Translations under genes and position numbers: made by a program
In this document: in pieces, positions 1 to 64,000 of the stretch
Position numbering within the stretch: position 1 is the first letter of the stretch
How the letters are laid out: every line of letters starts with the position of its first letter
From: a virus
Taxonomy: Duplodnaviria; Heunggongvirae; Uroviricota; Caudoviricetes
Reading direction: 5' to 3' (one strand)
Virus record (IMG/VR): IMGVR_UViG_3300033549_000065
Location: 64,001 to 128,000 of that record
DNA: 64,000 nt
The notes under the pieces: generated by a model
What the model saw: the letters and a program-made list of their open reading frames with translations, nothing else
Told to the model about the DNA's origin: nothing
The model's database searches: none

Positions 1-118
1 AATAGAACAGGCAGGAACGGATTGCACAGTTTGTGTAAAGTATGCAAGATGAAAGGGTTTAAAAAATACATCGCTAAAATTAAATCATCTTAAAGTTTTA
101 GAAAATCAATAAATTTAC

Positions 119-186
119 ATATTTAAATAAAGAATAAAAAAATTGTATATTTAAATATTAAATAATTTTATTACATATTTAAATAT
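119..186. promoter_or_regulatory. Triple array of palindromic ATATTTAAATAT box, 28 bp period
   Basis: Boxes start at 119 (ATATTTAAATAA), 147 and 175; the same motif and spacing recur at many intergenic sites. Confidence 0.8.
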
Positions 187-215
187 GAAGGAAAAGGATT
201 TAAAGGAGAAAAATA

Positions 216-419
216 ATGGCAATTGTAAAAAAGGATAATAAAAAAATTGAAATTTGTGGTTCTGGTACATTAATAAATGTTGATGGGAGCAGTTTTTCAG
301 TTGAAGATGAGAAAACAGGAGTTCAGACTCTTAACCTTTCTGATTTAATGCAATTCATAGGTAAAGAAATTAAATTTGCTATAAGTAATACCGAACAATC
401 GGTTGAGTTTTTAGACTAA
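216..419 (+). CDS. Small phage protein, possibly SPbeta YonK-like
   Basis: 67 aa ORF with SD (AAAGGAG); size and FxGKEI motif recall YonK from memory only. Confidence 0.4.
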   Translation: MAIVKKDNKKIEICGSGTLINVDGSSFSVEDEKTGVQTLNLSDLMQFIGKEIKFAISNTEQSVEFLD

Positions 420-642
420 GTGCTGGCTTTGAAACTAAGAGTAGAATCAGGGGTTTCTTTGTAAAAGTTTTTTAGAATAGTAGCAGTCTTACTGATTTAC
501 TGTTAACGCTTCTAAAATAGTCCTTTAACTACAGTTATAAAAGGTATATTACTAATTCAAATTAGGCACATGCAGCAAAACTACAAGCATAGAAGAATTC
601 TATATACAGGATTACCTATTTAGGTGACTTTAATAATTATAA

Positions 643-733
643 TATTAAGAGGTGAAAACCAACTTTTTATTAAGAGGTGTAAAAGCCAAAAAATCAAAAA
701 AGATTTCAAATTAATCAAAAAAGATTTCAAATT
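643..733. repeat. Two pairs of direct repeats in non-coding DNA
   Basis: TATTAAGAGGTG at 643 and 668; perfect tandem AATCAAAAAAGATTTCAAATT at 692-712 and 713-733. Confidence 0.85.
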
Positions 734-835
734 GTAGTGCCTAGCCCCCTTCCTTCACAGGAATAACCGATAACAAAGATGTTATTAACATACAGGTTAA
801 GGTTTGAGTATGATTACATATAAGTTGGTGGTAAT

Positions 836-1291
836 ATGAATTTTCCTGAATTTAAAAAAACTGAAAGTATGAAAGATGGAAATATTATCGAAGCTTATTA
901 TATTGATAATATTGAAGTTACTGAAAAGACTTATTATGCCTTATTATACGATAGAGAAGAAAGCAGTGATTGCATTCAGACAACGTCTGAACAAAGAAAA
1001 GCAGTCGAAAAGGCAATACATGCTGTAAAGCTCGAAGACTCAGAAGGTATTGAAGTTGAAGATATTGATGGAATTAAAGAGGATTATATTGAAAAATTTT
1101 TAAAAAAGCTTTTTCTCTGTAAGTATAGTGATGCTTATGATTTGCTTTATAAAGAACTTAATTATCATTACATACTTGGTTACTTAATAGGACAGAAAGA
1201 ATTAAATGAAACATTTTTGCAGGGAATGAATACGAATATTGGTATTCTGCAAGGCAAAGTCAACGAGATTAATCGTGGGCATGATATATAA
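836..1291 (+). CDS. Hypothetical acidic phage protein
   Basis: 151 aa ORF followed by a terminator; no motif recognised. Confidence 0.6.
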   Translation: MNFPEFKKTESMKDGNIIEAYYIDNIEVTEKTYYALLYDREESSDCIQTTSEQRKAVEKAIHAVKLEDSEGIEVEDIDGIKEDYIEKFLKKLFLCKYSDAYDLLYKELNYHYILGYLIGQKELNETFLQGMNTNIGILQGKVNEINRGHDI

Positions 1292-1304
1292 AATTAATTT
1301 AAAT

Positions 1305-1328
1305 TAAGCCGAAAGGCTTATTTTTTTT
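1305..1328 (+). terminator. Intrinsic terminator
   Basis: TAAGCC-GAAA-GGCTTA followed by T8. Confidence 0.85.
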
Positions 1329-1356
1329 GCTTTAAAAGGATTAAGAGGGTGAAAAA

Positions 1357-2274
1357 ATGGGACGTAAGAAGCAAGAAGCAATTTCTGATTCATTTATGAA
1401 AATTTGTACGCTATGCGGAAATAGAACAGCAGTCAAGTTTTTTTATATGAATCGTAAGTGGAAATCGGAATTCTATGCGGATTTATGGTGCAAGAAGTGT
1501 GTTAATAACTATATAACTAATGTTGACTCGTTAAAAGAATATTGCAGGCTTAATAAACGAGTGTACAGAGAAGATTTATTTATATCTGCTGATGAAACAG
1601 CAAAGCAGTATTTAGACATTGACATGGAATATGAAAAACTTAAAGTTGACGATAAATATATAGTTTACTGGAATAAAGTTAAAAAGATTTATTTTGGAAG
1701 AATGAATATGATAGGTTTCTATGAGTTCGCTGGAACTAATGAAGACGCAGAATTTACAACGAGAGAAAATGATATTTCAATAACTCAAACTACAATTAAT
1801 TTAGATGATATAGAAGCATCAAAAGGTTTGGGATTTGGCAAAAAGATTTATAGTAAGGTTTGGTGTGGGTTATACACTCAGAATGAGTTAGACTACCTTG
1901 AGGATTACTATAATGGACTAGCAAGAGATTTTAAGCTTGAAAATGCTGCATATATAGATTACGCAAAGAAGGTTTGTAAAGCCTCTCTTGCAATGGATAA
2001 GGCTTTTTCAGAAATGTGTAACGGGAAAATAGGCTCTGATAAGCGATATAAGGATTTTAAGGACATATTTGACCAATTATCAACAAGTGCTAAATTTGCT
2101 GAGAAAACCAGAACTGAAAATGACTCTGTTGGTTTTGGAAGCCTTGGCGAATTAATTAAACGTATGGAATCTACAGGGTTTCTACGAAAGAAGATTGAAT
2201 TTCCTCCTGATGAAATTGATAATATAATTAATGATTTTAGGTGGACATTAACATCTTTGGGAGAAGATGTCTAA
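1357..2274 (+). CDS. Putative terminase small subunit / packaging protein
   Basis: Directly upstream of and overlapping terL; N-terminal CxxC...CxxC, helical C-terminus. Confidence 0.55.
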   Translation: MGRKKQEAISDSFMKICTLCGNRTAVKFFYMNRKWKSEFYADLWCKKCVNNYITNVDSLKEYCRLNKRVYREDLFISADETAKQYLDIDMEYEKLKVDDKYIVYWNKVKKIYFGRMNMIGFYEFAGTNEDAEFTTRENDISITQTTINLDDIEASKGLGFGKKIYSKVWCGLYTQNELDYLEDYYNGLARDFKLENAAYIDYAKKVCKASLAMDKAFSEMCNGKIGSDKRYKDFKDIFDQLSTSAKFAEKTRTENDSVGFGSLGELIKRMESTGFLRKKIEFPPDEIDNIINDFRWTLTSLGEDV

Positions 2275-4049
2275 TGGCATTAAATTTTTCCCATAAGAAA
2301 CAGGCAACGCAATCTGGTGCTGGTAGGCATAACGCTAGTTCAACAGAGAGTCATTTAGTTGTGCATCAAGCTGAAATACCAAATGTAGAAGAACTTGAAA
2401 AGCAAATTTGGTATTATAGAAGTCATATAGATGTTTTTATATCAGAATACCTTTCACATCCTGATAAACCAGTGACATTTTTCCCTTTCCAATCTATAAT
2501 AGCAAGGCAAGTTGGAAATTCGCGATTTATAGATGATGTAGAGAGTCGTTCGCTAGGGAAAACATGGAAAATGGCATTTATTCTATCATCAATTGCAATT
2601 CTTTATCCAAGTTCTCCAATTCTAGTCGTTTCTAAGACTGTTAGACAAGCAGCCCTTACAATTAAATATATTGAAACTATTGCTTCGGAAAATAGAAATC
2701 TCGCAAGAGAAATTTCATATCCTATTAAAAATCAAAAAGATTACGCAAAAGTCACTTTTAAGAACGGAAGTTATATAGAAGCAATGGCTATGAGCGTAGA
2801 TGGGAGTAACATTCGTGGACTTCGTAGGAAGGTAATTTACATAGATGAATCAGCTTGGGTGAAAACCCCAGTTATTCAAGCTGTACTTATGCCTATACTT
2901 CAATATAAGAGGGATATTTTCTGGCAATATAAAGATAAAGGTTTTGAGGATTATGAATCAAAGCTAATTCAGACTACGTCTGCTTATCTAAAGACTTGTG
3001 ACTTCTTTCCTCGGTTTAAACAAAACTTAAAAGAAATGATTAACGGCAATAAAGATGTATTTTGCTGTGCTTTAACATATAAAACAGGTGTTCGCTATGA
3101 AATTATTGACGAAGAGTTTGTTGATAATCAAAAGACAAAAATGGCGTTAACCTCTTGGGAAATGGAATGGAACAGTAAATTTATAGGGGCTACCGAAGGT
3201 AGTTATTTCCCGTATGAGTTAACAGAGCCTTGCCGTGTGCTAGAACATGTTGAATTTGCTCAACCAAGAGGTAGTAAATCACGTTATATTATGAGTTGTG
3301 ATATTGCGACTTCAGCTAACACATGGGCAGATAATGCTTGTATTGCTGTTCTAAAGATTTCTGAAAAGCCAGATGGGACTTTTACAAAGCATTTGGTTTG
3401 CTTAAGAAGTTTTCACGGCTATCAATTAGAGGCTTTAGCTAGTGAAATTCGTAAAACTGCTATAAGATTTCCGAATACGGAAAAAATTTTAATAGATGTA
3501 AACGCACTTGGAGAAGGAATAGTATCACTGCTTAACACTCCATTTGTAGATGATGAAGCAAATAAAGAATACCCTCCTTTCATTTTAGATAATCTTGAAA
3601 GGTTTGCTGGTAATGCTTTACCTATAATCCGTGGCATAAGAGCGGATAATAAGTATAATGCACGAATGGCAACTGCTGTAAGAATTTATTTAGAGAACAA
3701 GTCATTACAATTGCCTGTTACTAGCTCTGCAATCCGTAGAGAGGTTGAAATACTGGATGGTGAAGGAGCTAGAAATTCAGAGGCATCTAGAGTTAAACGA
3801 AATATGTTAATTGAAGAAACTGCAATATTTATAGAAACTGATGCTTTACAGTATGAGATGGGTAACATATTACCTCGAATCACTGTTAGTGGATTGGTTA
3901 CGTATGATGTTCTTTCAACAAATCTCCATAAAGACAGATATACAGCGCTAGGAATGGCTTGTGAATTTGTAATGCAAATTGAGGAATTCAATAAAGATGA
4001 AAAACGAAATGTAGGAGATTTCTGCATTGGAGGAAGTTATGCGATGTGA
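2274..4049 (+). CDS. terL: Terminase large subunit
   Basis: Walker A SRSLGKT, Walker B VIYIDE, RNase H-like nuclease SCDIA...HKDRY; ATG at 2274 overlaps upstream TAA (ORF track starts at 2241). Confidence 0.9.
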   Translation: MALNFSHKKQATQSGAGRHNASSTESHLVVHQAEIPNVEELEKQIWYYRSHIDVFISEYLSHPDKPVTFFPFQSIIARQVGNSRFIDDVESRSLGKTWKMAFILSSIAILYPSSPILVVSKTVRQAALTIKYIETIASENRNLAREISYPIKNQKDYAKVTFKNGSYIEAMAMSVDGSNIRGLRRKVIYIDESAWVKTPVIQAVLMPILQYKRDIFWQYKDKGFEDYESKLIQTTSAYLKTCDFFPRFKQNLKEMINGNKDVFCCALTYKTGVRYEIIDEEFVDNQKTKMALTSWEMEWNSKFIGATEGSYFPYELTEPCRVLEHVEFAQPRGSKSRYIMSCDIATSANTWADNACIAVLKISEKPDGTFTKHLVCLRSFHGYQLEALASEIRKTAIRFPNTEKILIDVNALGEGIVSLLNTPFVDDEANKEYPPFILDNLERFAGNALPIIRGIRADNKYNARMATAVRIYLENKSLQLPVTSSAIRREVEILDGEGARNSEASRVKRNMLIEETAIFIETDALQYEMGNILPRITVSGLVTYDVLSTNLHKDRYTALGMACEFVMQIEEFNKDEKRNVGDFCIGGSYAM

Positions 4050-4072
4050 TTTTTATGAATCGAGGTGAAATA

Positions 4073-5563
4073 ATGGAAGAAAAAGTTCAGCCCGAGGTTA
4101 TTATTGGTGCTGGTTTAGACAAGCAATTCAGGGAATATCAAGTCTATACATACGAGAATAAAGATGCAACATTCAGAGGCGAATTAAAGAATTATAATTA
4201 CAATAATATTTTAAAAGATAAACAAACACATATAAATAAATTGTATGAATTAGCAAACTATTATGTTGATGCTGATAGTATCTTTTCTGGGATTGTAAAG
4301 AGGGTTTTAGTCCCTTTTTCATTATCTGGTGGGTATAAGCTTAAAGGTAGTTCAGAAGCGACAAAACAAAAGTTTATGGAGTATTATGAGTATTCAAGTT
4401 TTCTTGACACTGCTAGGGCGATATTTTATGAACTGTATCTGTTTGCGAATTGTTATATATATTTTATGCCAGATGGACGGATTATAACCTTGCCACCTCA
4501 TAAGGTTCGAATTTCAGACATTATGATAAATGGAGAGCCAGTTATTGAGTTTAATGTGGCAGAGTTAAATAAGTACACTGCTGGTTATAAAATAGAAGGT
4601 TTTGTTGACACATTAAAAGTAAAATATGAAGGTTATCCTCCTGAAATAACTCAACAATTAGAAGCTGGTAATCTTGCTGCTTGGGTACAACTTGACCCTG
4701 CTAATACATTCGTATTACAGGAAAGTAAACCATTATGGCAGAAATATGCTGTTCCGTTTGTAAGTACTTGTTTAAAGCCACTCGCAAAAAAGGAATTGAT
4801 AAGTTATTACGAAGATGTCCAATTAAACGTAGGAGCTAAAGGTTTCTTACATGCTAAATTAGGACATGATGAATTACTTCCAAAGCCCACAAAGGCGCAA
4901 TTAGATGCAACTGCAAAAATCTTTCAAGATGCTCTTAATAAATTTCCTTTGGCTGTAACAAGCCATTTTGTAGATGCTAAGTTCATTACGATTGATACTA
5001 AGGGCATGTTTGATAAATCAAAATATACGGATGTAAATTCTCAAATTCTGAGTTCTGGTGGTATCAGTCCACTTGTTGTTGTTGGAGAAAGCAATGGAGG
5101 TTCATTCGCAGAAGCAAATATAAACGTATCTACTGCAAAGCAGAGGATAAAACAAAATCAAAATAATTTCTGTGAAATGATGAAGAAATACAATAAAAAA
5201 TTAAGTGAGTTGTGGAGAGTTGGGAAAAATAGAGTACCTATTTTTGAGTTTAAGGAAATAGATTTAATTGATGATTCATCTATCAGGCAAGAAGCACTTG
5301 CTTTATGGCAACAGGGTAATATTTCAAGGACAACATTACTTGAGGAACACGGTTACGATGTAGAACAGGAATATGAGAGAAGAGTGTTCGAAAGTGGCAA
5401 AGATTTCGAAGAGGTATTTGCACCCCCACAAAATGCAAATACTATGACAAGTAATCCTGAAGATACCACTTCTAAAGGCAGACCTGCAACTCCAATTAAA
5501 GATAGCAAGCAAGATAAAAACAATTCAAAAAGCGGTGCAGCTAAAAAACCAAGTCAGAAATAA
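4073..5563 (+). CDS. Portal protein
   Basis: About 500 aa, between terL and protease; SD GAGGTG before ATG 4073. Confidence 0.8.
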   Translation: MEEKVQPEVIIGAGLDKQFREYQVYTYENKDATFRGELKNYNYNNILKDKQTHINKLYELANYYVDADSIFSGIVKRVLVPFSLSGGYKLKGSSEATKQKFMEYYEYSSFLDTARAIFYELYLFANCYIYFMPDGRIITLPPHKVRISDIMINGEPVIEFNVAELNKYTAGYKIEGFVDTLKVKYEGYPPEITQQLEAGNLAAWVQLDPANTFVLQESKPLWQKYAVPFVSTCLKPLAKKELISYYEDVQLNVGAKGFLHAKLGHDELLPKPTKAQLDATAKIFQDALNKFPLAVTSHFVDAKFITIDTKGMFDKSKYTDVNSQILSSGGISPLVVVGESNGGSFAEANINVSTAKQRIKQNQNNFCEMMKKYNKKLSELWRVGKNRVPIFEFKEIDLIDDSSIRQEALALWQQGNISRTTLLEEHGYDVEQEYERRVFESGKDFEEVFAPPQNANTMTSNPEDTTSKGRPATPIKDSKQDKNNSKSGAAKKPSQK

Positions 5564-5584
5564 ATTGAAGGTGTGGTGATTTAA

Positions 5585-7033
5585 TTGCCAAGTACTGAAA
5601 AATTGCTGGCGAGTGTATTAGAGCTATGTGATAGTAACGATGTATATATGACTCTGGATATCCTTTTACTTACAAGTAAAGTAAATAAGAATAAATGTCA
5701 ATTTGAAATTGATTTTATTCATGAGATAGTTGAATCTAAAGAGAAATATATCGGAATCCCTCTAGTATGCGAACGAGCAAAATTAGAAAAAGGCAAATAT
5801 AAATACTTAGGTCACGCCTTAAAAAAAGATGGCACATTTCAAACTGAGCAAATAGGCAGTTTTATAGATTTTTCAGAAAAAGAAACTGAAGATGGAACAT
5901 GGGAATTATACGGACAAGCACGGGTTCTTAAGAGATATCCGAAAGTTTGTTCGGCTATATTAGAGCTTTTTGAAGATAAATTATTGTCTTTTAGTGTTGA
6001 AGTTCTTGTCGGTGAATATAAAAAGACTGACAACAAAAACATAAGAGTTGTACCTAAAAGTGAAGATAATTTATTGATGGGGGATTGTATAGTCTCATTT
6101 CCTGCTGAACAAAAATCAAAATGCCAAACACTCATTGCAGAAGCCATAAATAAAGACTTAGGCGGTGACGAAATGAAAGATATTACTTTTGAAGAGTTTT
6201 TCGAGAACACTCGTTTGCAATATGAAAATTCAGAATTGGATATTGGACAGGTTCAAAGAAAAGTATATGCAAAATGCCGAGACTTATTAAAAGAAGAATT
6301 TTACTGTTATTCGGCAACTGATTTTGGGGTTAATTATATAATCCTTCAAAATTGGGATTCTGGTGATTATTTTAAAGGTGATTTTAGTGTAGCTGATGAT
6401 GATGTTGCATTAGGAGATTTATATAAAGTCGTCAAAAATTATGTACCTGTTAGTACTGAAAATCCTGAATTATCAGGAGAAGAATTTAATAAGGAGGATA
6501 AACAAATGGATTTAACTGAATTACAAGCAAAATTAGAAGCTTCTGAAAAAGAAGTATCTGAGTTAAAAGTATCTGTTTCTGAGAAGGAAACTGAAATAGC
6601 TGAAAAAGATGTTAAAATTTCTGAAAAAGAAACTGAAATAGCTGAATTGACAGAAAAAGTTAATACTTTATCAGAGTCAGTTGTTCTGAAAGACAATGAA
6701 ATAGCTGAATTACTTCCTGTCAAAGAAGAAATGGAAAAGATAAATGCTGAAAAAGCTGAAGTTGAAAAAGCTAAAAAAGTTGATGAATTAAAGGCAAAAT
6801 ATTCAAAACTTTTAAGCGAAGAAATCCTTTCAACTAAGGAAATTTCAGAAGCTATTGAAAATCTTGAAGAAGCAGTTCTTCAGGCAAAAGTAACCGATAT
6901 TGCTTTAGAAAAAGCTGAAATATCAACAAAAAATGAAAGCAAGACAAACAAAATGGTTACAGCATCTATTTCCGAAGATATTAAAACTAATGGAAATGAT
7001 AACGTAAGCAAATACATCACAATAAATAGATAA
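5585..7033 (+). CDS. Prohead protease / scaffold fusion
   Basis: N-terminal HK97-protease-like H...SFSVEV, C-terminal acidic coiled coil; position between portal and capsid. Confidence 0.75.
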   Translation: MPSTEKLLASVLELCDSNDVYMTLDILLLTSKVNKNKCQFEIDFIHEIVESKEKYIGIPLVCERAKLEKGKYKYLGHALKKDGTFQTEQIGSFIDFSEKETEDGTWELYGQARVLKRYPKVCSAILELFEDKLLSFSVEVLVGEYKKTDNKNIRVVPKSEDNLLMGDCIVSFPAEQKSKCQTLIAEAINKDLGGDEMKDITFEEFFENTRLQYENSELDIGQVQRKVYAKCRDLLKEEFYCYSATDFGVNYIILQNWDSGDYFKGDFSVADDDVALGDLYKVVKNYVPVSTENPELSGEEFNKEDKQMDLTELQAKLEASEKEVSELKVSVSEKETEIAEKDVKISEKETEIAELTEKVNTLSESVVLKDNEIAELLPVKEEMEKINAEKAEVEKAKKVDELKAKYSKLLSEEILSTKEISEAIENLEEAVLQAKVTDIALEKAEISTKNESKTNKMVTASISEDIKTNGNDNVSKYITINR

Positions 7034-7060
7034 GAAAATATTAATAAGGAGGAATATATA

Positions 7061-7492
7061 ATGGCAGGTTTTGTAATTAAAGGTAACAATGAGTATATAG
7101 GAACTACAAAGTTGCTTACAGGAGCAGATTCAATTCATAATGGCAAATTTGTTCAGGTTGATTGGAGTGCAAGCACTGCAACTACCCCTTTGGATAACAC
7201 TCAATACGTATATTTTGTTGAAAACGTAATTGACACTGTTGATGAAGAACAAATTGATGATTTAGATTTCGTTGTAACAGCCGGAAACTATATCAGAATT
7301 AAGAAATTGTTAGCAGGAGAAATATTTGTAACTGATAAGGTAATTGGAACTCCCGCAGTTGGCGCAGTTGTTGATTGTGGAACACAAGGTATCATAGCAG
7401 CTACTTCAGGCTCACCAAATCAAACTTTCCAAATCATAGAAGAACCTACACTATGGGGAACTACTTGTTACAAATGTATTGTTTTAAAATAA
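7061..7492 (+). CDS. Head decoration / capsid cement protein
   Basis: 143 aa beta-rich ORF immediately before the major capsid gene. Confidence 0.55.
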   Translation: MAGFVIKGNNEYIGTTKLLTGADSIHNGKFVQVDWSASTATTPLDNTQYVYFVENVIDTVDEEQIDDLDFVVTAGNYIRIKKLLAGEIFVTDKVIGTPAVGAVVDCGTQGIIAATSGSPNQTFQIIEEPTLWGTTCYKCIVLK

Positions 7493-7526
7493 TTAACGAA
7501 TAAAAAATAAAGAGGAGGAAAATAAA

Positions 7527-8513
7527 ATGGCATTACGCACAGATAAAGCCGTAGAAGTGTTTTCTGCGTTGGCTTTAAATAAGGTAAAAGAAACTGAAAT
7601 AGAAGTTACCGAAGCTAGAGCAGCTATTAGAGAATTGGCTTCAAATCCAAATCCTAACAATAGATATGAGATTTCACAGTTACTTGCTTTTATAGTAAAT
7701 GACATAATTTCACAAAAGACTCAATATATTGACCTTTTAGGTGATGTTAAACGTGTTGGAATTGGCGAAAAAGCTATGTTTAAGACTAAGAAAGCTGGCG
7801 TTGAGGCTTTTATTCAAGCTAAGAATGGTACTACTCAGAGAAGTAGAGTTTTCAATGCTTACACAGATGTTGATACTGTAGAGGTTTCTGCTAGACCGTA
7901 TGTAAATTTATATGAGCTTGCTGCTAACAAAATTTCGTTTGACGAAATAATTACTGATGCTGCTGATGAGATGGAAAAAGCAATGGTACAAAACATTGAA
8001 TCTACATTATATGCTGCTTTTGATGATTATGATAGTCCTAATTATGCTTCTGGTTCTGGTATTGTATCAGCTACTATAGATGCTATGATATTTGCAATGC
8101 AGAGATATGGTAACGTAAACATAATTGGTGATATTAAATGTATCACAAAGTTTGGTGATTTAGCTGGTTTTACAACTGCTACTTCTACAAAAATGTTTTC
8201 AAACAACATCATGGATGAATATAACAACAACGGATACATAGGTATGTATAAAGGGGCAAAAATTTCCAAATTAAATAACCCATTTTTAAGGGGAAATAAC
8301 ACAACACCAGTACTTAGAGAAGATTTACTTTACATAATTCCAACTGGCGTTACTTCACCTTTAAAAGTTGTTATGGAAGGTGATGTTGAATCTATGGATT
8401 CAACTAATATCAATGACAACACTATGGAAGTTTGCTTAAGGAAATATTTTGGTTCTGCTGTAGTTTATGGGGATAACCCTTATATAGCAATTTACGAAGA
8501 TACAGCACTTTAA
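7527..8513 (+). CDS. Major capsid protein
   Basis: 328 aa, strong SD (GAGGAGG), position after scaffold, followed by a terminator. Confidence 0.8.
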   Translation: MALRTDKAVEVFSALALNKVKETEIEVTEARAAIRELASNPNPNNRYEISQLLAFIVNDIISQKTQYIDLLGDVKRVGIGEKAMFKTKKAGVEAFIQAKNGTTQRSRVFNAYTDVDTVEVSARPYVNLYELAANKISFDEIITDAADEMEKAMVQNIESTLYAAFDDYDSPNYASGSGIVSATIDAMIFAMQRYGNVNIIGDIKCITKFGDLAGFTTATSTKMFSNNIMDEYNNNGYIGMYKGAKISKLNNPFLRGNNTTPVLREDLLYIIPTGVTSPLKVVMEGDVESMDSTNINDNTMEVCLRKYFGSAVVYGDNPYIAIYEDTAL

Positions 8514-8525
8514 GAAACATATACG

Positions 8526-8560
8526 AGAGAGTAGTTTTTTTAAACTACTCTCTTTATTTT
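8526..8560 (+). terminator. Intrinsic terminator after capsid gene
   Basis: AGAGAGTAGTTT / AAACTACTCTCT inverted repeat plus T-rich tail. Confidence 0.8.
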
Positions 8561-8580
8561 ATTATTGGAGGAAATTAAGG

Positions 8581-9000
8581 ATGGGTAAAAAAGTAAAGGT
8601 TTATAATAGAAATAAATTTGACGTAGGAATTAAGCTCATAAATCCAAACCGTGAGCAAAACATAAAAGGTGGTTCATTCACCATAATTGAAGACGATGAT
8701 ATTTATTATTTAAATACTATTTCTTCATTATTCAGGAGAGGAATGCTTGTAGTAGAAGATGAAGAGGTAAATATTAATTTAGGATTTGCTGATATAAGGC
8801 CAGTTACAAGAACCGATGCTGAAATAGAAGCTATTTTAAGAGGAAATTTCTTAAAAATGAAATCTGAATTATTGGCTATTACTGAAAACTTTATGAAACA
8901 TGCAATTTTTAAAGTGGCAAGTACAATAGCAGATGAGTTGAGTGGAAGTAAAATTAAGTTCATTTCTGAATTTTGTGGAAAAAAAATTATAATTGATTAA
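8581..9000 (+). CDS. Hypothetical head-associated protein
   Basis: 139 aa ORF with SD, synteny after the capsid gene. Confidence 0.55.
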   Translation: MGKKVKVYNRNKFDVGIKLINPNREQNIKGGSFTIIEDDDIYYLNTISSLFRRGMLVVEDEEVNINLGFADIRPVTRTDAEIEAILRGNFLKMKSELLAITENFMKHAIFKVASTIADELSGSKIKFISEFCGKKIIID

Positions 9001-9017
9001 AATAAGGGTGTGATGTA

Positions 9018-9488
9018 ATGGCTACTACGATAACGACTGATGTAATGGAACAATTAATAACCAACACAAAACATCAAAGAACACCTGAAACATATACCAG
9101 TGATGATTATAAAGCATTGGCTATATTAGGTTGTAAAAGGTTTTATAGAGATACAGGAATAGAAGATAGTTGGGATGATGAATATACTGCTGGTGATACA
9201 CCTACCTTAAGTCGTGACTTGGACATTTTAGAATTGGATTATTGTTTAAAGGCTTCTGAAATAGAGTTCTTTAAGCAGATAAGAAATTATTGGAATACTT
9301 TAGTTGGCTATACTACAAATGCTTTGTCTATAACAATGGCAAATAAGCCATTTGAGCAGTTAAACGCAACAATTAAAGAAAAAGAAGTTGAATTAACCGA
9401 CTTGTTCCATAAAATGACCGATGTTTCAAATCCATCTTCTCCTTCAACTGATATTTCCGTAGAGGCTATAGAATACGACTTTGATTAG
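9018..9488 (+). CDS. Putative head-tail adaptor
   Basis: 156 aa; synteny only. Confidence 0.45.
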   Translation: MATTITTDVMEQLITNTKHQRTPETYTSDDYKALAILGCKRFYRDTGIEDSWDDEYTAGDTPTLSRDLDILELDYCLKASEIEFFKQIRNYWNTLVGYTTNALSITMANKPFEQLNATIKEKEVELTDLFHKMTDVSNPSSPSTDISVEAIEYDFD

Positions 9489-9499
9489 AGGGTTGCATA

Positions 9500-9799
9500 A
9501 TGAGAATTGAAATAATTTATAAGAACAAAGACTTAGAGATTGTTGGTGTTGAAGAATTTACATTGGATGAATACTGTCATTTACTTAGCCAGAAGACTTT
9601 AAGCTTATTATATCAAATAGAAGATTTGACAAACAATAAAATAGAATATGCAGATGTAAAAAAATACATATTTAACCTTGCTGGTAATATTCAGAGGCTA
9701 CCAGAAAACCTTGTAGATGAAGGTATGGGAGATTCAAAGGTTAAAATGCCAGAAAAAGGTTTCTTTGACTTTCTGAAAAGAAAGGGAGGTGAGGAATAG
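9500..9799 (+). CDS. Hypothetical protein
   Basis: 99 aa ORF translationally coupled to the next gene. Confidence 0.55.
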   Translation: MRIEIIYKNKDLEIVGVEEFTLDEYCHLLSQKTLSLLYQIEDLTNNKIEYADVKKYIFNLAGNIQRLPENLVDEGMGDSKVKMPEKGFFDFLKRKGGEE

Positions 9800-10470
9800 T
9801 GGATTTTTATGTTCCAAATTATCTTGAAACAGACTTTGATTCAATGTCTGAGGTACTTGGGGAAGAATGCACATTGAATTATAATGCAACAACTCCTACT
9901 GTTATAAATGCTTTTATAACTCAGCTTGATTTTAAATCAAACATGAAAGGGTTAAGTGACAGTACTACTGATATTAAGATTTCAAAGAGTGTAAGTGTAA
10001 AGAAAGGCGATTACATCACGGATTCAACAGAAAACGTTTGGTTGGTTAATTGGAATCCATTCAAAGATGTTAATTGCTATCATGCTCAAATGCAGTTATG
10101 TACAAGTTGTTTGGATATAGAGACTTATTACGAACAAGAAATTAGCTCTCTTGGAGTTGCAGAAGCAACGCCTACAACGCCCTGTGGTTATTTTGATATA
10201 GCTTCGGATGTATATGGTTATGTTCAGCGTGTTGGAATGAGTAAATATGATGGAACTGTTGATGTTCCCGGTATTTTTCAATCTCAAAGAATTGCATTTG
10301 TAACTCAATATAATGATGATACAGCACTAATTGAAATAGAGCATGAATTTGCTTATCAAGGAGTTCAATATCTTATTACAGACATAGATTATTCACAATT
10401 AAGCCCTTCTCGAACGAGCGGAATAATATTCTTTTACTCACAGGTCAAAGAAGGTGGGCGTGTTGCTTAG
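9799..10470 (+). CDS. Putative head closure protein
   Basis: 223 aa beta-rich, VKKGDYI motif, synteny. Confidence 0.5.
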   Translation: MDFYVPNYLETDFDSMSEVLGEECTLNYNATTPTVINAFITQLDFKSNMKGLSDSTTDIKISKSVSVKKGDYITDSTENVWLVNWNPFKDVNCYHAQMQLCTSCLDIETYYEQEISSLGVAEATPTTPCGYFDIASDVYGYVQRVGMSKYDGTVDVPGIFQSQRIAFVTQYNDDTALIEIEHEFAYQGVQYLITDIDYSQLSPSRTSGIIFFYSQVKEGGRVA

Positions 10471-11065
10471 ATTTGACCATATGGCTCTTCAAAGAGATAT
10501 TATTAGAAATTTAAGTAAAGAAATGAATAGATTATCCCGCGAATTTATTGACATCATGAAATTTGAAATAGACTCTATTCCAGATAGCGGAAGTGGCACA
10601 GTTGGCAAAGATGAATGGAGAACTTCTGTTCGTAATGCTTTGAATTTTTATGCTGCCGATACAGCAAATGCTATTATTAGAAATGTTGGTATCACTGACC
10701 AAGACGATGATAACGGTTTAATGAGAGCTATGTTAATTGAGTTTGGTATGGGCACTGAAGCTGATATCGAAGAAAATCCTTGGATTCAAGAATATAAAGC
10801 TTCTCAATATTATCATGGAGAAAGAAATGGAAGTATGCGTGTATATGCTCGTGAAGGTATGCGTGTATATGACATAGATGATAATACTTGGTATATGAGC
10901 AATGCTAATCATAGAGAAGAAATAAAAGCATATAGACAACCCGGCTCTGGATTTTGGCGTAAAGTCTTTAAAAATACGGCAATTCAAAGCGATAAAATGC
11001 TACAAAATGCAATAGATAGAGTTATGGACAATATTGATTTTTCAAAATATTTAGTGTCGAGGTGA
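10454..11065 (+). CDS. Putative neck / tail completion protein
   Basis: 203 aa, LIEFGMGT motif like HK97 gp10-type neck proteins; exact start uncertain. Confidence 0.5.
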   Translation: MGVLLRFDHMALQRDIIRNLSKEMNRLSREFIDIMKFEIDSIPDSGSGTVGKDEWRTSVRNALNFYAADTANAIIRNVGITDQDDDNGLMRAMLIEFGMGTEADIEENPWIQEYKASQYYHGERNGSMRVYAREGMRVYDIDDNTWYMSNANHREEIKAYRQPGSGFWRKVFKNTAIQSDKMLQNAIDRVMDNIDFSKYLVSR

Positions 11066-11520
11066 GGTTAATGTCGTTGGCAACAGATTACGCTGGTGTT
11101 ATCAGTGTGTTGGTAAATGATTCAACATTAAAAACATTAATGCTTATTCCAACGGCAGACCAGACGAACTATAGATTATTGTTGGAGAAATACTTTCTTC
11201 AAACGTTTATAAGTGACGTTTTTACCGATGATGGAGTATGCAGAATAATTATAAGAAGTGATTTACAAACAGAAACAAATAATGACTATGTTAAATTTAA
11301 CGGTGTTATTTTTGAGGTATATATACCAAAAGCAAAGGATTTGATGTCAGGTTTTCAGACACGTATTAACCAAATAGCCGACAGATTAATTGCCTTATTT
11401 AATAGGGAATACGTTGGTGTTAATAAACTTTATTTCACAAGATGTGTTGAACTGGCCTCATATACCAATTATTTCAAACGATATTATTTAAAGTTTGAAT
11501 ATAAAGCAATTTACAGATAA
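11062..11520 (+). CDS. Putative tail terminator
   Basis: 152 aa immediately before the major tail gene. Confidence 0.5.
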   Translation: MRLMSLATDYAGVISVLVNDSTLKTLMLIPTADQTNYRLLLEKYFLQTFISDVFTDDGVCRIIIRSDLQTETNNDYVKFNGVIFEVYIPKAKDLMSGFQTRINQIADRLIALFNREYVGVNKLYFTRCVELASYTNYFKRYYLKFEYKAIYR

Positions 11521-11527
11521 AAATTTC

Positions 11528-11567
11528 ATATTTAAATATCCAATAAATTTTCATCATATTTAAATAT
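11528..11567. promoter_or_regulatory. Double ATATTTAAATAT box, 28 bp period, upstream of the major tail gene
   Basis: Perfect boxes at 11528 and 11556. Confidence 0.8.
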
Positions 11568-11644
11568 TAAAAAGTCTCTTCTCTCATTCAGCGAAAGCTG
11601 ATTTTAAATAAACAATTTAAAAATTAAAATAAGGAGGAAAAACA

Positions 11645-12421
11645 ATGGCATTTTCAGGTAAAGGATTTATTATCGATGCTCCTCAAGTTCTGTTGCAGAC
11701 TACAAGTGGTAATTCTCATTTGGCTACAGCTACCCAAGGTACAATTACATTGGGTGGAGATAGTATAGAATTAGCTGGTGGTTGGTCATTCTACAACTTG
11801 GCACGTATTGATACTAAGAAAACTATAAACCTCAGTTTAACTGATGCTCAGTGGGACTATGACACATTATGGTTGACAAGCGGAGGTGCTAAAACCACTG
11901 CTGCCAGTTCATATTACTATTTCGGTACTGCATATACAGTTGCAACAACTACATACAGAATTACTTTAGAAGATAAAATCGTTGAAGCTAGTTCAGTTGA
12001 AATTAATGGTTACACAGATGTAACGGCAACTTCAACTACTCCTGCTGCTGCTGAATTCTGGCATTACACAAGTGGAACAGATACAATTCTTGAATTTAAC
12101 AGTGCTGCTGTTGGTTTGAAATTATATCCAAGCTATACCGTGGCAACAACTTCAACTACAAGCATATTAACAACACAGACCACAGACTTTGCTGCTGCTG
12201 GTTCTGCAATAGCTCAGTTTCCGATTTATTCCGACGCTGATGCAACAGATTCAACAATAATCGCATATGCTCAGTTGGAAATCTATAAAGTTAAAATCAT
12301 GCCCACGTATGAATTTAGCGGGTCTTATAAAACCGGAAGCAACTTTAAGCTAGATTTAGAGGGGCTTGACCCACGTAGAAGCGACTCAAACATGTGGCAA
12401 TTGATAGTTGTACCAGTTTAA
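11645..12421 (+). CDS. Major tail (tube) protein
   Basis: 258 aa Thr-rich beta protein, strong SD TAAGGAGG, position after neck genes. Confidence 0.7.
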   Translation: MAFSGKGFIIDAPQVLLQTTSGNSHLATATQGTITLGGDSIELAGGWSFYNLARIDTKKTINLSLTDAQWDYDTLWLTSGGAKTTAASSYYYFGTAYTVATTTYRITLEDKIVEASSVEINGYTDVTATSTTPAAAEFWHYTSGTDTILEFNSAAVGLKLYPSYTVATTSTTSILTTQTTDFAAAGSAIAQFPIYSDADATDSTIIAYAQLEIYKVKIMPTYEFSGSYKTGSNFKLDLEGLDPRRSDSNMWQLIVVPV

Positions 12422-12473
12422 TGTGAATAATTAATTATTGACATTAAATAAGATTTATAATAAATAATTTGCA

Positions 12474-12502
12474 TTGACAAATAAAAAATAAAGTGTTATA
12501 TT
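12474..12502 (+). promoter_or_regulatory. sigmaA-type promoter at the start of the glycan island
   Basis: TTGACA (12474-79), 17 bp spacer, TATATT (12497-502). Confidence 0.6.
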
Positions 12503-12503
12503 T

Positions 12504-12545
12504 AGTATAGGAATCCTAAAAAAATTCCTATACTAATTTTTTTTT
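12504..12545 (+). terminator. Hairpin plus U-tract (terminator or operator)
   Basis: AGTATAGGAAT (12504-14) / ATTCCTATACT (12524-34) followed by AATTTTTTTTT. Confidence 0.7.
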
Positions 12546-12575
12546 ATCAAAAATCAAAAAGGAACAAAGGAATAT

Positions 12576-13562
12576 ATGAAAAATGTATTAATACCTCCGA
12601 TTGTTGATTATCGTTTTTTAAAACAACTGCCACAGCAAATGGCTGAACAGTTTGCTAATAATGGCTATAAAGTACATTACTGCAATATGTACCCTGTCAA
12701 CAAAAGTGTGATTGAAGTTAGTGACAACCTTACTGTTTACAATGATTGTAAGGTATTTTTAAATTTATTTAAAAGTAAGAAAATGAAAATTGATATATTT
12801 TACAATACATGGGCAAAAAATTATAATTGGCTACCGACAATAAAGCCCGACATTACTATATATCATTCATGTGACATGTTCGAAGAATGGACAGCTTTTG
12901 AGCCATTAATAATGAAGCAATCAGACGTTGTGTTGGCTACATCACAGATGATTTACGATGAGAGAAGAAAAAATCATGATAACGTTCATCTAGTCAGAAA
13001 TGCTTGTAATGAAAGTATGATTAATGCTGAGTGGAAATGCCCAGAGGATATTGCTAAAATTGAAAATCCTATTGGATTATTTTCAGGAGCTATTGGAAAT
13101 TGGGTAAAGACGTTTTTATTAAGCGAAGCTTCAAATCATTGTAATACTGTATTGGTAGGTTCTGAGTTCGGAAAACAACGACCTCAAAAGATGATAAATC
13201 TTGGAATAAAAAAGCATTCAGATTTAGTAAATTATTATAATGCTTCAGATATTGGATTATTGCCTTTTAATGTTAATTCAACTGTCACACAAGCTGCAAA
13301 TCCTATAAAGATGTGGGAGTATCTTGCTTGTGGATTGCCAGTATTAGCTACTTCTTGGGTTGAAACAGATTTACCAGAACTTAAAGACGTTGTGTTTACT
13401 GCAAATGAAACAGATAAATTTATTGAAAAATTAAATATGCTGTTAAATCTTAATGAAAATGAGAAAAAACAAATTTCAGAAAAAGCAAAAGAAATAGCAA
13501 GGAATAATACATGGGAAAAAAGATTTAAACAAGTAGAGGATATAATTAAGAATTTAAAATAA
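12576..13562 (+). CDS. GT-B glycosyltransferase (GT4 / TuaH-like)
   Basis: C-terminal NPIKMWEYLACGLPVLAT signature. Confidence 0.85.
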   Translation: MKNVLIPPIVDYRFLKQLPQQMAEQFANNGYKVHYCNMYPVNKSVIEVSDNLTVYNDCKVFLNLFKSKKMKIDIFYNTWAKNYNWLPTIKPDITIYHSCDMFEEWTAFEPLIMKQSDVVLATSQMIYDERRKNHDNVHLVRNACNESMINAEWKCPEDIAKIENPIGLFSGAIGNWVKTFLLSEASNHCNTVLVGSEFGKQRPQKMINLGIKKHSDLVNYYNASDIGLLPFNVNSTVTQAANPIKMWEYLACGLPVLATSWVETDLPELKDVVFTANETDKFIEKLNMLLNLNENEKKQISEKAKEIARNNTWEKRFKQVEDIIKNLK

Positions 13563-13573
13563 TATTTAAATAC
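13562..13573. promoter_or_regulatory. Single ATATTTAAATAC box
   Basis: One-mismatch copy between GT genes. Confidence 0.45.
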
Positions 13574-13607
13574 AAAAATTTTTATGTAAAGGAATAAAGG
13601 TATAAAA

Positions 13608-14627
13608 ATGAATATAGCAAAAAATAAAAAAATCAATGTTTTGTTTTTGAATCCAGCCCCTAGTTTAATTAAATATGGAATGTATTGGGGCATGAGTAAA
13701 ATTGGCTGTAATGCTTATTTATTTGACTATGGTGAAACTGCTTTATTTGATAAACCAGCCGATTATCAGTTAAAAAAGATTGAAGAAAAAATCATAGAGC
13801 AAAAGACAAATCTCATTTTTTGTGAAGGTTACGGAGGAGCGCCTATTCCTCAGATTAAAGAATTATGTAAGAAATATGGAATACAGTTCCATTTTTGGGA
13901 TATTGAAAGTCCTGTTACTCCAAGTATAGCAATGGGACAATTAAAATATGCTGATTTTATGTGGAGTACATGTATTGAATATATAGAAAAATTCAGAAGA
14001 ATGGGTTATTTGTCTGATTTACTGCTGTTTGGCTGTAATAATGATTATCATATCGCTAGAGAGCCGGAAGATAGGTTTAAACACGATATTTCTGTTGTGG
14101 GGTGTAATTACTCTAATAGGTTTGATAAGACGAGGGAATTCATCATTCCGCTGTTTGATAAGTTTGATGCTTTTGCTTATGGCTTTGCTTGGCTTGATGC
14201 TGGAAGACCTGTTAACTTATGCAGACATCCTGACAAAGTATGGGGAGAACCAAATGGATATTTAGGTTATGAGAATCTTGGAAGCGTAATAGCTTCAAGT
14301 AAAATAATGCTTGGAATGAACTGTCAGACTGATTTATCAATTACGCAAACATCATGTAGGCCATTTGAAACGCTTGCTTGGAGTAATAATGCTATCTATC
14401 TCGCGTGGTACACGCCCGCACAGAATACTTTATTTGGGGATTACATGTATCAGGCACATAATAAGCAGGAAATGATTGATATGGCAAATGAAATACTGGC
14501 AATGACAGATGAACAGAGAATAGCTTATGCAAAAAGAAGTAGTGAGTATGTTCACAGAGAACACAATTACGCTAGACGTGCTCAGACCGTTGTTGATAAA
14601 GCATTTGAATTAGGAGGTATTGACTAA
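13608..14627 (+). CDS. CgeB-like glycosyltransferase
   Basis: KHDISVVG, SSKIMLGMN, RPFE, EHNYARRA pattern of CgeB-type GT-B proteins. Confidence 0.75.
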   Translation: MNIAKNKKINVLFLNPAPSLIKYGMYWGMSKIGCNAYLFDYGETALFDKPADYQLKKIEEKIIEQKTNLIFCEGYGGAPIPQIKELCKKYGIQFHFWDIESPVTPSIAMGQLKYADFMWSTCIEYIEKFRRMGYLSDLLLFGCNNDYHIAREPEDRFKHDISVVGCNYSNRFDKTREFIIPLFDKFDAFAYGFAWLDAGRPVNLCRHPDKVWGEPNGYLGYENLGSVIASSKIMLGMNCQTDLSITQTSCRPFETLAWSNNAIYLAWYTPAQNTLFGDYMYQAHNKQEMIDMANEILAMTDEQRIAYAKRSSEYVHREHNYARRAQTVVDKAFELGGID

Positions 14628-15376
14628 TGGCTGGTTACGAAGGAACACCTTGGCTTTATAAAACATGTGAAATAAAGTATGAGGAAAAGGATGCAATGTC
14701 TGATACTGAGTTAATTAGTATAATTTGTGACAGTGTAAGGAATAAAAAGCCTTTCTGCATTAGTAGGTATGGAGACGGAGAAATTACTGTAATGTCCCAA
14801 GATTTGGCGTTAACACAAGAATGGCTAAGGAAGAATGTTGCATGGTATGACGGTTATACTTATTGTGGTGTTAAACTTCCTGATTATGATATGAGAGACA
14901 GATTAATACAGGCAGCAAAAGATTCTGATGCTATAGGAGTATTTTTTAATGATGCTTTTATAGACAGGGTATTTTCAAGTATTCATTTTAAACACGAAAA
15001 GTATTTTTATGCTTTTGCAAATGTATATTTCTGTTATAAAAAAGAATTTGTTGATTTAATAAAAGAAAATCCACCAATAGTTGTAGGAAGAAACGCTAAA
15101 AGGTATTCTGAATTACTGAAAAAAGAATTAGGAGTAACAGTTCCCGGTTATTATACAGAAATAACTTGTCCAAAAGACATTGAGCCTACTATGGATTGGA
15201 TGGAAAGCGTTGAACATGATTGGGCTTTAGTTTCTGCGGGTTGTAATGCAAATATTATTTGCACTCAAATGAAAAAAAGAACTGGTAAGGTTTATATTGA
15301 CCTAGGCCAAGGAACCGATACACTATTAGACCCTAAATATGAAGGAAGGTATTATTTTTACAAAGAAGAAAAATGA
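14627..15376 (+). CDS. GT-D fold glycosyltransferase
   Basis: KPFCISRYGDGE and YIDLGQ motifs typical of DUF1792 / GT-D. Confidence 0.75.
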   Translation: MAGYEGTPWLYKTCEIKYEEKDAMSDTELISIICDSVRNKKPFCISRYGDGEITVMSQDLALTQEWLRKNVAWYDGYTYCGVKLPDYDMRDRLIQAAKDSDAIGVFFNDAFIDRVFSSIHFKHEKYFYAFANVYFCYKKEFVDLIKENPPIVVGRNAKRYSELLKKELGVTVPGYYTEITCPKDIEPTMDWMESVEHDWALVSAGCNANIICTQMKKRTGKVYIDLGQGTDTLLDPKYEGRYYFYKEEK

Positions 15377-15900
15377 AAAATTATTATGAAATATTTGGCG
15401 ATAAAGTTTATATTTATTTAACGCAAGGACAAATTGCAGTAATTGATTTTGAAGATTTAAATTTAGCGAATAGTTTTATAGGCTTATGGTGCGCTCATTA
15501 TGACGAAGACGTAAATAACTATTATGTCGTTGGAAAATTTAAAGAAAATAATCATTGGAAAACAATCAAGTTGCATAGGCTTTTAACGAATACAAAAGAA
15601 AGAAATATATTTGTTGACCATAAAAATCATAATACCTTGGATAATACAAGAAATAATTTAAGACCATGTACTATTCAAGAAAATAATATGAATGCTAGAC
15701 CTAGAAAATTTGTTTCGAGTAAATATAAGGGTGTTAATTGGCATAGAGGTATTAATAAATGGGTGGCAAGAATTGGTTTTAATGGAAAAAGAATTGCATT
15801 AGGTTGTTATGATAAAGAAGAAGAAGCAGCATTGGCGTATCAAAATAAAGCAATAGAATTATTTGGAGAATTTAAATATCAATATGAAAAAATAAGTTAA
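15373..15900 (+). mobile_element. Free-standing HNH-AP2 homing endonuclease
   Basis: VDHKNHNTLDNTRNNLR HNH motif plus C-terminal AP2 (SKYKGV.W...W.ARI...LG.YD.EEEAA.AY). Confidence 0.9.
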
Positions 15901-15918
15901 ATAAGGATTGGTTAAAAG

Positions 15919-16623
15919 ATGAAATATAGTGTTTGCATTCTTCATTGGAATTGGTTAGAAGTGTTACAACCGACAATTGAAAATCTTCGCAAAGAGCGAG
16001 AAACAGTTGATTTAGAAATAATCGTATTAGATAATGGCTCAGAAGATGGTTCAAGAGAGTGGCTATTTCAACAGATTAAAGACATTACTATTATTTTTAA
16101 TAATAAAAATGTCGGGGCTGCTGTTGGAAGAAATCAGATGTTAAATATAGCTAAAGGTGAATATATTTTAATGTTAGATTCTGACATTTTATATGCTAAT
16201 GGCTCTATAGAATATTTAGCAAAAAGATTCGAAAATCAATCAAACAATGTTATGTGTATTGGCTTTAATCCACAAGTTTTTCATAATAATATGAATAACT
16301 ATACAGGTGTTCTGCCAAGTCTTGATGCACCATTAAAAAAGCATGATTTTCAAAGTGCTTCATATGCGTTAACACAGTATGGTTTATTTAAAAGCAAAAT
16401 GTTTGAAGCTTGCAGTTTTGATGAATCATTTGGTGTTGGTTATGGATTTGAAGACGATGATTTATTTTATCAAATGTGTGATTTTGGATGGGAAGTGCAT
16501 TCTGTCGATTTTGAATATTATCATGCTAAAAATACCGATAAGTGGAAAGCAGTTCATGAGAAATCAATGGTAAATTATTATGATAGACATGCAATGTTTA
16601 GAATGAAGTGGTGGAGTGATTAA
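15919..16623 (+). CDS. GT2-family glycosyltransferase
   Basis: IIVLDNGSEDGS, RNQ, LDSD (DxD), EDDDL motifs. Confidence 0.85.
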   Translation: MKYSVCILHWNWLEVLQPTIENLRKERETVDLEIIVLDNGSEDGSREWLFQQIKDITIIFNNKNVGAAVGRNQMLNIAKGEYILMLDSDILYANGSIEYLAKRFENQSNNVMCIGFNPQVFHNNMNNYTGVLPSLDAPLKKHDFQSASYALTQYGLFKSKMFEACSFDESFGVGYGFEDDDLFYQMCDFGWEVHSVDFEYYHAKNTDKWKAVHEKSMVNYYDRHAMFRMKWWSD

Positions 16624-17322
16624 ATGAATAAAAATATATATATATGTTGGGCATCTATAAGACCTCATGCTGTAAAAGAAGTCTCAAAGGAATGGCTTGA
16701 AAATTGTGTTTTTAAAGAAAATCTTTATTGGAAAATAGCAATGGCAAGCGAAGAGCAAAAAGCAGAAGTAGAAGCGTTAAATATACCGAACTGTGATGTT
16801 ATAGCCGTAACAGATAAAGTTAGTTACAATCACGCAATAACTCAGATTACGTTGAATTTAGAAATGAATGATGAGGACATTTTAATTGTGGTTTCGGACG
16901 ATATGTATTGTTTTTCCGGTTGGGACATGTATTTAAGACAAAGATTTGAAGAATGGCAAGGGGCAATATTCATTAATGATGGTTGCGGTATTTATAGCAG
17001 AATAATAACCCTTGCTTGTATGACTTTTGCTTGCATTAAGAAATTAAATAAAATCATCTATCATCCAGTATATACTCATTTTTATTCTGATGATGAGGCA
17101 TATTGGAATTTGCTTGAACTTGGATTATTGCAAGACAATAGAAGTTTGCAAGATGAACATGGTAATTTTATTGACCCTGCTTATTTTCAGCATAAACATT
17201 ATGGAACGGATGGAACAAGACCTGATATACACGATAATAGATATAAACAGTCATATACAACAGATGGACATATTTTTCATAAAAGAAGAAACATGCCTAT
17301 TCATGAAAGGTTGAAGTTATGA
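16624..17322 (+). CDS. GT-A-like glycosyltransferase, paralogue 1
   Basis: VVSDD, FYSDDE, HKH motifs; clear similarity to the next ORF. Confidence 0.6.
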   Translation: MNKNIYICWASIRPHAVKEVSKEWLENCVFKENLYWKIAMASEEQKAEVEALNIPNCDVIAVTDKVSYNHAITQITLNLEMNDEDILIVVSDDMYCFSGWDMYLRQRFEEWQGAIFINDGCGIYSRIITLACMTFACIKKLNKIIYHPVYTHFYSDDEAYWNLLELGLLQDNRSLQDEHGNFIDPAYFQHKHYGTDGTRPDIHDNRYKQSYTTDGHIFHKRRNMPIHERLKL

Positions 17323-17996
17323 AAACAATATATTTCTTATGGGCGACTGTTCGGCCTGAAATGGTTAAAGCTACATATCCGATTTGGGCAAATAGAAGGG
17401 TTTTAGGGACTCCGATTATAACAAAAATAGCAACATTGAACGATGTCATGAAAGCTCAAATCGATGCTTTAAATATACCGAACTGTGATGTAAAGGTTGT
17501 TAATGACAAAGAAGGTTACAATCATGCTGTAACAGTATTAAGTAAAGAACTTGAAGCAAATGATGATGACATTATTATTACTGTCTGTGATGATTTTGAT
17601 GCCCCTCAAGGTTGGGACAAGTTTGTTTTAGACAAGTTTGAGAACTTTGACGGAGCGCTTTTTCTTGATGATGGCTACCAAAATATTTTAATTAAAGAAG
17701 GTTGCATGTGTATAACTATTGCCTGTTTGACTTTCAGCACATTAAAGAAGCTCAATAAAATCATATTTCATCCTTCTTATAATCACTTCTTTTCTGATAC
17801 TGAAGCTTTTGTTAATTTTAAACAACTCGGAATACTATGGGACACAAGAGACACAGACAATATGTGCTTCAGACATGCAAGAGATAGAAAGCCATACGAT
17901 GATTATGACAGGCGTAATAGTGAATGGTGGGGTATTGATAACGCAAATTATTTAAAAAGGCTACAAATGAGCCTTGAGGAGAGATTACATGACTGA
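17319..17996 (+). CDS. GT-A-like glycosyltransferase, paralogue 2
   Basis: VCDDF, FFSDTE; shares LNIPNCDV, YNHA and KKLNKII.HP with the previous ORF. Confidence 0.6.
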   Translation: MKTIYFLWATVRPEMVKATYPIWANRRVLGTPIITKIATLNDVMKAQIDALNIPNCDVKVVNDKEGYNHAVTVLSKELEANDDDIIITVCDDFDAPQGWDKFVLDKFENFDGALFLDDGYQNILIKEGCMCITIACLTFSTLKKLNKIIFHPSYNHFFSDTEAFVNFKQLGILWDTRDTDNMCFRHARDRKPYDDYDRRNSEWWGIDNANYLKRLQMSLEERLHD

Positions 17997-18129
17997 AAAA
18001 TTATTAATTTATTTGATTTATTGCACAATATTTGGAATTATTGGTTGTATTATAAAAGATTATATCGGTTACTATTTATATGTATTTGGCTTCATGGTTG
18101 GATTTATAGGGAAAATGATTTTAGATTAA
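17989..18129 (+). CDS. 46 aa hydrophobic membrane peptide (not in ORF track)
   Basis: MTEKLLIYLIYCTIFGIIGCIIKDYIGYYLYVFGFMVGFIGKMILD; overlaps the upstream stop and ends just before the next SD. Confidence 0.5.
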   Translation: MTEKLLIYLIYCTIFGIIGCIIKDYIGYYLYVFGFMVGFIGKMILD

Positions 18130-18138
18130 GGAGAGAAA

Positions 18139-18762
18139 ATGGATAAAAATACGATAAGAGCAATGCTGCCAGATGATGCAGTTATTTTAGATGCAGGAGC
18201 TTTTAATGGAGGGGATTCAGTTGATTTTGCGAAGTTATTTCCGAATGGAACTATTATTGCGATTGAACCAGTCTCTTATATATATGAAATGTTGGTTGAT
18301 TATACGAAAGACTGTTCCAACATAAAGACTTTTAAATTAGCTTTAGATGATACTGTTGGAGAGAAAACAATGTATATAAGTTCTGGATTTTCAGTACAAT
18401 CAAGCGCTTTAATGAAACCGAAAGAGCATTTAACTATGTTTCCGACCTGTGAATTTAAGACGGAAGAAACCGTTAAGACAACGACAATAAATCAGTTCTG
18501 TAGGGACAATGGTATAAATAAGATTGACTTCATGTGGCTCGATTTACAGGGTAATGAACATAAAGTATTACAGAATGCAGATGAAATACTGCACACAACT
18601 CAGGCTATTTATTCGGAATACTCTTTAGTTGAGTATTATGAAGGGTTAACGCTTTACGAAGATTTTAAAAAATTCATGAGAGAAATAGGATTTGAAGAAA
18701 TTCATAATGAAAATCATTATAATTCAATTGGAATGGGCAACTCATTATTTGTAAGAAAATAG
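18139..18762 (+). CDS. FkbM-family SAM methyltransferase
   Basis: LDAGAFNG, IAIEP, IDFMWLDLQGNE motifs. Confidence 0.9.
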   Translation: MDKNTIRAMLPDDAVILDAGAFNGGDSVDFAKLFPNGTIIAIEPVSYIYEMLVDYTKDCSNIKTFKLALDDTVGEKTMYISSGFSVQSSALMKPKEHLTMFPTCEFKTEETVKTTTINQFCRDNGINKIDFMWLDLQGNEHKVLQNADEILHTTQAIYSEYSLVEYYEGLTLYEDFKKFMREIGFEEIHNENHYNSIGMGNSLFVRK

Positions 18763-18770
18763 CAATTTAT

Positions 18771-18797
18771 TATAAAGTGCACCGTGTGCACTTTATA
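18771..18797. terminator. Hairpin after the FkbM gene
   Basis: TATAAAGTGCAC-CGT-GTGCACTTTATA perfect inverted repeat; weak U-tract. Confidence 0.5.
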
Positions 18798-18829
18798 AAT
18801 CATATTTTTATACGCAATAAAAAAATCAT

Positions 18830-18841
18830 ATATTTAAATAT
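18830..18841. promoter_or_regulatory. ATATTTAAATAT box with a degenerate partner at 18802
   Basis: Perfect box at 18830; ATATTTTTATAC lies exactly 28 bp upstream. Confidence 0.6.
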
Positions 18842-18859
18842 AAAAAAAGGAGATTTAAA

Positions 18860-19570
18860 ATGTCAGGAGAAAGAAATATTTTTGGAAGTTATACACAGAA
18901 TAAGGTTTTTATTGAAACTGGAAGTTATTATGGAGAGGGCATACAGAGGGCTTTAGACGTTGGATTTGAAAGAATAATCTCAATTGAAATAACACCAAAG
19001 TATTTTAATTTATGTCAAGATAAATTTAAAAACAATACAAATGTTGAAATTTTATTCGGTGATTCTGTCAAAATACTGCCGGGTTTATTGGAGAGTATAG
19101 ACGAACCAGTTACCCTTTGGTTAGATGCACATTACACAGAACCTTCAACTTTATTCAATGAAAATGGTTGGTGTCCAATACTTAATGAGCTTGAAATTAT
19201 AAAAGCTCATGCTCAGAAGTATAATGACATATTGCTCATAGATGATTTAAGAGTATGGGAAGAATCTTGTTATGCTTTTGACTGTGATGATATAAGGAAT
19301 AAATTAAAAGAAATTAACTCAAATGTAGCAATCACATATGATGATGGATTTGTACCCAATGATGTTTTAGTTGCAAAGTTTGAAAATAAATCAGAGTCAA
19401 AGTCGGTAAATATCGAACTTCAACAACCTATGAATGTAGGAATGGTCGAAGTTACAGCATGTACACCTTCAATTAAAGCCGAAAAAAGTCCTAAGAAATA
19501 TGCTTCAAAATCAGAAGAAAAAAGAATTAAATCGCAGATAGAAAAAAAGAAAAATAAGGTGCAAATATGA
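18860..19570 (+). CDS. Class I SAM-dependent methyltransferase-like protein
   Basis: [25 protein letters not shown] motifs. Confidence 0.7.
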
Positions 19571-20601
19571 AAAAAGCATTAATAACAGGTATAACTGGTC
19601 AAGATGGTCATTATTTAACGAAATCATTATTGGAAAAAGATTATGAGGTACATGGATTAATAAGAAAAGCCAGTACATTTAATACAGAGAGAATTGATGA
19701 ATTTTATAATGACCCAAACATCGGATATAAAAAACTTCATCTTCATTTTGGCGATATGACTGACAGTAGTAATTTAAATAGGATTTTAAATAAGATAAAG
19801 CCTGATGAAATATACAATCTTGCTGCTCAGTCTCATGTAAAGGTATCTTTTGAAATGCCTGAATATACAGGTGATGTAGATGGTTTAGGTGTCGTAAGGC
19901 TATTAGATGCTATAAAAGATACAGGGATTAATACGAGATATTATCAGGCATCGAGTTCTGAATTATTTGGTGGATTGCCTGAAACCGTACCTCAGAATGA
20001 AAATACTCCATTTACACCAAGAAGTCCTTATGCTTGTGCAAAACTATATGCTTATTGGGTTACAAGGAATTATAGAGAAGCATATAATATGTTTGCTTGT
20101 AATGGAATACTAATGAACCATGAATCTCCAATGAGACTCCCAACATTTGTAACAAGAAAAATAACACAGTCTGTATCACGAATACTTTACGGAATGCAAA
20201 ATATATTGACTTTAGGTAATCTCGATGCAATAAGGGATTGGAGTTTTGCTGGCGACATGGTAGAAGGTATGTACTTAATGCTTCAACAGGACAAGCCACA
20301 GGACTATGTATTAGCTTCTGGCGAAGGGCGTACAGTTAGACAATTTGTAGAACAAGCCTTTCAATATGTTGGAATTAATATTTTATGGCATGGAGAAGGG
20401 ATAAATGAAATCGGAATTAATTCAAAAAATAATCAAACCTTAGTTAAAGTAGAAGAAAGATTTTTTAGGCCAACAGAGGTTGATTATTTACTCGGAGACT
20501 CAACAAAAGCAAGGAATGAGTTAGGTTGGAAACCAAAAGTAAGTTTTAATGAGCTTATTGAAATGATGATGGATTATGATTTAGAAATTAATAAAAAGTA
20601 A
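19567..20601 (+). CDS. gmd: GDP-mannose 4,6-dehydratase
   Basis: [49 protein letters not shown]. Confidence 0.97.
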
Positions 20602-20602
20602 G

Positions 20603-21037
20603 GTGAAATTAGTGAAAGCAAAGGTTGTGGTGGCAAGTGGCATTTTTAATATTTTACATCGTGGACATTTGGAATATTTAAGAATGGCGAAAGCTCTTGG
20701 TGACATTCTTATTGTTTTAGTTGACAGCGACAGAAAAACTATAGAGAATAAAGGCTATTTGGCATTAGATGAAGAAGCAAGAGTTGACATTATTAGTGAG
20801 TTAAAGTGTGTTGACATTGCAAAGATTATTGATATTTCTGTTGCTGAAGCTTTAGAATTAATTAAACCTGACATATTTTGTAAAGGAGGCGATAGAACAT
20901 TGGAAACACTGCCTCAAGAAGAAATAAATGCTTGTCAAAAGAACGGAATTGAGATTGTAACTGGTCTAGGAGATAAAATAAATTCAAGTAGTGAATTATA
21001 TAAAAAGGTGGAACTATGGAAAAAACATCAAAAATAA
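20603..21037 (+). CDS. HxGH nucleotidyltransferase (TagD / RfaE-II-like cytidylyltransferase)
   Basis: SGIFNILHRGH, KGGDR, SSSE motifs. Confidence 0.85.
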   Translation: MKLVKAKVVVASGIFNILHRGHLEYLRMAKALGDILIVLVDSDRKTIENKGYLALDEEARVDIISELKCVDIAKIIDISVAEALELIKPDIFCKGGDRTLETLPQEEINACQKNGIEIVTGLGDKINSSSELYKKVELWKKHQK

Positions 21038-21948
21038 TAGTATTAGGTAGTAATGGAATGGTTGGAAGTGCAATATATAAGCAGTTGCAGTTAGAAGGTT
21101 GTGAAAATGTCGTTGGTATTACTCATCAACAGAGAGAATTAGATGATGAAGTTCAAACAAAATGGTTATTCCGTGATGAGCAATTTGATTATGTATTTCA
21201 ATGTGCTGCTTTGGTCGGAGGATTATTTGCAAATAGTCAATTTCCAGTTGAGTTTTATCAACAGAATGCTCGGATTAATGCAAACGTATTGAAATATGCT
21301 CATGAAACTAATGTTAAAAAAGTTATGATATTAGGGAGTTCGTGCATTTATCCAAAACGTTGTAAACAGCCAATTACAGAAAGCGAATTATTATCTGGTA
21401 GGCTTGAAACCTCAAATGAAATGTATGCACTTGCCAAGATTTCAACTATAAAGCTTGCTCAAGCATACTGTAAAGAATATGGATGTAATTATATAAGTGT
21501 TATGCCATGCTCATTAATAGGCTCTAATGATAACTTTGACCCCAATACCTCTCATTTTATTCCCGGTATTATGAAAAGAATGGACGATGCCAAGGTTAAC
21601 GGAATTGGTAAAGTTACTATTATGGGTACTGGAACGCCTCGCAGAGAATTTTTATATGTTAATGATTTTGCAGAAATGGCAGTTTGGCTCATGAATAATT
21701 ATGACAGTCCAGAACTGATTAATATCGGTTCAGGTGTTGAATACAGTATTGCTGAGATAGCAGAAATGATAAAAGGGATTGTTGGGTACGAAGGGAAACT
21801 TGTGTTCGATAAGAAAGCTCCAAACGGAACGATGAGAAAGTTATTGGATGTAAGCAAGATGAATGCACTTGGATTAAGCTATAAGACTGAATTAAAAGAA
21901 GCAATTGAAAAATTATATGAGTGGTATATTAAAAATAATGATATTTAA
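21016..21948 (+). CDS. fcl: GDP-L-fucose synthase
   Basis: GSNGMVG, AALVGG, LGSSCIYP, YALAK, SHFIP, GTGTPRREFLYV. Confidence 0.95.
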   Translation: MEKTSKIIVLGSNGMVGSAIYKQLQLEGCENVVGITHQQRELDDEVQTKWLFRDEQFDYVFQCAALVGGLFANSQFPVEFYQQNARINANVLKYAHETNVKKVMILGSSCIYPKRCKQPITESELLSGRLETSNEMYALAKISTIKLAQAYCKEYGCNYISVMPCSLIGSNDNFDPNTSHFIPGIMKRMDDAKVNGIGKVTIMGTGTPRREFLYVNDFAEMAVWLMNNYDSPELINIGSGVEYSIAEIAEMIKGIVGYEGKLVFDKKAPNGTMRKLLDVSKMNALGLSYKTELKEAIEKLYEWYIKNNDI

Positions 21949-21980
21949 ATATTAAATAAAAAATTTATATATTTAAATAC
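21941..21980. promoter_or_regulatory. Double box, 28 bp period
   Basis: ATATTTAAATAT at 21941, ATATTTAAATAC at 21969. Confidence 0.8.
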
Positions 21981-21992
21981 GAAAGGAAAATT

Positions 21993-23003
21993 ATGTTTAA
22001 ATTAAATTTAGTTGATGTAACACTTCGTGACGGAGGATATGTTAATAATTGGGAATTCGGGCATTCTAACGCTCGCAATATTATTCAACTCCTCCAAGAA
22101 GCAAATGTAAATGTTATAGAGTGCGGAATACTCGGAAAAACTAACAACACGGAAAGCACAATGTTTAATAATTTAGAAGATTTTAAAAGCATTTTACCTC
22201 CAAAAGTAGAAGGTTGTAAATATGCTGCTATGATAAATTTTGTTGGCAAAGACGACTTTATAATTACAGAACGTAAACCAGATGGAATTGACATTATAAG
22301 ATTGGCTTTCTTTAAAGAGGATTTTATTCAAGCTACATTTTTTGCAGAGCATTTAATACAATTGGGTTATGAAGTTAGTTTAAATGCTATGGCAATACAC
22401 ATGTATAATAGGATTGAATTGACAAATTTAATTGCACTTGTCAATATTATTAAGCCTACTGTTTTTTATATGGTTGACTCTTTCAGTGCAATTACTCAGA
22501 CTGATGAATTCTTTGCAATAATTAACGCTCGGTTAAATGATGATATTGATTTTGGTATTCATTGTCATAATGCTTTACAAATGGCAAACGCAAATACAAT
22601 GAATTTTATATTAGCTGGAATTTCAATGAAAAGAGATATATGGGTTGACACAAGTATTGCTGGAATGGGTAGAGGCGCGGGAAATGCTGTCACTGAAGTA
22701 ATTATGAGTAATCTAAATACTTCTGCGGTATTTGAACCACAATACGACATAACTAAGGTTATTGAGATTTATGAGAAGTATATTTCAAAAATTTATAAGG
22801 AATTCCCTTGGGGATATACATTGAAGCATTATTTATGTGCTGTTAAAGAAGTCAATCCTGCTTATATTTGGTACTTAGATAAAAATGGAATAACAGACTT
22901 AAATGAAATTCAATTAATCTTAAGTGAGATTCCAGAATACTGTAAACATTACTTAAATAAAGAAGAAATTAATAAGATTATAGAAGGAAAAGCAGATGAA
23001 TAA
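21993..23003 (+). CDS. DRE-TIM (HMGL-like) aldolase
   Basis: DVTLRDGGY, GIHCHN, GMGRGAGN motifs. Confidence 0.85.
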   Translation: MFKLNLVDVTLRDGGYVNNWEFGHSNARNIIQLLQEANVNVIECGILGKTNNTESTMFNNLEDFKSILPPKVEGCKYAAMINFVGKDDFIITERKPDGIDIIRLAFFKEDFIQATFFAEHLIQLGYEVSLNAMAIHMYNRIELTNLIALVNIIKPTVFYMVDSFSAITQTDEFFAIINARLNDDIDFGIHCHNALQMANANTMNFILAGISMKRDIWVDTSIAGMGRGAGNAVTEVIMSNLNTSAVFEPQYDITKVIEIYEKYISKIYKEFPWGYTLKHYLCAVKEVNPAYIWYLDKNGITDLNEIQLILSEIPEYCKHYLNKEEINKIIEGKADE

Positions 23004-23757
23004 TGAATTAAAACGGATTAGAAAAAAAATTCTTTACTATGCTTATAGAGGGCAAGAAGCAAACCTTCAGAGTGCCTTTTCTGCCCTTGAAACCATATGG
23101 GTGTTATACAACAAGGTAATGAAAAAAAACACGTCAAAACGGTCGTATTTTGATAATTTTATACTTAGCAAAGGACAAGCTTCTCTTGCTCAATATGTAG
23201 TACTTGAAGATATTGGATTAATCAGCGAAGAAGCTCTTGAAACTTATTGTAAGTTTAATTCGCCCTTTGGCGCTCAAGCTGATAGATGTAAATTTGATAA
23301 TTTTATTGAGACTTCTACTGGTTCTCTTGGACATGGATTACCTATGGCTGTTGGTATTGCTTTAGCAAAGAAAACAAAAGGTATAGACTCTAATGTCTTT
23401 TGCTTATGTGGGGACGGAGAATTTAATGAGGGTACAATGTGGGAATCTTGTATGCTTGCGAGTAAAAAGAAATTAAGAAATCTTAAAATAATCATAGAAA
23501 ATAATAACGATGGAACACCAGATTTAGCAAGGAAATTAGAAGCTTTTGGCATAACAGCATATAACTGCATAGATGGACATGATACCAATAATCTGTCTCA
23601 AGCTTTGAGTTGGGTATCTGCTAATCCAATGGCCTTTATATTAAGGACAATTAGAGGTTATGGCTGTCATACACTTGCGAATGACAATTCATGGTGGCAT
23701 AAATCTCCTAATTTAGATGAGTTATTTTCATTGGTAAGTGAGGTGGATAGGTTTTGA
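22996..23757 (+). CDS. Transketolase-like protein, N-terminal TPP-binding subunit
   Basis: LSKGQA, STGSLGHG, GDGEFNEG...WE...NN. Confidence 0.9.
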   Translation: MNNELKRIRKKILYYAYRGQEANLQSAFSALETIWVLYNKVMKKNTSKRSYFDNFILSKGQASLAQYVVLEDIGLISEEALETYCKFNSPFGAQADRCKFDNFIETSTGSLGHGLPMAVGIALAKKTKGIDSNVFCLCGDGEFNEGTMWESCMLASKKKLRNLKIIIENNNDGTPDLARKLEAFGITAYNCIDGHDTNNLSQALSWVSANPMAFILRTIRGYGCHTLANDNSWWHKSPNLDELFSLVSEVDRF

Positions 23758-24635
23758 GAAAGCAAATGTTTAAGACTGTCAGTGAAGTAATAAAATCTGA
23801 TTACAATACCTCATTATTTCTTGTTGACATTGGAGTTATGGGATTTAAAGATGTTTTGCGAGAACATGATGATAGGTGTATGAATATAGGCGTTTTTGAG
23901 GACGGAATGGTATCTATGATGGCAGGAATGGCATTAGGTGGGTATATACCTATCGTATATGGAATATCGCCATTTATCATCGAAAGAGCATACGAACAAC
24001 TTAAGTTAGATTTTAATTATCAGATGCTTGGGGGGAATTTTATTCTTTCTGGTGCTGCTTATGATTTTTCTAAATACGGTTATTCTCACTACTGTCCAGC
24101 GGATTTAGGATTGGTTCAAATGTTACCAAATGCTAAATTTATAGCTCCCGGTACTGGACAGGAATTTGAGGAGTTATTTAAGATGAATTATAAAAGCACA
24201 GTTCCAGTGTTCTATAGGCTTTCTGACTTTCCAAATGAAAATGAGGTAGATGTAGGATTTAACAGAGCTAAAATAATAAAAAGAGGTTCAAAGGCTACTG
24301 TAATTGCTGTTTCGACAATGCTTGATAAAGTTATTGAGGCTTGTGGAGATGAAGATGTTACGATTTTATATTACACTACTTTAAAACCATTTGATTATAG
24401 TACTTTGTGCAGTGAATACGTAGGGGATAGAATTTTACTTTGCGAACCTTATTATTATGGACTTTTAACACAAGATATTGTTAATGCCATTACACCAAGT
24501 CCTGTGAGGATTGATTATGTAGGATTACCAAGAAAAATATTTAGGGATTATGGGACAAAACAGGAAAAAGATGAATATTACGGGCTTACTGTTGAAAATA
24601 TTCAGGACAAGTTAAGAGGGTTAATAAATGAATAG
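23754..24635 (+). CDS. Transketolase-like protein, C-terminal subunit
   Basis: NIGVFE, RAYEQ, YSH; pyrimidine-binding plus C-terminal domain layout. Confidence 0.9.
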   Translation: MRKQMFKTVSEVIKSDYNTSLFLVDIGVMGFKDVLREHDDRCMNIGVFEDGMVSMMAGMALGGYIPIVYGISPFIIERAYEQLKLDFNYQMLGGNFILSGAAYDFSKYGYSHYCPADLGLVQMLPNAKFIAPGTGQEFEELFKMNYKSTVPVFYRLSDFPNENEVDVGFNRAKIIKRGSKATVIAVSTMLDKVIEACGDEDVTILYYTTLKPFDYSTLCSEYVGDRILLCEPYYYGLLTQDIVNAITPSPVRIDYVGLPRKIFRDYGTKQEKDEYYGLTVENIQDKLRGLINE

Positions 24636-25650
24636 ATTTTTAGAATATGATGCTTTAGATGTAGTATTAAGAATGGATATGGAATATTTCAGAGACAAGA
24701 GAATACTTATAACTGGCGCTACTGGTTTACTCGGAACAAATTTTGTTGCTTCTTTGGCTATGATGAATATGGATTTTCGTTGTACTATAACGTTCAACAG
24801 TAAACTAGAAAAACATTTCATTGAAATTATTGATGAACGATTTCAGTTAGTAAAGGGTGATTTAACATCTAATGAAGTCACAGATTTTTTAGAAGACGAA
24901 TCCTATGATTGTATTATACACTGCGCTACCTATGGACAACCAGCGTTAATATTTGATAAATCTCAATTTAAAAATCAACTCAAAACAGTGCAGCTCAATA
25001 CTTCGGTTTTAATTAATCTTTTTAGTCTTTTGAAAAAAGATGGAAAGTTTTTATTCATAAGCACTTCAGAAGTTTATCAAGGCTTAACAGGAGAACATAA
25101 AGAACATGAAATCGGAACTACTAACACGACACACCCAAGAGCTTGTTATATAGAAGCAAAACGATGTGGAGAGGCTATATGCGACATCTACAGAAAACAA
25201 GGTTATGATGTTAAAATTATCAGACTGTGTTTGGGTTATGGAAGTGGGATTAAAAAAACAGATACGCGAGCATTAAATACTTTTATATACGAGGGATTAG
25301 TCAAAGGAAAAATAGATTTACTTGATTCTGGTTCTGCAATAAGAGCCTATTGTTATGTATCTGATGTTATTTACATGGCTTTGAACATTTTAATCAATGG
25401 ACAAGACTTTATTTATAACGTTGGAAGTACTGAAAAAACAACCATCAAACAACTTGCCGAGAGAATCGGTCTTATCTTAGACGTTCCCGTTAATATTCCT
25501 TCTGAAAACAAAGAAATCACTGGCGCTGTAAATTGTGTAGCTTTAAATCTTGATAAGTACATATCTGAGTTCGGAGAATATAAATTTATATCTTTAAAGT
25601 ATGGCCTTGAAAGAATTATAGGCTGGTGGAAATTCCTACTAGATAAATAA
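24628..25650 (+). CDS. NAD-dependent SDR epimerase/dehydratase, UDP-glucuronate decarboxylase-like
   Basis: TGATGLLG, STSEVY, RACYIEAKRCGE (YxxxK), RAYCYVSD. Confidence 0.85.
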   Translation: MNRFLEYDALDVVLRMDMEYFRDKRILITGATGLLGTNFVASLAMMNMDFRCTITFNSKLEKHFIEIIDERFQLVKGDLTSNEVTDFLEDESYDCIIHCATYGQPALIFDKSQFKNQLKTVQLNTSVLINLFSLLKKDGKFLFISTSEVYQGLTGEHKEHEIGTTNTTHPRACYIEAKRCGEAICDIYRKQGYDVKIIRLCLGYGSGIKKTDTRALNTFIYEGLVKGKIDLLDSGSAIRAYCYVSDVIYMALNILINGQDFIYNVGSTEKTTIKQLAERIGLILDVPVNIPSENKEITGAVNCVALNLDKYISEFGEYKFISLKYGLERIIGWWKFLLDK

Positions 25651-25670
25651 TTTAATAGAAAAATTTTTTA

Positions 25671-25710
25671 ATATTTAAATATGCAAATAAAATAATGCGT
25701 ATTTAAATAT
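25671..25710. promoter_or_regulatory. Double box, 28 bp period
   Basis: ATATTTAAATAT at 25671, GTATTTAAATAT at 25699. Confidence 0.8.
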
Positions 25711-25742
25711 GCAAAAAAATAAATAACAAAGGATGAAATGGA

Positions 25743-26624
25743 ATGTTCGATGAAAACAATTTACCTACAGTTACTATAGGTTGTCCTTTAGCCAATCGTC
25801 AATACACGATAAATAGGTATTTAGATGGTATTTACGGTTTAGATTATCCAAAAGATAAAATTAAATTATTTTTTCTGTTGAATAATAGTAAGGATGATAC
25901 TGAATTTGAATTAAAACGCTTTAAACAAAGGTATGGCAAGGAATACTTAGATGTTACTATTGAAAAGTTTAAGGGTTTACCAAATAAAGAAGACAGAAGG
26001 GTTACGCATGTAAGAGCTGAAATATACAAGAAATTATCTGTTCTGAGAAATCATGTATTAGATGCAGTTGATACGGATTTTTATTTTAGCGTTGACTCAG
26101 ATATTATATTAAATTCTGATGTTTTAACGGATTTAATAAGAGCAGATAAAGACATTATAGCAGCAGTTGTGAATAACGACATGCTTTTAAGACCTTATGA
26201 TGAATACCCAAATATCAGAACTAATTTATTGGTTTGCGAAGGAAAAATAATAACACATAAATTAAACTTTGAATTAAATGATGTTGTAGAAGTTGATGTA
26301 ACTGGTGCTTGTATATTGATGTCAAATAAGGTCTGCAAGGAAACTCGCTATAGTTTTCATAATCAAGGAGAAGATGTAAGTTGGTCTTTTGATGCAAAGG
26401 AAAAGGGTTACACACTTTATGCCCATACAGGACAATGGCAAAAACATATTATGTGTGAATATATGCCGTATTGCATAGAAAACAAATGCCAAAATCCTTG
26501 CGTAAAGGTAAATAGCGAAGACAAAGTTTATCAATATAAATATAAAGACAATGTAGTTTATCCGAATTTAATAAGATGTGGAAAATTGGTTAAAGGAGAT
26601 AAACCATTGCTCGAAAACATTTGA
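25743..26624 (+). CDS. GT-A (GT2-like) glycosyltransferase
   Basis: RNHVL, FSVDSD (DxD), VTGACILM, GED motifs. Confidence 0.8.
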   Translation: MFDENNLPTVTIGCPLANRQYTINRYLDGIYGLDYPKDKIKLFFLLNNSKDDTEFELKRFKQRYGKEYLDVTIEKFKGLPNKEDRRVTHVRAEIYKKLSVLRNHVLDAVDTDFYFSVDSDIILNSDVLTDLIRADKDIIAAVVNNDMLLRPYDEYPNIRTNLLVCEGKIITHKLNFELNDVVEVDVTGACILMSNKVCKETRYSFHNQGEDVSWSFDAKEKGYTLYAHTGQWQKHIMCEYMPYCIENKCQNPCVKVNSEDKVYQYKYKDNVVYPNLIRCGKLVKGDKPLLENI

Positions 26625-26650
26625 GAAGCCGAAAGGCTTCTTTTTTTTAT
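26624..26650 (+). terminator. Intrinsic terminator closing the glycan island
   Basis: AGAAGCC-GAAA-GGCTTCT plus T-run; same AAGCC-GAAA-GGCTT core as the terminator at 1305. Confidence 0.85.
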
Positions 26651-26672
26651 TAGAAAAATAGGAGGTTAAAAA

Positions 26673-28394
26673 ATGACTGTTTTAGATAACAAATTACAAA
26701 GAAATACTTCTGATGGACATATTATGCCAATGCAATTTTATGACGAAGCTTCAGACTCAATGTTAGTAGTAACGGCAACTACTCCGTTGCCTGTAAATAT
26801 TTCAGAAGCAGAGATTCAAGTTGCGGTTGAGATTAATGTAGATGATATAATTACAGTAAAGCAACCCACTCATGATGATTTAAATTGTAATGCCAATATT
26901 CAATTTGGAAATGCAGACATAAGTTCTTCAACGCCTTTACCAATAGAGATAAGTCAATTGGTAGATGGAACAACAAATAAGGTTCAAGCAAGAAACGCTA
27001 CTCATGATAATTTTCAAGTTAATGCAACTGTTCAATTAGGAAATGCGGATATCTCAGCCAGTACGCCATTACCAGTTACAAATGAGACTCATGATTTATT
27101 CAACGTTAACGCCAATGTTCAATTAGGTAATGCAGATGTATCAAGCAGTACGCCTTTGCCGATGGAAATAAGCCAATTAGTAGATGGCACTACGAATAAA
27201 GTACAAGCTCGAAATGCAACGCATGACAACTTTCAAGTTAATGCAACTATTCAATTGGGAGATGCAGACGTGAGTTCAAGCACTCCTTTACCAGTAACTT
27301 CAGCTACCCATGATTTATTTAATGTTAATGCTACTGTACAGCTTGGCAATGCTGATGTTTCATCTAGTACTCCTCTGCCTGTTACCAATGAAACACATGA
27401 TTTGTTTAATGTAAACGCAAACGTACAATTTGGAAATGCTGATGTAAGCTCTAGTACTCCATTACCTGTAACGGGAATAGTTTCAAATCCTACTCATGAT
27501 GATTTTAACGTTAATGCTACGCTTCAATTAGGAGATGCTGACATTTCGGCTTCAACACCTTTGCCTGTAACGAGTGCTACGCATGACTTATTTAATGTTA
27601 ATGCAAACGTACAATTTGGAAATGCAGATGTTTCAAGTTCTACTCCATTGCCTGTGACGGGAGAAGTCACAAGTTCTGCTCATGACAATTTTAAGGTAAA
27701 TGCTACTCTACAGTTAAGCGATGCAGACATTAGTTCATCTACTCCTTTACCCGTAACAAGTGCTACTCATGACTTATTTAATGTAAATGCAAATGTTCAA
27801 TTCGGAAATACAGACGTAAGTTCTGCTACACCATTACCAATAGCAGGAGAAGTCACAAGTGGAACACATGATAATTTTAAAGTTAATGCTACTTTGCAAC
27901 TTGGAGATGCGGATATTAGTTCTTCTACTCCATTGCCAGTAACTAATGAGACACATGATTTGCTTAATTGCAATGCAAATGTACAGTTTGGTAATGCAGA
28001 TGTTAGTTCTGCTACACCTTTACCAGTTAATCTTGAAGTTGGAAATACTGCTGTAAGCAATACAAATCCTATCCCAATAGTTGAGAGAAAAACTAATGTT
28101 GCTCCGGCAGCAAGCCCTGTAACAGTAGATACTACTGTTGGCGGTACTACAATTTGCGCTGAAAATGCAAATAGGTTAAGAATAACAATTCAAAATACTG
28201 GAACTGAGCCATGTATAGTTCGCCTTGGTGGAAATCCAACAACTTCAGCTTATAATTTTATTTTATTCACTGATACTTCAGCTAGAAAAGGTGAAGGAGG
28301 AAGTTGGACTTGTGATAAATACTATGGTGCTATTAAAGGCTTAACAGAGGCTAATTCAACTACGATTGCAGTAACGGAAGAGGTGAGCGCATAA
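26673..28394 (+). CDS. Repeat-rich putative virion fibre / decoration protein
   Basis: 12 copies of HDxxxxNA[TN]xQ[LF]G[ND]AD[VI]SSSTPLP[VIM] plus a C-terminal beta domain of about 100 aa. Confidence 0.75.
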   Translation: MTVLDNKLQRNTSDGHIMPMQFYDEASDSMLVVTATTPLPVNISEAEIQVAVEINVDDIITVKQPTHDDLNCNANIQFGNADISSSTPLPIEISQLVDGTTNKVQARNATHDNFQVNATVQLGNADISASTPLPVTNETHDLFNVNANVQLGNADVSSSTPLPMEISQLVDGTTNKVQARNATHDNFQVNATIQLGDADVSSSTPLPVTSATHDLFNVNATVQLGNADVSSSTPLPVTNETHDLFNVNANVQFGNADVSSSTPLPVTGIVSNPTHDDFNVNATLQLGDADISASTPLPVTSATHDLFNVNANVQFGNADVSSSTPLPVTGEVTSSAHDNFKVNATLQLSDADISSSTPLPVTSATHDLFNVNANVQFGNTDVSSATPLPIAGEVTSGTHDNFKVNATLQLGDADISSSTPLPVTNETHDLLNCNANVQFGNADVSSATPLPVNLEVGNTAVSNTNPIPIVERKTNVAPAASPVTVDTTVGGTTICAENANRLRITIQNTGTEPCIVRLGGNPTTSAYNFILFTDTSARKGEGGSWTCDKYYGAIKGLTEANSTTIAVTEEVSA

Positions 28395-31186
28395 TGAGTA
28401 ATTCAGCTTTACGGGGTGCGGGTGCTTCTAAGACTTATGTTCTTGATACATTTAAAAAGTTTCATGGGATTACTACAAGGCCAGTAGGGGTTTCTAATCC
28501 ATTACCAACATATATAACATCTACAACACCGACTGTAACAACAGCCACAAATAATATAACATATTACTATCAAGGTACAAAAACGACTGTAAACACAGAC
28601 AAAACTTTTGTATTAGATGATGGAAGTGCTGGATTATATTTTGTATATTTCAGTGGTTCTACAGGTAATATATTAGCAACAAAGGTACATCCGGGACTTA
28701 CGGCTACTTCGAATCCAATAATCGCAACAATATATTGGAATGGTACAGACTACGGATTAGTACAAGACGAACGACATGCTTACGACAGAAATCAAGAATG
28801 GCATAATTGGGCGCATTACAGTATTGGGACAAGATATAGTAGTGGTGTTACACTAACTCATAATGGTGGAACTGGTGCTGGTGCAACTTTTGCAACAACC
28901 GCTGGTGAAATTTATGATGAAGACATTCAGTTTGCCGTTCCTGCTTCTAGTGCTTTCCCAACCGCTAATGCGTGTAGATTATGGTGGCAGACAGGCGCAA
29001 GTACATATGCTTTTGATAGTACACCTTTTGCTGTACCTTTTAAAGTAGGAGCAAATAACAGGCCTACTTATATTAAAAGTTCAGATTATTCGGTTGTTGA
29101 AATGACAAGTGCTACAAATAGATTTATAAACTTTTTTGTATATGTTACGACTGATTTACATACTCCGATTTATATTTTTGCAGAAAGCGTTACAGATACA
29201 GTAGCAAGTGATAACGGTCATAGAGACACAAAAAAAGCTAGAGCAGTTCCGTTTCCAAATTTATCAACATTTGGTTTAACACCTGAAATAAAAGCAATTT
29301 ATAGATTAATAGTTCGTGCTGATGGCGTTTTGCAAGCAATTGACACTACGCAAGATGATTACAGAACTGCTTCTTCACTGCCTATGGCTGCTGGAAATAC
29401 TGCTACAACTGCTGCTGGTGTATCTTATAGCCCTACAGCTCCTTGGACAGCAAATACTGTTCAAACTGCTCTTGATGATGCTCAAACAGAGATTGCAGGA
29501 AAATTAGATACAACAACTGCTGCTTCAACTTATGTTGAGTTAGCAGGAGATACAATGACAGGTTCGTTAACTGCTCCTACGTTTATTTCAACTACACCAA
29601 CGGGCGTAGCGCCATTTGCGATTTCAAGTGAAACAATGGTTGAAAATTTGAATTCTGATTTATTGGATGATTATGAAGCACATCAATTACAAGGTTTTGA
29701 TATGCCGATTAATCAATACGAACAGCAGAATACAAAATTAATTGACCTTTGCACCAATGCAAATTATACGACAGGCGCTGGAACACAGTCAGCTGATGGC
29801 ACTAATTACAAAGTACAAGAACCTCTTGGTACAGGTGGATTAAAGATATTGGAGAATGATAATACAGCAGGAATATTATATTCTACACATAATAATATTC
29901 CTGCACTAAATTTGAGTGTTTTTAATGATGGTTCAGCAAGCAGTTCTACAGTAGATTATATCTATATGGTGTTATATATTTCAGATGTTACTAAAGTTGA
30001 TACTGCTGAAGGAATAATCATATCGTTAGGTAAAGATGCTGTATATAGTTCTTCTAATAGGGTTTACTCTACAATAAAAACTGGTCTTGTAACAGGATGG
30101 AACTTTATAAAGATTGCAAAAAGTAGTTTTAATATTTTGGGCACTGGGGCTTGGAATGACATCCAATCCATTAGATTATACTGGCATTCTCTCGAAAATT
30201 CTCAAAATGCCTATGTAACATTCAATCTAATTCAGTTAATCAGAAAAGACCCATCAACAGCTACACCTAACCCATTCCAACGTAATGGAGTTGCAGATTT
30301 CACTATCAATAGTGGTGAATGGTTTGTTGGATTGGAGAGCGGAGTTGTAGTTTGTAGAAACTTAAGTCCGACCAGCACATCAAGTGCATTATCTAATGTT
30401 AAACCTTATACGAATTTCAAAGCAACTACAACTATAAAAGCTTTAGTAATACAGCAAGCTTTTGGATTAACTTATAGGATAGACTCTAGTAATTATATTA
30501 TTTGCGAGATAGTTGCTGATATTTTATATATACAATATAATGCTTCAGGTGGTGGAGTGACAAATGTTACTACTGCTATGACTGTTGCTATAAATGATAT
30601 TATACGTTTTGAGTTAGAAAGAAATGGAACTTACATAATTTTGAAAGCTTATAAAAACAACTCTAGTATACCTGTTACATTAAGTGCCATTATGACATTA
30701 TCTACCGCTGTTGGATATATCACAATACCTAGTGCTATTGCTTCTTGCGATAATATACAAGCATTATCCATTACTACCACAGAATATGCACAAAATTCAG
30801 GATTTGCAAAGATAGCAAAGAACGTAGAAAACAAAAACGCAGCATGGACACCTACGGTAACTTGGACAACAGGAACACCCGAAGGCTCAGTCGCACAAAC
30901 AGCAAGATATACCACAATAGGTAATATCTGTTATGGTAACTATAGTTATACCGCCACAGATGGGAATGGTGCAACAGCGTTGACAATAACACTTCCTGTT
31001 ACACCAAAAGATAACAATGCTATTATCGCATGTGCAGCACAACAGAAACAGAACGCCACATGGACAGACCCGTTAGCTTACATTGATGATGATGCGGCTA
31101 CACCTGTTATAGCTTTTAGAAATTTGGCTACAATGACGGATGGTGAAGCAGTAGAGGTTATTGTTACATTCCAGTATGAGGTATAA
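28394..31186 (+). CDS. Putative tail fibre / receptor-binding protein
   Basis: 930 aa Thr/Ser/Ala-rich; LNSDLLD fibre motif; several beta-sandwich-like segments. Confidence 0.65.
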   Translation: MSNSALRGAGASKTYVLDTFKKFHGITTRPVGVSNPLPTYITSTTPTVTTATNNITYYYQGTKTTVNTDKTFVLDDGSAGLYFVYFSGSTGNILATKVHPGLTATSNPIIATIYWNGTDYGLVQDERHAYDRNQEWHNWAHYSIGTRYSSGVTLTHNGGTGAGATFATTAGEIYDEDIQFAVPASSAFPTANACRLWWQTGASTYAFDSTPFAVPFKVGANNRPTYIKSSDYSVVEMTSATNRFINFFVYVTTDLHTPIYIFAESVTDTVASDNGHRDTKKARAVPFPNLSTFGLTPEIKAIYRLIVRADGVLQAIDTTQDDYRTASSLPMAAGNTATTAAGVSYSPTAPWTANTVQTALDDAQTEIAGKLDTTTAASTYVELAGDTMTGSLTAPTFISTTPTGVAPFAISSETMVENLNSDLLDDYEAHQLQGFDMPINQYEQQNTKLIDLCTNANYTTGAGTQSADGTNYKVQEPLGTGGLKILENDNTAGILYSTHNNIPALNLSVFNDGSASSSTVDYIYMVLYISDVTKVDTAEGIIISLGKDAVYSSSNRVYSTIKTGLVTGWNFIKIAKSSFNILGTGAWNDIQSIRLYWHSLENSQNAYVTFNLIQLIRKDPSTATPNPFQRNGVADFTINSGEWFVGLESGVVVCRNLSPTSTSSALSNVKPYTNFKATTTIKALVIQQAFGLTYRIDSSNYIICEIVADILYIQYNASGGGVTNVTTAMTVAINDIIRFELERNGTYIILKAYKNNSSIPVTLSAIMTLSTAVGYITIPSAIASCDNIQALSITTTEYAQNSGFAKIAKNVENKNAAWTPTVTWTTGTPEGSVAQTARYTTIGNICYGNYSYTATDGNGATALTITLPVTPKDNNAIIACAAQQKQNATWTDPLAYIDDDAATPVIAFRNLATMTDGEAVEVIVTFQYEV

Positions 31187-31227
31187 AACATAATAATAGT
31201 TAATTTAAAAGAACTTTTAAATAAAAT

Positions 31228-31262
31228 GAGGCATTATAGATTTTTCTATGATGCCTTTTTTT
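31228..31262 (+). terminator. Probable intrinsic terminator
   Basis: AGGCATTATAG / CTATGATGCCT imperfect stem plus T-run; boundaries approximate. Confidence 0.6.
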
Positions 31263-31268
31263 ATTTGT

Positions 31269-31336
31269 ATATTTAAATATTCAAAAAATTTTCATCATAT
31301 TTAAATATGGAATTTTTTATTTACATATTTAAATAT
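31269..31336. promoter_or_regulatory. Triple box, 28 bp period
   Basis: Perfect ATATTTAAATAT at 31269, 31297, 31325. Confidence 0.85.
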
Positions 31337-31358
31337 TAAATAATTGGAGGAAAAGGAA

Positions 31359-31817
31359 ATGGCAAAAAAGGAAAATAAGGAAATTGAAAAAATGGAAACT
31401 GAAGATTTCAAAGAAATGGTAGAAGCAATACATGAAAAGGTAACAGAAATCAAAGAAATTAAGAAAGAAGAAGAATCAGAGAAGGAAATTAAAGTTAAAG
31501 AAAACGAGATTTTACTTCCAACAGGTGTTGTTAAGTTAAAGCCAACTAAACTCAAATATTTTAAAAATGGTTTTTATAATAACTTTATGCTTGTTAAAAC
31601 GATGGGTATTAATGAAATTTTAAGGTATGATGATGGTGAGAGTGTATTATACGACTATCTTTGTGCTGCATTAGATATTGAAAAGAAGGAGATTACTTAT
31701 TTTGATGATTTAAGAACTGATACCATTTTTGAGTTAATTGAAAAGATGAACAAAATTAACAATATTAAAGATTCAGATTTTTTAAATCAGATGATAAGTC
31801 AGGAGGTGAAGGTATAA
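31359..31817 (+). CDS. Tail assembly chaperone (gpG-like)
   Basis: ATG 31359 after SD GGAGG; slippery TTTTTTA near the 3' end leads into the next ORF. Confidence 0.75.
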   Translation: MAKKENKEIEKMETEDFKEMVEAIHEKVTEIKEIKKEEESEKEIKVKENEILLPTGVVKLKPTKLKYFKNGFYNNFMLVKTMGINEILRYDDGESVLYDYLCAALDIEKKEITYFDDLRTDTIFELIEKMNKINNIKDSDFLNQMISQEVKV

Positions 31818-32104
31818 CATTGCAGAGGGGTTCTGCAATGATTGGCTTATACTGTGGTTATAGAGAGCTTGAGATTGATGATATGAGTTATAATTTTTAT
31901 AGAGATTTAATTGCGGAGATTGCTATAATGCTTCAGTATAAATCTGTAGTACATATTCTTGGGAGAGATTATGCAGATGAAAGTGTCTTTGAATATGTTA
32001 ATAAGTGCAATCCATTTATGGTTAATTTAAAAGAAGATGAACCGAAAAAGCATAAGAAACTTACTATGAAAGAGCTACAAGGTTCTGGATTATTAAAGAC
32101 TTAA
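31778..32104 (+). CDS. -1 frame extension of the chaperone (gpGT-like; ORF track 31820-32104)
   Basis: T-TTT-TTA at 31778-31784; the -1 frame is open from the slip site to the stop at 32104. Confidence 0.75.
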   Translation, partial: FFKSDDKSGGEGITLQRGSAMIGLYCGYRELEIDDMSYNFYRDLIAEIAIMLQYKSVVHILGRDYADESVFEYVNKCNPFMVNLKEDEPKKHKKLTMKELQGSGLLKT

Positions 32105-32298
32105 GTTTCCTCTGTATTTTTTTTCTTATGATTTAAATAAAGGCTTTCTATAAGCCTTGCAACACATTTATGTCTGCTTTTTTTAGCATACTTTTTCATT
32201 GAATTTAAAATATCCTTATCAAGAGTAGTATTAAATCTTACAACTTCTCTTGGTTTGGATATTTTTTTTCGATTTTTTTCACAATTCACACATATCAC
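32101..32298 (-). CDS. Small ribbon-helix-helix-like regulator, antisense to the late genes
   Basis: VRFNTTLDKDILNSMKKYAK...VARLIESL beta-alpha-alpha pattern; own promoter upstream. Confidence 0.55.
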   Translation of the reverse strand: MICVNCEKNRKKISKPREVVRFNTTLDKDILNSMKKYAKKSRHKCVARLIESLYLNHKKKNTEET

Positions 32299-32311
32299 AT
32301 CCTTTTAAGAA

Positions 32312-32341
32312 ATTATAACACAAAAAAAATATATAAGTAAA
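32312..32341 (-). promoter_or_regulatory. sigmaA extended -10 promoter for the antisense gene
   Basis: On the - strand: TTTACT, 18 bp spacer, TGT-TATAAT. Confidence 0.55.
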
Positions 32342-32378
32342 TACGCATAAATTTTAGAAAAATATAGGAGGAATTAAA

Positions 32379-32840
32379 ATGGCAATTACAAGTTTTTGGT
32401 TTGGGAAAGCTATTATAAATGCTTTTGGAGGCGAAACTGCTGGTGAAAGTATAGCAATTGATTATTTAAGCGACACGATTAAAGTCGCTCTTTTTACATC
32501 TTCGGCTACTATGGCTCAAGACACTACAGAATTTTACGGAGATTTATCAGATGAAGTTTCAGACTCAGGCACAAATTATACGACAGGTGGAGCAGTTTTA
32601 GGTTCAAAAACGTTAGGATATACTGCTTTGACCAATGTTGTCAAATTTAGTGGAGCAAATACTACATGGGCAAGTAGTACGATTACGGCTCGTTATGCTG
32701 TATTATATGCAGACTCAGGCGACCCTTCTACAAGTCCAGTACTTGGTTATGTTGATTTTGGGCAGGACTACACTAGCTCAAGTGGTGATTTTACTATCTC
32801 TTGGAGTGCAGATGGAATATTAACGGTGACTTGTTCGTAG
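32379..32840 (+). CDS. Conserved phage structural protein (153 aa)
   Basis: DTIKVAL...YT.GG..L...W...TITARYAV.Y pattern seen in phage tail/collar modules; strong SD. Confidence 0.6.
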   Translation: MAITSFWFGKAIINAFGGETAGESIAIDYLSDTIKVALFTSSATMAQDTTEFYGDLSDEVSDSGTNYTTGGAVLGSKTLGYTALTNVVKFSGANTTWASSTITARYAVLYADSGDPSTSPVLGYVDFGQDYTSSSGDFTISWSADGILTVTCS

Positions 32841-32878
32841 TTACCAGCCAAATTTCAAAGAAAGGAGGTTGGTAAATT

Positions 32879-35800
32879 ATGGCAAGTAGATATTGGGTAG
32901 GAAATGGTGGAAATTGGAGTGACAACGCAAATCATTGGGCTTCTACAAGCGGAGGAGCGCCCGGAGCTAGTAAACCAACTGCTTCTGACACAGTTTATTT
33001 TAATGCCAGTTCATTCAGTTCGGCAACTCAGACTGTTATACTAGATGAAGATGCAAATTGCCTTAGTATGATATGGACAGGAGTGACAAACACTCCTACT
33101 TTATATATAGGAGACGGAAGAACATTAAGCATAAATGGGACTGCTTGTACATTTATAGCAAATATGAATGTTACAATGGGCGCATCGACTATTGCAATGA
33201 ATGTAACAGCTACATTTGCAGGAGTCAGCAAAACAACTTATAATTCTTTAGAAATAAAAGACAATGCCGTAGTAACGATTACAGGTTCTAATACTTTTCA
33301 ATTATTAAAAATTAATGCAGGAGGAACTTGTAAAGTTACATCAGCTACAACTCAAACAATTACAGGTTTACAGTGTAGTGGAAATAGTAGTGTAGAAAAG
33401 GCATCTTTACAAGCTGTAACTGCTGGAAATGCCTTTTATTTAACTAAAGCACCAGATTCTGGTAGTATAACAATTGAGTATGCATCAATTAAAGATTGTT
33501 ATGCCAGTGTCGGAACGACATGGACAGCTAATAAATCAATAGATGCCACAGGAAATACAAATTGGATTATAAATGCATTAGAATCTAAACGTTATTGGGG
33601 TGGTGGAACTGGAACTTGGAATTCAACATCTACTACTAATTGGTTTGAAAGCGATAGAGTAACAAATGCATTAGTTCCAACAGCATTAGATGATGTAATA
33701 TTTGATGAAAATAGTTTTACTACTTCTTTACAAGAGGTAACTATAAAGGCAGATGTGTATTGTAATAATTTAGATTTTACAGGAGTAACTAATAATCCAA
33801 ATTTAAATTTTTTTTATGATTATATAGATTTATCTGTGTCAGGAAATGTAACATTAATTTCAAATATGACAACGGAAATTAGTTACAGTACGTTTATGAT
33901 AAGAATGTTAGGTGATAATAAAACATTTAACGGAGCAGGGAAAGAATTTCCGATATTATCTGTTGAGGGAACTCCTATAACCATAGTTGGAAATAATTCT
34001 TTTTTTGAATTAAGGTTAGCTAGTGATTCTGCAAAGACTGTGAATTTTACATCTGGTTCTACACAAACTATTACTCGTTTAGGTGTTTTGGGTACGAGTG
34101 GTAATGTTATATCGTTACGTTCCACTTCTGAAGGTTCTTTTTATAATATTGATTGTGTTATAAAAGTTACGTTTAACTATTGTAGTATAAAAGATTGTTA
34201 TAACATCGGTGAAAGTCAGTTTACAGCGTATAATAGTACTGATGTAAGTGGCAATAGTGGAATTACATTTTCTGCTGGAAGCCCTACATTTGGAGGATTT
34301 TATTTTGTACAATCAAAAGGTTCAAATTTTTTAAATAAATTAAGATACTTTGCTAGTGTTTCAGGAGGGGTTGGAGATAAATTAACTGAACCTACAGAAA
34401 CAGATGATGTATTTATAGATGAAAATTCTCTTTATGAAAATATAACAACTATGTATATTATGTCTGATAATAATTTTTATTGTAAAAATTTTGACTGTAC
34501 AGGATTGCAATATACAATAACTTCTATAACTACAGTTGGTAATGCTTTATATTGTTATGGCGATTTTATTGGAAATTCAAATTTAGTTAAAATAGCTGCT
34601 ATTAGCGCTTACTTTTATATGAAAGCTACAACATCGGGTCATAAGTTCACTACAAATGGAACAATATTTGAATATGTGAGATTTGATGGAATTGGAGGAG
34701 AATGGACTCTACAAGATAATATAAATGATTATACTGATGCATCATATATATATTTCATAAATGGTACAGTGAATACTAATGATAAAAATGTTTCAGTAAA
34801 AACAACAATCAATGTAGCAGCAGGAGCAACATTAAACTTAGGAAATAGTACAATTCAGGCATCAAATTATATTGTAAATTCAGCATCTACGATTAATGCA
34901 GAAACATCAAAATTAATAATGAGGTCAACAACGACAGCGACTTTCAATGGAGGAGGACAAAGATACTATGACCTAGAAATAAATACTACAACAGCTACGA
35001 TTGTAGGAGATAATATTTTTAGGGATATAAAAATAGCTTCAGGTAAAACAGTTAAATTTACAGCAGGCTCAAACACTACCGTTTCATCATTATCTGGAAC
35101 AGGTGTAAGTGGTAGTTTAGTAACAATAAAATCTACAGTAGATGGTTCATATTATACCATAACATCAACATCAGCAGAAATTGAAGCAAATTGGTATTCT
35201 ATAAGGGATTGCCACGCCACAGGTGGAGCGACATTTTATGCGTATGACAGCACAGATGTAAGTGGTAATACTGGGTGGAATTTTAACACAGGCAGATATT
35301 GGGTAGGCAATAGCGGAAATTGGACTGATGATTATTGGTCTTTAACTTCTGGTGGAGCTGCCGGAGCAAGTAAACCAACAAAATATGAAAATGTTTATTT
35401 TGATGCAAATTCATTTAATGGTGTCGGACAAACTATCGCACTTATAGGAAATATAGAGTGTAGGAAACTAGATTTTACAGGTGTTGCAAACAATCCAACT
35501 TTACTCATGTATGCAGCTACGCTGTTTCAGATATATGGTAGTTTAACGCTCGTAGCTGGTATGACAGTAGATAATACAGGTTACACGGGTTATATAGATT
35601 TTGAATCCTTAATTAGAGGTAGAACAATAACGACTGGTGGAAAAACTTTACCAGATTTGGCTTTCAGTGGTTTAGGTGGAAGTTACACTTTGCAAGATGA
35701 TTTAACGTGTGGTGATTTTTATATTTGGTGTGGTGATATTGACACAAACGATAAAACTATAAACTGTATTGATTTTACCGCTGATGATACACAAAGTAGA

Positions 35801-36967
35801 TTGCTTACATTAGGTGCATCTGCTATTAATGTAAGCGGTAATTGGGATGTTACAGGAAATACTAATTTAATTTTAGATTGTGGAACATCAACAATTACTA
35901 TGACAGGAAATACAAAAACCTTTGATGGCAATGGAAAAACCTTTTATAAGGTTGAATTACAAGGTACTCCAACAATTGTTGCTGGTGACAATATAATTTC
36001 GGAATTAAAATTAACCGCTGATAAGACAACTCAATTTACGGCAGACAGTATTCAAACAATTGGAACATTATCTGGTAATGGCACGGATGGTCATTTAATA
36101 ATAATGGAATCGACTTCTAGTGGCAATGAGTGGTATATTACTTCTCATACTGCTTTAAACAGTGTTGATTATTATTCAATAAAAGACAGTACGGTTATAG
36201 GAGAAGGCTTATTTCAAGCAGTGGATTCAACTGATGTTAGCGGTAATACTGGGTGGGAATTTCTTTTTGTGCCTCCTGTTAATGCAGTTGTTGGAACTGC
36301 TATTGCTGAAGGTATTAGTCCAAGTATTACCGCTGCTATTGGTATTACTGTTAATGCAGTTGTTGGAAACTGTACTGCCGATGGAATAGCGCCAACAGTA
36401 GAAACAACAAGCGGAGGAAATGTGACAGTTGAAACTACCGTCGGTGAAGCTACTGCCGATGGAGTAATACCCGTTATTGGAACGGGAATGACCGTTATTT
36501 GCGTTGTTGGGACTGCTACAGCAGAAGGTACGACTCATACAATTACAACCTCTATAATCCTTACTGCGGTAACAGGAAACGCTATTGCGGTATTTCCTTT
36601 ACCTTCTATGGATTCAGATGCTACTATTTCTGCTATTGCTTGTCAAGCTACCGCTGATGGTATAGTACCAACAGTAATATTAAATATTAACTTAATTCCT
36701 ACTGAAGCGAACGCTTCAGCCTTATTCATAGAGCCTAGTTTAGAATCAGGAGTTACTTTAGCGATTACAAGCATTGGAGAGGCAATTGCGGGTATGCCGA
36801 CTACGGGTATGGAAATATGGACAGGTAAATTTTATCAATGTTGGGTGTCTGGTACAGAAAGAGATATTAAATTTACAGAATCGGAACGAGAAGTAACATT
36901 GTTAGAAGAAGAGAGAGACTTAACTATAACATTATTATCAATATCAAAGAATGAAGTGGTGATTTAA
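32879..36967 (+). CDS. Large repetitive adhesin / fibre-like structural protein
   Basis: 1362 aa; four modules beginning RYW.G..G.W....W...SGG..GA..PT..D.V.FD.NS; C-terminal AVVG.A.A.G..P repeats. Confidence 0.7.
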   Translation: MASRYWVGNGGNWSDNANHWASTSGGAPGASKPTASDTVYFNASSFSSATQTVILDEDANCLSMIWTGVTNTPTLYIGDGRTLSINGTACTFIANMNVTMGASTIAMNVTATFAGVSKTTYNSLEIKDNAVVTITGSNTFQLLKINAGGTCKVTSATTQTITGLQCSGNSSVEKASLQAVTAGNAFYLTKAPDSGSITIEYASIKDCYASVGTTWTANKSIDATGNTNWIINALESKRYWGGGTGTWNSTSTTNWFESDRVTNALVPTALDDVIFDENSFTTSLQEVTIKADVYCNNLDFTGVTNNPNLNFFYDYIDLSVSGNVTLISNMTTEISYSTFMIRMLGDNKTFNGAGKEFPILSVEGTPITIVGNNSFFELRLASDSAKTVNFTSGSTQTITRLGVLGTSGNVISLRSTSEGSFYNIDCVIKVTFNYCSIKDCYNIGESQFTAYNSTDVSGNSGITFSAGSPTFGGFYFVQSKGSNFLNKLRYFASVSGGVGDKLTEPTETDDVFIDENSLYENITTMYIMSDNNFYCKNFDCTGLQYTITSITTVGNALYCYGDFIGNSNLVKIAAISAYFYMKATTSGHKFTTNGTIFEYVRFDGIGGEWTLQDNINDYTDASYIYFINGTVNTNDKNVSVKTTINVAAGATLNLGNSTIQASNYIVNSASTINAETSKLIMRSTTTATFNGGGQRYYDLEINTTTATIVGDNIFRDIKIASGKTVKFTAGSNTTVSSLSGTGVSGSLVTIKSTVDGSYYTITSTSAEIEANWYSIRDCHATGGATFYAYDSTDVSGNTGWNFNTGRYWVGNSGNWTDDYWSLTSGGAAGASKPTKYENVYFDANSFNGVGQTIALIGNIECRKLDFTGVANNPTLLMYAATLFQIYGSLTLVAGMTVDNTGYTGYIDFESLIRGRTITTGGKTLPDLAFSGLGGSYTLQDDLTCGDFYIWCGDIDTNDKTINCIDFTADDTQSRLLTLGASAINVSGNWDVTGNTNLILDCGTSTITMTGNTKTFDGNGKTFYKVELQGTPTIVAGDNIISELKLTADKTTQFTADSIQTIGTLSGNGTDGHLIIMESTSSGNEWYITSHTALNSVDYYSIKDSTVIGEGLFQAVDSTDVSGNTGWEFLFVPPVNAVVGTAIAEGISPSITAAIGITVNAVVGNCTADGIAPTVETTSGGNVTVETTVGEATADGVIPVIGTGMTVICVVGTATAEGTTHTITTSIILTAVTGNAIAVFPLPSMDSDATISAIACQATADGIVPTVILNINLIPTEANASALFIEPSLESGVTLAITSIGEAIAGMPTTGMEIWTGKFYQCWVSGTERDIKFTESEREVTLLEEERDLTITLLSISKNEVVI

Positions 36968-37248
36968 TGGCTATTATAACGAATACAGTAAGACTAAGAG
37001 CAGAATTCAAAACATTTGCTGGTGAATTCTCAAATCCAACATCAATCACTTTTAAAGTATATAATAAGCAACGCGTACAAGTTGGTACAACAGTTGATAT
37101 AACTGCTGATGATAGAATATCAACAGGTATTTATGAGTATGATTATACAATTCCAACGGGTTATACAGAATTGACTTATGAATTTTCTGGTTTATTAGAA
37201 GGTAAATATATTACAGGTAGAAGTACGATTGATTGTGATTGGACATAA
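36967..37248 (+). CDS. Small Ig-like (BppU N-terminal-like) structural protein
   Basis: 93 aa, STGIYEYDYTIP motif; coupled to the upstream gene. Confidence 0.5.
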   Translation: MAIITNTVRLRAEFKTFAGEFSNPTSITFKVYNKQRVQVGTTVDITADDRISTGIYEYDYTIPTGYTELTYEFSGLLEGKYITGRSTIDCDWT

Positions 37249-37255
37249 AATTTTA

Positions 37256-37295
37256 ATATTTAAATATGAAAGAAAATTTTTGTGTATTTAAATAT
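37256..37295. promoter_or_regulatory. Double box, 28 bp period, upstream of tape measure
   Basis: ATATTTAAATAT at 37256, GTATTTAAATAT at 37284. Confidence 0.8.
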
Positions 37296-37308
37296 ATTAA
37301 TAAAAATT

Positions 37309-37335
37309 GGGCGGCTTAAGAGCTGCCCTTTTTTT
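37309..37335 (+). terminator. Intrinsic terminator
   Basis: GGGCGGC-TTAAGA-GCTGCCC plus T7. Confidence 0.75.
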
Positions 37336-37364
37336 GTTTATTTTGGAGAAAAGGGAGTGTATGT

Positions 37365-40300
37365 ATGCCAAATGAAGGTAAGTTATTAGGGCAGATTAAG
37401 TTAGATTTAAGCGAGCTAAAGAGGCAAATTAAAGAGATTGACAGACTTTTAAAGGGTATAAATAATGGAGATAAAACCGTTGATTTACACGTAAAAGTTG
37501 ATAGAAGCGGTTTAGATAAATATGGTGAAGTGGTTCAAGAGATTATAAGGCGTAACAAGGATTTAGAAGAAGTCGGGAGAGTTACAAAGCGTTCTCTTGA
37601 CGGACTTACTACAACATTAAGAGAAAATAAAAAAGGATTAACTTCAGTAAGAGAAGAAGTCACAAATACCTCTGTTACTTTTCAGAGAGAATTTTCTAAA
37701 ATTACCAATCAATACAATAAGCTTAGTATAGCGCAAAGACAGCAACCGGGAGAAATCAGGAATGTTATTACTCAAATTGAAAAATTGGCTCAAGGTTACG
37801 ACTTAGAATCTAAAGAGTTAAGTAAATTACTTCAACTTAAAGCCAGATTAGAAGAAGCAGAACAGAGAGCTATGAAAAATCAAGGCAACAAGCCCTCTAC
37901 TTTAGCTCAAAGGTATAACGATGAGTATAAAGCTTTGTTACAGCTTCAGAGAACTCAACGGATTTCAAATGAGGAATTTATGAATCGTGGTTCTCAGATG
38001 AGAGCAGGAGCTAATTGGCATTTTTTAACCGATGAGAATCAGATTAGCTTAGTTAGAGAATTAAATGCTGCTGAACAACAGAATACTCGTATTCTGAATG
38101 AAAACAGAAGAGCAAGAGAAGCACAAAGAACAATACAAGATTACTCTGGAATTCAAAGAGAAGTAAACGCTTATAGAAATTTAAATACCGAACAGCAAAG
38201 ATTACCAAGGCACATTTCAATGATTATAGCCCAATATGACCAGTTAATAACTCGTTACCAGCGCGAAGGAAGAGAAATTAGTACTCTTTTAGCTGAAAGA
38301 AATAGGTATAATAGAACACTGCAACAATCTATAGCTGAACAAAGGCGTTTGTATGAAACTTCAGTACAATCAAGCAGAGCAGAGCGTTCTTTTATGACAG
38401 GTGTACTTGGTTCTGGCGATAGAAGAGCGACAGACGTTGACAGATTTAGAAATAGTTTAACTTACATGACTTCTGGTATGCTTATAGGTTCTGGTTATCA
38501 GGCTATTGGAAATGCTGTTAAAGTTAATAGAGAATATGAAACTAGCTTAATTGATTTGAGCAGAACACTTGGAAACGTTACGCAAGGCGATTTGAAAGAA
38601 TACGGGCAAGCTGCTATTCAATTTGCAAAAGAGTTTGGACAACCTTTAAACGAAGTACAAAAAGCTATGACTGAGCTTGCTAGGGCTGGCATTGATAATA
38701 GAGAAGATTTAATGTCAATGACAAAAACTGTTATGTTAGGTTTAAACACTACTGAAATAAAAGATGCAAATGAAATGACAGGATTTTTAGTATCTACTGT
38801 AAAACAGTTAGGACTTGAATTTAAAGATGCGGAGTCTATTATAGATAAATGGAATTATCTTGCTGATAAATACGCTGTTAAGACTAATGACTTTGCAGAA
38901 GCCACACAAAAAGCTGGTACTGCAAGTAGATTTTTAGGAGTGGATTTAGATACATTAAATGCTATGGTTGTTGTACTCGGAGAGAGAACACAGGCCAGTG
39001 GGTCGGAAATTGGAAATGCCTTGAAGGCAATGGAAACAAGATTATTACGTCCTGAGACTGTAAAAGTACTTGAATCGTATGGTATTGCTGTTAAAAAGAA
39101 TAATAAAGAATTTTATACTTTCCAGCAAATTATGAAACAAGTAAATGAAACAATAAATAGTTTAGGGGAAAGTTCGCCTCAAGCAAATGAATTACTTGAT
39201 GCTATTGGTGGAGTTTGGAGAAAAAATCAAATTTCAATTTTAGCTGATAATTGGGGCGAAATAGAAAGTATTTCAAAAAAAGGAACAGAAGCTATTGGTT
39301 GGAGTGCAAAAGAAAATGAAAAAGTAATGGAAACATTTGCAAAGAATCTCGAACAATTAAAAGTAGCTTTAAGTGAAGTGGCTTTAGCAATGGGCGAAGC
39401 TGGTCTTTTCGGACAATTAAAATCTTTAACTGAAGGTATAAAACTATTCGCAGAATGGTTTAGTAATTTACCACCTTTATTTAAGTCTTTCGTTGTTTAT
39501 TTTGCTGAAATGACTGCTGCTATTGCTTTATTACAAGTCGCTTTTAAAGCGGTATTCGGAAGAGAATTAGTTGTTTTGTTAACCGTTATAGTAAGTAAAT
39601 TTGCAGCAGTTGGATTCGCTACTGCTGGAATAGCTTTGGCTCAAACTGGCTTGAATGCAGCCTACGAAATTGGCAAAGTCTCATTAATGGAATATGTAGC
39701 TATTCAAGATGCTTTGAGAATAGGACAAATGAACCTTACTTTAAGTTCAAGCGCTATGACTGTTCAAACTCAAGCTTTTTCTGCTGCTGCTCAAGGCAGT
39801 ATAGGCACTCTTTCTAAATTAGGATTAGCAATAACGGGAATAACTTTTGCTGTTGGAGCGTTATTAGCTGGTTGGATGGCATATTCACACTACAGAGCGC
39901 AAGAAGATGAAAAAGAAAAAAGACAAAAAGAAGAACTGCTTAAAAAAAATCAGCAAGAATTAGAATCTTTACTTGAGGTAAGAAATTATTATATTGAAAA
40001 CGGAAAAAAAATAGAAGATAATTTCACAGTTAAAGAAAAGCTTCTGCAAATGGAAAAAAAAATAATTGATATTTTCGGAGAAGAGTCAGAAAAAATTGAC
40101 CTTGTCAATGGTAAATATGATGAACAAATTGATAAACTTGGGATATTGCAAGATAAAAAGTTTATGGCAGAATTTAGAGATTCAGATGAGACAATCCGCA
40201 AGATGGAAAGAGAAGATAGATTTACAATGCCTATTTTACAAAATAGAGAAATAGAGTCTATAAGTTCGCTTGTTGGTGGAAAAGCTAACAAATTTGATAT

Positions 40301-43300
40301 TAAAAAACCAGAGACATTAATTCCTGACAGTCCAGCAAAAGCATGGGATGATGTAACAAAATTTATAGACAGAGCTATAGGCAAAGCACAAACGTATAGA
40401 GTCGTGAATGACGAAAACGCTAAAGTAATTTTGACAACTCAGGAATATCATAAAAAATTACTTGAGTTAAAAGGAAAAATTTTAGCGAGGGATGAAAGTA
40501 TATTTGAAAAAGGAAAAGGAATTGCGGTTACTCATGATGATTGGGAAAATGCAACAATAGCTGTTAATGAAAAATTAAAAGAAGTCGAAGGAAAAGAGAA
40601 GAGGATTTTTGATTTAAAAAAAGCTTCTTTAAAATATGCAAAGACAGATGTTGAAGCCAGAAACAAAGAAAAGGATTTCAGTCCTACTCAAAAAACAATA
40701 TTTGATGAATTAAGTAAGAGGATAGAAGAAACAAAACCTCGGTTTGACCAGTATTATGCAGATTTACTCAGCCTTTCTAGTCTTATTGAAAATTGGGACG
40801 GAACTAATATTGAAGAATTTGCTAAAAAAATAACAGAAGCTGTTCCTAGATTAAAAGATTTTAAAGTAGAAGACATAATTTCTCCTGAAAATATTAAATT
40901 AATTGGTGAGGCTGCTGCTGAAATTGCTGCTTTAACAAAAGCAATTGAAGAAAATCAAAAAGCCATTGATTTACAAAGAAGCAAAATGTCTATTTTAAAA
41001 GAAGTTATTTCTGAATTAGACGAAAATCATAAATTGTCTTCTGAAACAATGCAAACAATAATAAGAGATTACCCTCAACTTTTAGCTTACCTTGGACATG
41101 AAGCAAGTTTAAGGCAAAAAGTAGCAATGTCTCAACAAGAAGAGTTAAAAAAATTAAAAGATTTATATAAAGAAGAGTTAGAATTAAGCGAGGGCTTTTT
41201 TAAAGATGTTTATGAAAACGATGAAAGATTATGGAATTTAGTAAGTTTGCTTTACGAAGGTGATTTATCTAAGTTTAAAAATATAGCTTCTGTAAAATTA
41301 CAAATTAATGAAGAACTAACTGAATTGATGGGTAAACAATGGGCAAATACTTTTGAAAATGAAGGTGAAATGTTAGCCAACTTAATAGCTGAAACTGAAA
41401 AGCATTTCCGTGAAATGGGAAGTACTGACAAAACTATGGAGGCTCAAATTAATCGTTGGAAACAACAAAAGCAACTCTATGATTTGCTTACAAAACCTGT
41501 TGCAGACACTATAGATAAGACGGATTGGAACTCTTTGTTAAAAAAAGAAAGTAGTGGCAGTGCAAGTACGACTAACAATCCTGCTAATGCTAAGACTCTT
41601 CCTTCTGAATTAATTGAGGGTGACAGATATTATGAGTTAAATAAAGCTTTGGCAGATGTAAATAATATGCTTGCTGCAAATAAAGCCTTACAGGAAGACC
41701 CGAAAATCAAAAATAACATCCAAGAACAAATTAGACTGAGGAATATCGAACAGCAAATTCTAAAGAAAAAACAAGATGCTTTGCATAACATTGCTGCTGA
41801 ACAGCGCAGAGAAAGAGGAGAAATAGTTCAAAGACTTTCAAAGCCTGCAATTGGTATTAAGTTTAAAGGAGAAGGAGATGCACTTTCTGCTGTTAATATG
41901 CTTGAAATCCTTAATAAAAAGCTTAACGAAGTAAATCTACATAAAGATGATAAGGATAAAAGCACTTATGATAGGCTTAATAAAGCTTATAATGCTTTAA
42001 AGAAAGATACTGATAGATTTATTGAACTACAAACCAATGGAATACCGGGGATGAAACAAGATTGGCTTGAAGTAGCAAAAACAATATATGAAGTTGATGA
42101 TGCAATCCTTAAACTTAGAGTTGATTTAGATTTTGACTCTATAAATAAAAAGATTGAAAATGCCAATAATGCTCTTAAAGATTTAGATTTTAAAGAAGTT
42201 ATGGCTGGTTCTGATAACGTTAAATTATCTGAAATTAAAATGCAAAAGATTGATGAGCTTACAGAAGTTATTGATAAAGAAATCGCTAAATTAGATGAAT
42301 TAAACAAAGTTACAGAAGAAGCAAAACTTGGTAATGAAGATTGGCAGAATAGTTACAATTCTTTAATAGACTCTACTCAAGAACACATGAAGCAACTCAA
42401 GGGTTATACCGATGCTATTAATGAGCTTAAAGGCCAAAATATTGACGAAGTAGAATCTAAAATTATTGAAATCATCAATAAAGGTATTGAGTTACGCAAA
42501 GAAGCACTTGAAGAAGAGCTTGATGATTATAAAAAGTATGTTGATAAAATTCTTGAGGAAAGAGATAGGCTTGACGAAGAAGAGGATTATGACAAAGCTT
42601 TAAAGAAAGAACTTAAAGCCAAACAGGACATTCAGAATAAGATTAATAAAATTTCACAGGATAATTCTCTTGAAGCATACCAGAGAAGGAGAGAACTTGA
42701 GAAGCAGTTAGCAGAACAAGAAGAAAAAATTTCTGATATGCAAACCGACAGACAGAGAAATCTTACAAAACAAAATCTTCAAGATTCAGTGACAGATAAA
42801 GAAGAAATACACGAAGCATCTTTGAAAAAGCTTGACGAGGATTACAGCGACTATAATAAGAAAGTTATCGCTCATAATATTATGCTTGCTGGTTCTTTTG
42901 ATTCATTAAAAGAGAAGCTCCCAGAACTTTTTACTGAACTTAATTTACAGACAAGTGGATTTCAAGCATCTACAGAAGATTTCTTTGCTGTTTTTGAAAC
43001 ATTTGAAGTTAAATTTGGCAGTACTCTATTGGGCTATATTGAAAAGTTCGAAAAAGAAATGTTGCCAAAAATCAAACAAGCAATTATTGACATAAAGGCT
43101 GAAATTGATGAGTTAAACGGTGAACTTGAAAAACCACCTAAAGAAGAACCTGTTTATATTGACCCTAAAACAGGTAAACCATTTCCATCAAGTATGTGGA
43201 TTAATCCCGGAACAGGACTACCTTCTTGGAGGCAGGAATCTAAGGAGTATCAAGAAAAAGTCGCTTCGGGCGAAATAGTACCAGAACTGCCAAAGAATGA

Positions 43301-43886
43301 AAATGGCAGTGCTTACACTGAAGAACATAAAATGGACACTTTAGACACTGCTTCACAAAAGAGTGAAGAAATAAATAAATCTCCTTATGATGTAACTGAA
43401 CATAAAATAGATGCTTTGAAGCTTGAACTTGGAACATTGCAAAGGGCTTATAGAGCAACTACAGATAAAAACCTACAAAGCACTTATGCAGAAGAAGGAA
43501 AAATAAAAAGAGCACAACTTAAAGAGCTTGGTTATAATGTCGGAGATAAAGAACTTTTCATAGACTATAAGAGCATATTCGGAAGTAAGGCTGGTGGTAT
43601 TAACACTGGTTTGGCTTATGACACTGGATTATATATGCTTCATGGCAGTAAAACTAGACCAGAATGGGTGCTTAATAACGAACAGATGTTCAATCTTGTT
43701 AAAGGATTAGCAAATACTTCTGCTCCATCTTCTTCAAACGATGCAACGGGCATTGGAAATATTAATCTGGCGATTAATATTGGAGGTAACGCAACAGATG
43801 ATATCGTATATGATATCAAGAATGCGGGCAAAAATATTCTTTTAGACATCAAAAAAGAACTTAATAAGATGGGAATATATAAATAG
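37365..43886 (+). CDS. Tail tape measure protein
   Basis: 2173 aa helical / coiled-coil protein with a TP901-type core (ELARAG, A.QKAG.A) and C-terminal LHG...E.VLN..Q. Confidence 0.92.
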   Translation: MPNEGKLLGQIKLDLSELKRQIKEIDRLLKGINNGDKTVDLHVKVDRSGLDKYGEVVQEIIRRNKDLEEVGRVTKRSLDGLTTTLRENKKGLTSVREEVTNTSVTFQREFSKITNQYNKLSIAQRQQPGEIRNVITQIEKLAQGYDLESKELSKLLQLKARLEEAEQRAMKNQGNKPSTLAQRYNDEYKALLQLQRTQRISNEEFMNRGSQMRAGANWHFLTDENQISLVRELNAAEQQNTRILNENRRAREAQRTIQDYSGIQREVNAYRNLNTEQQRLPRHISMIIAQYDQLITRYQREGREISTLLAERNRYNRTLQQSIAEQRRLYETSVQSSRAERSFMTGVLGSGDRRATDVDRFRNSLTYMTSGMLIGSGYQAIGNAVKVNREYETSLIDLSRTLGNVTQGDLKEYGQAAIQFAKEFGQPLNEVQKAMTELARAGIDNREDLMSMTKTVMLGLNTTEIKDANEMTGFLVSTVKQLGLEFKDAESIIDKWNYLADKYAVKTNDFAEATQKAGTASRFLGVDLDTLNAMVVVLGERTQASGSEIGNALKAMETRLLRPETVKVLESYGIAVKKNNKEFYTFQQIMKQVNETINSLGESSPQANELLDAIGGVWRKNQISILADNWGEIESISKKGTEAIGWSAKENEKVMETFAKNLEQLKVALSEVALAMGEAGLFGQLKSLTEGIKLFAEWFSNLPPLFKSFVVYFAEMTAAIALLQVAFKAVFGRELVVLLTVIVSKFAAVGFATAGIALAQTGLNAAYEIGKVSLMEYVAIQDALRIGQMNLTLSSSAMTVQTQAFSAAAQGSIGTLSKLGLAITGITFAVGALLAGWMAYSHYRAQEDEKEKRQKEELLKKNQQELESLLEVRNYYIENGKKIEDNFTVKEKLLQMEKKIIDIFGEESEKIDLVNGKYDEQIDKLGILQDKKFMAEFRDSDETIRKMEREDRFTMPILQNREIESISSLVGGKANKFDIKKPETLIPDSPAKAWDDVTKFIDRAIGKAQTYRVVNDENAKVILTTQEYHKKLLELKGKILARDESIFEKGKGIAVTHDDWENATIAVNEKLKEVEGKEKRIFDLKKASLKYAKTDVEARNKEKDFSPTQKTIFDELSKRIEETKPRFDQYYADLLSLSSLIENWDGTNIEEFAKKITEAVPRLKDFKVEDIISPENIKLIGEAAAEIAALTKAIEENQKAIDLQRSKMSILKEVISELDENHKLSSETMQTIIRDYPQLLAYLGHEASLRQKVAMSQQEELKKLKDLYKEELELSEGFFKDVYENDERLWNLVSLLYEGDLSKFKNIASVKLQINEELTELMGKQWANTFENEGEMLANLIAETEKHFREMGSTDKTMEAQINRWKQQKQLYDLLTKPVADTIDKTDWNSLLKKESSGSASTTNNPANAKTLPSELIEGDRYYELNKALADVNNMLAANKALQEDPKIKNNIQEQIRLRNIEQQILKKKQDALHNIAAEQRRERGEIVQRLSKPAIGIKFKGEGDALSAVNMLEILNKKLNEVNLHKDDKDKSTYDRLNKAYNALKKDTDRFIELQTNGIPGMKQDWLEVAKTIYEVDDAILKLRVDLDFDSINKKIENANNALKDLDFKEVMAGSDNVKLSEIKMQKIDELTEVIDKEIAKLDELNKVTEEAKLGNEDWQNSYNSLIDSTQEHMKQLKGYTDAINELKGQNIDEVESKIIEIINKGIELRKEALEEELDDYKKYVDKILEERDRLDEEEDYDKALKKELKAKQDIQNKINKISQDNSLEAYQRRRELEKQLAEQEEKISDMQTDRQRNLTKQNLQDSVTDKEEIHEASLKKLDEDYSDYNKKVIAHNIMLAGSFDSLKEKLPELFTELNLQTSGFQASTEDFFAVFETFEVKFGSTLLGYIEKFEKEMLPKIKQAIIDIKAEIDELNGELEKPPKEEPVYIDPKTGKPFPSSMWINPGTGLPSWRQESKEYQEKVASGEIVPELPKNENGSAYTEEHKMDTLDTASQKSEEINKSPYDVTEHKIDALKLELGTLQRAYRATTDKNLQSTYAEEGKIKRAQLKELGYNVGDKELFIDYKSIFGSKAGGINTGLAYDTGLYMLHGSKTRPEWVLNNEQMFNLVKGLANTSAPSSSNDATGIGNINLAINIGGNATDDIVYDIKNAGKNILLDIKKELNKMGIYK

Positions 43887-43932
43887 TTGAGAGGGAATTT
43901 CTTTATATTTTTAAATGCTTAAAATTTTTATT

Positions 43933-43972
43933 ATATTTAAATATGGATAAAATTTTTGGCGTATTTAAATAT
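43933..43972. promoter_or_regulatory. Double box, 28 bp period
   Basis: ATATTTAAATAT at 43933, GTATTTAAATAT at 43961. Confidence 0.8.
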
Positions 43973-44017
43973 AAAGAAATTCCCATTTTTATTAATAACG
44001 GAAATGAGGGAAAAATT

Positions 44018-44779
44018 TTGATTTCAACTAAGTTTTATTTTAATGGAACAGATAGTGAAAGCATGGGAGTTTATTTAATAAGAACTCAAAACAATATGAT
44101 TTCTTTGCCGTTTGTTCCAGCGAGGGAAATTAAAGAGGAATATCCTACTAATGCAAGACAACCGTATCATTTCGCTGTTCAAAATCAATGTCCTACCATA
44201 GTAATGACGTTTTCTACATTAACTAATAATATGGATGCTGACACACTTAAAGACATAGCTACATGGCTTTTAGCAGATGAATACAGAGAATTTTACAGTG
44301 AAGATAATTCTGATAAAATATATTATTTGATGGCAACTGGTGAAACAAATTTCATAACTAATGCTAATAATGAGGGATATATTGAAGTTCGGTATAGAAG
44401 CAAATTTCCATATGCGTTAACTACTGCATCAACTCCTACATTTACTATAAATGGCACTGGTTCTTTTTCAATAGATTGTGAATGTAATGCTTTTGAGCAT
44501 TATTTCCCAGAAGTAGAAATAACAGTTTCAACAACTCCAACTACTGTCACTTTTACAAATACCACTGATAGTAATAGATTTACGAGTATAGGAGGTTTAA
44601 CGGTAGGGGAAGTTGTTTATTTAAATAATAACAAAAAGCAAATGATTTCAAGTCTGTCAAACTACTTATACGATGATTTTAATAAGAATTGGATACGATT
44701 ATTATATGGGACAAACACCTTTGATGTAGTAGGTAGATGCACAATTACTTTCAGAGTTCAATATCCCGTGTTTACTTAA
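44018..44779 (+). CDS. Distal tail protein (Dit)
   Basis: Follows the tape measure; FYFNG.DS..MGV N-terminus, WIRL.YG.N C-terminus; TTG 44018 has an SD (GAGGG), track start 43943 overlaps a box. Confidence 0.8.
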   Translation: MISTKFYFNGTDSESMGVYLIRTQNNMISLPFVPAREIKEEYPTNARQPYHFAVQNQCPTIVMTFSTLTNNMDADTLKDIATWLLADEYREFYSEDNSDKIYYLMATGETNFITNANNEGYIEVRYRSKFPYALTTASTPTFTINGTGSFSIDCECNAFEHYFPEVEITVSTTPTTVTFTNTTDSNRFTSIGGLTVGEVVYLNNNKKQMISSLSNYLYDDFNKNWIRLLYGTNTFDVVGRCTITFRVQYPVFT

Positions 44780-44796
44780 AGGGAGAGTGATGAGAT

Positions 44797-47745
44797 ATGT
44801 TGATTGACAATATAGCTGGAAGTGAATTCCGCTATGAAATTTATATATGTAAGCCATATGCAACACTTCAAGGCACAACTCCCGTACATCAAACACTAGG
44901 ATGTTTAACTGAATGTGCAGATGAAATTACCTATAAAAAAGAACTTCAGAATGTAAATGAATTAACTTTTAATGTTTATTTAAATTGGAATGATTTAGAA
45001 GACACTGAAAATACAAACTTTAATTTAGTAAAAGAAGGTAAAATAATCCTACTCCAAACTTATATAGATGATACCTTGCAATCCTCGGAATATTTATATA
45101 TTTATGAGGTTAATCTTGAAGGTGGAGAAAAATCGGTTAAAAGCGTAAAATGTTATTCCAAACAATATTTGTGGAATAAAATTAAATTAAGAGATTTTCA
45201 AGACAATGATGATACGGATTTTGTAGCCACTAGAAGAATATATACAGGAGATACTTTTGATGCCACTACGCCAACTCTTGGCGGGATTATAGATTATATA
45301 ATTCAAGAAAAGCTTTATAATACTTGGTCTGTAAGTTATGTATCAGCTTCAATTTCTGATGTTTATAGGACATTTGATATTACAGAACAAAGTTTATTAG
45401 ATGTAGTGCATGATGTAGAGCGATTGTTTAATTGTGTATTTTTCTTTGACACCTATCATCATGACATTCAAATTAAAGCATATGCTGACCTTGACTCTGA
45501 GACAGGGTTAGTTCTTGCAAAGGAAAATTATTTAACTTCTATAAAAGAAAATATAAAGCTTGATGAAGTTGTTACGAGGCTTTATTGTACTGGCAAAGAT
45601 GGTATAACTTTAAATGGAGTTAATGTAACGGGACAAGGTTATATAGATAATTTTACTTATTTCCGAACAACCGATTATATGAGTAGTGGTTTGATTGCAG
45701 CATTTCTTGTTTATGATGATGTTCTTGTAGTATATCAAGGACAATTCGAAGCACAACAAGAAGATTTGACTGAAGCTCAAGAAGATATGGATATTTTAGA
45801 AGTCGAGTTGGCTAATTTAGAAACTTTATTAATTGAATATACGGATAATCAAGATGCCTGTGTAAGATTTGGAGGATTAATATTAGGTCATGATTATTCA
45901 TATTGGCATAATTTAGTAACTTCAACGAAAACATCTATAACTAATAAAAATTTAGAAATTGATGCTAAACAGATTGAGATTGATAACATTAATATAGCTA
46001 TAAGTGCCATTGCAACTGCTACGAGCTATGAAGCTAATTTTACTACAACACAGTTACAAGAACTTGTTCAGTTTATAAATGAGGAAACAGTTACTTGCGA
46101 CACAGACGATGAAGATGAATTAATGAATTATGCAGAAGAGGTTTTGGCAATTAAAGCTTCTCCTCCTATTGAATTTGATTGTGATGTTGCAGACTTTTTA
46201 AGTGCAAGTTCAGAGAATTTCACTTGGGACAAGTTTACTTTAGGGGCTTTAATAGATTTAGAATATGATGATTTTAATATTCAGTCAAAACCAAGAATAA
46301 CTTCATATACGCATAATATCAGTAATCACACACTTTCTGTTACAGTTTCAAATAAAACTTATTTAAATGATGATTTAAATTATATAAGTGCAATTATAGC
46401 AATGACAAGAAAGACAACTGCATTAGTTTCCGAAGAAAGAACGGATTATCTATCGTACACAGAGGATAGAGATACCATAATATACAACTCTGATACTATT
46501 GATACTACAATTACCCCGATTGAATCGGGTAACGGAACTGTATTAACTCGTTATGGAATGTTCTTTAGAGAAACAGAAAATGCAAATTCTCAGTTAAGAA
46601 TTTTTGACGATAGAATATTATTCACAAATGATAATTGGGCGACTGAGCCAACAACAGCTATTAATAGTGAAGGTATATATTGTCAGAGCCTTTGGATGCT
46701 GACAAACACTGGTGGTACTGTAACAATAAATGACAGCACTATTCAAATTACTGACATGGAGCTTGATTTGCTTGCGAACAGTAATAATAACAGAATTTTA
46801 TTAAATCCATTATATGGGTTTCAAATTCAACAAAGTACAACTCCTGTATTATACTGTGACACAGATGGTACAGTATATGCAAAAGACATTCATTTACAGG
46901 CCAATGGTTCTAATAATGTTATTTACATTAATCCAGATAAAGGTATTGAAATTACTAAGACAGGAGCTACAACACCTTTACTTTATGCTACTGCCGGAGG
47001 CGATTTGTATTTACAGAACGCTTATTTTGTTAACAGTGACGGTTCAATCAGTATTTCTCCAACAAAAATTGAGATTTTAAATGGAGCTATTGAAATAAAG
47101 AATTCTGCTGGAACGAGCACTATACTAGATGAATACGGTATCGACCCTAAGTTTTTGGATTATTATAAGAATATGGTAATTAACAGTTCTTTTGAGTGTT
47201 TCGATGATGTAACTAAAATCCCTACTTTTTGGAGTGCAGGAGAAAGTTATACTGGTTCTGCTTTTCATGGTACATACAGTTTAAAACTAACTGCTGGTGA
47301 AACATCAATTCAAACTGCACCTTCTTGGGCTGCTGGTGTTGTACTTAATCCTGAATGGTGGGATAGCTTAGTTGCAAGAGTTAGCTTTTATAGAAAACTT
47401 GGAGAGGTTACTATTAAAATAAAAGACATCACAAATAGTACCTATTACACACTTACAGATGAAGAGGGTAATACTGGAACATCAATTGTTTTTGCCACTA
47501 ATACGTCATGGGTTGAATCTCGCTCAAGCATTACGTTTGACCCGAATGAAACAGGACATGAGACTTGTGTTAACTGTGCTGTTGAGTTTACGAACTCTCA
47601 CGCTACAGACTCTTGTTATATTGATGCTGTTCAGCTTGCACCTGATTTTACAGGTAAGTGGAGTCAGATTTACAAGGATGGTCAGTATAGTGTTGGAGTT
47701 AACTCAATAGGCGATTATAGCCCTACAGTGGCAACGTTCGGATAA
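44797..47745 (+). CDS. Tal / baseplate hub (prophage endopeptidase-tail-like) protein
   Basis: Follows Dit; VVTRLY..GKDG, coiled-coil middle, C-terminal CBM-like domain. Confidence 0.75.
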   Translation: MLIDNIAGSEFRYEIYICKPYATLQGTTPVHQTLGCLTECADEITYKKELQNVNELTFNVYLNWNDLEDTENTNFNLVKEGKIILLQTYIDDTLQSSEYLYIYEVNLEGGEKSVKSVKCYSKQYLWNKIKLRDFQDNDDTDFVATRRIYTGDTFDATTPTLGGIIDYIIQEKLYNTWSVSYVSASISDVYRTFDITEQSLLDVVHDVERLFNCVFFFDTYHHDIQIKAYADLDSETGLVLAKENYLTSIKENIKLDEVVTRLYCTGKDGITLNGVNVTGQGYIDNFTYFRTTDYMSSGLIAAFLVYDDVLVVYQGQFEAQQEDLTEAQEDMDILEVELANLETLLIEYTDNQDACVRFGGLILGHDYSYWHNLVTSTKTSITNKNLEIDAKQIEIDNINIAISAIATATSYEANFTTTQLQELVQFINEETVTCDTDDEDELMNYAEEVLAIKASPPIEFDCDVADFLSASSENFTWDKFTLGALIDLEYDDFNIQSKPRITSYTHNISNHTLSVTVSNKTYLNDDLNYISAIIAMTRKTTALVSEERTDYLSYTEDRDTIIYNSDTIDTTITPIESGNGTVLTRYGMFFRETENANSQLRIFDDRILFTNDNWATEPTTAINSEGIYCQSLWMLTNTGGTVTINDSTIQITDMELDLLANSNNNRILLNPLYGFQIQQSTTPVLYCDTDGTVYAKDIHLQANGSNNVIYINPDKGIEITKTGATTPLLYATAGGDLYLQNAYFVNSDGSISISPTKIEILNGAIEIKNSAGTSTILDEYGIDPKFLDYYKNMVINSSFECFDDVTKIPTFWSAGESYTGSAFHGTYSLKLTAGETSIQTAPSWAAGVVLNPEWWDSLVARVSFYRKLGEVTIKIKDITNSTYYTLTDEEGNTGTSIVFATNTSWVESRSSITFDPNETGHETCVNCAVEFTNSHATDSCYIDAVQLAPDFTGKWSQIYKDGQYSVGVNSIGDYSPTVATFG

Positions 47746-47766
47746 GGATAAAAGGAGTGAATATAG

Positions 47767-49137
47767 ATGGCAAGACCTAGTCCTTTTGCATGGGATTATA
47801 CAAGAACTTCGGGGATGGTTTACACAACAAACAAAATAACTGCAACTGAGTGGATTCGGTTGCAGACAAATATAAATGATGTAAGGGCATATGTTGGATT
47901 ATCAGCATATGCTTTTACAACTCCTGTTGCTGGTAATGATTTTACTGCTGCTTTGTGGAATGAAGCTATTGATGCTTTAGATGATATGAGCGCTTATTAC
48001 ACAGAGACATGTCCTAGTACTCATGTTGCTGGCGATAGAGTAATGGCCTCTTATTTTGAAGCTATTAAAGATTGCTTAAATTCTGTATCTATGAGTTTTG
48101 CTCAATTCAGCTTTAAAACAAATAATACAAGTACGGGAAGTTCTGGCTCTACCAGTGTTAGACTACCTTTGACTTCAGGAGGTACATATAATTTTATTGT
48201 GGATTGGGGAGACGGAAACACCGACACAATAACGGTTTGGAATCAAGCTGAAAGAACGCATGTATATTCAGTGGCTGGAACTTATACTGTTAAAATTACA
48301 GGTGTTTGTATTGGATGGATTTTTAATAATACAGGAGATAAATTAAAATTGCTTGATGTTCAGCAATGGGGAGAAGAATTTAGATTAGAAGAAGTTATTG
48401 GAGGAGGATATTTTTATGGTTGTGAAAATATGCAAGTGTCTGCTTCTGATTCTTTGGATTTAACAGGATTAGATTCTCTTATATTAGCTTTTACAGACTG
48501 TGATGCTTTAACAACAGATGCTTCTATTGCGAATATTGATGTGTCAACTGTTACAAGTATGCAATCAATATTCGCTTTAAGTGACAATTTTAATGTTGAT
48601 TTGTCCTCTTGGGATGTCTCTAATGTTACAAATATGAGTAATATGTTTAATTCTTGTACTTCTTTTAATCAAAATTTAAATTCTTGGAATGTAGGAAGCG
48701 TAAGTGATTTTGAATATATGTTTTATTTTTGCACTTCTTTTAACCAAAATTTAGCAAGTTGGGACACTTCAAGTGCTACTACTATGCAAAGTATGTTTCA
48801 GAGTTGTTCGTCATTTAACCAAAACATTTCGGGTTGGAATACATCAAACGTTACAAATATGAGGTATATGTTTCAATATGCTTATGCTTTTGAACAAAAT
48901 CTTGGCACTTGGGACATAAGTAATGTTACAGACATGACATATATGTTTAGAGGTGTTACTCTTCAAACAGCAAATTATGATGCTCTGTTAATAGGTTGGG
49001 GTGCTCAATCCGTTCAAAGCGGAGTAGTTTTTCATGGGGGTAATAGTAAATATACAGCAGGAGGAGTAGCAGAAGCAGCAAGAACACATTTAATAAGTGT
49101 ACATGGATGGGTAATTACAGATGGTGGAGCAGTATAA
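47767..49137 (+). CDS. DUF285 / BspA-like repeat protein, candidate receptor-binding protein
   Basis: About six 25 aa repeats W[DN][VT]S.VT.M..MF..C..FNQ.L..; PKD-like VDWGDG...H.Y..AG.Y.V. Confidence 0.85.
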   Translation: MARPSPFAWDYTRTSGMVYTTNKITATEWIRLQTNINDVRAYVGLSAYAFTTPVAGNDFTAALWNEAIDALDDMSAYYTETCPSTHVAGDRVMASYFEAIKDCLNSVSMSFAQFSFKTNNTSTGSSGSTSVRLPLTSGGTYNFIVDWGDGNTDTITVWNQAERTHVYSVAGTYTVKITGVCIGWIFNNTGDKLKLLDVQQWGEEFRLEEVIGGGYFYGCENMQVSASDSLDLTGLDSLILAFTDCDALTTDASIANIDVSTVTSMQSIFALSDNFNVDLSSWDVSNVTNMSNMFNSCTSFNQNLNSWNVGSVSDFEYMFYFCTSFNQNLASWDTSSATTMQSMFQSCSSFNQNISGWNTSNVTNMRYMFQYAYAFEQNLGTWDISNVTDMTYMFRGVTLQTANYDALLIGWGAQSVQSGVVFHGGNSKYTAGGVAEAARTHLISVHGWVITDGGAV

Positions 49138-49142
49138 AATAT

Positions 49143-49210
49143 ATATTTAAATATGAAATATTTTAAACTCGTATTTAAATATTAAAATTTTTTCGGAGGT
49201 ATTTAAATAT
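49143..49210. promoter_or_regulatory. Triple box, 28 bp period, before the lysis cassette
   Basis: Boxes at 49143, 49171, 49199; the third sits between an SD and an ATG. Confidence 0.85.
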
Positions 49211-49376
49211 GGGAAAAATGAAAAATTCACAAAAAAAATCAGAGTTAAAAAAATCAAGAGTTGCTTTAAGTAGCGAGTGTGAAAAGTGCATGGGCTGTGA
49301 AAAAGGCAAAAAATATTTAGAAAACTTCAATGTTAAGCATGAAGGTAAAGGCGTTGTTTGTTTTAAATTAAGTTAA
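49209..49376 (+). CDS. 55 aa basic Cys-containing protein (not in ORF track)
   Basis: SD GGAGGT at 49195, ATG 49209; MGKMKNSQKK...CEKCMGC...VVCFKLS. Confidence 0.6.
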   Translation: MGKMKNSQKKSELKKSRVALSSECEKCMGCEKGKKYLENFNVKHEGKGVVCFKLS

Positions 49377-49390
49377 AGGATGGAGATATC

Positions 49391-49783
49391 ATGACTCATG
49401 AATGTCAAAAAGTAGAAATAATTGAAACAATTAAAAGAGATATAGAAAATCTATACACTATTAAAGATATCGTAATTGAATTAAAAACCTTAGTTACAAT
49501 GCAGATTGAGCAGAATAAGAAGCAAGACGACATTCTCAAGCAGCAAAGTGACTTGCTGATTAAAATTACAGAAACCGTAGGCCAACAAGGAGAAGTGTTA
49601 AAAAAACTGACTGATAAATATGAAAACCTTGATAATAAAATCGTTCAAAAAGATTTTGATGAATTAAAAGAAAATTCTATTACTTTCAATTCAATATTTC
49701 GAGTTATTCTTGATAAGGCATTGCCTCCAATCTTAGTAGCAGGACTCACATATCTTGTGTTAGAACTCGTAAAAAAAGGATGA
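49391..49783 (+). CDS. Coiled-coil protein with C-terminal TM helix (XhlA / holin-like)
   Basis: Heptad-rich N-terminus, hydrophobic C-terminus, position in the lysis cassette. Confidence 0.55.
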   Translation: MTHECQKVEIIETIKRDIENLYTIKDIVIELKTLVTMQIEQNKKQDDILKQQSDLLIKITETVGQQGEVLKKLTDKYENLDNKIVQKDFDELKENSITFNSIFRVILDKALPPILVAGLTYLVLELVKKG

Positions 49784-49788
49784 TTTAA

Positions 49789-50007
49789 ATGTTAAAAAAT
49801 CTTAATAAATCAGATTTTGAGAAATTATTATTTGGTTTCTTATTACTTTGCGTTGTAATTGTTGCTTGTGTTAAATATTTCCAAGTTGGTGATGTTTCTA
49901 GTAATTGGGTAAATGTAATTACTATAATTGCAGGATTCTTTACTGTCAGGAAGGTTGTTTCTTATTTCAAAAAAACAGAATCAAAAGAAGATAAAAGTGA
50001 AATTTAA
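49789..50007 (+). CDS. Putative holin (2 TM)
   Basis: 72 aa, two hydrophobic helices, charged C-tail, directly before the endolysin. Confidence 0.65.
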   Translation: MLKNLNKSDFEKLLFGFLLLCVVIVACVKYFQVGDVSSNWVNVITIIAGFFTVRKVVSYFKKTESKEDKSEI

Positions 50008-50019
50008 GGATGTGATTTT

Positions 50020-50781
50020 ATGAGTTATAGAGTAATTAATGCTTTTATAACCCCAAACAAATTTTCAAGACCTCAAATCCAATTAAAAAAAATCAAAGCT
50101 ATTGTAATTCATTACGTAGCAAACACTAATACAAGTGCGATTGCAAACCGCAACTTCTTTGATAATAGAAAAGATGGCAATAGCGGTTTCGGTTCGGCAC
50201 ATGAAATAATTGGAATTAATGGCGACATTCTTGTATGTGTACCCGACAATGAAATAACTTATAACTGTGGAAGTAAAACATATACTGAACGGTGTTTAAA
50301 AGAACTTGGGAAAAATCCTAATTATAGCACCTATGGTATTGAATGTACTCATATCAAGGATGATGGCACAATGTCAGAAAATACTTATAATACTTTGGTT
50401 GAAAGATGTTATGATTTATGCAAGAAGTATAAATTAAACTCTGAAAATCTATGGTTACATAAAGAGGTTGTTGGATGGAAACCGTGTCACAAATGGTTTG
50501 TATTAAATCCTGCTGAGTGGGCTAAATTTAAAGCTATAGTACAGAAAAAACTTGATAATGAAGTCAAGATGGAAGTAGTTAAAGCAATAAATAAGGAGGT
50601 TGAAATGATGTTTAAAGATTTCGAGACAGTTTCAGACTATGCGAAGCCAGCAGTTGAGAAGTTGGAAAAACTCAATATATTTAAAGGTGATGAAAGCGAC
50701 AATTTTAATCCGCAAAAAAGTGTATCAAGACAAGAGCTTGCTGTTGTTATAGATAGAGTATTAAAATTATTCGGTAAATAA
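50020..50781 (+). CDS. Endolysin: Amidase_2 plus C-terminal SLH domain
   Basis: IVIHY, SAHE, GIEC, HKEV...CH amidase motifs; FKD...YA..AV..L...I.KG...F.P...SRQE.A SLH motif. Confidence 0.9.
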   Translation: MSYRVINAFITPNKFSRPQIQLKKIKAIVIHYVANTNTSAIANRNFFDNRKDGNSGFGSAHEIIGINGDILVCVPDNEITYNCGSKTYTERCLKELGKNPNYSTYGIECTHIKDDGTMSENTYNTLVERCYDLCKKYKLNSENLWLHKEVVGWKPCHKWFVLNPAEWAKFKAIVQKKLDNEVKMEVVKAINKEVEMMFKDFETVSDYAKPAVEKLEKLNIFKGDESDNFNPQKSVSRQELAVVIDRVLKLFGK

Positions 50782-50796
50782 TCGGAGGATAAAAAA

Positions 50797-51150
50797 ATGA
50801 GTTTAACAAATGTTTTAGATATTGTTTTGAATTGTAGTTTTTTGGTAATAGCCTTAATGTTGATTTTTATACTATTTGAAATTATTCAAAGGATTATTGT
50901 AAAATCAGATAACATAACCAAAGAAGAACTAGAATTAATAGAACTCGGAGTAAAACAAGCTGTTGAATATGCAGAACAACTTTATAAGAATGATAAGCTA
51001 GTAGATAGATATAAAATAGCTTTAGATTACATATTTTTAATTACACAAAAAGCTGGCTATGATTATGGAAATTGGTTAAAAGTGATAAAAGGGCTAATTG
51101 AATCTCAAGTATTCAAATTGCCGAAGACTCATGAACCATCCGTAAACTAG
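50797..51150 (+). CDS. LL-H family holin-like protein
   Basis: N-terminal TM, AVEYAEQLY...IESQV pattern. Confidence 0.6.
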   Translation: MSLTNVLDIVLNCSFLVIALMLIFILFEIIQRIIVKSDNITKEELELIELGVKQAVEYAEQLYKNDKLVDRYKIALDYIFLITQKAGYDYGNWLKVIKGLIESQVFKLPKTHEPSVN

Positions 51151-51158
51151 CTAATATT

Positions 51159-51191
51159 AAGGGAAACTTCGGTTTCCCTTATATTTTTTTT
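51159..51191 (+). terminator. Intrinsic terminator ending the late operon
   Basis: AAGGGAAAC-TTCG-GTTTCCCTT (cUUCGg loop) plus ATATTTTTTTT. Confidence 0.9.
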
Positions 51192-51291
51192 GTCTAAAAT
51201 TTAAAAGAATATTGCAATAAACCGAGAAATATAATAAAATAATATTTAAATAAATAAATTTGTCAATATATTCATAAAAGTAGGTGATTAT

Positions 51292-51579
51292 TTGAATGGA
51301 ATGGATATGTTAAGGATTTTAAAAGAATTCACAAGTGAAACAAAAGCACTTGAAGAAAAGACATTGCAAGTATTTGGAGAAAATTTACGCTTAGTAAGAA
51401 AAGAAAAAGGGATTACTCAAGAGGAACTTGCAACTCTTATAGGACTTACAAGAACAAGCGTTACAAATATGGAGTCGGGAAAACAAGACACTCCGATTTC
51501 AACGATGGTAAAAATAACTAGAGCATTAGGATGTGACATCATTGACTTATTTCCAAACAGCAAGGAGTATATAAAATGA
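51292..51579 (+). CDS. XRE-family HTH regulator
   Basis: LRLVRKEKGITQEELATLIGLTRTSVTNMESGK. Confidence 0.9.
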   Translation: MNGMDMLRILKEFTSETKALEEKTLQVFGENLRLVRKEKGITQEELATLIGLTRTSVTNMESGKQDTPISTMVKITRALGCDIIDLFPNSKEYIK

Positions 51580-51842
51580 AATATTATTATATGAAAGAGG
51601 CTTTTACAAGAGGGATTAAAGAAATTGATGGAGTTGAACACTTAGGATGGATAGTAGAAATTAGATATCGTCCATCAGGAGAACGCTATATCACTGGATA
51701 TTATAAGAAGAAGTTTATTGTTAACACCTTAGAAGAAGCTAAATTGAAGTTTGAAGAAATGAGAAATGAACAGATTGTAAAGGCACAAAAGCAAATAGCA
51801 AGATTGCAAAATGCTGAAATGAAATTTAATAAGAAAGGATGA
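51576..51842 (+). CDS. Hypothetical protein, paralogue of 52156-52443
   Basis: MKYYYMKEAFTRGIKEIDG versus MKYFYTKNAIEKGIRIIDG. Confidence 0.6.
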   Translation: MKYYYMKEAFTRGIKEIDGVEHLGWIVEIRYRPSGERYITGYYKKKFIVNTLEEAKLKFEEMRNEQIVKAQKQIARLQNAEMKFNKKG

Positions 51843-51848
51843 AAATTT

Positions 51849-52034
51849 ATGGGATGCCCAAAATGCAAAAGCAAAAATGTATTTCATACTCACTATCCGA
51901 ACTTAGTTAAACATCAAGGAAGAGTAATTGATAGAAGTCCTCAATATTCATGCCTAGATTGTAGCTGTAAATGGGATATAATTATTCGCAGTCCTAGTAT
52001 AAGCCATATTAAAAAAGTACCGAATAAAGGCTAG
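51849..52034 (+). CDS. Small zinc-ribbon protein
   Basis: CPKC...CLDC. Confidence 0.55.
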   Translation: MGCPKCKSKNVFHTHYPNLVKHQGRVIDRSPQYSCLDCSCKWDIIIRSPSISHIKKVPNKG

Positions 52035-52155
52035 TCCCGTTCGATTATAAGTGTATTAAGCAAGGGAGAGAAGTGAAATTTGAAATTGGGTAATTGGTTA
52101 TAATAAAATAATACTTAAATAAATCAATTTGTCAATAAAGATGGGAGGTAGCTAT

Positions 52156-52443
52156 ATGAAATATTTTTATACGAAGAATGCCATAGAAAAGGGTATCAGA
52201 ATAATTGATGGAGAAATATATGATACTGGAAAGTATGTCTCAGAAGAAAATATTGTAAAATTTAGAATAGAAAAGGGAAGAAAAATTCCTATTAAATTCT
52301 ATGACATTAAATACTGTTTTAAGAATAAAAAAGAGGCACTTGCTAGTTTTGAGCAAATAAAAAGTATAAAGATAGAAAGAATTCAGAATAGATTAGAAAG
52401 ACTTACAAATCTTAAACCCTATATTGCAGAAGATGAGGTATGA
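52156..52443 (+). CDS. Hypothetical protein, paralogue of 51576-51842
   Basis: SD GGAGGT before ATG 52156 (track start 52129). Confidence 0.6.
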   Translation: MKYFYTKNAIEKGIRIIDGEIYDTGKYVSEENIVKFRIEKGRKIPIKFYDIKYCFKNKKEALASFEQIKSIKIERIQNRLERLTNLKPYIAEDEV

Positions 52444-52526
52444 ATACTTATATGAATATTACAGGAGCATTAATATTGTTGGGCGTTGTTTTAATTTTAT
52501 TTAAAAAATAAAGGAGGGAGATTAAG

Positions 52527-52964
52527 TTGGATTGTGAAATCGGGGAAAAGGTAACTCTTATATATGATAATAAGCTTGTAGAAGGATTTATACAAGACTA
52601 TGACATTGAATCGGCAGAATATAGAGTAAGTGACATGGAAACAGAAGATGAAATCACTAAAGTAAAATATTCTGTTTGGATTTATTATGACATGATTTTA
52701 AAAGGTGGACTTGATGAAATAAATTGTAATTGCTGTGAAAAATTAAAAATATTAATTAAAAATATTTCAGAAGAGTTGAAAGACATTATTGTAACAATGA
52801 ATTCAGATGATAAAAAGCTGAGACAAATTTTAGAAAAAATAGAGGAGGTAAAAAATGAAAACTATTGCTGTAGTGAATCAAAAGGGCGGTGTGGGCAAGA
52901 CGACAACTGCGATAAACCTAGCGAGTTACTTAGCTCAAATGGGGAAACGTACAGTTCTACTTGA
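52527..52964 (+). CDS. Hypothetical protein
   Basis: Good SD (GGAGG); 3' end overlaps parA by 110 nt. Confidence 0.5.
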   Translation: MDCEIGEKVTLIYDNKLVEGFIQDYDIESAEYRVSDMETEDEITKVKYSVWIYYDMILKGGLDEINCNCCEKLKILIKNISEELKDIIVTMNSDDKKLRQILEKIEEVKNENYCCSESKGRCGQDDNCDKPSELLSSNGETYSST

Positions 52965-53676
52965 TTTTGATGCACAAGGTAACTCTACTAGAGGGTTAGG
53001 AGTAAACTTTGAACACACTATTTATGAATGCTTGACATCAGATGATATGTTGGAGGAATATATATGCGATACTGAAATTAAAAATCTACATGTTATTCCA
53101 GCAAATATTTTATTGGCAAATGCAGAGATTGAGCTTAGTACAAGCATAGGGAGGGAAACAATTTTAAAAGAAAAACTGGAAAGTTTAGAAAAAGCATATG
53201 AAATTGATTATATGATAATTGACTGTAATCCTGCTCTGGGATTATTTACCGTTAATGCTCTTACTTGTTCAAATGAAATAATAATACCTATCTCTGCCGG
53301 AATATTTGCTTTAGAAGGTATTGAGCAGTTAATTAATTTAATAAATATTGTAAAAAAGAAGCTTAATCCAACATTAAATATTTTAGGAGTGCTTGTAACT
53401 AAATATGACGCTCGAACAAATTTATCAAAGGAATTTCACACAGAGTTAAAAGAAATTTTTGACAAACAAGTGTTCGAAACTGTAATACGTTCAAACATAA
53501 AGTTAAATGAGGCTCAATCAGCAGAATTGCCAATAGGACTTTATGATAATAAATGTGCAGGAGCGAAGGAATATTTAGATTTAGCAAAGGAAGTAATTGA
53601 TAGGATGGAGGGGAAGAGTTATGCCAAGAAGACAAGTGCCAAAAGCACAGGTAGAAAAAAAAGTTGTAAGAGGTAA
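52855..53676 (+). CDS. parA: ParA / Soj partition ATPase
   Basis: NQKGGVGKTTT deviant Walker A, DFDAQGN, IIDCNP, IRSNIKLNEA. Confidence 0.95.
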   Translation: MKTIAVVNQKGGVGKTTTAINLASYLAQMGKRTVLLDFDAQGNSTRGLGVNFEHTIYECLTSDDMLEEYICDTEIKNLHVIPANILLANAEIELSTSIGRETILKEKLESLEKAYEIDYMIIDCNPALGLFTVNALTCSNEIIIPISAGIFALEGIEQLINLINIVKKKLNPTLNILGVLVTKYDARTNLSKEFHTELKEIFDKQVFETVIRSNIKLNEAQSAELPIGLYDNKCAGAKEYLDLAKEVIDRMEGKSYAKKTSAKSTGRKKSCKR

Positions 53677-53965
53677 GGCAGGAAGGTTCGAATCAACCAA
53701 AGTAACAAGCAAAGGAATACTGGATGGCCTTAAGGCCGTTAATGAAGAGCAAGTTAAAACTCCAAAAAAGACTACTAAAACAAAAATGATTGAACCTATT
53801 TCATTAGAAGACAAAAAGGCCAGAACCTTTATGCTCTGCCTTAAGCAGACAAAAGAATTATTTGAATTACTATCTCAAAGAAAAATGATAAGATTTACCG
53901 CTGATTACTCAGAAATAGTCAGAGATGCAATTGATGAATATTATAAGAAACATAAGGAGGGTTGA
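53621..53965 (+). CDS. Putative RHH centromere-binding partner of ParA
   Basis: Basic flexible N-terminus plus C-terminal RTFML...YSEIVRDAIDEY; directly after parA. Confidence 0.6.
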   Translation: MPRRQVPKAQVEKKVVRGKAGRFESTKVTSKGILDGLKAVNEEQVKTPKKTTKTKMIEPISLEDKKARTFMLCLKQTKELFELLSQRKMIRFTADYSEIVRDAIDEYYKKHKEG

Positions 53966-54215
53966 TATGAAAGTTATACTGATAGATGATAATGAAAATC
54001 AAACAGAGATAGAACACTTTATATTAGCAGGATTACCAGATGGAGAAGAAGGAAATTGCATGTTTGCAATGAATAAGGTTGATACTTATTTTGTAGAATT
54101 TATCGTAGCTGACCTTACTCAGAAATTAGCAGAAGGGAGATTCGGGAAAGTTGAAAAAGAGCCTCATTCTGAATGTGATTGTTCTGTTTGTGCAAAAAAT
54201 AGAACTTTAAATTAA
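53925..54215 (+). CDS. Hypothetical protein
   Basis: Probable start MKVILID after SD AAGGAGG; C-terminal CxCxxC. Confidence 0.55.
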   Translation: MQLMNIIRNIRRVDMKVILIDDNENQTEIEHFILAGLPDGEEGNCMFAMNKVDTYFVEFIVADLTQKLAEGRFGKVEKEPHSECDCSVCAKNRTLN

Positions 54216-54217
54216 CT

Positions 54218-54263
54218 CAAAACAAAAAAGATACCGAGTTAAAAAGGTATCTTTTTTGTTTTG
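54218..54263. terminator. Bidirectional terminator at the strand switch
   Basis: Perfect 18 bp inverted repeat CAAAACAAAAAAGATACC / GGTATCTTTTTTGTTTTG between convergent genes. Confidence 0.9.
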
Positions 54264-54332
54264 AAAAAATGTTTGCAGACATTAATTACTAAAATTTAGC
54301 ATTGAACACCTATTAATATTTTAGTATATATT

Positions 54333-54836
54333 TTACAAATAATCAATAAACATAGGTTTAAAAGAATTTATTAATCCTTCTAAATAATATTTATATCTTG
54401 TCCTCATTAATGTCTGGTCAATAAGTATACCGTTATGAGCCTCAATGTCCCGTTCATTAATACTTTTCTTGTCTGTGGCATCTTTATACCCTATGAAGTC
54501 TTTAATGTCCATAAAGTACGTTCTCGTGCTCTTACGGAAGTTAAATAGGAATCCTGCTTTGATACCATCATACACAGAAGCTTTATTCAGTTCTTCAATT
54601 TGATGGTCTTTAATCATGGAATACGGAATTGATGTGCCTTGCGTTGACTTAAGTTCGAGGAGGATTAGAACACCTCTTGTGAATAGTAAACAGTCAAATT
54701 TGTTTTTTGGAGTAAATCTTACGTTATCTGAGTCGGAGCTTGACCAGCCAGAAGCAGAGTCTTGAAGTCTGTAATAATAAACGTTTGGTGGAACGCTTTT
54801 CTTAATATCCTGCTCAAAAAGTTTCCCTTGATTCAT
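54333..54836 (-). CDS. recU: RecU-like Holliday junction resolvase
   Basis: GKLFE...D...ELKST...IKDHQI..L PD-(D/E)xK pattern. Confidence 0.75.
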   Translation of the reverse strand: MNQGKLFEQDIKKSVPPNVYYYRLQDSASGWSSSDSDNVRFTPKNKFDCLLFTRGVLILLELKSTQGTSIPYSMIKDHQIEELNKASVYDGIKAGFLFNFRKSTRTYFMDIKDFIGYKDATDKKSINERDIEAHNGILIDQTLMRTRYKYYLEGLINSFKPMFIDYL

Positions 54837-54883
54837 TTTATCACCCTATATTTAATTATTATGATATAAGAAAACTAGGATAA

Positions 54884-54917
54884 ATAAAACAGGAGGGTCT
54901 ATCCTTTGCCCCCCTGT
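54884..54917 (-). terminator. Terminator downstream of the tRNA-like modules
   Basis: On the - strand: ACAGGGGGG...CCCTCCTGT plus TTTATTT. Confidence 0.7.
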
Positions 54918-54974
54918 CATTTGATATATATAATAATATCACCTGTACTGCTTTTTGTCATTAACGGCATTTAA

Positions 54975-55078
54975 TCTACTGTTTTAACTCTCAGTGCGTT
55001 CGCTTTACCACTTAGCTACAATCCCATATTGGAGGGATTGGTAGGACTCGAACCTACGATAACGCAAATGACAGTAGA
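54975..55078 (-). ncRNA. Circularly permuted tRNA-like module B (Y RNA / YrlA-like topology)
   Basis: - strand order: T-arm GTAGG-TTCGAGT-CCTAC, acceptor 3' CAATCCC-T-CCA, ATAT, acceptor 5' GGGATTG, D-arm GCT-AAGTGGTAA-AGC; closed by TGCGTT/AACGCA and TCTACTGT/ACAGTAGA. Confidence 0.8.
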
Positions 55079-55135
55079 GGTCGAGATAATGAACCGCAGT
55101 TTTATGAACTTGTTGAGGTACAACTTAAACTTGTC

Positions 55136-55225
55136 AACGTATGCGTCTGCCATTTCGCCACTCTCTGTTAAAGTCAGAGAGGAAGGGGTTGAACCTTCAA
55201 CGGCTATTTGCCGTTTAAATACGTT
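55136..55225 (-). ncRNA. Circularly permuted tRNA-like module A with long variable arm
   Basis: - strand: AACGTAT, V-arm ACGGC-AAATA-GCCGT, T-arm GAAGG-TTCAACC-CCTTC, CTCTCTG-ACTTTAA-CAGAGAG, D-arm GCG-AAATGGCAGA-CGC, ATACGTT. Confidence 0.8.
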
Positions 55226-55290
55226 TTAATTAAATTCAACTTAAACTTCAACTTGCCTCTGGTATATAAACGCTTTTTCAAGCGGAAATA

Positions 55291-56028
55291 TTATGACAAT
55301 ATAAAATCAAAAATCTTCTTTCCAACGTACATGTCGTCAACCTCAGTAGTATTAGCTAGTTCTCTCGCTGATTTAACAGCAACAGTGAATTTCCCAAGCT
55401 TTTCTAAGATTTCTTTCTTTCTCTCTGCTGGCATTGCGCCTGTTGACTTAATTGTGTCCCAATATCCAATAACCTCATCAAATGAAGCCAATTCAACTTG
55501 TGCTCTGTGCTCTTTAGTAGCTGGTGACAGCTCTATAGGCTTGTGAATTTTCTTTGTCTTATGAGTGACAGAAGCCTCTGTCTTATAAATTCCAGCTTTT
55601 GTGTCTTCTACCCAATCCTCTGACTCATCCTGTATAGGTATGTTTTCAATAAATGAACGGATGTCATGGATTTCTTTCTCTAAAAACAACAAAAATGGTG
55701 TCGGTACATCATTGAGGATAAGTTCTCCATCAATTACGATATCAGCATAAGCTCGGGTATTACCCCAATCCTTAGTAGCTGTGATATCCAACAAGCTTGT
55801 TTTTGCTCTTGTGAAGTTCATCAGATGTTCAATAGCGCTCATTTGAACCTTTTTCTTTTCATTCGGGAATTCGTCACCTTCCTCATCCTTTTTACGGTAA
55901 TTTTTCATGAAGCCATTGAATAAATCTGGCTTGTTTGAAATTCTATGAAGAGCAGTGATTTCTTCATGTACGCGATTTTTTACTTCTTTTTCAATCGCTA
56001 TTACTTGACATACTTTTTTGTTTGGCAT
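55291..56028 (-). CDS. Conserved helical protein of unknown function
   Basis: 245 aa; motifs QVIAIEK, TATKDWGN, P..FLLFLEK, H.AQV resemble a widespread uncharacterised bacterial family (recalled, not searched). Confidence 0.75.
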   Translation of the reverse strand: MPNKKVCQVIAIEKEVKNRVHEEITALHRISNKPDLFNGFMKNYRKKDEEGDEFPNEKKKVQMSAIEHLMNFTRAKTSLLDITATKDWGNTRAYADIVIDGELILNDVPTPFLLFLEKEIHDIRSFIENIPIQDESEDWVEDTKAGIYKTEASVTHKTKKIHKPIELSPATKEHRAQVELASFDEVIGYWDTIKSTGAMPAERKKEILEKLGKFTVAVKSARELANTTEVDDMYVGKKIFDFILS

Positions 56029-56068
56029 AACGCACTTCCTTTCTCAACTTAAAATTAAGATTTCCTTA

Positions 56069-56097
56069 ATCCTAACATACTAATTTTAAATTGTAAA
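56069..56097 (-). promoter_or_regulatory. sigmaA promoter for the 245 aa gene
   Basis: - strand TTTACA, 17 bp spacer, TGT-TAGGAT. Confidence 0.6.
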
Positions 56098-56113
56098 TAG
56101 AAAAAATAAATAA

Positions 56114-56181
56114 ATATTTAAATAGAATATTATTTGTTTTTATATTTAAATATTAAATAAATTTTCTTCATATTTAAATAT
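56114..56181. promoter_or_regulatory. Triple box, 28 bp period
   Basis: Boxes at 56114 (ATATTTAAATAG), 56142, 56170. Confidence 0.85.
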
Positions 56182-56211
56182 TACTTTTTTTTTATTGTAA
56201 AGCCAATATAC

Positions 56212-56574
56212 CTATTTTTTGTTATCATAAATCTCCTTACACGCATCGCAAATTGTGGAAAGCCAGTAGCCAACTGTGGTTAACTTTCCTGCTTGTCCAC
56301 AATCCTCACAGATAGTTGTGGATAAATGTTCATATTTTTTAAGTATATTATCAATAATTCCCATATAGCTTGAATCTTCAAAAGATGATGTATATACTCT
56401 AAGTCGTCCAAACTTTTCCTTTATGTAAAGCTGTGGCAATTTATGTGCGTTTTCAGTTTTTTCAATCTCTTCACACATCTTTTGGATTAATTCAAACCAT
56501 CCTACTCCGCACTCAATCATTGAAATAAATTTAAAGCGTTCACAAAGCAATTCTAGCTTATTAATTACATCCAC
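56212..56574 (-). CDS. Hypothetical phage protein with C-terminal zinc ribbon
   Basis: CGVGW, KEKFGRLRVY, CEDCG...CDAC. Confidence 0.65.
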   Translation of the reverse strand: MDVINKLELLCERFKFISMIECGVGWFELIQKMCEEIEKTENAHKLPQLYIKEKFGRLRVYTSSFEDSSYMGIIDNILKKYEHLSTTICEDCGQAGKLTTVGYWLSTICDACKEIYDNKK

Positions 56575-56862
56575 TTAATCTTTCACTTCCTCACAGACTA
56601 TAACAGCATTATAGATTATAAAGCGCTGTCCATTGATATCAAACTTAACCTTATTATTTTCAGTGCTTGGCTCAACGTCAAATTTACCTTTGACAGTCTT
56701 TAATACCTTTCCGTCATGACTATATACTGTTAATAATCTATTTAAACCTTCTCTTGCGCTTTCATTATCTTTTTTCAAACGAGCTTGCGTTTCTGTAGAA
56801 CAACCAACTATTAGCATAGAGCTTAATATTAAAATAATACTTAAAACAATGAATTTTCTCAT
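56575..56862 (-). CDS. Putative lipoprotein (DUF5052-like)
   Basis: Signal peptide with lipobox LIVGC; TVYS.DG..L.T.KGK.DV. Confidence 0.6.
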   Translation of the reverse strand: MRKFIVLSIILILSSMLIVGCSTETQARLKKDNESAREGLNRLLTVYSHDGKVLKTVKGKFDVEPSTENNKVKFDINGQRFIIYNAVIVCEEVKD

Positions 56863-56863
56863 T

Positions 56864-57073
56864 TTAAACCTCCTCTGAACTCATGAATTCTACTGCTTCC
56901 AATTGGTACATTGTTTCGGGGAAACTTATAAACTTCAAAGATGTTCCTAAATTTTTTAAAGAATCTCTCTCTTTATCTGTTAAAGTTATTAGGATTAGAA
57001 CGTTATCGCTGTCATAAGTTTCACTTGCAAATGTTCCATCTTTATTTTTGCAAAAGCCTATTTTAACCTTCAT
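56864..57073 (-). CDS. Hypothetical protein
   Basis: 69 aa, coupled within the operon. Confidence 0.5.
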   Translation of the reverse strand: MKVKIGFCKNKDGTFASETYDSDNVLILITLTDKERDSLKNLGTSLKFISFPETMYQLEAVEFMSSEEV

Positions 57074-57393
57074 TAATAAAACCTCTTTTTCTCAGAAGCA
57101 TTGATTAAACTCTTTAATTCGCTAGGAATTTTTAAATCACAATTCCTAGTATTGGAATTATTAATTTTTGCTATATCCTGCTTGTCCTCGGTTTTAAATA
57201 AATTATGAGAGGATGTTTCAGGTACATTGGGCTTTTGTTTTAGCTCAAATATAATATAACCATCTTGCATTTTAAGGCTTGAAATTATATATTTTCCTAC
57301 TTGCATGTTTGAATTAAGAACATCTAAATCTGATTGTGTTATATTTGCGGGATTAATGCTGATTTCATAAATTGTTCTTTTTGTTATTTCCAT
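57073..57393 (-). CDS. Hypothetical protein
   Basis: 106 aa, coupled within the operon. Confidence 0.5.
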   Translation of the reverse strand: MEITKRTIYEISINPANITQSDLDVLNSNMQVGKYIISSLKMQDGYIIFELKQKPNVPETSSHNLFKTEDKQDIAKINNSNTRNCDLKIPSELKSLINASEKKRFY

Positions 57394-57781
57394 TTTGATT
57401 CCTCCATGTTATTGTTCTCATGTACTCTCGGGAAGTAATAAAGTCCACATTAGAAAGTCCTGTAAAGTCCCATTCTTCAAGAATTTCCAAAGGGACTTTT
57501 ATTACCTTTCCCTTCTCTCTCAAAGTCATATCATGTATGTCCATTCTATTTATATAAGCTCTTTCGTTAGTTAACCATCGAACATATTCAACATCCACTA
57601 CATTGTTGTATGTATGATTGTTAACATAACATTTGAGTAATATGGAAGAAAATACAGCGATTCCACCTAACCAGAATGCTGCTATGGGGTTATTTATAAA
57701 ACATGCTACAAAAGATAGCAGTAAACACACAATTATAGAAAAAGCAATCCATTTTATGTAATTCATTTTAAATATCTCCAT
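57365..57781 (-). CDS. Hypothetical membrane protein (2 N-terminal TM)
   Basis: Two hydrophobic segments at the N-terminus. Confidence 0.55.
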   Translation of the reverse strand: MEIFKMNYIKWIAFSIIVCLLLSFVACFINNPIAAFWLGGIAVFSSILLKCYVNNHTYNNVVDVEYVRWLTNERAYINRMDIHDMTLREKGKVIKVPLEILEEWDFTGLSNVDFITSREYMRTITWRNQNGNNKKNNL

Positions 57782-60700
57782 ATTTCTGAACTATTTTAAA
57801 TGACTTTAAAATTAAATCTTTTTCACCTGTTGCAATCCATTCCTCCCCGACTTTTCGACAAGCATCTCTCTCATATACTTTGCCTATCTTTACTACATCA
57901 TAGAGGTTTAATATTTGTACTGGTTGCGGTTTTTCTACTGTTGGCTTAGTAAAAAATGTTTCTTTGTAGATTTTATAAGTCTTTTCCTCACCAGTTGACA
58001 AAGAATAACATTTCACTTTTGGTGTATAATCTGTGTTAATATCTATTATTATAACATAATTCGACTCAATTTCAAATACAGAATACATATAATTATAAAA
58101 TTTATGTTCTGCGACTAATTTTTCAACTGGTGTTCTTTTACAATATTTTAAGGGCAATTCCTTTATAAGACTGATAACGTCAACGTTTTTGAACAATTTC
58201 TCTGTTTCTTTTTCACAATGTTTTTTGACAATTTCTTCTGTTAACTCTAATTCAATTAATTTTTCTTTATGTAAATTTTTTCTTTCATAGAGAGATTTGA
58301 AGTTTAAATAAACTTTAAGTAAATAATTAGCATCTCCGAACTCACTGAAGAAATCAAGTTCAATCAAGGAAGTTATCTGAGAAGAATCTAAATCTGTTTG
58401 CTCCTTTATATTGACCAATAAATCCACAAAATGCTTATATTTAATTAGCTTAAGCATAAGTAATTGCTGTGCAAAATCTTTTTTCTCTCCGATGCCCTTA
58501 ACAGAAGATAGTCCTTTATAAATTGAGTTTGTCTTTTTATCAAACATATACTTATTGTAAGAATATCTGAATTTAATAGGGTTTATAATAATTTTTCTTT
58601 GCTTTGCTAACTCCATACCATCCTTTAAATCGGCTTCATTGTTGGCTCGATTTAAATATGCTGTTGTAAATTCAAGAGGGTAGTAATGTCTTAGTCTTAC
58701 ACAAGCATAACCATTCATACTATAACCCGTTGAGTGATTATACCCAAACTGGTACTCAGAACTGTCTTCAATAATTTTAATAAATTGACGGGCTTCTTCT
58801 TCTGCTATTTTTCTAGGCTTATCTGACTTTTTGCAATAACCTTCGAGAATTTTTGGAAGTTGTTCATTAAGTCCCCGAACATCTTTTTTGCCTATGCAAT
58901 TATGCACAATTAATCCATTTGCAACATAATTATGATTATCTTCAACTTCAATATCATACATATTGCAAGTCTTTGATTTTTCAATACTCTTTATTCTAAC
59001 TGGCATATAATCTGCAAATAATAATCTATAACTTGAAACTAAGTCATCCTTTTGGGCGTTTATTTTTTTGGGGGTCATGATAAAATCATCCAAATTTAAA
59101 TCTTTGGATTCTACCCAACCTCTTTGGGTTAAAAGTTTATGATTGTCCGTTACAAATATTTCATAATCGTGTTTTGTCGTAATTTTTACGGAATTTTTAA
59201 CACCATTATTAAAAACATTCAAAACCTTTTTATACTCAGAGATATTATATGTGTTAAAACTCTGAACATAATCGTCTTCTTCAACATTTTTTATAGGCTT
59301 ATAGTCTCCATTTGCCATCATAATTAAGGTGTCTTCATTTACGCATCTCCTCGTAGTATCGGCCAAACTTCCGTCAAATCCACAAATATCGGTAAGAAAT
59401 TTAATAGTGTCCTCTTGATATACGAGGTATCCATAATTTTCCTTTAATAATTCATCAATTTGTTTTGACGGATTTTTATTAAATTCTTTTTTTATTAATC
59501 TGTCCCTATAAGATTTTCCCGAAGGTCTTAACGCAGCGTTTACTATAGACATATCATTGATTTTACTCGGTTTGAATTCTTTTAATAAATCAAAGGCATA
59601 TCCACTTTCTCCTTCAAATTGAAAGACACCCACCTTAGAAACAGTCATATCTTCCCATACATTAAAGTCCCCCCAATCTATTTCATATGATTTTAAATAA
59701 GATGAATTAATGTAATTATAAACATCTTTCATAATTCCAACCGTTTTCAAACCCAATATGTCAAATTTAACATAATTTAAAATGTCAATAGGTTTCATAG
59801 AACATACTGCAACAGGTGTTTGTAAGTCACCATCTTTATAAAAAACACCTAGATTATCTGGCAATGTTATAGGACTGCCTATTATTCCTGCTGGATGATT
59901 GCCCTTTGAAATAATTGTACCTTTCAATCCATCAAAATAGCGGAATATTTCGGGATAGTCATCTTTTAATACCTCAAATTTATGCTTACTTTCATCAAGT
60001 GAGTTTAAAGCTACATTTTTATATTGAGAATTTAATTTATTCCTATATAATTCATGATGGTCAAAATCAATGTTTCTGTATTCATAGTCTAATTCTTCAA
60101 TATTAATTTCTTCAGCAATAATCTTAGCATATGCCTTAAAAATAGCATCATATTCATTCTTAATCTGCATTACAATGTCTAAGTTTAAAAATCCAAGTCC
60201 TCTAGCAATCGTATCTATAGCCCCTCTGTCTTTTAGCGTTCCAAACTGTGCTATAAATGCAGTTTTAGAAGATGAGAATTTATTAAATATCCATTTATAT
60301 ACTTTATCTCTGTCTTCTGGCGCAAAATCCATGTCAATATCAGCAAGAGAAATCCTATCAGCATTACAAAACCTAGAAAATACAGTATTCCAAATAATAG
60401 GGTCAACATCAATAATGTCTGTAATATAAGCAATAACACTTCCACCTACTGAACCACGACAAAATCCATACGGAATATTATTATTGTTGCAATATTCTAC
60501 TAACTCAGCCATAAAAAGCATAAAACTTTCCATGCCTTGTTTTGACATTGCCTCAAATTCTTCCTTTATGTGTTTGATATAATTTTCATCATTTTTATCT
60601 ATTGCATTATTATTACATTTATCTTTATACTTTTTATTTATAAGCTTTTTCCATAACTCATTTGCGTTAGCACCATATAAATTAGGGTATTTAAATGATT

Positions 60701-61547
60701 TATCGAGAGTAAAATCTTCTATTAAATCAGCAAAATAATTTGTGTTTTCTATGGCTTCAAGATATATTTCCTTTGGTAAAGATGCTTGTATTTGAAACAG
60801 TTTAACCAACTCCGCATACGTTTTCCATACTAAATCAAATTCATCTTCCTGCCCATAATAACTGCCTTTAGATTTTTGAAGTATTTTTCTGCAATCAGCT
60901 TTGTACGCACTTGCAGAGTGAGTATCAGTACCAACTATTAGTTTTAAATTATACTCCTCACTCCATTTATATAATAATTTATTATATTCTTTTTGCTCAT
61001 GGTAATTATGGTATTGAATTTCTAAAAATACTCTGTGTGAGTTTAATTTAAACCAATTTAATAAAGGAGTTATAACTTCGTTACTTTTCTCTTGCCATAA
61101 AATTGAAGCCAAACAAGCTGTAGTTATTATTATATTGTCGCTTGTTTGCATTAACTCAGAAATTGAAATCCTTGGATTATAGTAAAAATGTCTATCGCTT
61201 TTGTCTTCAGCAATTCCTTTTGAGGTTGATAGCGAATATAGAGCATTAAGTTCTTTTACGCCATCCAAATTTTTAGCATATAAACAAATATGATAGCCTC
61301 TTTCATCTGCATCTAAAGTTGTGCATAAATAAAGTTCTGTAGCATGAATGTACTTAATTCCTGCTTTGTCACAGTCCATTTTTGATTTAACCCAATCAAA
61401 TATTCCACCATGATTTGTAAAGGCAATAGCTTTCATTCCATTGTCTTTCGCAAGCTTTATGTAGTCCTTGTAATTTGTCGTTGAATCCGCATAACCATTA
61501 CAATTACTTCTGTCGTCATGAAGGTGTATTACTGTATAATTTTTCAT
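57768..61547 (-). CDS. dnaE: DNA polymerase III alpha subunit, intein-containing
   Basis: PHP domain (HLH, FTNHG, GTDTH), GRGS-like CRGSVGGS, catalytic DIDMDF, KFDILGLKT, YQED, C-terminal OB region. Confidence 0.95.
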   Translation of the reverse strand: MKNYTVIHLHDDRSNCNGYADSTTNYKDYIKLAKDNGMKAIAFTNHGGIFDWVKSKMDCDKAGIKYIHATELYLCTTLDADERGYHICLYAKNLDGVKELNALYSLSTSKGIAEDKSDRHFYYNPRISISELMQTSDNIIITTACLASILWQEKSNEVITPLLNWFKLNSHRVFLEIQYHNYHEQKEYNKLLYKWSEEYNLKLIVGTDTHSASAYKADCRKILQKSKGSYYGQEDEFDLVWKTYAELVKLFQIQASLPKEIYLEAIENTNYFADLIEDFTLDKSFKYPNLYGANANELWKKLINKKYKDKCNNNAIDKNDENYIKHIKEEFEAMSKQGMESFMLFMAELVEYCNNNNIPYGFCRGSVGGSVIAYITDIIDVDPIIWNTVFSRFCNADRISLADIDMDFAPEDRDKVYKWIFNKFSSSKTAFIAQFGTLKDRGAIDTIARGLGFLNLDIVMQIKNEYDAIFKAYAKIIAEEINIEELDYEYRNIDFDHHELYRNKLNSQYKNVALNSLDESKHKFEVLKDDYPEIFRYFDGLKGTIISKGNHPAGIIGSPITLPDNLGVFYKDGDLQTPVAVCSMKPIDILNYVKFDILGLKTVGIMKDVYNYINSSYLKSYEIDWGDFNVWEDMTVSKVGVFQFEGESGYAFDLLKEFKPSKINDMSIVNAALRPSGKSYRDRLIKKEFNKNPSKQIDELLKENYGYLVYQEDTIKFLTDICGFDGSLADTTRRCVNEDTLIMMANGDYKPIKNVEEDDYVQSFNTYNISEYKKVLNVFNNGVKNSVKITTKHDYEIFVTDNHKLLTQRGWVESKDLNLDDFIMTPKKINAQKDDLVSSYRLLFADYMPVRIKSIEKSKTCNMYDIEVEDNHNYVANGLIVHNCIGKKDVRGLNEQLPKILEGYCKKSDKPRKIAEEEARQFIKIIEDSSEYQFGYNHSTGYSMNGYACVRLRHYYPLEFTTAYLNRANNEADLKDGMELAKQRKIIINPIKFRYSYNKYMFDKKTNSIYKGLSSVKGIGEKKDFAQQLLMLKLIKYKHFVDLLVNIKEQTDLDSSQITSLIELDFFSEFGDANYLLKVYLNFKSLYERKNLHKEKLIELELTEEIVKKHCEKETEKLFKNVDVISLIKELPLKYCKRTPVEKLVAEHKFYNYMYSVFEIESNYVIIIDINTDYTPKVKCYSLSTGEEKTYKIYKETFFTKPTVEKPQPVQILNLYDVVKIGKVYERDACRKVGEEWIATGEKDLILKSFKIVQKYGDI
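58899..59345 (-). mobile_element. 149 aa mini-intein in DnaE
   Basis: Starts CVNEDTLI, block B TDNHKLLT, ends YDIEV..NHNYVANGLIVHN followed by +1 Cys; removal restores TRR|CIGKK. Confidence 0.92.
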
Positions 61548-61705
61548 TTTCTTATTTCCTCTTGAACAGTTTTAGAATCTTTCCTTTTGAGCCTTCTTCT
61601 CGCCATTTGATGGACTTCCTTTTTCATTTTTGCTCTCTTCTTTCCTTTTGCCGGGTCTCCATCAACATCTAAGTCTTGAGCCAACCTAAATTCATCCATT
61701 TTTTA

Positions 61706-62005
61706 TCATTCCTTTATCACAAATAGTGCGAATCTTTGAGCTATTGTTTGACGTACTTCTTTTATGATTTCAAGCAATTCTGTTAATTGAAGTGTTTCTT
61801 TCAATTTAACTTCATCCATAATGAAAACATTAAATAGCTTTATTGCTACATGTTCCCAACTACCATAATAACCAAGCACTTTCCATTTATGAGACTCTTT
61901 TTTTGATTTTGAATCCTTAATTTTTTCTTGTAAAATTAGGTTATAACCATCGTAAGTTACCCTGTAATTTTCATCAATAACGACTTCTGGTAATTTTTTA
62001 GTCAT
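61706..62005 (-). CDS. Hypothetical phage protein
   Basis: 99 aa, W...GYYG motif common in Firmicutes phage early genes. Confidence 0.55.
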   Translation of the reverse strand: MTKKLPEVVIDENYRVTYDGYNLILQEKIKDSKSKKESHKWKVLGYYGSWEHVAIKLFNVFIMDEVKLKETLQLTELLEIIKEVRQTIAQRFALFVIKE

Positions 62006-62127
62006 TTTAATTCTCCTTTGTTTAATTGTAACGCTTTATTTTTTATTAGTTGAAAAGAAGAACAACTTTGCAATTGCCCTTCTCAAAGATACTTAGGATA
62101 TACTTTGACTATGAGGTAGTATGTGTA

Positions 62128-62703
62128 TTAGAATAAGGTACTAATAATTCTTTCTAGTTCCTTAAAATTGCGACATCTTGTAAATGGTGTATTTGCGTTC
62201 CATGCAAACTCTTCTCCAAAACAGATTCTATAAAAGGCATTAGATTCCAATAAATTCTTATTTAAATCATCTACAAATATTGAATCCTGCATATTTGTAA
62301 GCTCGCCTTTGGCGCATAACTGCTTACTTGTATTATACAATAATACTGCCTCTTTGACAAATGGTAATTTATTTTTTATCCAAGTTGCCTTATAAGAGAT
62401 ATTGAAATGACTACCAGCACTACATATGATAATCCTGTAATCTTCTGACAAGCGCTTCAAAACATCAAAGGTATATTTATCCATGAATTCAAGCTTATAA
62501 AATAATTCAGCGGAATTAAAAATATCTTCACAACTCTTTATTAGAGGACAAACATCTTTTAAATTCCATTTATTATTCTTAGTCCAATCAGCAGGAATAA
62601 AGTTTGGATAATCCTTGTATTCACTATTATAAACCTCACAAAAGGCTTTTTGAATATTTACGATTACTCCATCCATGTCAAAGAATATTTTTCTTTTACT
62701 CAT
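62128..62703 (-). CDS. HAD-family 5'(3')-deoxyribonucleotidase
   Basis: FDMDGV, ICSA, K..WIK..LPF, FVDD. Confidence 0.85.
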   Translation of the reverse strand: MSKRKIFFDMDGVIVNIQKAFCEVYNSEYKDYPNFIPADWTKNNKWNLKDVCPLIKSCEDIFNSAELFYKLEFMDKYTFDVLKRLSEDYRIIICSAGSHFNISYKATWIKNKLPFVKEAVLLYNTSKQLCAKGELTNMQDSIFVDDLNKNLLESNAFYRICFGEEFAWNANTPFTRCRNFKELERIISTLF

Positions 62704-63012
62704 TTAATCATTCCTTTTTTCATTTTGTATTTCTAATTCTATTAACGACATTATGGCATAATTTGCCATATCCTTCAAAGTATCTATAATGCTCTCATCT
62801 GGCACTAATCTTTCATCATCAGACTTTGTACAGAGGTTTTCAAGTCTATAATACTTGTCGCCAATCCTTGTAATCGCTGAGATTATTCCTAGTTTCTGAA
62901 ACATATTGCCAAAACTATTGCCGTAATCTTTATTCTTTCTAACATAAACATCGTTTAATTCATCACATATTTCAATGTGTCTTGCATATTTATCCATAAT
63001 ATTACTCCCCAT
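62704..63012 (-). CDS. DUF1599 nucleotide-modification-associated protein
   Basis: KNKDYGNSF...RI.DK..RL...ESI.DTL.D.ANYA. Confidence 0.85.
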   Translation of the reverse strand: MGSNIMDKYARHIEICDELNDVYVRKNKDYGNSFGNMFQKLGIISAITRIGDKYYRLENLCTKSDDERLVPDESIIDTLKDMANYAIMSLIELEIQNEKRND

Positions 63013-63286
63013 TTAATTTTTTAAACCAATTCGTGTAATCATCTAAATCGCCTTTTGAATTGATATAAATAAAATAACAATATTTAAACATTTCATTGCC
63101 TTTAAATCTCTTGTAAGCTTCTAAAATGGCTTGTCTATATTCTTCTTCTGTTAAAAGAAGCCTTACAACAGGCATCATTTCGTATAAATCAATCCATTTC
63201 AGAAGCTTTTCATCTTTCATATTTTTAAAATCGTTCATTCTACGTAACCCCAGTACTTCCGAATCCTCCATGTCTGTTGTTTCCAA
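63002..63286 (-). CDS. Hypothetical protein
   Basis: ORF between dut and DUF1599; start uncertain (probably MNDFK). Confidence 0.45.
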   Translation of the reverse strand: METTDMEDSEVLGLRRMNDFKNMKDEKLLKWIDLYEMMPVVRLLLTEEEYRQAILEAYKRFKGNEMFKYCYFIYINSKGDLDDYTNWFKKLNGE

Positions 63287-63779
63287 TAGTTTTAATATCG
63301 CTAATTTCAGTAAAACGCATTTTTGGTACAGGTTTAAGAATAATTTGAGCTATTCTATCGCCTTTGTTTATTTCGTATTTTCCATTTTTGTTTCCTTTAT
63401 CCGTTAATCCATAACATAATTTACATTTATCACAACCACTAGCAAGAAATTCTTCACAATCTTCTTTGTCACAACAAGCTTCATCACAGGTATTTGTAAT
63501 TATAATACCTATTTCATCCCTATAGCCACTGTCTATAGTACCCGGACTATTTGCCACTCTCAAAGGAGTATTCTCTGAAATCCCACTTCTTGGCCTAATT
63601 TGTAATTCATATCCCACTGGAATAGCCATTTTTAACCCTGTTGGAATAATCTTTGTTTCAGCCTGTCCAATTATAACGTCTTCTGCCGACCGTATATCCA
63701 TGCAAGCATCCGATTCATTAGCGTATTCTGGTAATTGAACTCCTTCTCTGCAAATCTCAACAAAAATATTAATTGACAT
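63240..63779 (-). CDS. dut: Trimeric dUTPase with a Cys-rich insertion
   Basis: Motifs DACMD, RPRSG, GTIDSGYRDE, GDRIAQ, RHGGFGSTG. Confidence 0.95.
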   Translation of the reverse strand: MSINIFVEICREGVQLPEYANESDACMDIRSAEDVIIGQAETKIIPTGLKMAIPVGYELQIRPRSGISENTPLRVANSPGTIDSGYRDEIGIIITNTCDEACCDKEDCEEFLASGCDKCKLCYGLTDKGNKNGKYEINKGDRIAQIILKPVPKMRFTEISDIKTIGNNRHGGFGSTGVT

Positions 63780-63791
63780 TATTTTAATCTC

Positions 63792-63998
63792 CTATAAAAT
63801 ATTATTTATTCTGTAATTAAACTGCTCAATTATCTCAAGCATGTCTTTTGGTAAATACTCAAATACCTTCTCTTTAATTTCTTCTGGTATTCCATAATAA
63901 GCCTCTGCAATACTTCCGGCTATACAAGCTTGAGTGTCAGTGTCCCCACCAAGACTCACTGCCTTTCTCACGACATCTTCATAGCTATTACCCTCTAA
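63792..63998 (-). CDS. ADP-ribosylglycohydrolase, C-terminal part (runs off the window)
   Basis: Manual translation LEGNSYEDVVRKAVSLGGDTDTQACIAGSIAEAYYGIP; GGDTDT motif. Confidence 0.88.
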   Translation of the reverse strand, partial: LEGNSYEDVVRKAVSLGGDTDTQACIAGSIAEAYYGIPEEIKEKVFEYLPKDMLEIIEQFNYRINNIL

Positions 63999-64000
63999 GA

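Follow-up and report, generated by a model that had tools for sequence, protein, structure and literature searches.

Phased palindromic boxes at transcription-unit boundaries in a 128-kb siphophage genome: candidate operators for a symmetric phage protein

The 64,000-nucleotide stretch of DNA from an uncultivated phage analysed here (the window), which is half of a complete 128-kb siphophage genome, carries a short palindromic box that recurs singly or in arrays with a 28-bp step, and these sites mark most boundaries between transcription units, often beside terminators and in some cases over predicted promoter cores (Table 1). The sequences establish that the sites exist, that they are symmetric and phased, where they are placed and that relatives lack them. 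Most likely, the boxes represent a familiar type of control whose layout is unusually regular. The explanation that we favour tentatively, at a little under even weight, is that they are operators for a two-fold symmetric phage protein, most probably a dimer of the Cro/CI (XRE) type, which would form boundary blocks that silence the genome.

Table 1. Box sites and candidate binder genes in the window (positions counted from the first base of the window).
Feature	Position	Strand	Remarks
A1, three boxes at 119 (ends in A), 147 and 175, 28-bp step	119..186		29 nt before ATG at 216
A2, two exact boxes	11528..11567		followed by small terminator-like hairpin 11588-11601; virion structural gene at 11645
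Single box, ATATTTAAATAC	13562..13573		overlaps stop codon of upstream glycan-island gene
Decayed box (9/12) and exact box at 18830	18802..18841		after terminator-like hairpin 18770-18798; ATG at 18860, 18 nt on
A3, two boxes	21941..21980		end 12 nt before ATG at 21993, abutting ribosome-binding site
A4, two boxes, the second beginning with G	25671..25710		
A5, three exact boxes at 31269, 31297 and 31325	31269..31336		directly after strong terminator hairpin 31228-31257; 22 nt before ATG at 31359
Small Arc-like RHH gene	32101..32298	-	weak candidate binder
A6, two boxes	37256..37295		followed by terminator hairpin 37309-37328; tape measure gene at 37365
12-bp inverted repeat enclosing A7	43896-43907 / 43973-43984		
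A7, decayed box at 43905 and two boxes	43905..43972		between tape measure and Dit-like gene
A8, three boxes at 49143, 49171 and 49199	49143..49210		precedes lysis block; last box between GGAGG 49194-49198 and ATG 49209 of a 55-aa ORF
Near-consensus single box (last base A), 51242-51253	51212..51266 (region)		
XRE-family HTH gene	51292..51579	+	best candidate binder; first in operon with ParA and RHH
ParA/Soj-type ATPase gene	52855..53676	+	AAA_31 at 5.7e-60
ParG/omega-like RHH gene, centromere-binding type	53621..53965	+	downstream of ParA
A9, three boxes at 56114, 56142 and 56170	56114..56181		between two - strand genes

The exact sequence ATATTTAAATAT occurs 15 times in the window against 0.13 expected (100 shuffles, largest count 2), RTATTTAAATAY is matched 24 times, and every box coordinate listed in an earlier, sequence-only reading of this DNA holds. 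That reading had described a spacing that never varies and spacers often containing AAATTTT, and both descriptions are confirmed for the window: with up to two mismatches tolerated, the two-box pattern at a 28-bp step was found 13 times and not once in the shuffles, all 13 neighbour distances below 120 bp are exactly 28 bp, and AAATTTT is present in 6 and AATTT in 10 of the 13 spacers. Across the whole genome (128,062 bp), the 10-bp core TATTTAAATA is present in 100 copies, 92 of which lie outside the ORF calls, in non-coding DNA that makes up 11.6% of the total. These copies form 35 clusters, 22 of them with at least two boxes, and 43 of the 65 neighbour distances up to 120 bp are exactly 28 bp.

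All 10 core bases are invariant across the 100 copies and make up a perfect palindrome, and the degeneracy around them follows the same symmetry (position 1 admits A/G and position 12 T/C; C/T before and G/A after), while the asymmetry of the box flanks is independent of gene direction. Spacer sequences vary, whereas the boxes and the 28-bp step stay constant. The symmetric core and flanks, the fixed step and the variable spacers together suggest that a DNA-binding protein with two-fold symmetry forms ordered arrays on them, and the boxes resemble the targets of a symmetric dimer that acts phage-wide. Such a binder had been proposed in the sequence-only reading, and the palindrome, mirrored degeneracy, fixed step and intergenic restriction argue for it indirectly; the roles of late factor or centromere that were attached to it are unlikely, as discussed below. 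A CRISPR array was considered and rejected, as CRISPR repeats measure about 24-48 bp and their unique spacers are of similar length, and here a 12-bp repeat with a 16-bp spacer occurs in up to 13 units at 35 loci. A few decayed copies stand in register with the arrays, the window examples at 18802 and 43905 each matching 9 of 12 positions. Together with the presence of the arrays as insertions relative to the compact gaps of relatives, and with the inverted repeat flanking A7, these copies would suit a selfish or recombination cassette that spread by copy-and-paste or recombination without a dedicated binder, in parallel with the PeSL regulatory cassettes of T4 or with MITE-like elements. We consider this highly improbable: terminal inverted repeats and target duplications were found at none of the arrays other than A7, and perfect boxes amid diverse spacers imply that selection acts on the boxes.

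The arrays had been described as lying upstream of major units, which is broadly correct (tape measure, Dit, lysis and glycan genes), but "unit boundaries" fits their placement better. At five window sites a terminator-like hairpin is no more than 25 bp away, boxes are found 12 to 77 nt from start codons, and early and late units both carry them. Early-region units run from terminator through array to TTGACA-17-TATAAT promoter, and as many as 13 boxes can precede an ordinary early promoter; the genome half outside the window has denser arrays, upstream of its sigma70-type early promoters, and a block at 49.6-63 kb has sigma70-type promoters and zero boxes. Some boxes coincide with promoter cores or the DNA just beyond them, as at genome 24664 (over -10/+1) and genome 24203-24242 (at about +15 to +54). 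Within the window, where sigma70 consensus matches are no commoner than in shuffles, the box at 51242-51253 lies over the predicted start of the + strand promoter of the XRE-ParA-RHH operon (TTGCAA-17-TAAAAT) and occupies the spacer of an opposite promoter-like site (TTGACA-16-TATTAT), and A9 is upstream of the DUF7873 gene's weak TTTACA-17-TAGGAT site. Most early arrays keep an upstream distance of 16 to 160 bp from the -35 element and so stay off the promoter itself, an arrangement that is unusual for simple occlusion and counts against the operator reading.

The late region invites a different interpretation, in which the arrays serve late transcription as promoters or as targets of an activator. 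They would be read by a small sigma-like phage protein comparable to T4 gp55 or by a dimeric activator; a given box would take the place of the -10 region, and its neighbour 28 bp upstream would be the activator site. The boxes are the only recurrent motif in late-region gaps, no sigma70-type promoters were found for the late operons, and the distance from the end of one box to TAAATA/AAATAT of the next is 17-18 bp. The box also holds TTTAAATA, one base off TATAAATA, the late promoter motif that gp55 uses in T4, an 8-bp strand-specific sequence placed at a constant short distance ahead of late starts. A5 follows a strong terminator and precedes a ribosome-binding site, so that transcription may restart within A5, and this arrangement, like the failure to find late sigma70-type promoters, favours the promoter or activator interpretation. 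However, a perfect palindrome would fire both ways, the would-be -35 positions beside the boxes are not conserved, A2 and A6 have terminators directly after them, and the boxes of A3 and A8 are too near to translation starts or within them. No match to sigma70 region 2 was found in the genome, the arrays of up to 13 boxes precede ordinary early promoters, and relatives with shared late genes have neither the box nor a comparable high-copy motif. A main role in late transcription, as the sequence-only reading had suggested, is thus unlikely, given the denser early arrays, the arrays followed by terminators and the box-less relatives.

The phage is distantly SPbeta-like, with a terminase, tape measure, Dit, Tal and endolysin distantly related to those of SPbeta, and it probably infects Bacillota. 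It also carries maintenance-type genes (ParA with an RHH partner, a XerC/D-like recombinase and XRE), and one of its XRE proteins shares 37% identity with SPbeta YonR across 60 aa. The motif extends over the whole genome of this phage, and boxes are absent from five relatives whose late proteins are 50-75% identical and whose gaps are compact. This absence argues that the boxes are an added layer and not a basic late promoter. An unrelated metagenomic phage clade (L026, L062, L089 and L112) has an identical 10-bp core, with 1-5 copies placed after a terminator and ahead of a TTGACA-17-TATAAT promoter, before nearly every small gene; its flanks differ from those of this phage and its spacing is 26-43 bp. 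This shared core, and the centring of many late spacers on an A-tract/T-tract junction, would be in line with binding of the AT-rich palindrome by a host nucleoid or transcription protein, or with a purely architectural element in which an alternating TTTAAA / AAAATTTT pattern shapes the DNA; in both cases neighbouring units would be insulated. We hold this to be quite unlikely, since the match in the other clade may be an artefact of the exact-word search, strict invariance over 10 bases exceeds what DNA shape needs, and the genomes of 185,579 bacterial species contain no triple array and a pair in only 19.

Three candidate binders had been named, two RHH-like proteins and an XRE protein, and of these the XRE protein encoded at 51292 stands as the best, in view of the box on its predicted promoter start and an actinobacterial analogy, while both RHH proteins have lost ground. 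As in Cro/CI (XRE) systems, the site is a short palindrome conserved with two-fold symmetry, and a box lies in the control region of the XRE gene (where the promoter is predicted); the binder would most probably be a small dimer of this type. Near the RHH gene at 32101, its own control region included, no box was found. The RHH protein encoded at 53621 has an RHH-like C-terminus and a basic N-terminal tail, and its small gene follows that of ParA in the type Ib partition gene order. No close homologues of the window's XRE and RHH proteins were found. Over 85 aa, the RHH at 53621 has 40% identity to the protein that partners ParA on a plasmid (L216), and the promoter of that ParA carries AGAGTAAA direct repeats. 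The proposal of a distributed centromere, with ParA and its RHH partner using dispersed partition sites, gains from the fact that the window holds both genes while no repeat array adjoins them, and from the resemblance of tandem palindromes at a fixed period to F sopC. It is nevertheless very unlikely, as about 100 sites in 35 clusters far exceed the needs of partition and the RHH homologue goes with direct repeats. The genome has its own array of 14 one-orientation AGGT(T/A)(T/A)A repeats (AGGTTAAA-type) with an 8-9 bp period, at genome 48814-48985 outside the window, which fits RHH centromeres better; the RHH at 53621 more probably reads this array than the palindromes, which are now set apart from the probable partition site.

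The actinobacterial analogy comes from 13 Corynebacteriales genomes, in which GGTATTTAAATACC occurs twice, exactly 28 bp apart and with variable spacers, in the gap that separates a methionine aminopeptidase gene from a divergent XRE gene of 88 codons' product length (88 aa). This locus is present in Mycobacteroides, Mycolicibacterium, Hoyosella and Nocardia, and we found no published account of it. It shares with the phage the core GTATTTAAATAC, the two copies 28 bp apart, the variable spacer and the XRE neighbour, which favours an XRE-type binder here, and it differs in having one pair per genome, on GC-rich chromosomes. Specific similarity between the actinobacterial and the phage XRE proteins was not detectable, and the recognition helices of the three phage XRE proteins differ from that of the actinobacterial one, a mismatch that counts against the XRE-type reading. 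It is conceivable, if on the improbable side, that an undescribed class of small-HTH regulators reads GTATTTAAATAC and assembles only at sites spaced by exactly 28 bp, on a single autoregulatory pair in actinobacteria and, in this phage, on about 100 sites as a chromatin-like insulator or silencer coat over all transcription-unit boundaries. As the actinobacterial locus occurs in culturable and genetically tractable bacteria, the spacing rule is directly testable there.

For the phage, we infer protein binding to the boxes, the identity of the binder and its repressive effect, and the operator explanation can be put together as follows. Dimers would load onto neighbouring boxes in the fixed 28-bp register (2 2/3 helical turns), and each array would become an ordered nucleoprotein block between transcription units; these blocks may silence the whole genome. 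A box overlapping a promoter core would act by occlusion, and arrays inside or between operons would act as roadblocks or insulators. Such silencing would compare with that at stoperators, SPBRE or KorB sites, and its setting would probably be a plasmid-like prophage state or a global switch. The 28-bp step sets adjacent dimers on different faces of the helix, an observation that counts against the operator reading. If one protein reads all the boxes, the state of this 128-kb genome depends on a single factor, and the strict register would point to an ordered protein-DNA assembly that is so far undescribed.

Several known systems resemble parts of this arrangement. In Cluster A phages such as mycobacteriophage L5, the repressor gp71 binds stoperators, asymmetric 13-14-bp sites that share one orientation, are mostly single and can block transcription running through them. 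Like the boxes, they comprise dozens of identical short sites in small intergenic gaps of early and late regions, and the dispersal of the boxes (35 clusters, 92 of 100 copies intergenic) is of this type. Unlike stoperators, the boxes are perfect palindromes in strict 28-bp arrays, and the one-orientation asymmetry is not seen in them. In RK2, KorB binds 12 single OB sites and works with IncC (ParA), and the omega protein of pSM19035 binds contiguous 7-bp heptads. Here too, symmetric or repeated sites are dispersed over the replicon at varied distances from promoters, in a genome encoding ParA; global repression is known for these sites and proposed for the boxes, which differ in their number (about 100), in their 28-bp step and in a ParA partner that probably reads another repeat. 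The sopC locus of F consists of 43-bp tandem units, each with a short palindrome, sopC-like sites are dispersed in phage N15, and both are read by a large ParB-type HTH protein. Tandem palindrome units of fixed length and dispersal over a phage genome are shared with the boxes, which occupy far more loci; among the proteins looked at here, short of a genome-wide search for the family, no ParB-type (ParBc) partner was seen.

In the Bacillus phage SPbeta, a 15-bp motif, SPBRE, is present at about ten promoters and is bound by the master repressor MrpR (YopR), an integrase-fold protein without the catalytic residues of that fold (PMC10516654). As in SPbeta, a large siphophage carries a repeated element in intergenic promoter regions. 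Unlike SPbeta, this phage has no yopR homologue (tblastn against SPbeta), and its sole integrase-family (PF00589) protein, which also occurs in one box-less relative, keeps the R, K, HxxR and Y residues; this catalytically intact protein leaves an MrpR-like binder unsupported. The PeSLs of T4-type phages combine an early promoter with stem-loop repeats flanking small genes; they are not known to include a separate phased palindrome array or to occur in late operons. In a PeSL-like manner, cassettes of terminator, boxes and promoter flank nearly every small early gene, both in this phage and in the L089 clade.

The 12-bp palindromic boxes that stand in tandem at a 28-bp step in this phage are, judging from their sequence, very probably protein-binding sites of some kind. 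On re-scanning the window all box coordinates of the sequence-only reading were recovered, with 15 exact copies of ATATTTAAATAT where shuffles predict 0.13 and 24 matches to RTATTTAAATAY. Chance is a poor explanation of the arrangement, a box, a 16-bp gap and a further box being found 13 times in the window and never in shuffles, and the spacing is as invariant here as had been claimed, with 13/13 neighbour distances at exactly 28 bp. Aligned in register, the units display perfect boxes and diverse AT-rich spacers, and even decayed copies have kept the register. Over the whole genome, the 10-bp inner core TATTTAAATA occurs 100 times, 92 of these outside ORF calls, in 11.6% of the DNA, and forms 35 clusters, of which 22 have at least two boxes and the largest have 8, 11 and 13. 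The fixed spacing extends to this scale only in part: 43 of 65 neighbour distances (up to 120 bp) are exactly 28 bp, while the others vary, being mostly 29-31, 36-38 or ~56 bp. The ten bases of the core never vary, the box starts with A or G (position 1) and ends with T or C (position 12), and the outer flanks tend to C/T before the box and G/A after it, a mirrored degeneracy that is expected from a two-fold symmetric reader of double-stranded DNA. A step that is fixed between spacers that are free points to a constraint on the relative placement of such readers.

Coordinates of boxes, arrays and associated features (window positions unless marked as genome; arrays by start)
Feature	Position	Remark
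Array A1	119	
Array A2	11528	terminator-like hairpin after 11556
Sigma70-type match	12474-12502	TTGACA-17-TATATT with TG
Single box	13562	
Decayed copy	18802	9/12 match
Single box	18830	terminator-like hairpin before
Array A3	21941	
Array A4	25671	
Decayed copy	31213	9/12 match
Array A5	31269	terminator-like hairpin before
1362-aa ORF	32879-36967	
Array A6	37256	terminator-like hairpin after 37284
Array A7	43905/43933	43905 decayed, 9/12 match
A7 with inverted repeat	43896-43984	
Array A8	49143	
A8, start of 55-aa ORF	49194-49211	
Single box	51242	terminator-like hairpin before
TTGACA-16-TATTAT site	51239-51266	- strand
XRE protein	51292	
ParA and RHH	52855-53965	RHH at 53621
Array A9	56114	
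Two boxes	genome 24203-24242	
Box	genome 24664	
Integrase-family protein	genome 25800-26678	- strand; L019:5800-6678
Sigma70 region 4, weak match	genome 34933-35022	
TGTAGTGTT-like repeats	genome 48050-48400	L020:8050-8400
AGGT(T/A)(T/A)A array	genome 48814-48985	L020:8814-8985; outside window
Actinobacterial box pair	e.g. L145:1365-1404	13 Corynebacteriales genomes: L144-L147, L150, L152, L153, L155-L158, L160, L161

The phage record, of which the window forms the second half, is complete (128,062 bp with terminal repeats, 32% G+C), and its genes run on the - strand from ~120 kb across the record ends to 40.5 kb and on the + strand from 41 to 118 kb. It is distantly SPbeta-like (large terminase, portal, 2173-aa tape measure, Dit, Tal, amidase endolysin) and also encodes a PolIII-alpha-type polymerase, RNR, RecJ, a DnaB-like helicase and 13 tRNA genes; the 1362-aa ORF between the tail genes and the tape measure had no Pfam or PHROGs match. 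Phage records searched with the window and one array (megablast, blastn) gave no match, and the portal protein found weak Bacillus phage matches only. Most relatives of the endolysin and ParA come from Bacillota, which offers a lead, and only a lead, to the host. Lake-water metagenomes contain parts of the phage in four DNA runs, as short, low-depth pieces, and no RNA sequencing runs containing it were listed.

The placement of the boxes differs between gene regions. In the early region, which spans 36-49 kb outside the window, a terminator is followed by an array and then by a canonical TTGACA-17-TATAAT promoter, the nearest box being 11 to ~115 bp upstream of the -35 element; in the block at 49.6-63 kb the promoters are equally good and boxes are absent. 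The late region has an array in almost every gap of at least 70 bp, none of them accompanied by a sigma70-type promoter, and matches to the promoter consensus are no commoner in the window than shuffling would give. The first 40 kb of the window show a ~2.5-fold enrichment of terminator-like hairpins; five such hairpins are no more than 25 bp from a box site. Among the late-region gaps, the best match to a sigma70-type promoter is in one that lacks boxes, where the glycan gene island begins. Some boxes appear to occupy classical operator positions at predicted promoters: the single box at 51242 overlies the start site predicted for TTGCAA-17-TAAAAT, from which the XRE-first operon with ParA and RHH would be transcribed, and also fills the spacer of an opposing, strong promoter-like site, while outside the window one box lies over -10/+1 of a TTGACA promoter (genome 24664) and two lie at about +15 to +54 (genome 24203-24242). 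The opposing site faces back towards the lysis genes and could be the source of an antisense transcript.

RNA hairpins between adjacent boxes were considered as the function and rejected; they fold with z of -3 to -7, yet are best seen as a by-product, because the spacer ends do not co-vary and the early arrays lie in untranscribed gaps. Two arrays have local peculiarities. A7 is enclosed by a 12-bp inverted repeat (GGGAATTTCTTT / AAAGAAATTCCC) followed by a T-run, with a folding energy of -33.5 kcal/mol (z -6.8) for the entire stretch. A8 incorporates the ribosome-binding site and start codon of the 55-aa ORF heading the lysis block, both of which could be masked in RNA by pairing of its boxes 2 and 3.

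A role in late transcription, with the boxes themselves as promoters, we think does not apply, at least not mainly. The would-be -35 positions show no conservation, terminators come directly after A2 and A6, only 12 nt separate the end of A3 from a start codon, the last A8 box sits between the GGAGG and ATG of the 55-aa ORF, and a palindromic site would fire in both directions. The promoter explanation keeps some weight because late promoters were not found and because A5 is preceded by a strong terminator and followed by a ribosome-binding site. The strongest argument against it comes from relatives without boxes. Five were found in IMG/VR via the capsid protein (68-75% identity); in one of them, a 99.8-kb contig, the head and replication genes and some of the glycan genes have counterparts at 30-75% identity. 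These five have one core copy or none, and no other high-copy word was found in them. Since their gaps at orthologous boundaries are short and box-free, the arrays are, on this comparison of sequences, an addition in this lineage and not the group's basic late-transcription signal. Genome-wide family searches of the phage gave a weak match to sigma70 region 4 and none to sigma70 region 2 or HU.

Among the binders put forward by the sequence-only reading, the XRE protein at 51292 emerges as the best candidate, as the sole one of the three XRE proteins in the genome with a box in its own promoter; the other two are at genome 11324 and 56710. Homologue searches for the XRE and RHH proteins matched each only to itself, and no further DNA-binding protein was recognized (Pfam, PHROGs, Atlas) among ~60 proteins, namely the phage's own, including ~20 of the early region, and 20 ORFs from two metagenomic contigs (L062, L089). 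In an alignment with XerC/XerD, the single integrase-family protein retains the arginine, lysine, HxxR and tyrosine residues, and it is also found in a relative without boxes. An MrpR-like integrase-fold repressor is therefore not supported, the catalytic residues being intact and the protein common to the box-free relative; as a XerC/XerD-like tyrosine recombinase it could serve integration or multimer resolution. Homologues of YopR and YonO were not found in the genome.

A parallel for the XRE candidate comes from actinobacteria. When bacterial genomes were scanned, one for each species, no triple array was found and box pairs occurred in 19 genomes, 13 of which belong to Mycobacteroides, Mycolicibacterium, Mycobacterium sp., Hoyosella and Nocardia (61-67% G+C). 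Each of these 13 Corynebacteriales genomes has two GGTATTTAAATACC copies at a step of exactly 28 bp, the spacer varying by species. The pair is flanked on one side by a divergent gene for an 88-aa XRE protein (HTH_31, 7.8e-10) and on the other by a gene for an M24 methionine aminopeptidase, an arrangement identical in 13/13, and a literature search for the locus found no paper. Because word and step were both fixed in the search, finding a pair is unsurprising in itself; the only recurrent bacterial setting of the pair in the species scan is beside a small XRE autoregulator, and such proteins can therefore go with this palindrome and step. The actinobacterial and the phage XRE proteins have different recognition helices, which makes the parallel an analogy, not a homology, and no phage homologue of the actinobacterial protein was found.

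The idea of a distributed centromere has probably lost its partner. The RHH protein at 53621, with a basic tail and a ribbon-helix-helix end, lies 3' of a ParA/Soj-type ATPase and shares 40% identity over 85 aa with a protein downstream of ParA on a Rep3 plasmid-like contig, whose ParA is 54% identical and whose parA promoter has AGAGTAAA direct repeats. It more probably reads the AGGTTAAA array, 14 AGGT(T/A)(T/A)A repeats in one orientation with an 8-9 bp period, located in a gene-free region and adjoining the 13-box array. These 14 repeats are more likely than the palindromes to be the partition site. ParA, the ParG/omega-like RHH protein and the 14 repeats look like a plasmid-type partition system, and together suggest a plasmid-like prophage state. 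The same gene-free region holds ~15 copies of a TGTAGTGTT-like 9-10-bp repeat accompanied by GGTATGGTATG repeats, which may be iterons of an origin.

The core is also found in a second phage group. A metagenome scan gave four contigs (L026, L062, L089, L112) with the identical 10-bp core in 14-46 copies each, which have several small proteins in common with each other and none with this phage; one protein seemingly common to the phage and L062 is an amidoligase-like enzyme, not a regulator. Here almost every small gene is preceded by a terminator, 1-5 copies of the core and a TTGACA-17-TATAAT promoter, in that order; the flanks of the core differ from this phage's, and the spacing is 26-43 bp. 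These cores could reflect a shared host factor, or could be a chance match surfaced by the exact-word search. In IMG/VR, paired boxes matched AT-rich giant-virus tandem repeats only, and triple boxes with variable gaps mostly simple tandem repeats, with one 137-kb contig having 11 cores against 5 of a control word.

Our preferred reading, put forward tentatively, is that the boxes are genome-wide operators of a symmetric regulator encoded by the phage, the best candidate for which is an XRE-type dimer, and that this regulator, by sitting on them, would bring about global silencing, a roadblock or insulation at the boundaries between units. About ten SPbeta promoters carry the SPBRE, a motif of 15 bp (PMC10516654); our scan of SPbeta detected no box enrichment, nor such a palindrome upstream of yonR. 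The arrays would be comparable to stoperators, SPBRE, KorB sites, omega sites and sopC, from all of which this phage differs in the strict phasing and the copy number of its boxes.

Follow-up and report, generated by a model that had tools for sequence, protein, structure and literature searches.

Approximately 14 kb of glycosyltransferase (GT), methyltransferase and sugar-donor genes lie directly 3' of the tail-tube gene in the genome of an uncultivated phage, which raises the question of what this island (12576-26624) glycosylates. The record IMGVR_UViG_3300033549_000065 comprises the complete 128-kb genome of the phage, which is of the SPbeta-like type (tube YomU, capsid YonB). All coordinates refer to the 64-kb window analysed (record positions 64,001 to 128,000), and, wherever a strand is listed, the features are located on the + strand (Table 1). 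An earlier note on this DNA had placed the island between the major tail gene and the fibre and chaperone genes, and this setting was recovered, with the YomU tube upstream and fibre-like proteins followed by chaperone homologues downstream. Each gene class named there was found again at its position by profile, structure-neighbour and solved-relative matches: the roughly seven GTs in three folds were resolved into two CgeB-like GT-B, one GT-D and four GT-A enzymes, and the two methyltransferases correspond to an FkbM-family enzyme and a class-I-like candidate. The remaining products are Gmd, an Fcl-like protein, a nucleotidyltransferase, a DmpG-like aldolase, a split transketolase-like ThDP enzyme and a UXS-like SDR. 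In our best, still tentative reading, the candidate function of the island is the O-glycosylation of proteins of the phage particle.

Table 1. Features of the island and its flanks, with positions in the 64-kb window.
Feature	Position	Strand	Evidence
Tail tube protein, YomU_Tube family, adjoins island 5'	11645..12421	+	PF27173; PHROG 2729 virion structural protein
Putative sigma-70-like promoter match (TTGACA, 17 nt, TG-TATATT)	12474-12502	+	11/12 match
12-bp AT-rich hairpin, then T9 run, 3' of promoter match	within 12474..12546	+	sequence read
GT-B GT, first of CgeB-like pair	12576..13562	+	PF13524 52.7 bits, cut-off 25
GT-B GT, CgeB-like	13608..14627	+	PF13524 41.7 bits, cut-off 25
GT-D fold GT	14627..15376	+	PF22882 E 7.8e-42; NF040628 114 bits, cut-off 75
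HNH-AP2 homing endonuclease, inserted in island	15373..15900	+	PF00847 AP2 36.2 bits; PF13392 HNH_3
GT2 (GT-A fold) GT	15919..16623	+	PF00535 E 5e-22
Phage-specific GT-A-fold protein, paralogue 1	16624..17322	+	Atlas structure neighbours
Phage-specific GT-A-fold protein, paralogue 2	17319..17996	+	41% identical to 16624-17322
FkbM-family methyltransferase	18139..18762	+	PF05050 65.4 bits; TIGR01444 78.4 bits, above cut-off
Class-I SAM methyltransferase-like protein (candidate)	18860..19570	+	Atlas neighbours: O-methyltransferase and FkbM-type clusters
GDP-mannose 4,6-dehydratase (Gmd)	19567..20601	+	TIGR01472 534.5 bits, cut-off 415
Small nucleotidyltransferase, cytidylyl/adenylyltransferase family	20603..21037	+	PF01467; PDB relatives
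GDP-L-fucose synthase-like SDR (Fcl-like)	21016..21948	+	NF047922 374.6 bits, below 500 cut-off
HMGL/DmpG-like aldolase	21993..23003	+	PF00682
Split ThDP enzyme, transketolase-like	22996-23757 (N half), 23754-24635 (C half)	+	PF00456, PF02779
UXS-like extended SDR	24628..25650	+	PF01370
Anp1/GT2-like GT-A GT, last island gene	25743..26624	+	PF03452 50.6 bits
Terminator-like hairpin, 8-bp GC-rich stem and T run, island end	26623..26648	+	sequence
Repeat protein P0001	26673..28394	+	translation
Fibre-like protein P0002, 930 aa, 22% Ser+Thr	28394..31186	+	composition
Two small genes (31344-31817, 31820-32104), probable tail chaperones	31344..32104	+	tblastn matches L014, L016, L017, L020
Fibre-like protein	32879-36967	n/a	lower-ranked acceptor candidate
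Tape measure protein, three hydrophobic segments	37365..43886	+	PF10145 91 bits

The relatives without GT genes show the gene order tube, chaperones, tape measure, from which it follows that the region from 12.4 to 31.3 kb is an insertion. Homologues of the two probable chaperone genes lie directly 3' of the tube gene in these relatives, and the backbone resumes at this point; PF27173 is annotated on the tube protein of the window and on its 53 relatives. The island is encoded on the strand of the virion genes, shows tight gene spacing, sits within the late virion gene array and has the GC content of the rest of the genome. Furthermore, TATTTAAATA palindrome boxes (27 in the window compared to 1.08 expected) are dispersed genome-wide and shared by the intergenic gaps of the island and the structural genes. 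The island is probably co-expressed with the virion genes. Both the promoter match and the AT-rich hairpin lie in the gap 5' of the first GT gene, where the hairpin may represent the terminator of the tube gene. At the opposite end, the ribosome-binding site of the next gene follows about 25 nt 3' of the GC-rich hairpin, and no promoter-like site was found between the two. Promoter match and end terminator would give the island a moron-like outline, although its GC content and palindrome boxes match the backbone. The same two signals fit an alternative that we regard as less likely but still as a serious rival, namely a glycosylation directed at the host. Its target would be a lipid-linked precursor of wall teichoic acid or of a secondary cell-wall polymer prior to export, or a host protein (flagellin, serine-rich adhesin), and the altered phage receptors would result in superinfection exclusion or keep progeny off debris. 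However, the palindrome boxes of the island are those of lytic and structural genes.

Among the core genes of the island, the CgeB-like GT-B at 13608-14627 is conserved best, with 36 homologues of 43-72% identity on phage-sized contigs and the JGI label 'spore maturation protein CgeB'. PF12996 is recorded for many of these relatives and not for the copy in the window. Homologues of the first GT-B (32-50% identity) adjoin the second one in L006, L007, L013 and L018, and the genes of the pair are neighbours in every relative. For the GT-D enzyme, the nearest Atlas clusters are mostly viral. Neither of the two GT-A-fold paralogues (16624-17322 and 17319-17996) matched anything in Pfam; the Atlas structure neighbours of the first one are viral clusters, several of them with PF00535, and its homologues are single-copy in L007, L013 and L018. 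That this GT-A family and the GT-D family occur mainly in viral clusters, and not as close copies of bacterial genes, speaks against a host-directed function. A homologue of the last island gene is the first gene 3' of the tube in L018 and the P0092 contig. The class-I methyltransferase-like candidate had no match in the Pfam search. The HNH-AP2 homing endonuclease (15373-15900) went unlisted in the earlier note.

Gmd, identified by its profile, is predicted to convert host GDP-mannose to GDP-4-keto-6-deoxymannose, from which the Fcl-like enzyme would form GDP-L-fucose or a related 6-deoxyhexose. The fucose-containing glycan that had been proposed before stood with regard to Gmd, which scored above its cut-off, whereas the Fcl-like protein remained below the curated one, with NF047922 being by far its best match. 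Due to this score, fucose in the glycan is considered likely but uncertain, and the product could be a GDP-6-deoxyhexose other than GDP-L-fucose. The split ThDP enzyme, with the split-chain transketolase 6yak as top solved relative, and the UXS-like SDR, with UDP-glucuronate decarboxylases as top solved relatives (94 bits), would probably add and then reduce a two-carbon branch on a 4-keto sugar nucleotide. A comparable combination of two-subunit ThDP enzyme, UXS-like SDR and source of a 4-keto sugar nucleotide is described for C-4 branched sugars, with YerE/YerF (yersiniose) and the heterodimeric EvdU5/EvdS3 with UXS-like EvdS6 (PMC10338323). Unlike those enzymes, the phage halves resemble transketolase/DXS rather than pyruvate dehydrogenase E1 or acetolactate synthase; a GDP-linked sugar nucleotide is probable here, and the chemistry is only predicted. 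A second activated unit might be provided by the nucleotidyltransferase (85.9 bits against RfaE domain II, below the cut-off of 181.5) and the aldolase, for which 3dxi (putative aldolase) is the top solved relative, followed by 4-hydroxy-2-oxovalerate aldolases.

As had been noticed before, no flippase or other polytopic protein is recognisable in the island: a Kyte-Doolittle scan gave zero membrane segments for its enzymes and, genome-wide, no multi-span proteins beyond the tape measure and small holin-like ORFs. Judged from the sequence, the island is a membrane-free, self-contained glycan toolkit. A priming phosphoglycosyltransferase, a flippase, a GtrAB-type or a GT-C protein was found nowhere in the genome, which counts against a host-directed function. 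The polytopic flippase with a GT-C or bactoprenol-linked GT that defines GtrABC or three-component lysogenic-conversion systems is missing from this phage, while one feature expected of virion glycosylation of the mycobacteriophage type, soluble phage GTs and a methyltransferase beside or in the virion gene array, is present. On the other side, TagE, TarM, TarS and the prophage-encoded TarP are single cytoplasmic GTs that glycosylate teichoic acid without a flippase, and such precedents favor a host target. The same holds true for the SLH domain of the endolysin, which implies a secondary cell-wall polymer in the host, and for a tyrosine recombinase and ParA, due to which the phage may be temperate. 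Nonetheless, with its seven GTs, its two methyltransferases and its donor pathways, the island goes far beyond the known receptor-modifying phage genes.

The streptococcal serine-rich-repeat adhesins are glycosylated by the priming pair GtfA/GtfB and extended by a GT-D enzyme (DUF1792). The island resembles this system in two adjacent GT-B genes, putative GT-D and GT-A extenders and a predicted action in the cytoplasm on Ser/Thr repeats, and the DUF1792-like GT-D domain is present (PF22882, NF040628). In contrast, it contains no accessory Sec genes, and the loops of the repeat protein P0001 are short (S-S-S-T-P) and not long serine-rich repeats. In Bacillus subtilis, CgeB reportedly glycosylates CgeA on residue Thr112 (PMC13577073). 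For both the CgeB-family GT-B and the GT-D enzymes, there are precedents of protein O-glycosylation in the cytoplasm (PMC13577073). The likeness to CgeB lies at the family level only (PF13524, shared with the core GT-B); in both systems the glycan would be built on a protein assembly in the cytoplasm without lipid carriers. However, no CgeA-like gene is apparent in the phage, its GT-Bs form a divergent phage-borne branch and the donor sugars differ. By analogy with CgeB on spore-crust CgeA, the GT-B pair would prime Ser/Thr on a cytoplasmic protein surface, the chain would be extended by GT-D and the four GT-A enzymes, and the two methyltransferases would cap it.

For mycobacteriophages, a passage of PMC11600133 citing Freeman 2023 describes GT and O-methyltransferase genes that modify capsid and tail-tube proteins, and the systems named in passages of PMC11600133 and PMC12619734 are the Cluster O Corndog-type, the F1 Che8-type and Myrna. 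As far as these passages go, soluble phage GTs and an O-methyltransferase are placed among or near virion genes in both cases. Two to four genes are involved there, whereas the present island combines seven GTs in three folds with two methyltransferases and about seven genes for donor synthesis. Moreover, the present phage infects a low-GC Gram-positive whose wall binds SLH domains, its tube comprises no C-terminal Ser/Thr acceptor tail, and the island is known from genes alone. Virus-encoded donor pathways of the Gmd/Fcl type are described for the capsid or fibril glycosylation of chloroviruses and mimivirus (PMC5408694, PMC9614988), where a GDP-fucose route and transferases are likewise encoded by the virus and membrane machinery is not needed. 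Those giant viruses infect eukaryotes and carry N-linked or fibril glycans, whereas the present virus is a tailed phage with a Gram-positive host.

The synteny survey suggested in the earlier note showed that the related SPbeta-like clade keeps the island in the tube-adjacent slot, with versions in at least six other phages (L006, L007, L013, L012, L018/L021 and the P0092 contig). In one island-bearing phage, enzymes of 72-76% identity sit beside an E3-type tube without a BLAST match to the tube of the window. This observation shows that the island moves horizontally, and it makes a backbone-specific acceptor unlikely. The best explanation, held with somewhat less than even confidence, would be a glycosylation kit that is self-sufficient, works in the cytoplasm and moves horizontally among SPbeta/E3-like siphophages. 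Travel among phages with unrelated tubes is also in line with a target that does not belong to the phage backbone, as assumed for a host-directed glycosylation. In E3, the slot between tube and tape measure contains immunity genes, PemK and integrase-like genes; in L013, it contains Acb2/Tad1-like, NUDIX, amidase and HTH genes. Since such cargo is non-structural, position alone is no proof of a virion function, and its host-interaction character favors a host target, as does the island of one relative with a TagF-type Glyphos_transf gene, an NTP transferase and an SDR. As a side observation, TagF-type Glyphos_transf genes are typical of teichoic acid synthesis.

The Acb2/Tad1-like anti-defence hairpin protein and the NUDIX enzymes could also point to another cytoplasmic product, for instance a glycolipid, a soluble oligosaccharide or a small molecule or peptide bearing sugars, which might serve as decoy, osmolyte or counter-defence. 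SPbeta, which encodes a peptide S-glycosyltransferase, and the weak SunS-family match of the GT2 enzyme at 15919-16623 (E 0.0012) are in line with this. It is nevertheless improbable: a precursor peptide, an exporter or a lipid-handling gene is absent in and near the island, and the gene set resembles one that assembles an oligosaccharide in several steps on a macromolecular acceptor. Even less probable, to a degree that we hardly expect it, is DNA hypermodification with sugars on modified phage bases in the T-even or TET-linked style, which had been listed as an alternative before. DNA glycosylation is the activity for which phage GTs are best known, a passage of PMC12619734 cites Pyle et al. 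2024 for arrays of diverse DNA-modifying GTs, and all island enzymes are soluble. However, PF00303 (ThyA-type hydroxymethylase), PF02511 (ThyX) and PF00145 (Dcm) are absent from the complete 128-kb genome, with working positive controls, and the island is located among the virion genes and not in the nucleotide-metabolism arm. The absence of hydroxymethylase and Dcm genes weakens this alternative and makes DNA glycosylation unlikely, while the search for PF12851 (Tet_JBP) was blank with its positive control silent too.

Returning to the phage particle, virion proteins are the most likely candidate acceptors as judged from the genes. The proposal that the glycan is attached to Ser/Thr-rich virion proteins agrees with a soluble toolkit in the virion array, but no Ser/Thr signal in the core virion proteins tracks the island. 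The tube alignment showed neither a Ser/Thr tail nor an island-specific Ser/Thr loop, and the Ser/Thr-rich strands of the tube also occur in relatives without GTs. For 11 core virion orthologues, the Ser/Thr content is equal in island-bearing and island-less phages. P0001 and P0002, the latter without a family match, are absent from the other island-bearing phages, and the homologues of P0001 elsewhere have no GT neighbours. Within this phage, the loops of P0001 suggest it as the best candidate acceptor, with the two fibre-like proteins (28394-31186, 32879-36967) ranked next. All 12 scored repeat loops of P0001 carry Thr in the pattern S-S/A-S/A-T-P-L-P (roughly Ser-Ser-Ser-Thr-Pro), while the equivalent position is Asn in 36 of the 37 loops of 21 homologues. 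The 12 Thr loops may go back to a single change that was spread via repeat homogenisation.

All gene classes that the earlier note had listed for the 14-kb glycan-enzyme island directly behind the tail-tube gene proved to be real, based on Pfam, NCBIfam and Atlas structure neighbours, and its tally of seven glycosyltransferases (GTs) of three folds and two methyltransferases was reproduced. By Pfam and NCBIfam, two CgeB-family GT-B enzymes (PF13524), one GT-D, one GT2 and one Anp1/GT2-like GT-A were recognised, together with an FkbM methyltransferase, a small protein of the cytidylyl/adenylyltransferase family, a DmpG/HMGL-like aldolase, a transketolase-like ThDP enzyme present as two separate halves, and an extended SDR whose nearest solved relatives are UDP-glucuronate decarboxylases. 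Three island ORFs showed no family match. Two of them are paralogues with 41% identity and fall next to viral GT-A/GT2 clusters among the Atlas structures (16624-type GT-A); the third resembles class-I O-methyltransferases in the same comparison. In addition, an HNH-AP2 homing endonuclease gene was found that is absent from the earlier gene list. PDB sequence searches with the GT-D and the core GT-B gave no match, a peptide-pattern search of viral_contigs with the GT-D query gave no confirmed relative, and a predicted complex of the two CgeB-like GT-B proteins received no verdict (score 0.00), which speaks neither for nor against their pairing.

The claimed lack of polytopic membrane proteins was borne out by a hydropathy scan, which detected membrane segments in none of the island enzymes and, genome-wide, no polytopic protein except the tape measure. 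DNA as the substrate of the island GTs is disfavoured, since genes of the ThyA family, ThyX and Dcm are absent from the genome in searches with working controls. A TET search of the genome was blank, with its positive control also silent.

The source record is a complete IMG/VR genome of 128,062 bp with direct terminal repeats, of which the window is the second half. A megablast search of the phage collection with 24 kb of sequence found no match and hence no near-identical deposited phage. The backbone genes were named via precomputed Pfam families on relatives and also include the families YomW, YomX and YomN. The capsid protein shows 42% identity to the capsid of Geobacillus virus E3 and about 25% to SPbeta-group capsids; judged by its sequence, the phage is an SPbeta/E3-like siphophage. 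A tyrosine recombinase encoded in the first half of the genome and the ParA-type ATPase suggest a temperate or plasmid-prophage lifestyle.

Positions of the features discussed, in window coordinates
Feature	Position	Family or basis	Remark
Terminase and portal	2241-5563		
Capsid	7527-8513	YonB (Pfam on relatives)	
Tail tube	11645-12421	YomU_Tube (Pfam on relatives)	
Sigma-70-like match	12474-12502	pattern match	before first GT
Glycan-enzyme island	12576-26624		
Core GT-B	13608-14627	CgeB-like	
Homing endonuclease	15373-15900	HNH-AP2	inside island
16624-type GT-A	16624-17322	no family match	paralogue of next
16624-type GT-A	17319-17996	no family match	
O-methyltransferase-like ORF	18860-19570	no family match	
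GC-rich hairpin and T run	26623-26648	pattern match	island end
Repeat protein P0001	26673-28394		after island
Fibre-like protein P0002	28394-31186		930 aa
153-aa protein	32379-32840	phrog_644	
1362-aa protein	32879-36967	no family match	24% Ser+Thr
Tape measure	37365-43886	PhageMin_Tail (Pfam)	
Endolysin	50020-50781	Amidase_2 domain fused to SLH domain	
Partition ATPase, ParA/MinD-type	52855-53676	PF13614, 202 bits	after lysis genes

For the synteny survey proposed earlier, about 12 genomic contexts were sampled, and versions of the island were found to recur between tube and tape measure in related phages. Since four GT-less relatives (L014, L016, L017, L020) join the tube gene directly to homologues of 31344-31817 and 31820-32104, followed by the tape measure, the region of approximately 12.4-31.3 kb, comprising the island and two fibre-like genes, represents an insertion relative to the backbone. 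The GT-B pair follows the tube on all four contigs with tubes 65-74% identical to that of the window (L006, L007, L012, L013), and the 16624-type GT-A is also present in L007 and L013, while the rest of the island varies. L007 has the FkbM methyltransferase, a methyltransferase-like gene and Gmd in common with the window (50-72% identity); L013 instead carries a GT4, a class-I methyltransferase, a B12-radical SAM enzyme and a UDP-glucose dehydrogenase. On a further contig (P0092), the interval from tube to tape measure lacks fibre genes and contains an Anp1-like GT, the GT-B pair, a GT4, a radical SAM enzyme, a UDP-glucose dehydrogenase, an SDR and a GT-D. The contig of a 78%-complete relative (G001) stops within the island, at Gmd.

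The most telling case is L018/L021, with a tube of the E3 type that has no tblastn match to the tube of the window. Nevertheless, its island encodes a CgeB-like GT with 72%, a Gmd with 76% and an FkbM methyltransferase with 55% identity, and, in the gene order of the window, the Fcl-like enzyme (47%), the ThDP halves (44% and 46%) and the SDR (52%), plus an extra TagF-type Glyphos_transf gene and an NTP transferase. This combination of an unmatched tube with similar enzymes indicates that divergent SPbeta/E3-like phages swap the island as a mobile module. Wherever the island occurs, the layout of tube, island and chaperones-tape measure is invariant. For the core GT-B, 36 homologues lie on contigs of up to approximately 125 kb, and the families of the GT-D and the 16624-type GT-A occur mainly in viral clusters.

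The GC content of the island equals that of the genome. Its intergenic gaps contain dispersed TATTTAAATA palindromes, as do those preceding the tube, chaperone and tape-measure genes (27 in the window compared to 1.08 expected; for example at 11529, 13563, 18831, 21970, 25672, 31270 and 37257). They lie directly 5' of ribosome-binding sites, often in a 28-bp register, of late structural genes and also of early genes, and are therefore not specific to early promoters. The strong sigma-70-like match before the first GT is followed by an AT-rich hairpin with a T9 run, and the hairpin at the island end lies 25 nt before the repeat-protein gene.

A glycan directed at the host is a credible alternative. 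The portability of the island between unrelated backbones, the toxin-antitoxin, immunity, anti-defence, NUDIX and amidase cargo in the same slot of relatives, the teichoic-acid-type transferase in the island of one relative and the possibly temperate lifestyle would all fit host modification, whereas the complete lack of lipid-carrier and export components, the scale of the kit, its phage-type regulation and the phage-enriched enzyme families argue against it.

Regarding the donor sugars, Gmd scores above the NCBIfam equivalog cut-off and would provide GDP-4-keto-6-deoxymannose. For the next SDR, Fcl is by far the best matching family with a score below the cut-off; it would form GDP-fucose or a related sugar. 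A fucose-containing glycan, as proposed in the earlier note, is therefore likely rather than certain. Gmd, the Fcl-like enzyme, the split ThDP enzyme and the UXS-like SDR co-occur in two lineages. A heterodimeric ThDP enzyme and a UXS-like SDR acting on a 4-keto sugar nucleotide have been proposed as a route to C-4 branched sugars (PMC10338323). Based on this precedent and the joint occurrence of the four genes, we suggest that the island may produce a branched deoxy-sugar. The phage of the window has the nucleotidyltransferase and the aldolase in addition.

GT-D enzymes lengthen O-glycans on serine-rich adhesins. For CgeB, glycosylation of Thr112 in the crust protein CgeA has been reported (PMC13577073). 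In view of both precedents, direct protein O-glycosylation in the cytoplasm would be the simplest mechanism for the island enzymes.

As to the acceptor, the loops of the repeat protein P0001 contain Thr in 12 of 12 cases, preceded by Ser-Ser/Ala-Ser/Ala, and Asn is found at 36 of 37 equivalent loops of 21 homologues. This pattern is suggestive of an acceptor signal, with the counterpoint that repeats homogenise. The P0001 family was rejected as a GT-linked acceptor family, as no GT genes adjoin its homologues in L003 and L015; moreover, the gene is missing from other island-bearing phages. An AlphaFold2 model of P0001 with 13 aligned relatives reached a mean pLDDT of 45, too low to be of use. 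The tail tube was dismissed as well, since alignment and Ser/Thr covariation gave no island-linked Ser/Thr feature, and the same was found for 11 core virion proteins. Overall, the interpretation in the earlier note finds partial support. The enzyme families, their solubility and the position, conservation and mobility of the island are established from the sequences, whereas virion glycosylation is inferred and appears quite possible, if somewhat short of an even chance.

To our knowledge, virion glycosylation has been proven experimentally only in a few mycobacteriophages, in which two to four genes shield the particles from antibodies. The published account (PMC11600133) describes three GTs and an O-methyltransferase modifying capsid and tube. 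This is the closest known system, and the island may work in a similar way; an acceptor tail of the mycobacteriophage type was looked for in the phage of the window and not found. The statement that no tailed phage is known with donor synthesis and transferases at such a scale held in literature searches, which found none described; Gmd alone is known from cyanophages (PMC9602691).

More tentatively, and with a lower chance than virion glycosylation as such, SPbeta/E3-like phages of freshwater Gram-positive bacteria might exchange a plug-in glycan factory, always after the tail-tube gene. On virion proteins that are already assembled, it would directly build a methylated O-glycan that contains a 6-deoxyhexose and a branched sugar derived from the ThDP enzyme. 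Priming by the CgeB family would then use the chemistry with which bacilli coat their spores with sugar, and the trait would be widespread and far more elaborate than in mycobacteriophages. If virion proteins are the target, a conserved yet swapped 14-kb kit with its own donor pathways would bring glycan machinery of giant-virus scale to tailed phages, connect phage biology with protein glycosylation of the spore-crust (CgeB) type, bear on phage stability, host range and immune recognition, and offer new soluble protein O-glycosyltransferases and possibly a new branched-sugar pathway for glycoengineering. If the host wall is the target, no larger membrane-free module for receptor remodelling would be known from a phage.

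Since the endolysin carries an SLH domain, the cell wall of the host should contain a secondary polymer (pyruvylated) to which SLH domains bind, which hints at a host of the Clostridia or Bacilli type. A tube relative with 43% identity was found in a MAG labelled Clostridium sp. In a search of sequencing runs, two lake-water DNA runs contained word shares of 0.12 and 0.06, with no RNA run among the matches.

Homing endonuclease genes lie inside glycan islands both in the window and in an E3-type relative (HNH_3, L018 3606-4250) and may help the islands to spread between phages. In L013, a 74-aa protein of the Acb2/Tad1 hairpin family (anti-CBASS/Thoeris sponge; 11019-11243) is encoded directly after the CgeB-like GT; counter-defence cargo therefore shares the island slot.

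Compared to the island (GC 0.31-0.33, skew 0.2-0.29), the two fibre-like genes at 26000-30000 showed a GC content of 0.35-0.37 and a GC skew of 0.06, which may reflect separate acquisition or only Ser/Thr-rich codons. Each of the three or four long internal repeats of the 1362-aa protein opens with a W-x-G-x-x-G-N-W-type motif, and short 'TA-x-G' units form an array at its C-terminus; the protein is probably a large beta-helical fibre. The phrog_644 protein is a modular domain which also occurs in L012 (three copies, 11363-14827) and L013 (2360-2779). In relatives, it either stands alone ahead of LRR_5 proteins or makes up the N-terminus of DUF285 and other large proteins. It looks like a common virion anchor for interchangeable fibre or adhesin proteins.

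What the first reader, a model, noticed from the sequence alone, without database searches (positions are those of the whole stretch)
54884..56181. Self-contained operon: unknown 245 aa protein plus structured RNA with a shared UUUAAGUUG motif
Seen: a triple box array, a sigmaA promoter (56097-56069), the 245 aa gene, a CGCTT-GAAA-AAGCG hairpin, modules A and B, then a terminator (54917-54884). The 12-mer AAGTTTAAGTTG precedes each module (+ strand 55237-48 and 55121-32). Its 9 nt core TTTAAGTTG also lies just upstream of the gene's own SD (56045-53). Inference: the protein binds or cleaves this motif, forming a ribonucleoprotein and autoregulating its translation. The protein-plus-repeated-RNA layout parallels type III toxin-antitoxin and Ro60/Y RNA systems but uses a different protein family. 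This is the best candidate here for an undescribed RNA-protein system, possibly anti-defence or RNA-repair related.
Basis: partly seen in the sequence, partly recalled or inferred. Interest (0 to 1): 0.82.

Follow-up and report, generated by a model that had tools for sequence, protein, structure and literature searches.

The report
Double tRNA-mimic RNA beside DUF7873 gene
This phage carries a gene for an uncharacterised protein (DUF7873) followed by a folded RNA of about 370 bases with two back-to-front tRNA look-alikes; the same gene-RNA pair recurs in hundreds of phages and bacteria, usually without Ro60, so it probably marks an undescribed RNA-protein particle.

Summary
The 245-aa gene is Pfam DUF7873. 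On the minus strand it is followed by one structured RNA (about 54951-55257) with two circularly permuted tRNA-like modules: T arm, 7-bp acceptor stem capped by a loop, then D arm. The only Rfam match is YrlA, below threshold.

The pairing is general. A covariance model of module B plus its long closing stem finds a full-length copy just downstream, on the same strand, in 71 of 72 viral loci and 77 of 80 bacterial loci. Five complete bacterial genomes each hold exactly one gene and one full-length RNA, adjacent. Covariation is strong (96% paired against 37-44% in slid controls).

Ro60 is absent from this phage, and the Ro60-binding motif is not kept. The protein is predicted to form an intertwined homodimer.

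Binding, processing and function are all untested. The type III toxin-antitoxin and anti-defence readings are not supported.

This scan has flagged the same system on other DNA before (158 notes in at least 121 genomes). I found no published description.

The parts
56114..56181 (-). Three copies of the palindromic box ATATTTAAATAT with a 28-bp period. This is a phage-wide operator or promoter signature placed upstream of the unit.
   Evidence: 40 matches in the window against 0.65 expected, in arrays at about 14 sites
56069..56097 (-). Sigma-70-type promoter-like site: TTTACA, 17-nt spacer, TG-n-TAGGAT.
   Evidence: 9 of 12 matched; consensus match only
56033..56056 (-). 5' UTR copy of the hexamer motif (AATTTTAAGTTG, 56045-56056), followed by the ribosome-binding site GAAAGGAAG.
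   Evidence: A motif at this position is found in only 13-15% of 157 loci.
55291..56028 (-). DUF7873 protein gene, 245 aa, predicted to form an intertwined homodimer.
   Evidence: PF25283, E 1e-85; AF2 pLDDT 92; dimer ipSAE 0.69, best control 0.00
55271..55284 (-). Small GC hairpin directly after the stop codon. It is terminator-like but has a weak T run, so it may be an attenuator or a processing or stabilising hairpin.
   Evidence: Comparable hairpins follow the stop codon in L004, L007, L010 and L154.
55228..55257 (-). Leader with tandem 6-nt-period repeats (AAGTTG AAGTTT AAGTTG AATTTA ...). It includes the first 12-mer at 55237-55248.
   Evidence: (NARNYT)2 occurs at 16.7 per kb in leaders against 0.4 per kb in the CDS.
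55136..55225 (-). Module A, a permuted class-II-like tRNA mimic. In order: closing stem 5' strand 55219-55225; variable-arm hairpin 55200-55214; T arm 55182-55198; acceptor 3' strand 55175-55181; loop ACTTTAA; acceptor 5' strand 55161-55167; D arm 55143-55158; closing stem 3' strand 55136-55142.
   Evidence: T, acceptor and D helices covary in 32 sequences. R1 scores it at 35.7 bits.
55108..55135 (-). Linker carrying the second 12-mer (55121-55132) and further hexamer units. It matches the conserved linker consensus ..TCAGATTATTC..CTCAGCATTGCCG.. of other loci.
54951..55107 (-). Module B with its long closing stem. P1 pairs 55087-55093 with 54958-54964. The internal loop is TCTCGAC (55080-55086) opposite TTAAATGCCG (54965-54974). 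P2 pairs 55071-55079 with 54975-54982. P3 pairs 55061-55065 with 54996-55000. T arm 55041-55057; acceptor 3' strand 55034-55040, followed by TCCA; acceptor 5' strand 55019-55025; D arm 55002-55016.
   Evidence: YrlA 31 bits, E 4.5e-4, below the gathering score of 69; model R1 115 bits; 96.3% of cells paired
54884..54917 (-). Intrinsic terminator: GC-rich stem plus TTTTATTT.

Best explanation
The locus is one transcription unit. It encodes a DUF7873 protein and, in its 3' part, a non-coding RNA of about 310-370 nt. The RNA is built like a bacterial Y RNA of the YrlA type but carries two tRNA-mimicking heads.

Shown:
- The RNA is real and structured, and it is genetically locked to DUF7873 across phages and at least ten bacterial phyla.
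- In this phage and four of five others tested, the unit occurs without a phage-encoded Ro60.

Inferred:
- A DUF7873 homodimer is the RNA's dedicated protein partner. It would recognise the invariant single-stranded elements: the AUC(G/A)A / UUAAAYG internal loop in the stem of module B, and/or the 6-nt-period YUNAR repeats around module A.
- The 7-bp acceptor stems are opened by RNase P and 3' trimming or CCA addition, as happens to M. smegmatis YrlA. They are followed by a conserved discriminator (A in module 1, U or G in module 2) and often by CCA. Processing would give a nicked, base-paired particle with tRNA-like CCA ends.
- The tRNA-like heads recruit or occupy tRNA-binding factors. The particle would then act in RNA or tRNA surveillance, or in control of translation, by analogy with Ro60/Y RNA. 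Phages would carry it as part of their tRNA and RNA-maintenance toolkit.
For: Protein family: PF25283, E 1e-85. The family has 2184 clusters at 50% identity, all about 245 aa.

Permuted modules downstream of the gene: a blind scan found them in almost every one of 88 viral loci. 63 loci had a strict module pair, with the first T arm a median 69 nt after the stop codon and 163 nt between modules.

Covariance model R1, full-length hits on the gene's strand just downstream: 71 of 72 viral sources and 77 of 80 bacterial loci.

Whole-genome test: five complete genomes of 3.8-13 Mb each have exactly one DUF7873 gene and one full-length R1 hit. The two lie 135-1500 nt apart on the same strand.

Covariation: 96.3% of cells paired against 37-44% when partners are slid. 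30 of 31 pairs show double changes. 0 of 500 shuffles reach the observed score.

No conserved protein neighbour: in bacteria the flanking genes are housekeeping genes.

Ro60: no TROVE gene in this phage or in four of five other phages tested. The Ro60 motif GNCGAAN0-1G is present in 1 of 71 RNAs.

Invariant unpaired nucleotides persist even in 70%-GC Streptomyces.

Homodimer prediction: ipSAE 0.69 with best control 0.00. That mark was reached by 20 of 30 proteins solved as pairs and 1 of 23 solved as single chains. The runs agree in at least 95% of contacts, and pLDDT is at least 88.

End processing:
- Discriminator A in 49 of 63 copies of module 1, and U or G in 55 of 63 copies of module 2. 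53 of 63 acceptor stems are perfect 7-bp helices.
- CCA is encoded in about half of viral copies.
- Precedent: M. smegmatis YrlA, which has a 7-bp stem, is cut by RNase P and receives CCA in vivo (PMC4201824).

Many leaders begin at the stop codon, which implies co-transcription.
Against: - There are no data on transcripts, binding or processing. No RNA-seq run holds this sequence.
- The protein is slightly acidic (pI 5.9; family median 6.3). It has no recognisable RNA-binding fold. Its only structural relatives are uncharacterised (3kdq and unnamed phage proteins).
- Tight linkage could reflect a cis role of the RNA for the mRNA rather than a particle.
- One Rhizobium phage carries both this unit and a TROVE gene 5 kb away, so Ro60 involvement is not excluded everywhere.
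- In distant relatives the RNA is reduced. A Vibrio phage has one module only, and model scores are weak for the Klebsiella and Pseudanabaena phages.
- My locus samples are the 80 closest relatives per collection. Far relatives are therefore under-sampled.
- An earlier check in this scan priced the 'protein binds the RNA and works without Ro60' reading at 22 in 100.
Confidence: 0.5

Rival explanations
1. The RNA is a cis-acting 3' UTR device for the DUF7873 mRNA. The tRNA-like modules would direct RNase P or RNase Z cleavage and give the message a protected tRNA-like 3' end, as with MALAT1/mascRNA or viral tRNA-like structures. No stable protein-RNA particle would form.
For: - The leader starts at or within a few nucleotides of the stop codon in many loci.
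- The 7-bp acceptor stems and conserved discriminator fit RNase P substrates (PMC4201824).
- After RNase P cleavage in module 1, the mRNA would keep a T arm and an acceptor strand ending in CCA.
Against: - End formation would not need two modules, a long covarying closing stem, an invariant internal loop and conserved hexamer arrays over about 350 nt.
- Sequence conservation of unpaired nucleotides from AT-rich phages to 70%-GC Streptomyces argues for a trans-acting partner.
Confidence: 0.15
2. These are genuine Y RNAs that work with a Ro60 (Rsr) protein supplied by the host or encoded elsewhere. DUF7873 would be an accessory factor or the effector tethered by the tRNA-like head.
For: - YrlA is the only Rfam family matched (31-38 bits).
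- The architecture is the same: a 5'/3' stem with a conserved internal loop plus a tRNA-like domain (10.1101/312249).
- A CGA core sits in the 5' strand of the loop in 42 of 71 RNAs.
- Rhizobium phage RHph_TM21B has a TROVE gene 5 kb from its DUF7873 unit.
Against: - No TROVE gene in this complete phage genome or in four of five other phages.
- GNCGAAN0-1G occurs in 1 of 71 RNAs and CGAA in 11 of 71.
- All scores are far below the YrlA gathering threshold.
- The invariable neighbour is DUF7873, not Ro60.
- Chen et al. found YrlA within 4 kb of Ro60 genes. Ro60 occurs in only about 5% of bacterial genomes according to that paper.
Confidence: 0.1
3. The modules mature into charged, anticodon-less tRNA-like adaptors. 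Module 1 would be charged by LeuRS, which does not read the anticodon. They would serve a ribosome-associated or non-ribosomal aminoacyl-transfer function. DUF7873 would stand in for the missing anticodon arm, as SmpB does for two-piece (permuted) tmRNA.
For: - The discriminator is conserved and CCA is frequently encoded.
- In many lineages the D arm of module 1 is the tRNA-Leu type (UG GCGGAAUUGGYAGACGC).
- The 5' half of the Klebsiella phage module matches only tRNA-Leu genes in all 5426 E. coli genomes, at 87-90% identity over 28-30 nt with weak E-values of 0.4-1.
- The permuted gene order with an excised acceptor loop parallels two-piece tmRNA (my own knowledge of that family).
Against: - No G3:U70 pair and no other tested identity set.
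- No coding or tag region.
- Many copies lack encoded CCA.
- Actinobacterial versions of module 1 have a different D arm.
- DUF7873 shows no SmpB-like fold.
- The idea rests on inference alone.
Confidence: 0.1
4. The unit is a phage counter-defence decoy or a type III toxin-antitoxin-like pair. Either the RNA soaks up tRNA-targeting defence enzymes, or it neutralises a toxic protein that cleaves the repeated motif.
For: - The unit lies inside phage tRNA clusters in Mimi, Phendrix, NiceHouse, Keelan and the Rhizobium phages.
- A repeated short motif flanks the modules.
Against: - At least 571 bacterial species carry the unit. Where I looked, it is a single copy among housekeeping genes.
- The modules have no anticodon loop, which is the usual target of PrrC, RloC, PARIS or VapC-type enzymes (my own knowledge).
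- The RNA is not an array of identical repeats cut into units.
- No nuclease or ToxN/Kid-like fold was found.
- PADLOC was not scanned.
Confidence: 0.07

Closest known systems
YrlA-class bacterial and phage Y RNAs with Ro60/Rsr (Rfam RF02553; Chen et al. 2014, PMC4201824; Wang et al. 2018, 10.1101/312249; Thermus phage phiLo Ro60, PMC12135203)
   Same: - The tRNA-like domain is circularly permuted: T arm, loop-capped acceptor stem, D arm.
- The 5' and 3' ends form a long stem with a conserved internal loop.
- The RNA lies next to, and on the same strand as, the gene of its presumed protein partner.
- Several RNAs or modules occur in tandem.
- The system is found in both bacteria and phages.
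- The version with a 7-bp acceptor stem resembles M. smegmatis YrlA, which is cut by RNase P and receives CCA.
   Different: - The partner gene is DUF7873 (245 aa, alpha/beta, predicted dimer), not the roughly 500-aa HEAT-repeat/vWA ring of Ro60.
- The Ro60 motif GNCGAAN0-1G is absent (1 of 71). It is replaced by AUC(G/A)A opposite UUAAAYGYCG.
- Two tRNA heads sit in one transcript, joined by a conserved linker.
- 6-nt-period repeats are present.
- Rfam scores are 31-38 bits against a threshold of 69.
Two-piece (circularly permuted) tmRNA with SmpB
   Same: The gene order is permuted, with the acceptor 3' strand and CCA ahead of the acceptor 5' strand and a spacer to be excised. The tRNA-like domain has no anticodon arm. 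A small dedicated protein partner is expected.
   Different: There is no G3:U70 alanine identity pair, no reading frame for a tag and no pseudoknots. A full D arm is present. The Rfam tmRNA models do not match this locus. DUF7873 is unrelated to SmpB by sequence and by fold search.
Circularly permuted tRNA genes (Cyanidioschyzon merolae, some archaea)
   Same: The 3' half precedes the 5' half, the acceptor stem is initially closed by a loop, and the ends pair at the anticodon-stem position.
   Different: There is no anticodon loop to be restored, and no bulge-helix-bulge splicing motif or splicing endonuclease context. The closing stem continues into a long conserved helix instead.
Type III toxin-antitoxin systems (ToxIN, AbiEi-like RNA antitoxins)
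   Same: A protein gene lies next to an RNA that carries short repeats, forming a self-contained unit on mobile elements.
   Different: The order is protein then RNA, and the repeat is not an array of identical 34-36-nt units. The RNA is a complex tRNA-like fold. No endoribonuclease fold was found. The unit is widespread as a single copy in chromosomal housekeeping contexts.

Membership tests
Pfam DUF7873 (PF25283) | Full-length match above the curated cut-off (27 bits) | tested here: met
   287.6 bits, E 1.2e-85, residues 4-244 against profile positions 2-242 of 244
YrlA / bacterial Y RNA (RF02553) | tRNA-like domain with T arm, loop-capped acceptor stem and D arm, closed by pairing of the 5' and 3' ends | tested here: met
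   all helices are present and covary
YrlA / bacterial Y RNA (RF02553) | Score at or above the Rfam gathering threshold (69 bits) | tested here: not met
   31 bits for module B. Relatives score 24-38 bits.
YrlA / bacterial Y RNA (RF02553) | Conserved Ro60-binding motif GNCGAAN0-1G (CGAA) near the 5' end (PMC4201824; PMC12135203) | tested here: not met
   GNCGAAN0-1G in 1 of 71 aligned RNAs and CGAA in 11 of 71. The window has TCTCGAC.
YrlA / bacterial Y RNA (RF02553) | Encoded within about 4 kb of a Ro60/TROVE gene on the same strand | tested here: not met
   no TROVE match in the complete 128-kb genome; none in four of five other DUF7873 phages.
YrlA / bacterial Y RNA (RF02553) | Bound by Ro60/Rsr in vivo | not testable with these tools
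   needs immunoprecipitation
Two-piece tmRNA with SmpB | Match to tmRNA or permuted-tmRNA models, a tag reading frame and a G3:U70 pair | tested here: not met
   no tmRNA-family match at E up to 10 in this locus. ARAGORN finds no tmRNA. The acceptor stems are Watson-Crick at position 3:70 in the window.
Canonical or permuted tRNA gene | An anticodon stem-loop that could be restored after processing | tested here: not met
   the anticodon-stem position continues into a long closing helix with no 7-nt loop. ARAGORN finds none.
Type III toxin-antitoxin | Tandem array of near-identical RNA repeats, plus an endoribonuclease toxin that cuts it into units | tested here: not met
   only short degenerate 6-nt-period units; no nuclease-like fold was found, although a missing fold match is inconclusive on its own.

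The most novel reading that the evidence does not exclude
DUF7873 and its RNA form a previously unrecognised, widespread ribonucleoprotein. A symmetric protein dimer would hold a nicked, three-piece RNA with two mature tRNA-like ends carrying CCA. At least one end (the tRNA-Leu-like module 1) would be aminoacylated. The particle would then engage the translation or tRNA-quality-control machinery directly. It would be a third class of tRNA-mimic particle beside tmRNA-SmpB and Ro60-Y RNA, and large phages would import it together with their tRNA sets.
Probability: 0.12. Interest if true: 0.92.

Novelty: new variant of a known kind. Interest (0 to 1): 0.78.

Why it matters
Y RNAs and their tRNA-like heads are known only as partners of Ro60, and the factor that binds the tRNA-like head is still unidentified. 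Here a Y-RNA-like RNA with two tRNA heads is locked to a different, uncharacterised protein.

- The protein family has more than 2000 clusters at 50% identity. It occurs in at least 571 bacterial species and several hundred phage contigs.
- The RNA has no Rfam family and the protein has no assigned function.
- Genetically tractable carriers exist: Streptomyces, and cultured Gordonia, Arthrobacter, Rhodococcus, Klebsiella and Vibrio phages.

Several questions therefore become directly testable. What is tRNA mimicry for in these particles? Are the heads processed and charged? Why do large phages place the unit inside their tRNA clusters?

There is also a practical point. Annotation pipelines miss the RNA or miscall parts of it as odd tRNAs or small ORFs.

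Tried and rejected
- PHROGs and NCBIfam: no family for the protein.
- PDB by sequence profile: nothing below E 0.4.
- Fold searches in PDB, BFVD, AFDB clusters, Swiss-Prot models, ESM Atlas and VIA-wide: only uncharacterised relatives. These are 3kdq (Z 8.2, rmsd 7.1 over 147 residues) and unnamed phage proteins of 150-210 aa, 25% of which carry DUF6847. No Ro60, SmpB, Ku/Gam, ToxN or nuclease fold surfaced. This does not exclude a distant relationship.
- First viral-contig scan with the single protein: nothing found. The scan with the alignment worked.
- Sequencing runs: no RNA holder listed. Only one lake-water DNA run holds a small share (0.11) of the words, and I did not lay reads on it.
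- Conserved helix between the leader and linker hexamer arrays, or within the leader: none with at least 4 columns at 75% or more pairing in alignment A3. The pairing of the two 12-mers in the single-sequence fold is therefore not supported by comparison.
- Comparison of the modules with the phage's own 13 tRNAs: no obvious donor.
- Motif sharing between the 5' UTR and the RNA within a locus: only slightly above controls (longest shared word 6.97 against 6.44 between loci and 6.66 for the reverse complement).
- Literature: no paper mentions DUF7873. Searches on phage YrlA, permuted tRNA and tRNA-like RNAs gave nothing that describes this pairing.
- Burroughs and Aravind 2016 (NAR): an earlier scan note names it as the nearest idea in print. 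I could not retrieve it, so that claim is unchecked.
- PADLOC: not scanned.
Full report
**Setting.** The window is the second half of a complete 128-kb phage genome with direct terminal repeats (IMG/VR record). The finding lies on the minus strand. It sits between a DnaE-type polymerase gene with small ORFs upstream and a RecU-type Holliday junction resolvase gene downstream.

**Observation.**
- Three palindromic boxes, ATATTTAAATAT, lie at 56114-56181 with a 28-bp period. The box occurs 40 times in the window against 0.65 expected, in arrays at about 14 places. It is the phage's own regulatory signature and not part of the RNA system.
- A promoter-like site lies at 56097-56069.
- The 245-aa ORF runs from 56028 to 55291.
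- A small hairpin lies at 55284-55271.
- Two tRNA-like modules follow, and then a terminator at 54917-54884.
- ARAGORN finds no tRNA in the window because the modules are circularly permuted. Each reads T arm, acceptor 3' strand, short loop, acceptor 5' strand, D arm, with perfect 7-bp acceptor helices.
- The 12-mer AAGTTTAAGTTG occurs exactly twice. A one-mismatch copy lies next to the ribosome-binding site. These are the only three such matches in 64 kb.
- The whole intergenic RNA folds better than all shuffles (z = -4.4).

**Identity of the parts.** The protein is a full-length member of Pfam DUF7873 (E 1e-85). It has no PHROG or NCBIfam family and no PDB relative by sequence. The only Rfam match in the region is YrlA, the tRNA-like bacterial Y RNA. 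It covers module B at 31 bits (E 4.5e-4), well below the gathering score of 69. The complete phage genome has no TROVE/Ro60 gene. Its 13 ordinary tRNAs lie 100 kb away.

**Conservation of the pairing in phages.** DUF7873 genes occur in 74 GenBank phages infecting Arthrobacter, Gordonia, Rhodococcus, Rhizobium, Klebsiella, Serratia, Vibrio, Ralstonia and cyanobacteria.
- In every annotated example I opened, the gene is followed by an unannotated gap of 250-530 nt. It often lies inside a tRNA cluster.
- The gaps in Mimi and Phendrix hold two permuted modules like those of the window.
- IMG/VR holds 367 relatives.
- A simple structural scan of 88 phage loci found permuted modules after almost every gene and hardly any elsewhere. 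63 loci showed a strict pair. The first T arm lies a median 69 nt after the stop codon, and the two modules are 163 nt apart.

**Covariance model and bacterial loci.** I built a covariance model (R1) of module B with its long closing stem from 28 sequences.
- R1 finds a full-length copy on the gene's strand just downstream in 71 of 72 viral sources.
- It does the same in 77 of 80 bacterial loci drawn from at least 571 species that carry the gene. These include Streptomyces, Dactylosporangium, Abditibacteriota, Acidobacteriota, Myxococcota, Planctomycetota, Cyanobacteria, Chloroflexia and Deinococcales.
- In five complete bacterial genomes there is exactly one DUF7873 gene and exactly one full-length R1 hit, adjacent and co-oriented.
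- In bacteria the neighbours are housekeeping genes, not prophage genes.

The unit is self-contained and ancient or highly mobile.

**Anatomy of the RNA.**

*Module B and its stem.* On 71 sequences the module B structure is 96.3% paired, against 37-44% when partners are slid. 30 of 31 pairs show compensatory changes. It comprises:
- an outer helix P1;
- an invariant asymmetric internal loop, AUC(G/A)A on the 5' strand opposite UUAAAYGYCG on the 3' strand;
- helix P2;
- a further internal loop containing a hexamer dimer;
- a short anticodon-stem-like helix;
- the T, acceptor and D arms.

*Module A.* In most loci module A (module 1) looks like a class II or tRNA-Leu-type head. Its T, acceptor and D helices covary in 32 sequences. 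By eye, its closing stem also covaries between loci. In the window it carries a variable-arm hairpin.

*Hexamer repeats.* Around module 1 lie tandem 6-nt-period units with conserved Y-U-N-A-R. The pattern (NARNYT)2 occurs at 16.7 per kb in leaders and 10.3 per kb in linkers, against 0.2-0.4 per kb in the CDS and far flanks. I found no conserved helix between the leader and linker arrays. The repeats therefore look conserved as sequence, that is, as binding sites, rather than as a stem. The motif next to the ribosome-binding site is enriched about 13-fold per position over the CDS. It is present in only 13-15% of 157 loci. Autoregulation is thus possible here but is not a general feature.

*Ends.* The base after the acceptor 3' strand is A in 49 of 63 copies of module 1, and U or G in 55 of 63 copies of module 2. 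CCA follows in about half of the viral copies and fewer of the bacterial ones, which are mostly actinobacterial. A closed loop would have no need for a discriminator and CCA. M. smegmatis YrlA also has a 7-bp stem, and it is cut by RNase P and extended to CCA in vivo (PMC4201824). I therefore infer that these heads are opened into mature tRNA-like ends, leaving a nicked, base-paired particle. This is inference and is not shown.

**The protein.**
- AlphaFold2 gives a confident model (pLDDT 92) of long helices and long beta hairpins.
- Only uncharacterised relatives were found: 3kdq from C. diphtheriae (VIA Z 8.2, rmsd 7.1, 147 residues aligned) and unnamed phage proteins of 150-210 aa.
- A two-copy prediction passes its controls. 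The ipSAE is 0.69 with best control 0.00. That mark was reached by 20 of 30 proteins solved as pairs and 1 of 23 solved as single chains. The runs agree in at least 95% of contacts, and pLDDT is at least 88. The interface is extensive and strand-swapped. The prediction supports a homodimer but does not prove one. A dimer would fit an RNA with two heads.
- The protein is mildly acidic (pI 5.9). That is a point against a generic RNA binder.

**Comparison with known systems.** The system works like a Ro60/Y-RNA unit, but it fails three defining YrlA features that I tested:
- the Rfam threshold;
- the Ro60-binding motif (1 of 71);
- linkage to a TROVE gene.

One Rhizobium phage has both a DUF7873 unit and a TROVE gene 5 kb away, so cross-talk with Ro60 cannot be excluded. 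The unit resembles two-piece tmRNA in its permuted gene order but has no tag frame, no alanine identity pair and no SmpB-like protein. It is not a permuted tRNA gene, because no anticodon loop can be restored. It is not a type III toxin-antitoxin system.

**Distant relatives.** A Vibrio phage keeps the hexamer leader but only one module. In the Klebsiella jumbo phage the 5' half of module 1 matches only tRNA-Leu genes of E. coli. ARAGORN-based annotation miscalls part of that RNA as 'tRNA-Stop(tta)'.

**Novelty and prior notes.** I found no paper naming DUF7873 and none describing this pairing. Rfam 15 has no family for it. This scan has met the same system repeatedly on other DNA (158 notes in at least 121 genomes), with the same reading. 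One later check there priced the 'protein binds the RNA, independent of Ro60' claim at 22 in 100. It also named Burroughs and Aravind 2016 as the nearest idea in print. I could not retrieve that paper.

My own tests add four things:
- a one-to-one whole-genome association in five complete genomes;
- the absence of the Ro60 motif;
- the hexamer-repeat analysis;
- the dimer prediction.

**Verdict.**
The operon and the Y-RNA-like parallel hold. Motif-based autoregulation holds only in a minority of loci. The toxin-antitoxin and anti-defence readings are not supported.
- The best model is a Ro60-independent particle made of a DUF7873 dimer and a double tRNA-mimic RNA, with about 0.5 confidence in direct partnership.
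- The biochemical function is unknown.

Noticed in passing
window 119-186, 11528-11567, 13562, 18830, 21941-21979, 25671-25710, 31269-31336, 37256-37295, 43933-43972, 49143-49210, 51242, 56114-56181: The palindromic box ATATTTAAATAT occurs in arrays of 1-3 copies with a 28-bp period at about a dozen intergenic sites (40 strand-matches against 0.65 expected). It is probably the operator or promoter signature of a phage-encoded regulator that defines transcription units.
   Followed up: partly
window 57768-61547 (-): The 1259-aa DnaE-type polymerase ORF appears to carry an intein-like insertion: a stretch beginning CVNEDT and ending VHNC, flanked by polymerase sequence. I saw this only in the translation and did not test it.
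   Followed up: no
L009 3507-3590 (Klebsiella phage vB_KpM_Centimanus, OZ240615.1): The record annotates a 'tRNA-Stop(tta)' from ARAGORN inside the DUF7873-associated RNA, overlapping the linker and the T arm of module 2. It is probably a chimeric miscall of the permuted modules rather than a suppressor tRNA.
   Followed up: partly
L092/L093 (Rhizobium phage RHph_TM21B, MN988560.1, 113363-114106): This phage encodes a 529-aa TROVE/Ro60-like protein about 5 kb downstream of its DUF7873 gene and RNA, all within one tRNA cluster. It is the only one of six phages tested that has both systems.
   Followed up: partly
L007 1057-1585 (Gordonia phage Phendrix): A phage-encoded tmRNA (89 bits) lies in the same tRNA cluster, about 1.4 kb upstream of the DUF7873 unit. 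L006 5757-5936 (Pseudanabaena phage PA-SR01) gives a sub-threshold permuted-tmRNA match (31.9 bits against a gathering score of 47).
   Followed up: no
L010 3256-3560 (Vibrio phage D472): This distant DUF7873 relative keeps the hexamer leader (AAACTA AAACTC AAACTA) but has only one permuted tRNA-like module. The two-headed form is therefore not universal.
   Followed up: partly
G000:C1:20543-20614 (first half of the genome, outside the window): ARAGORN calls a tRNA with an abnormal 2-nt 'anticodon' (ta; Stop or Leu) within the phage's tRNA cluster. It may be a suppressor-like or degenerate tRNA.
   Followed up: no
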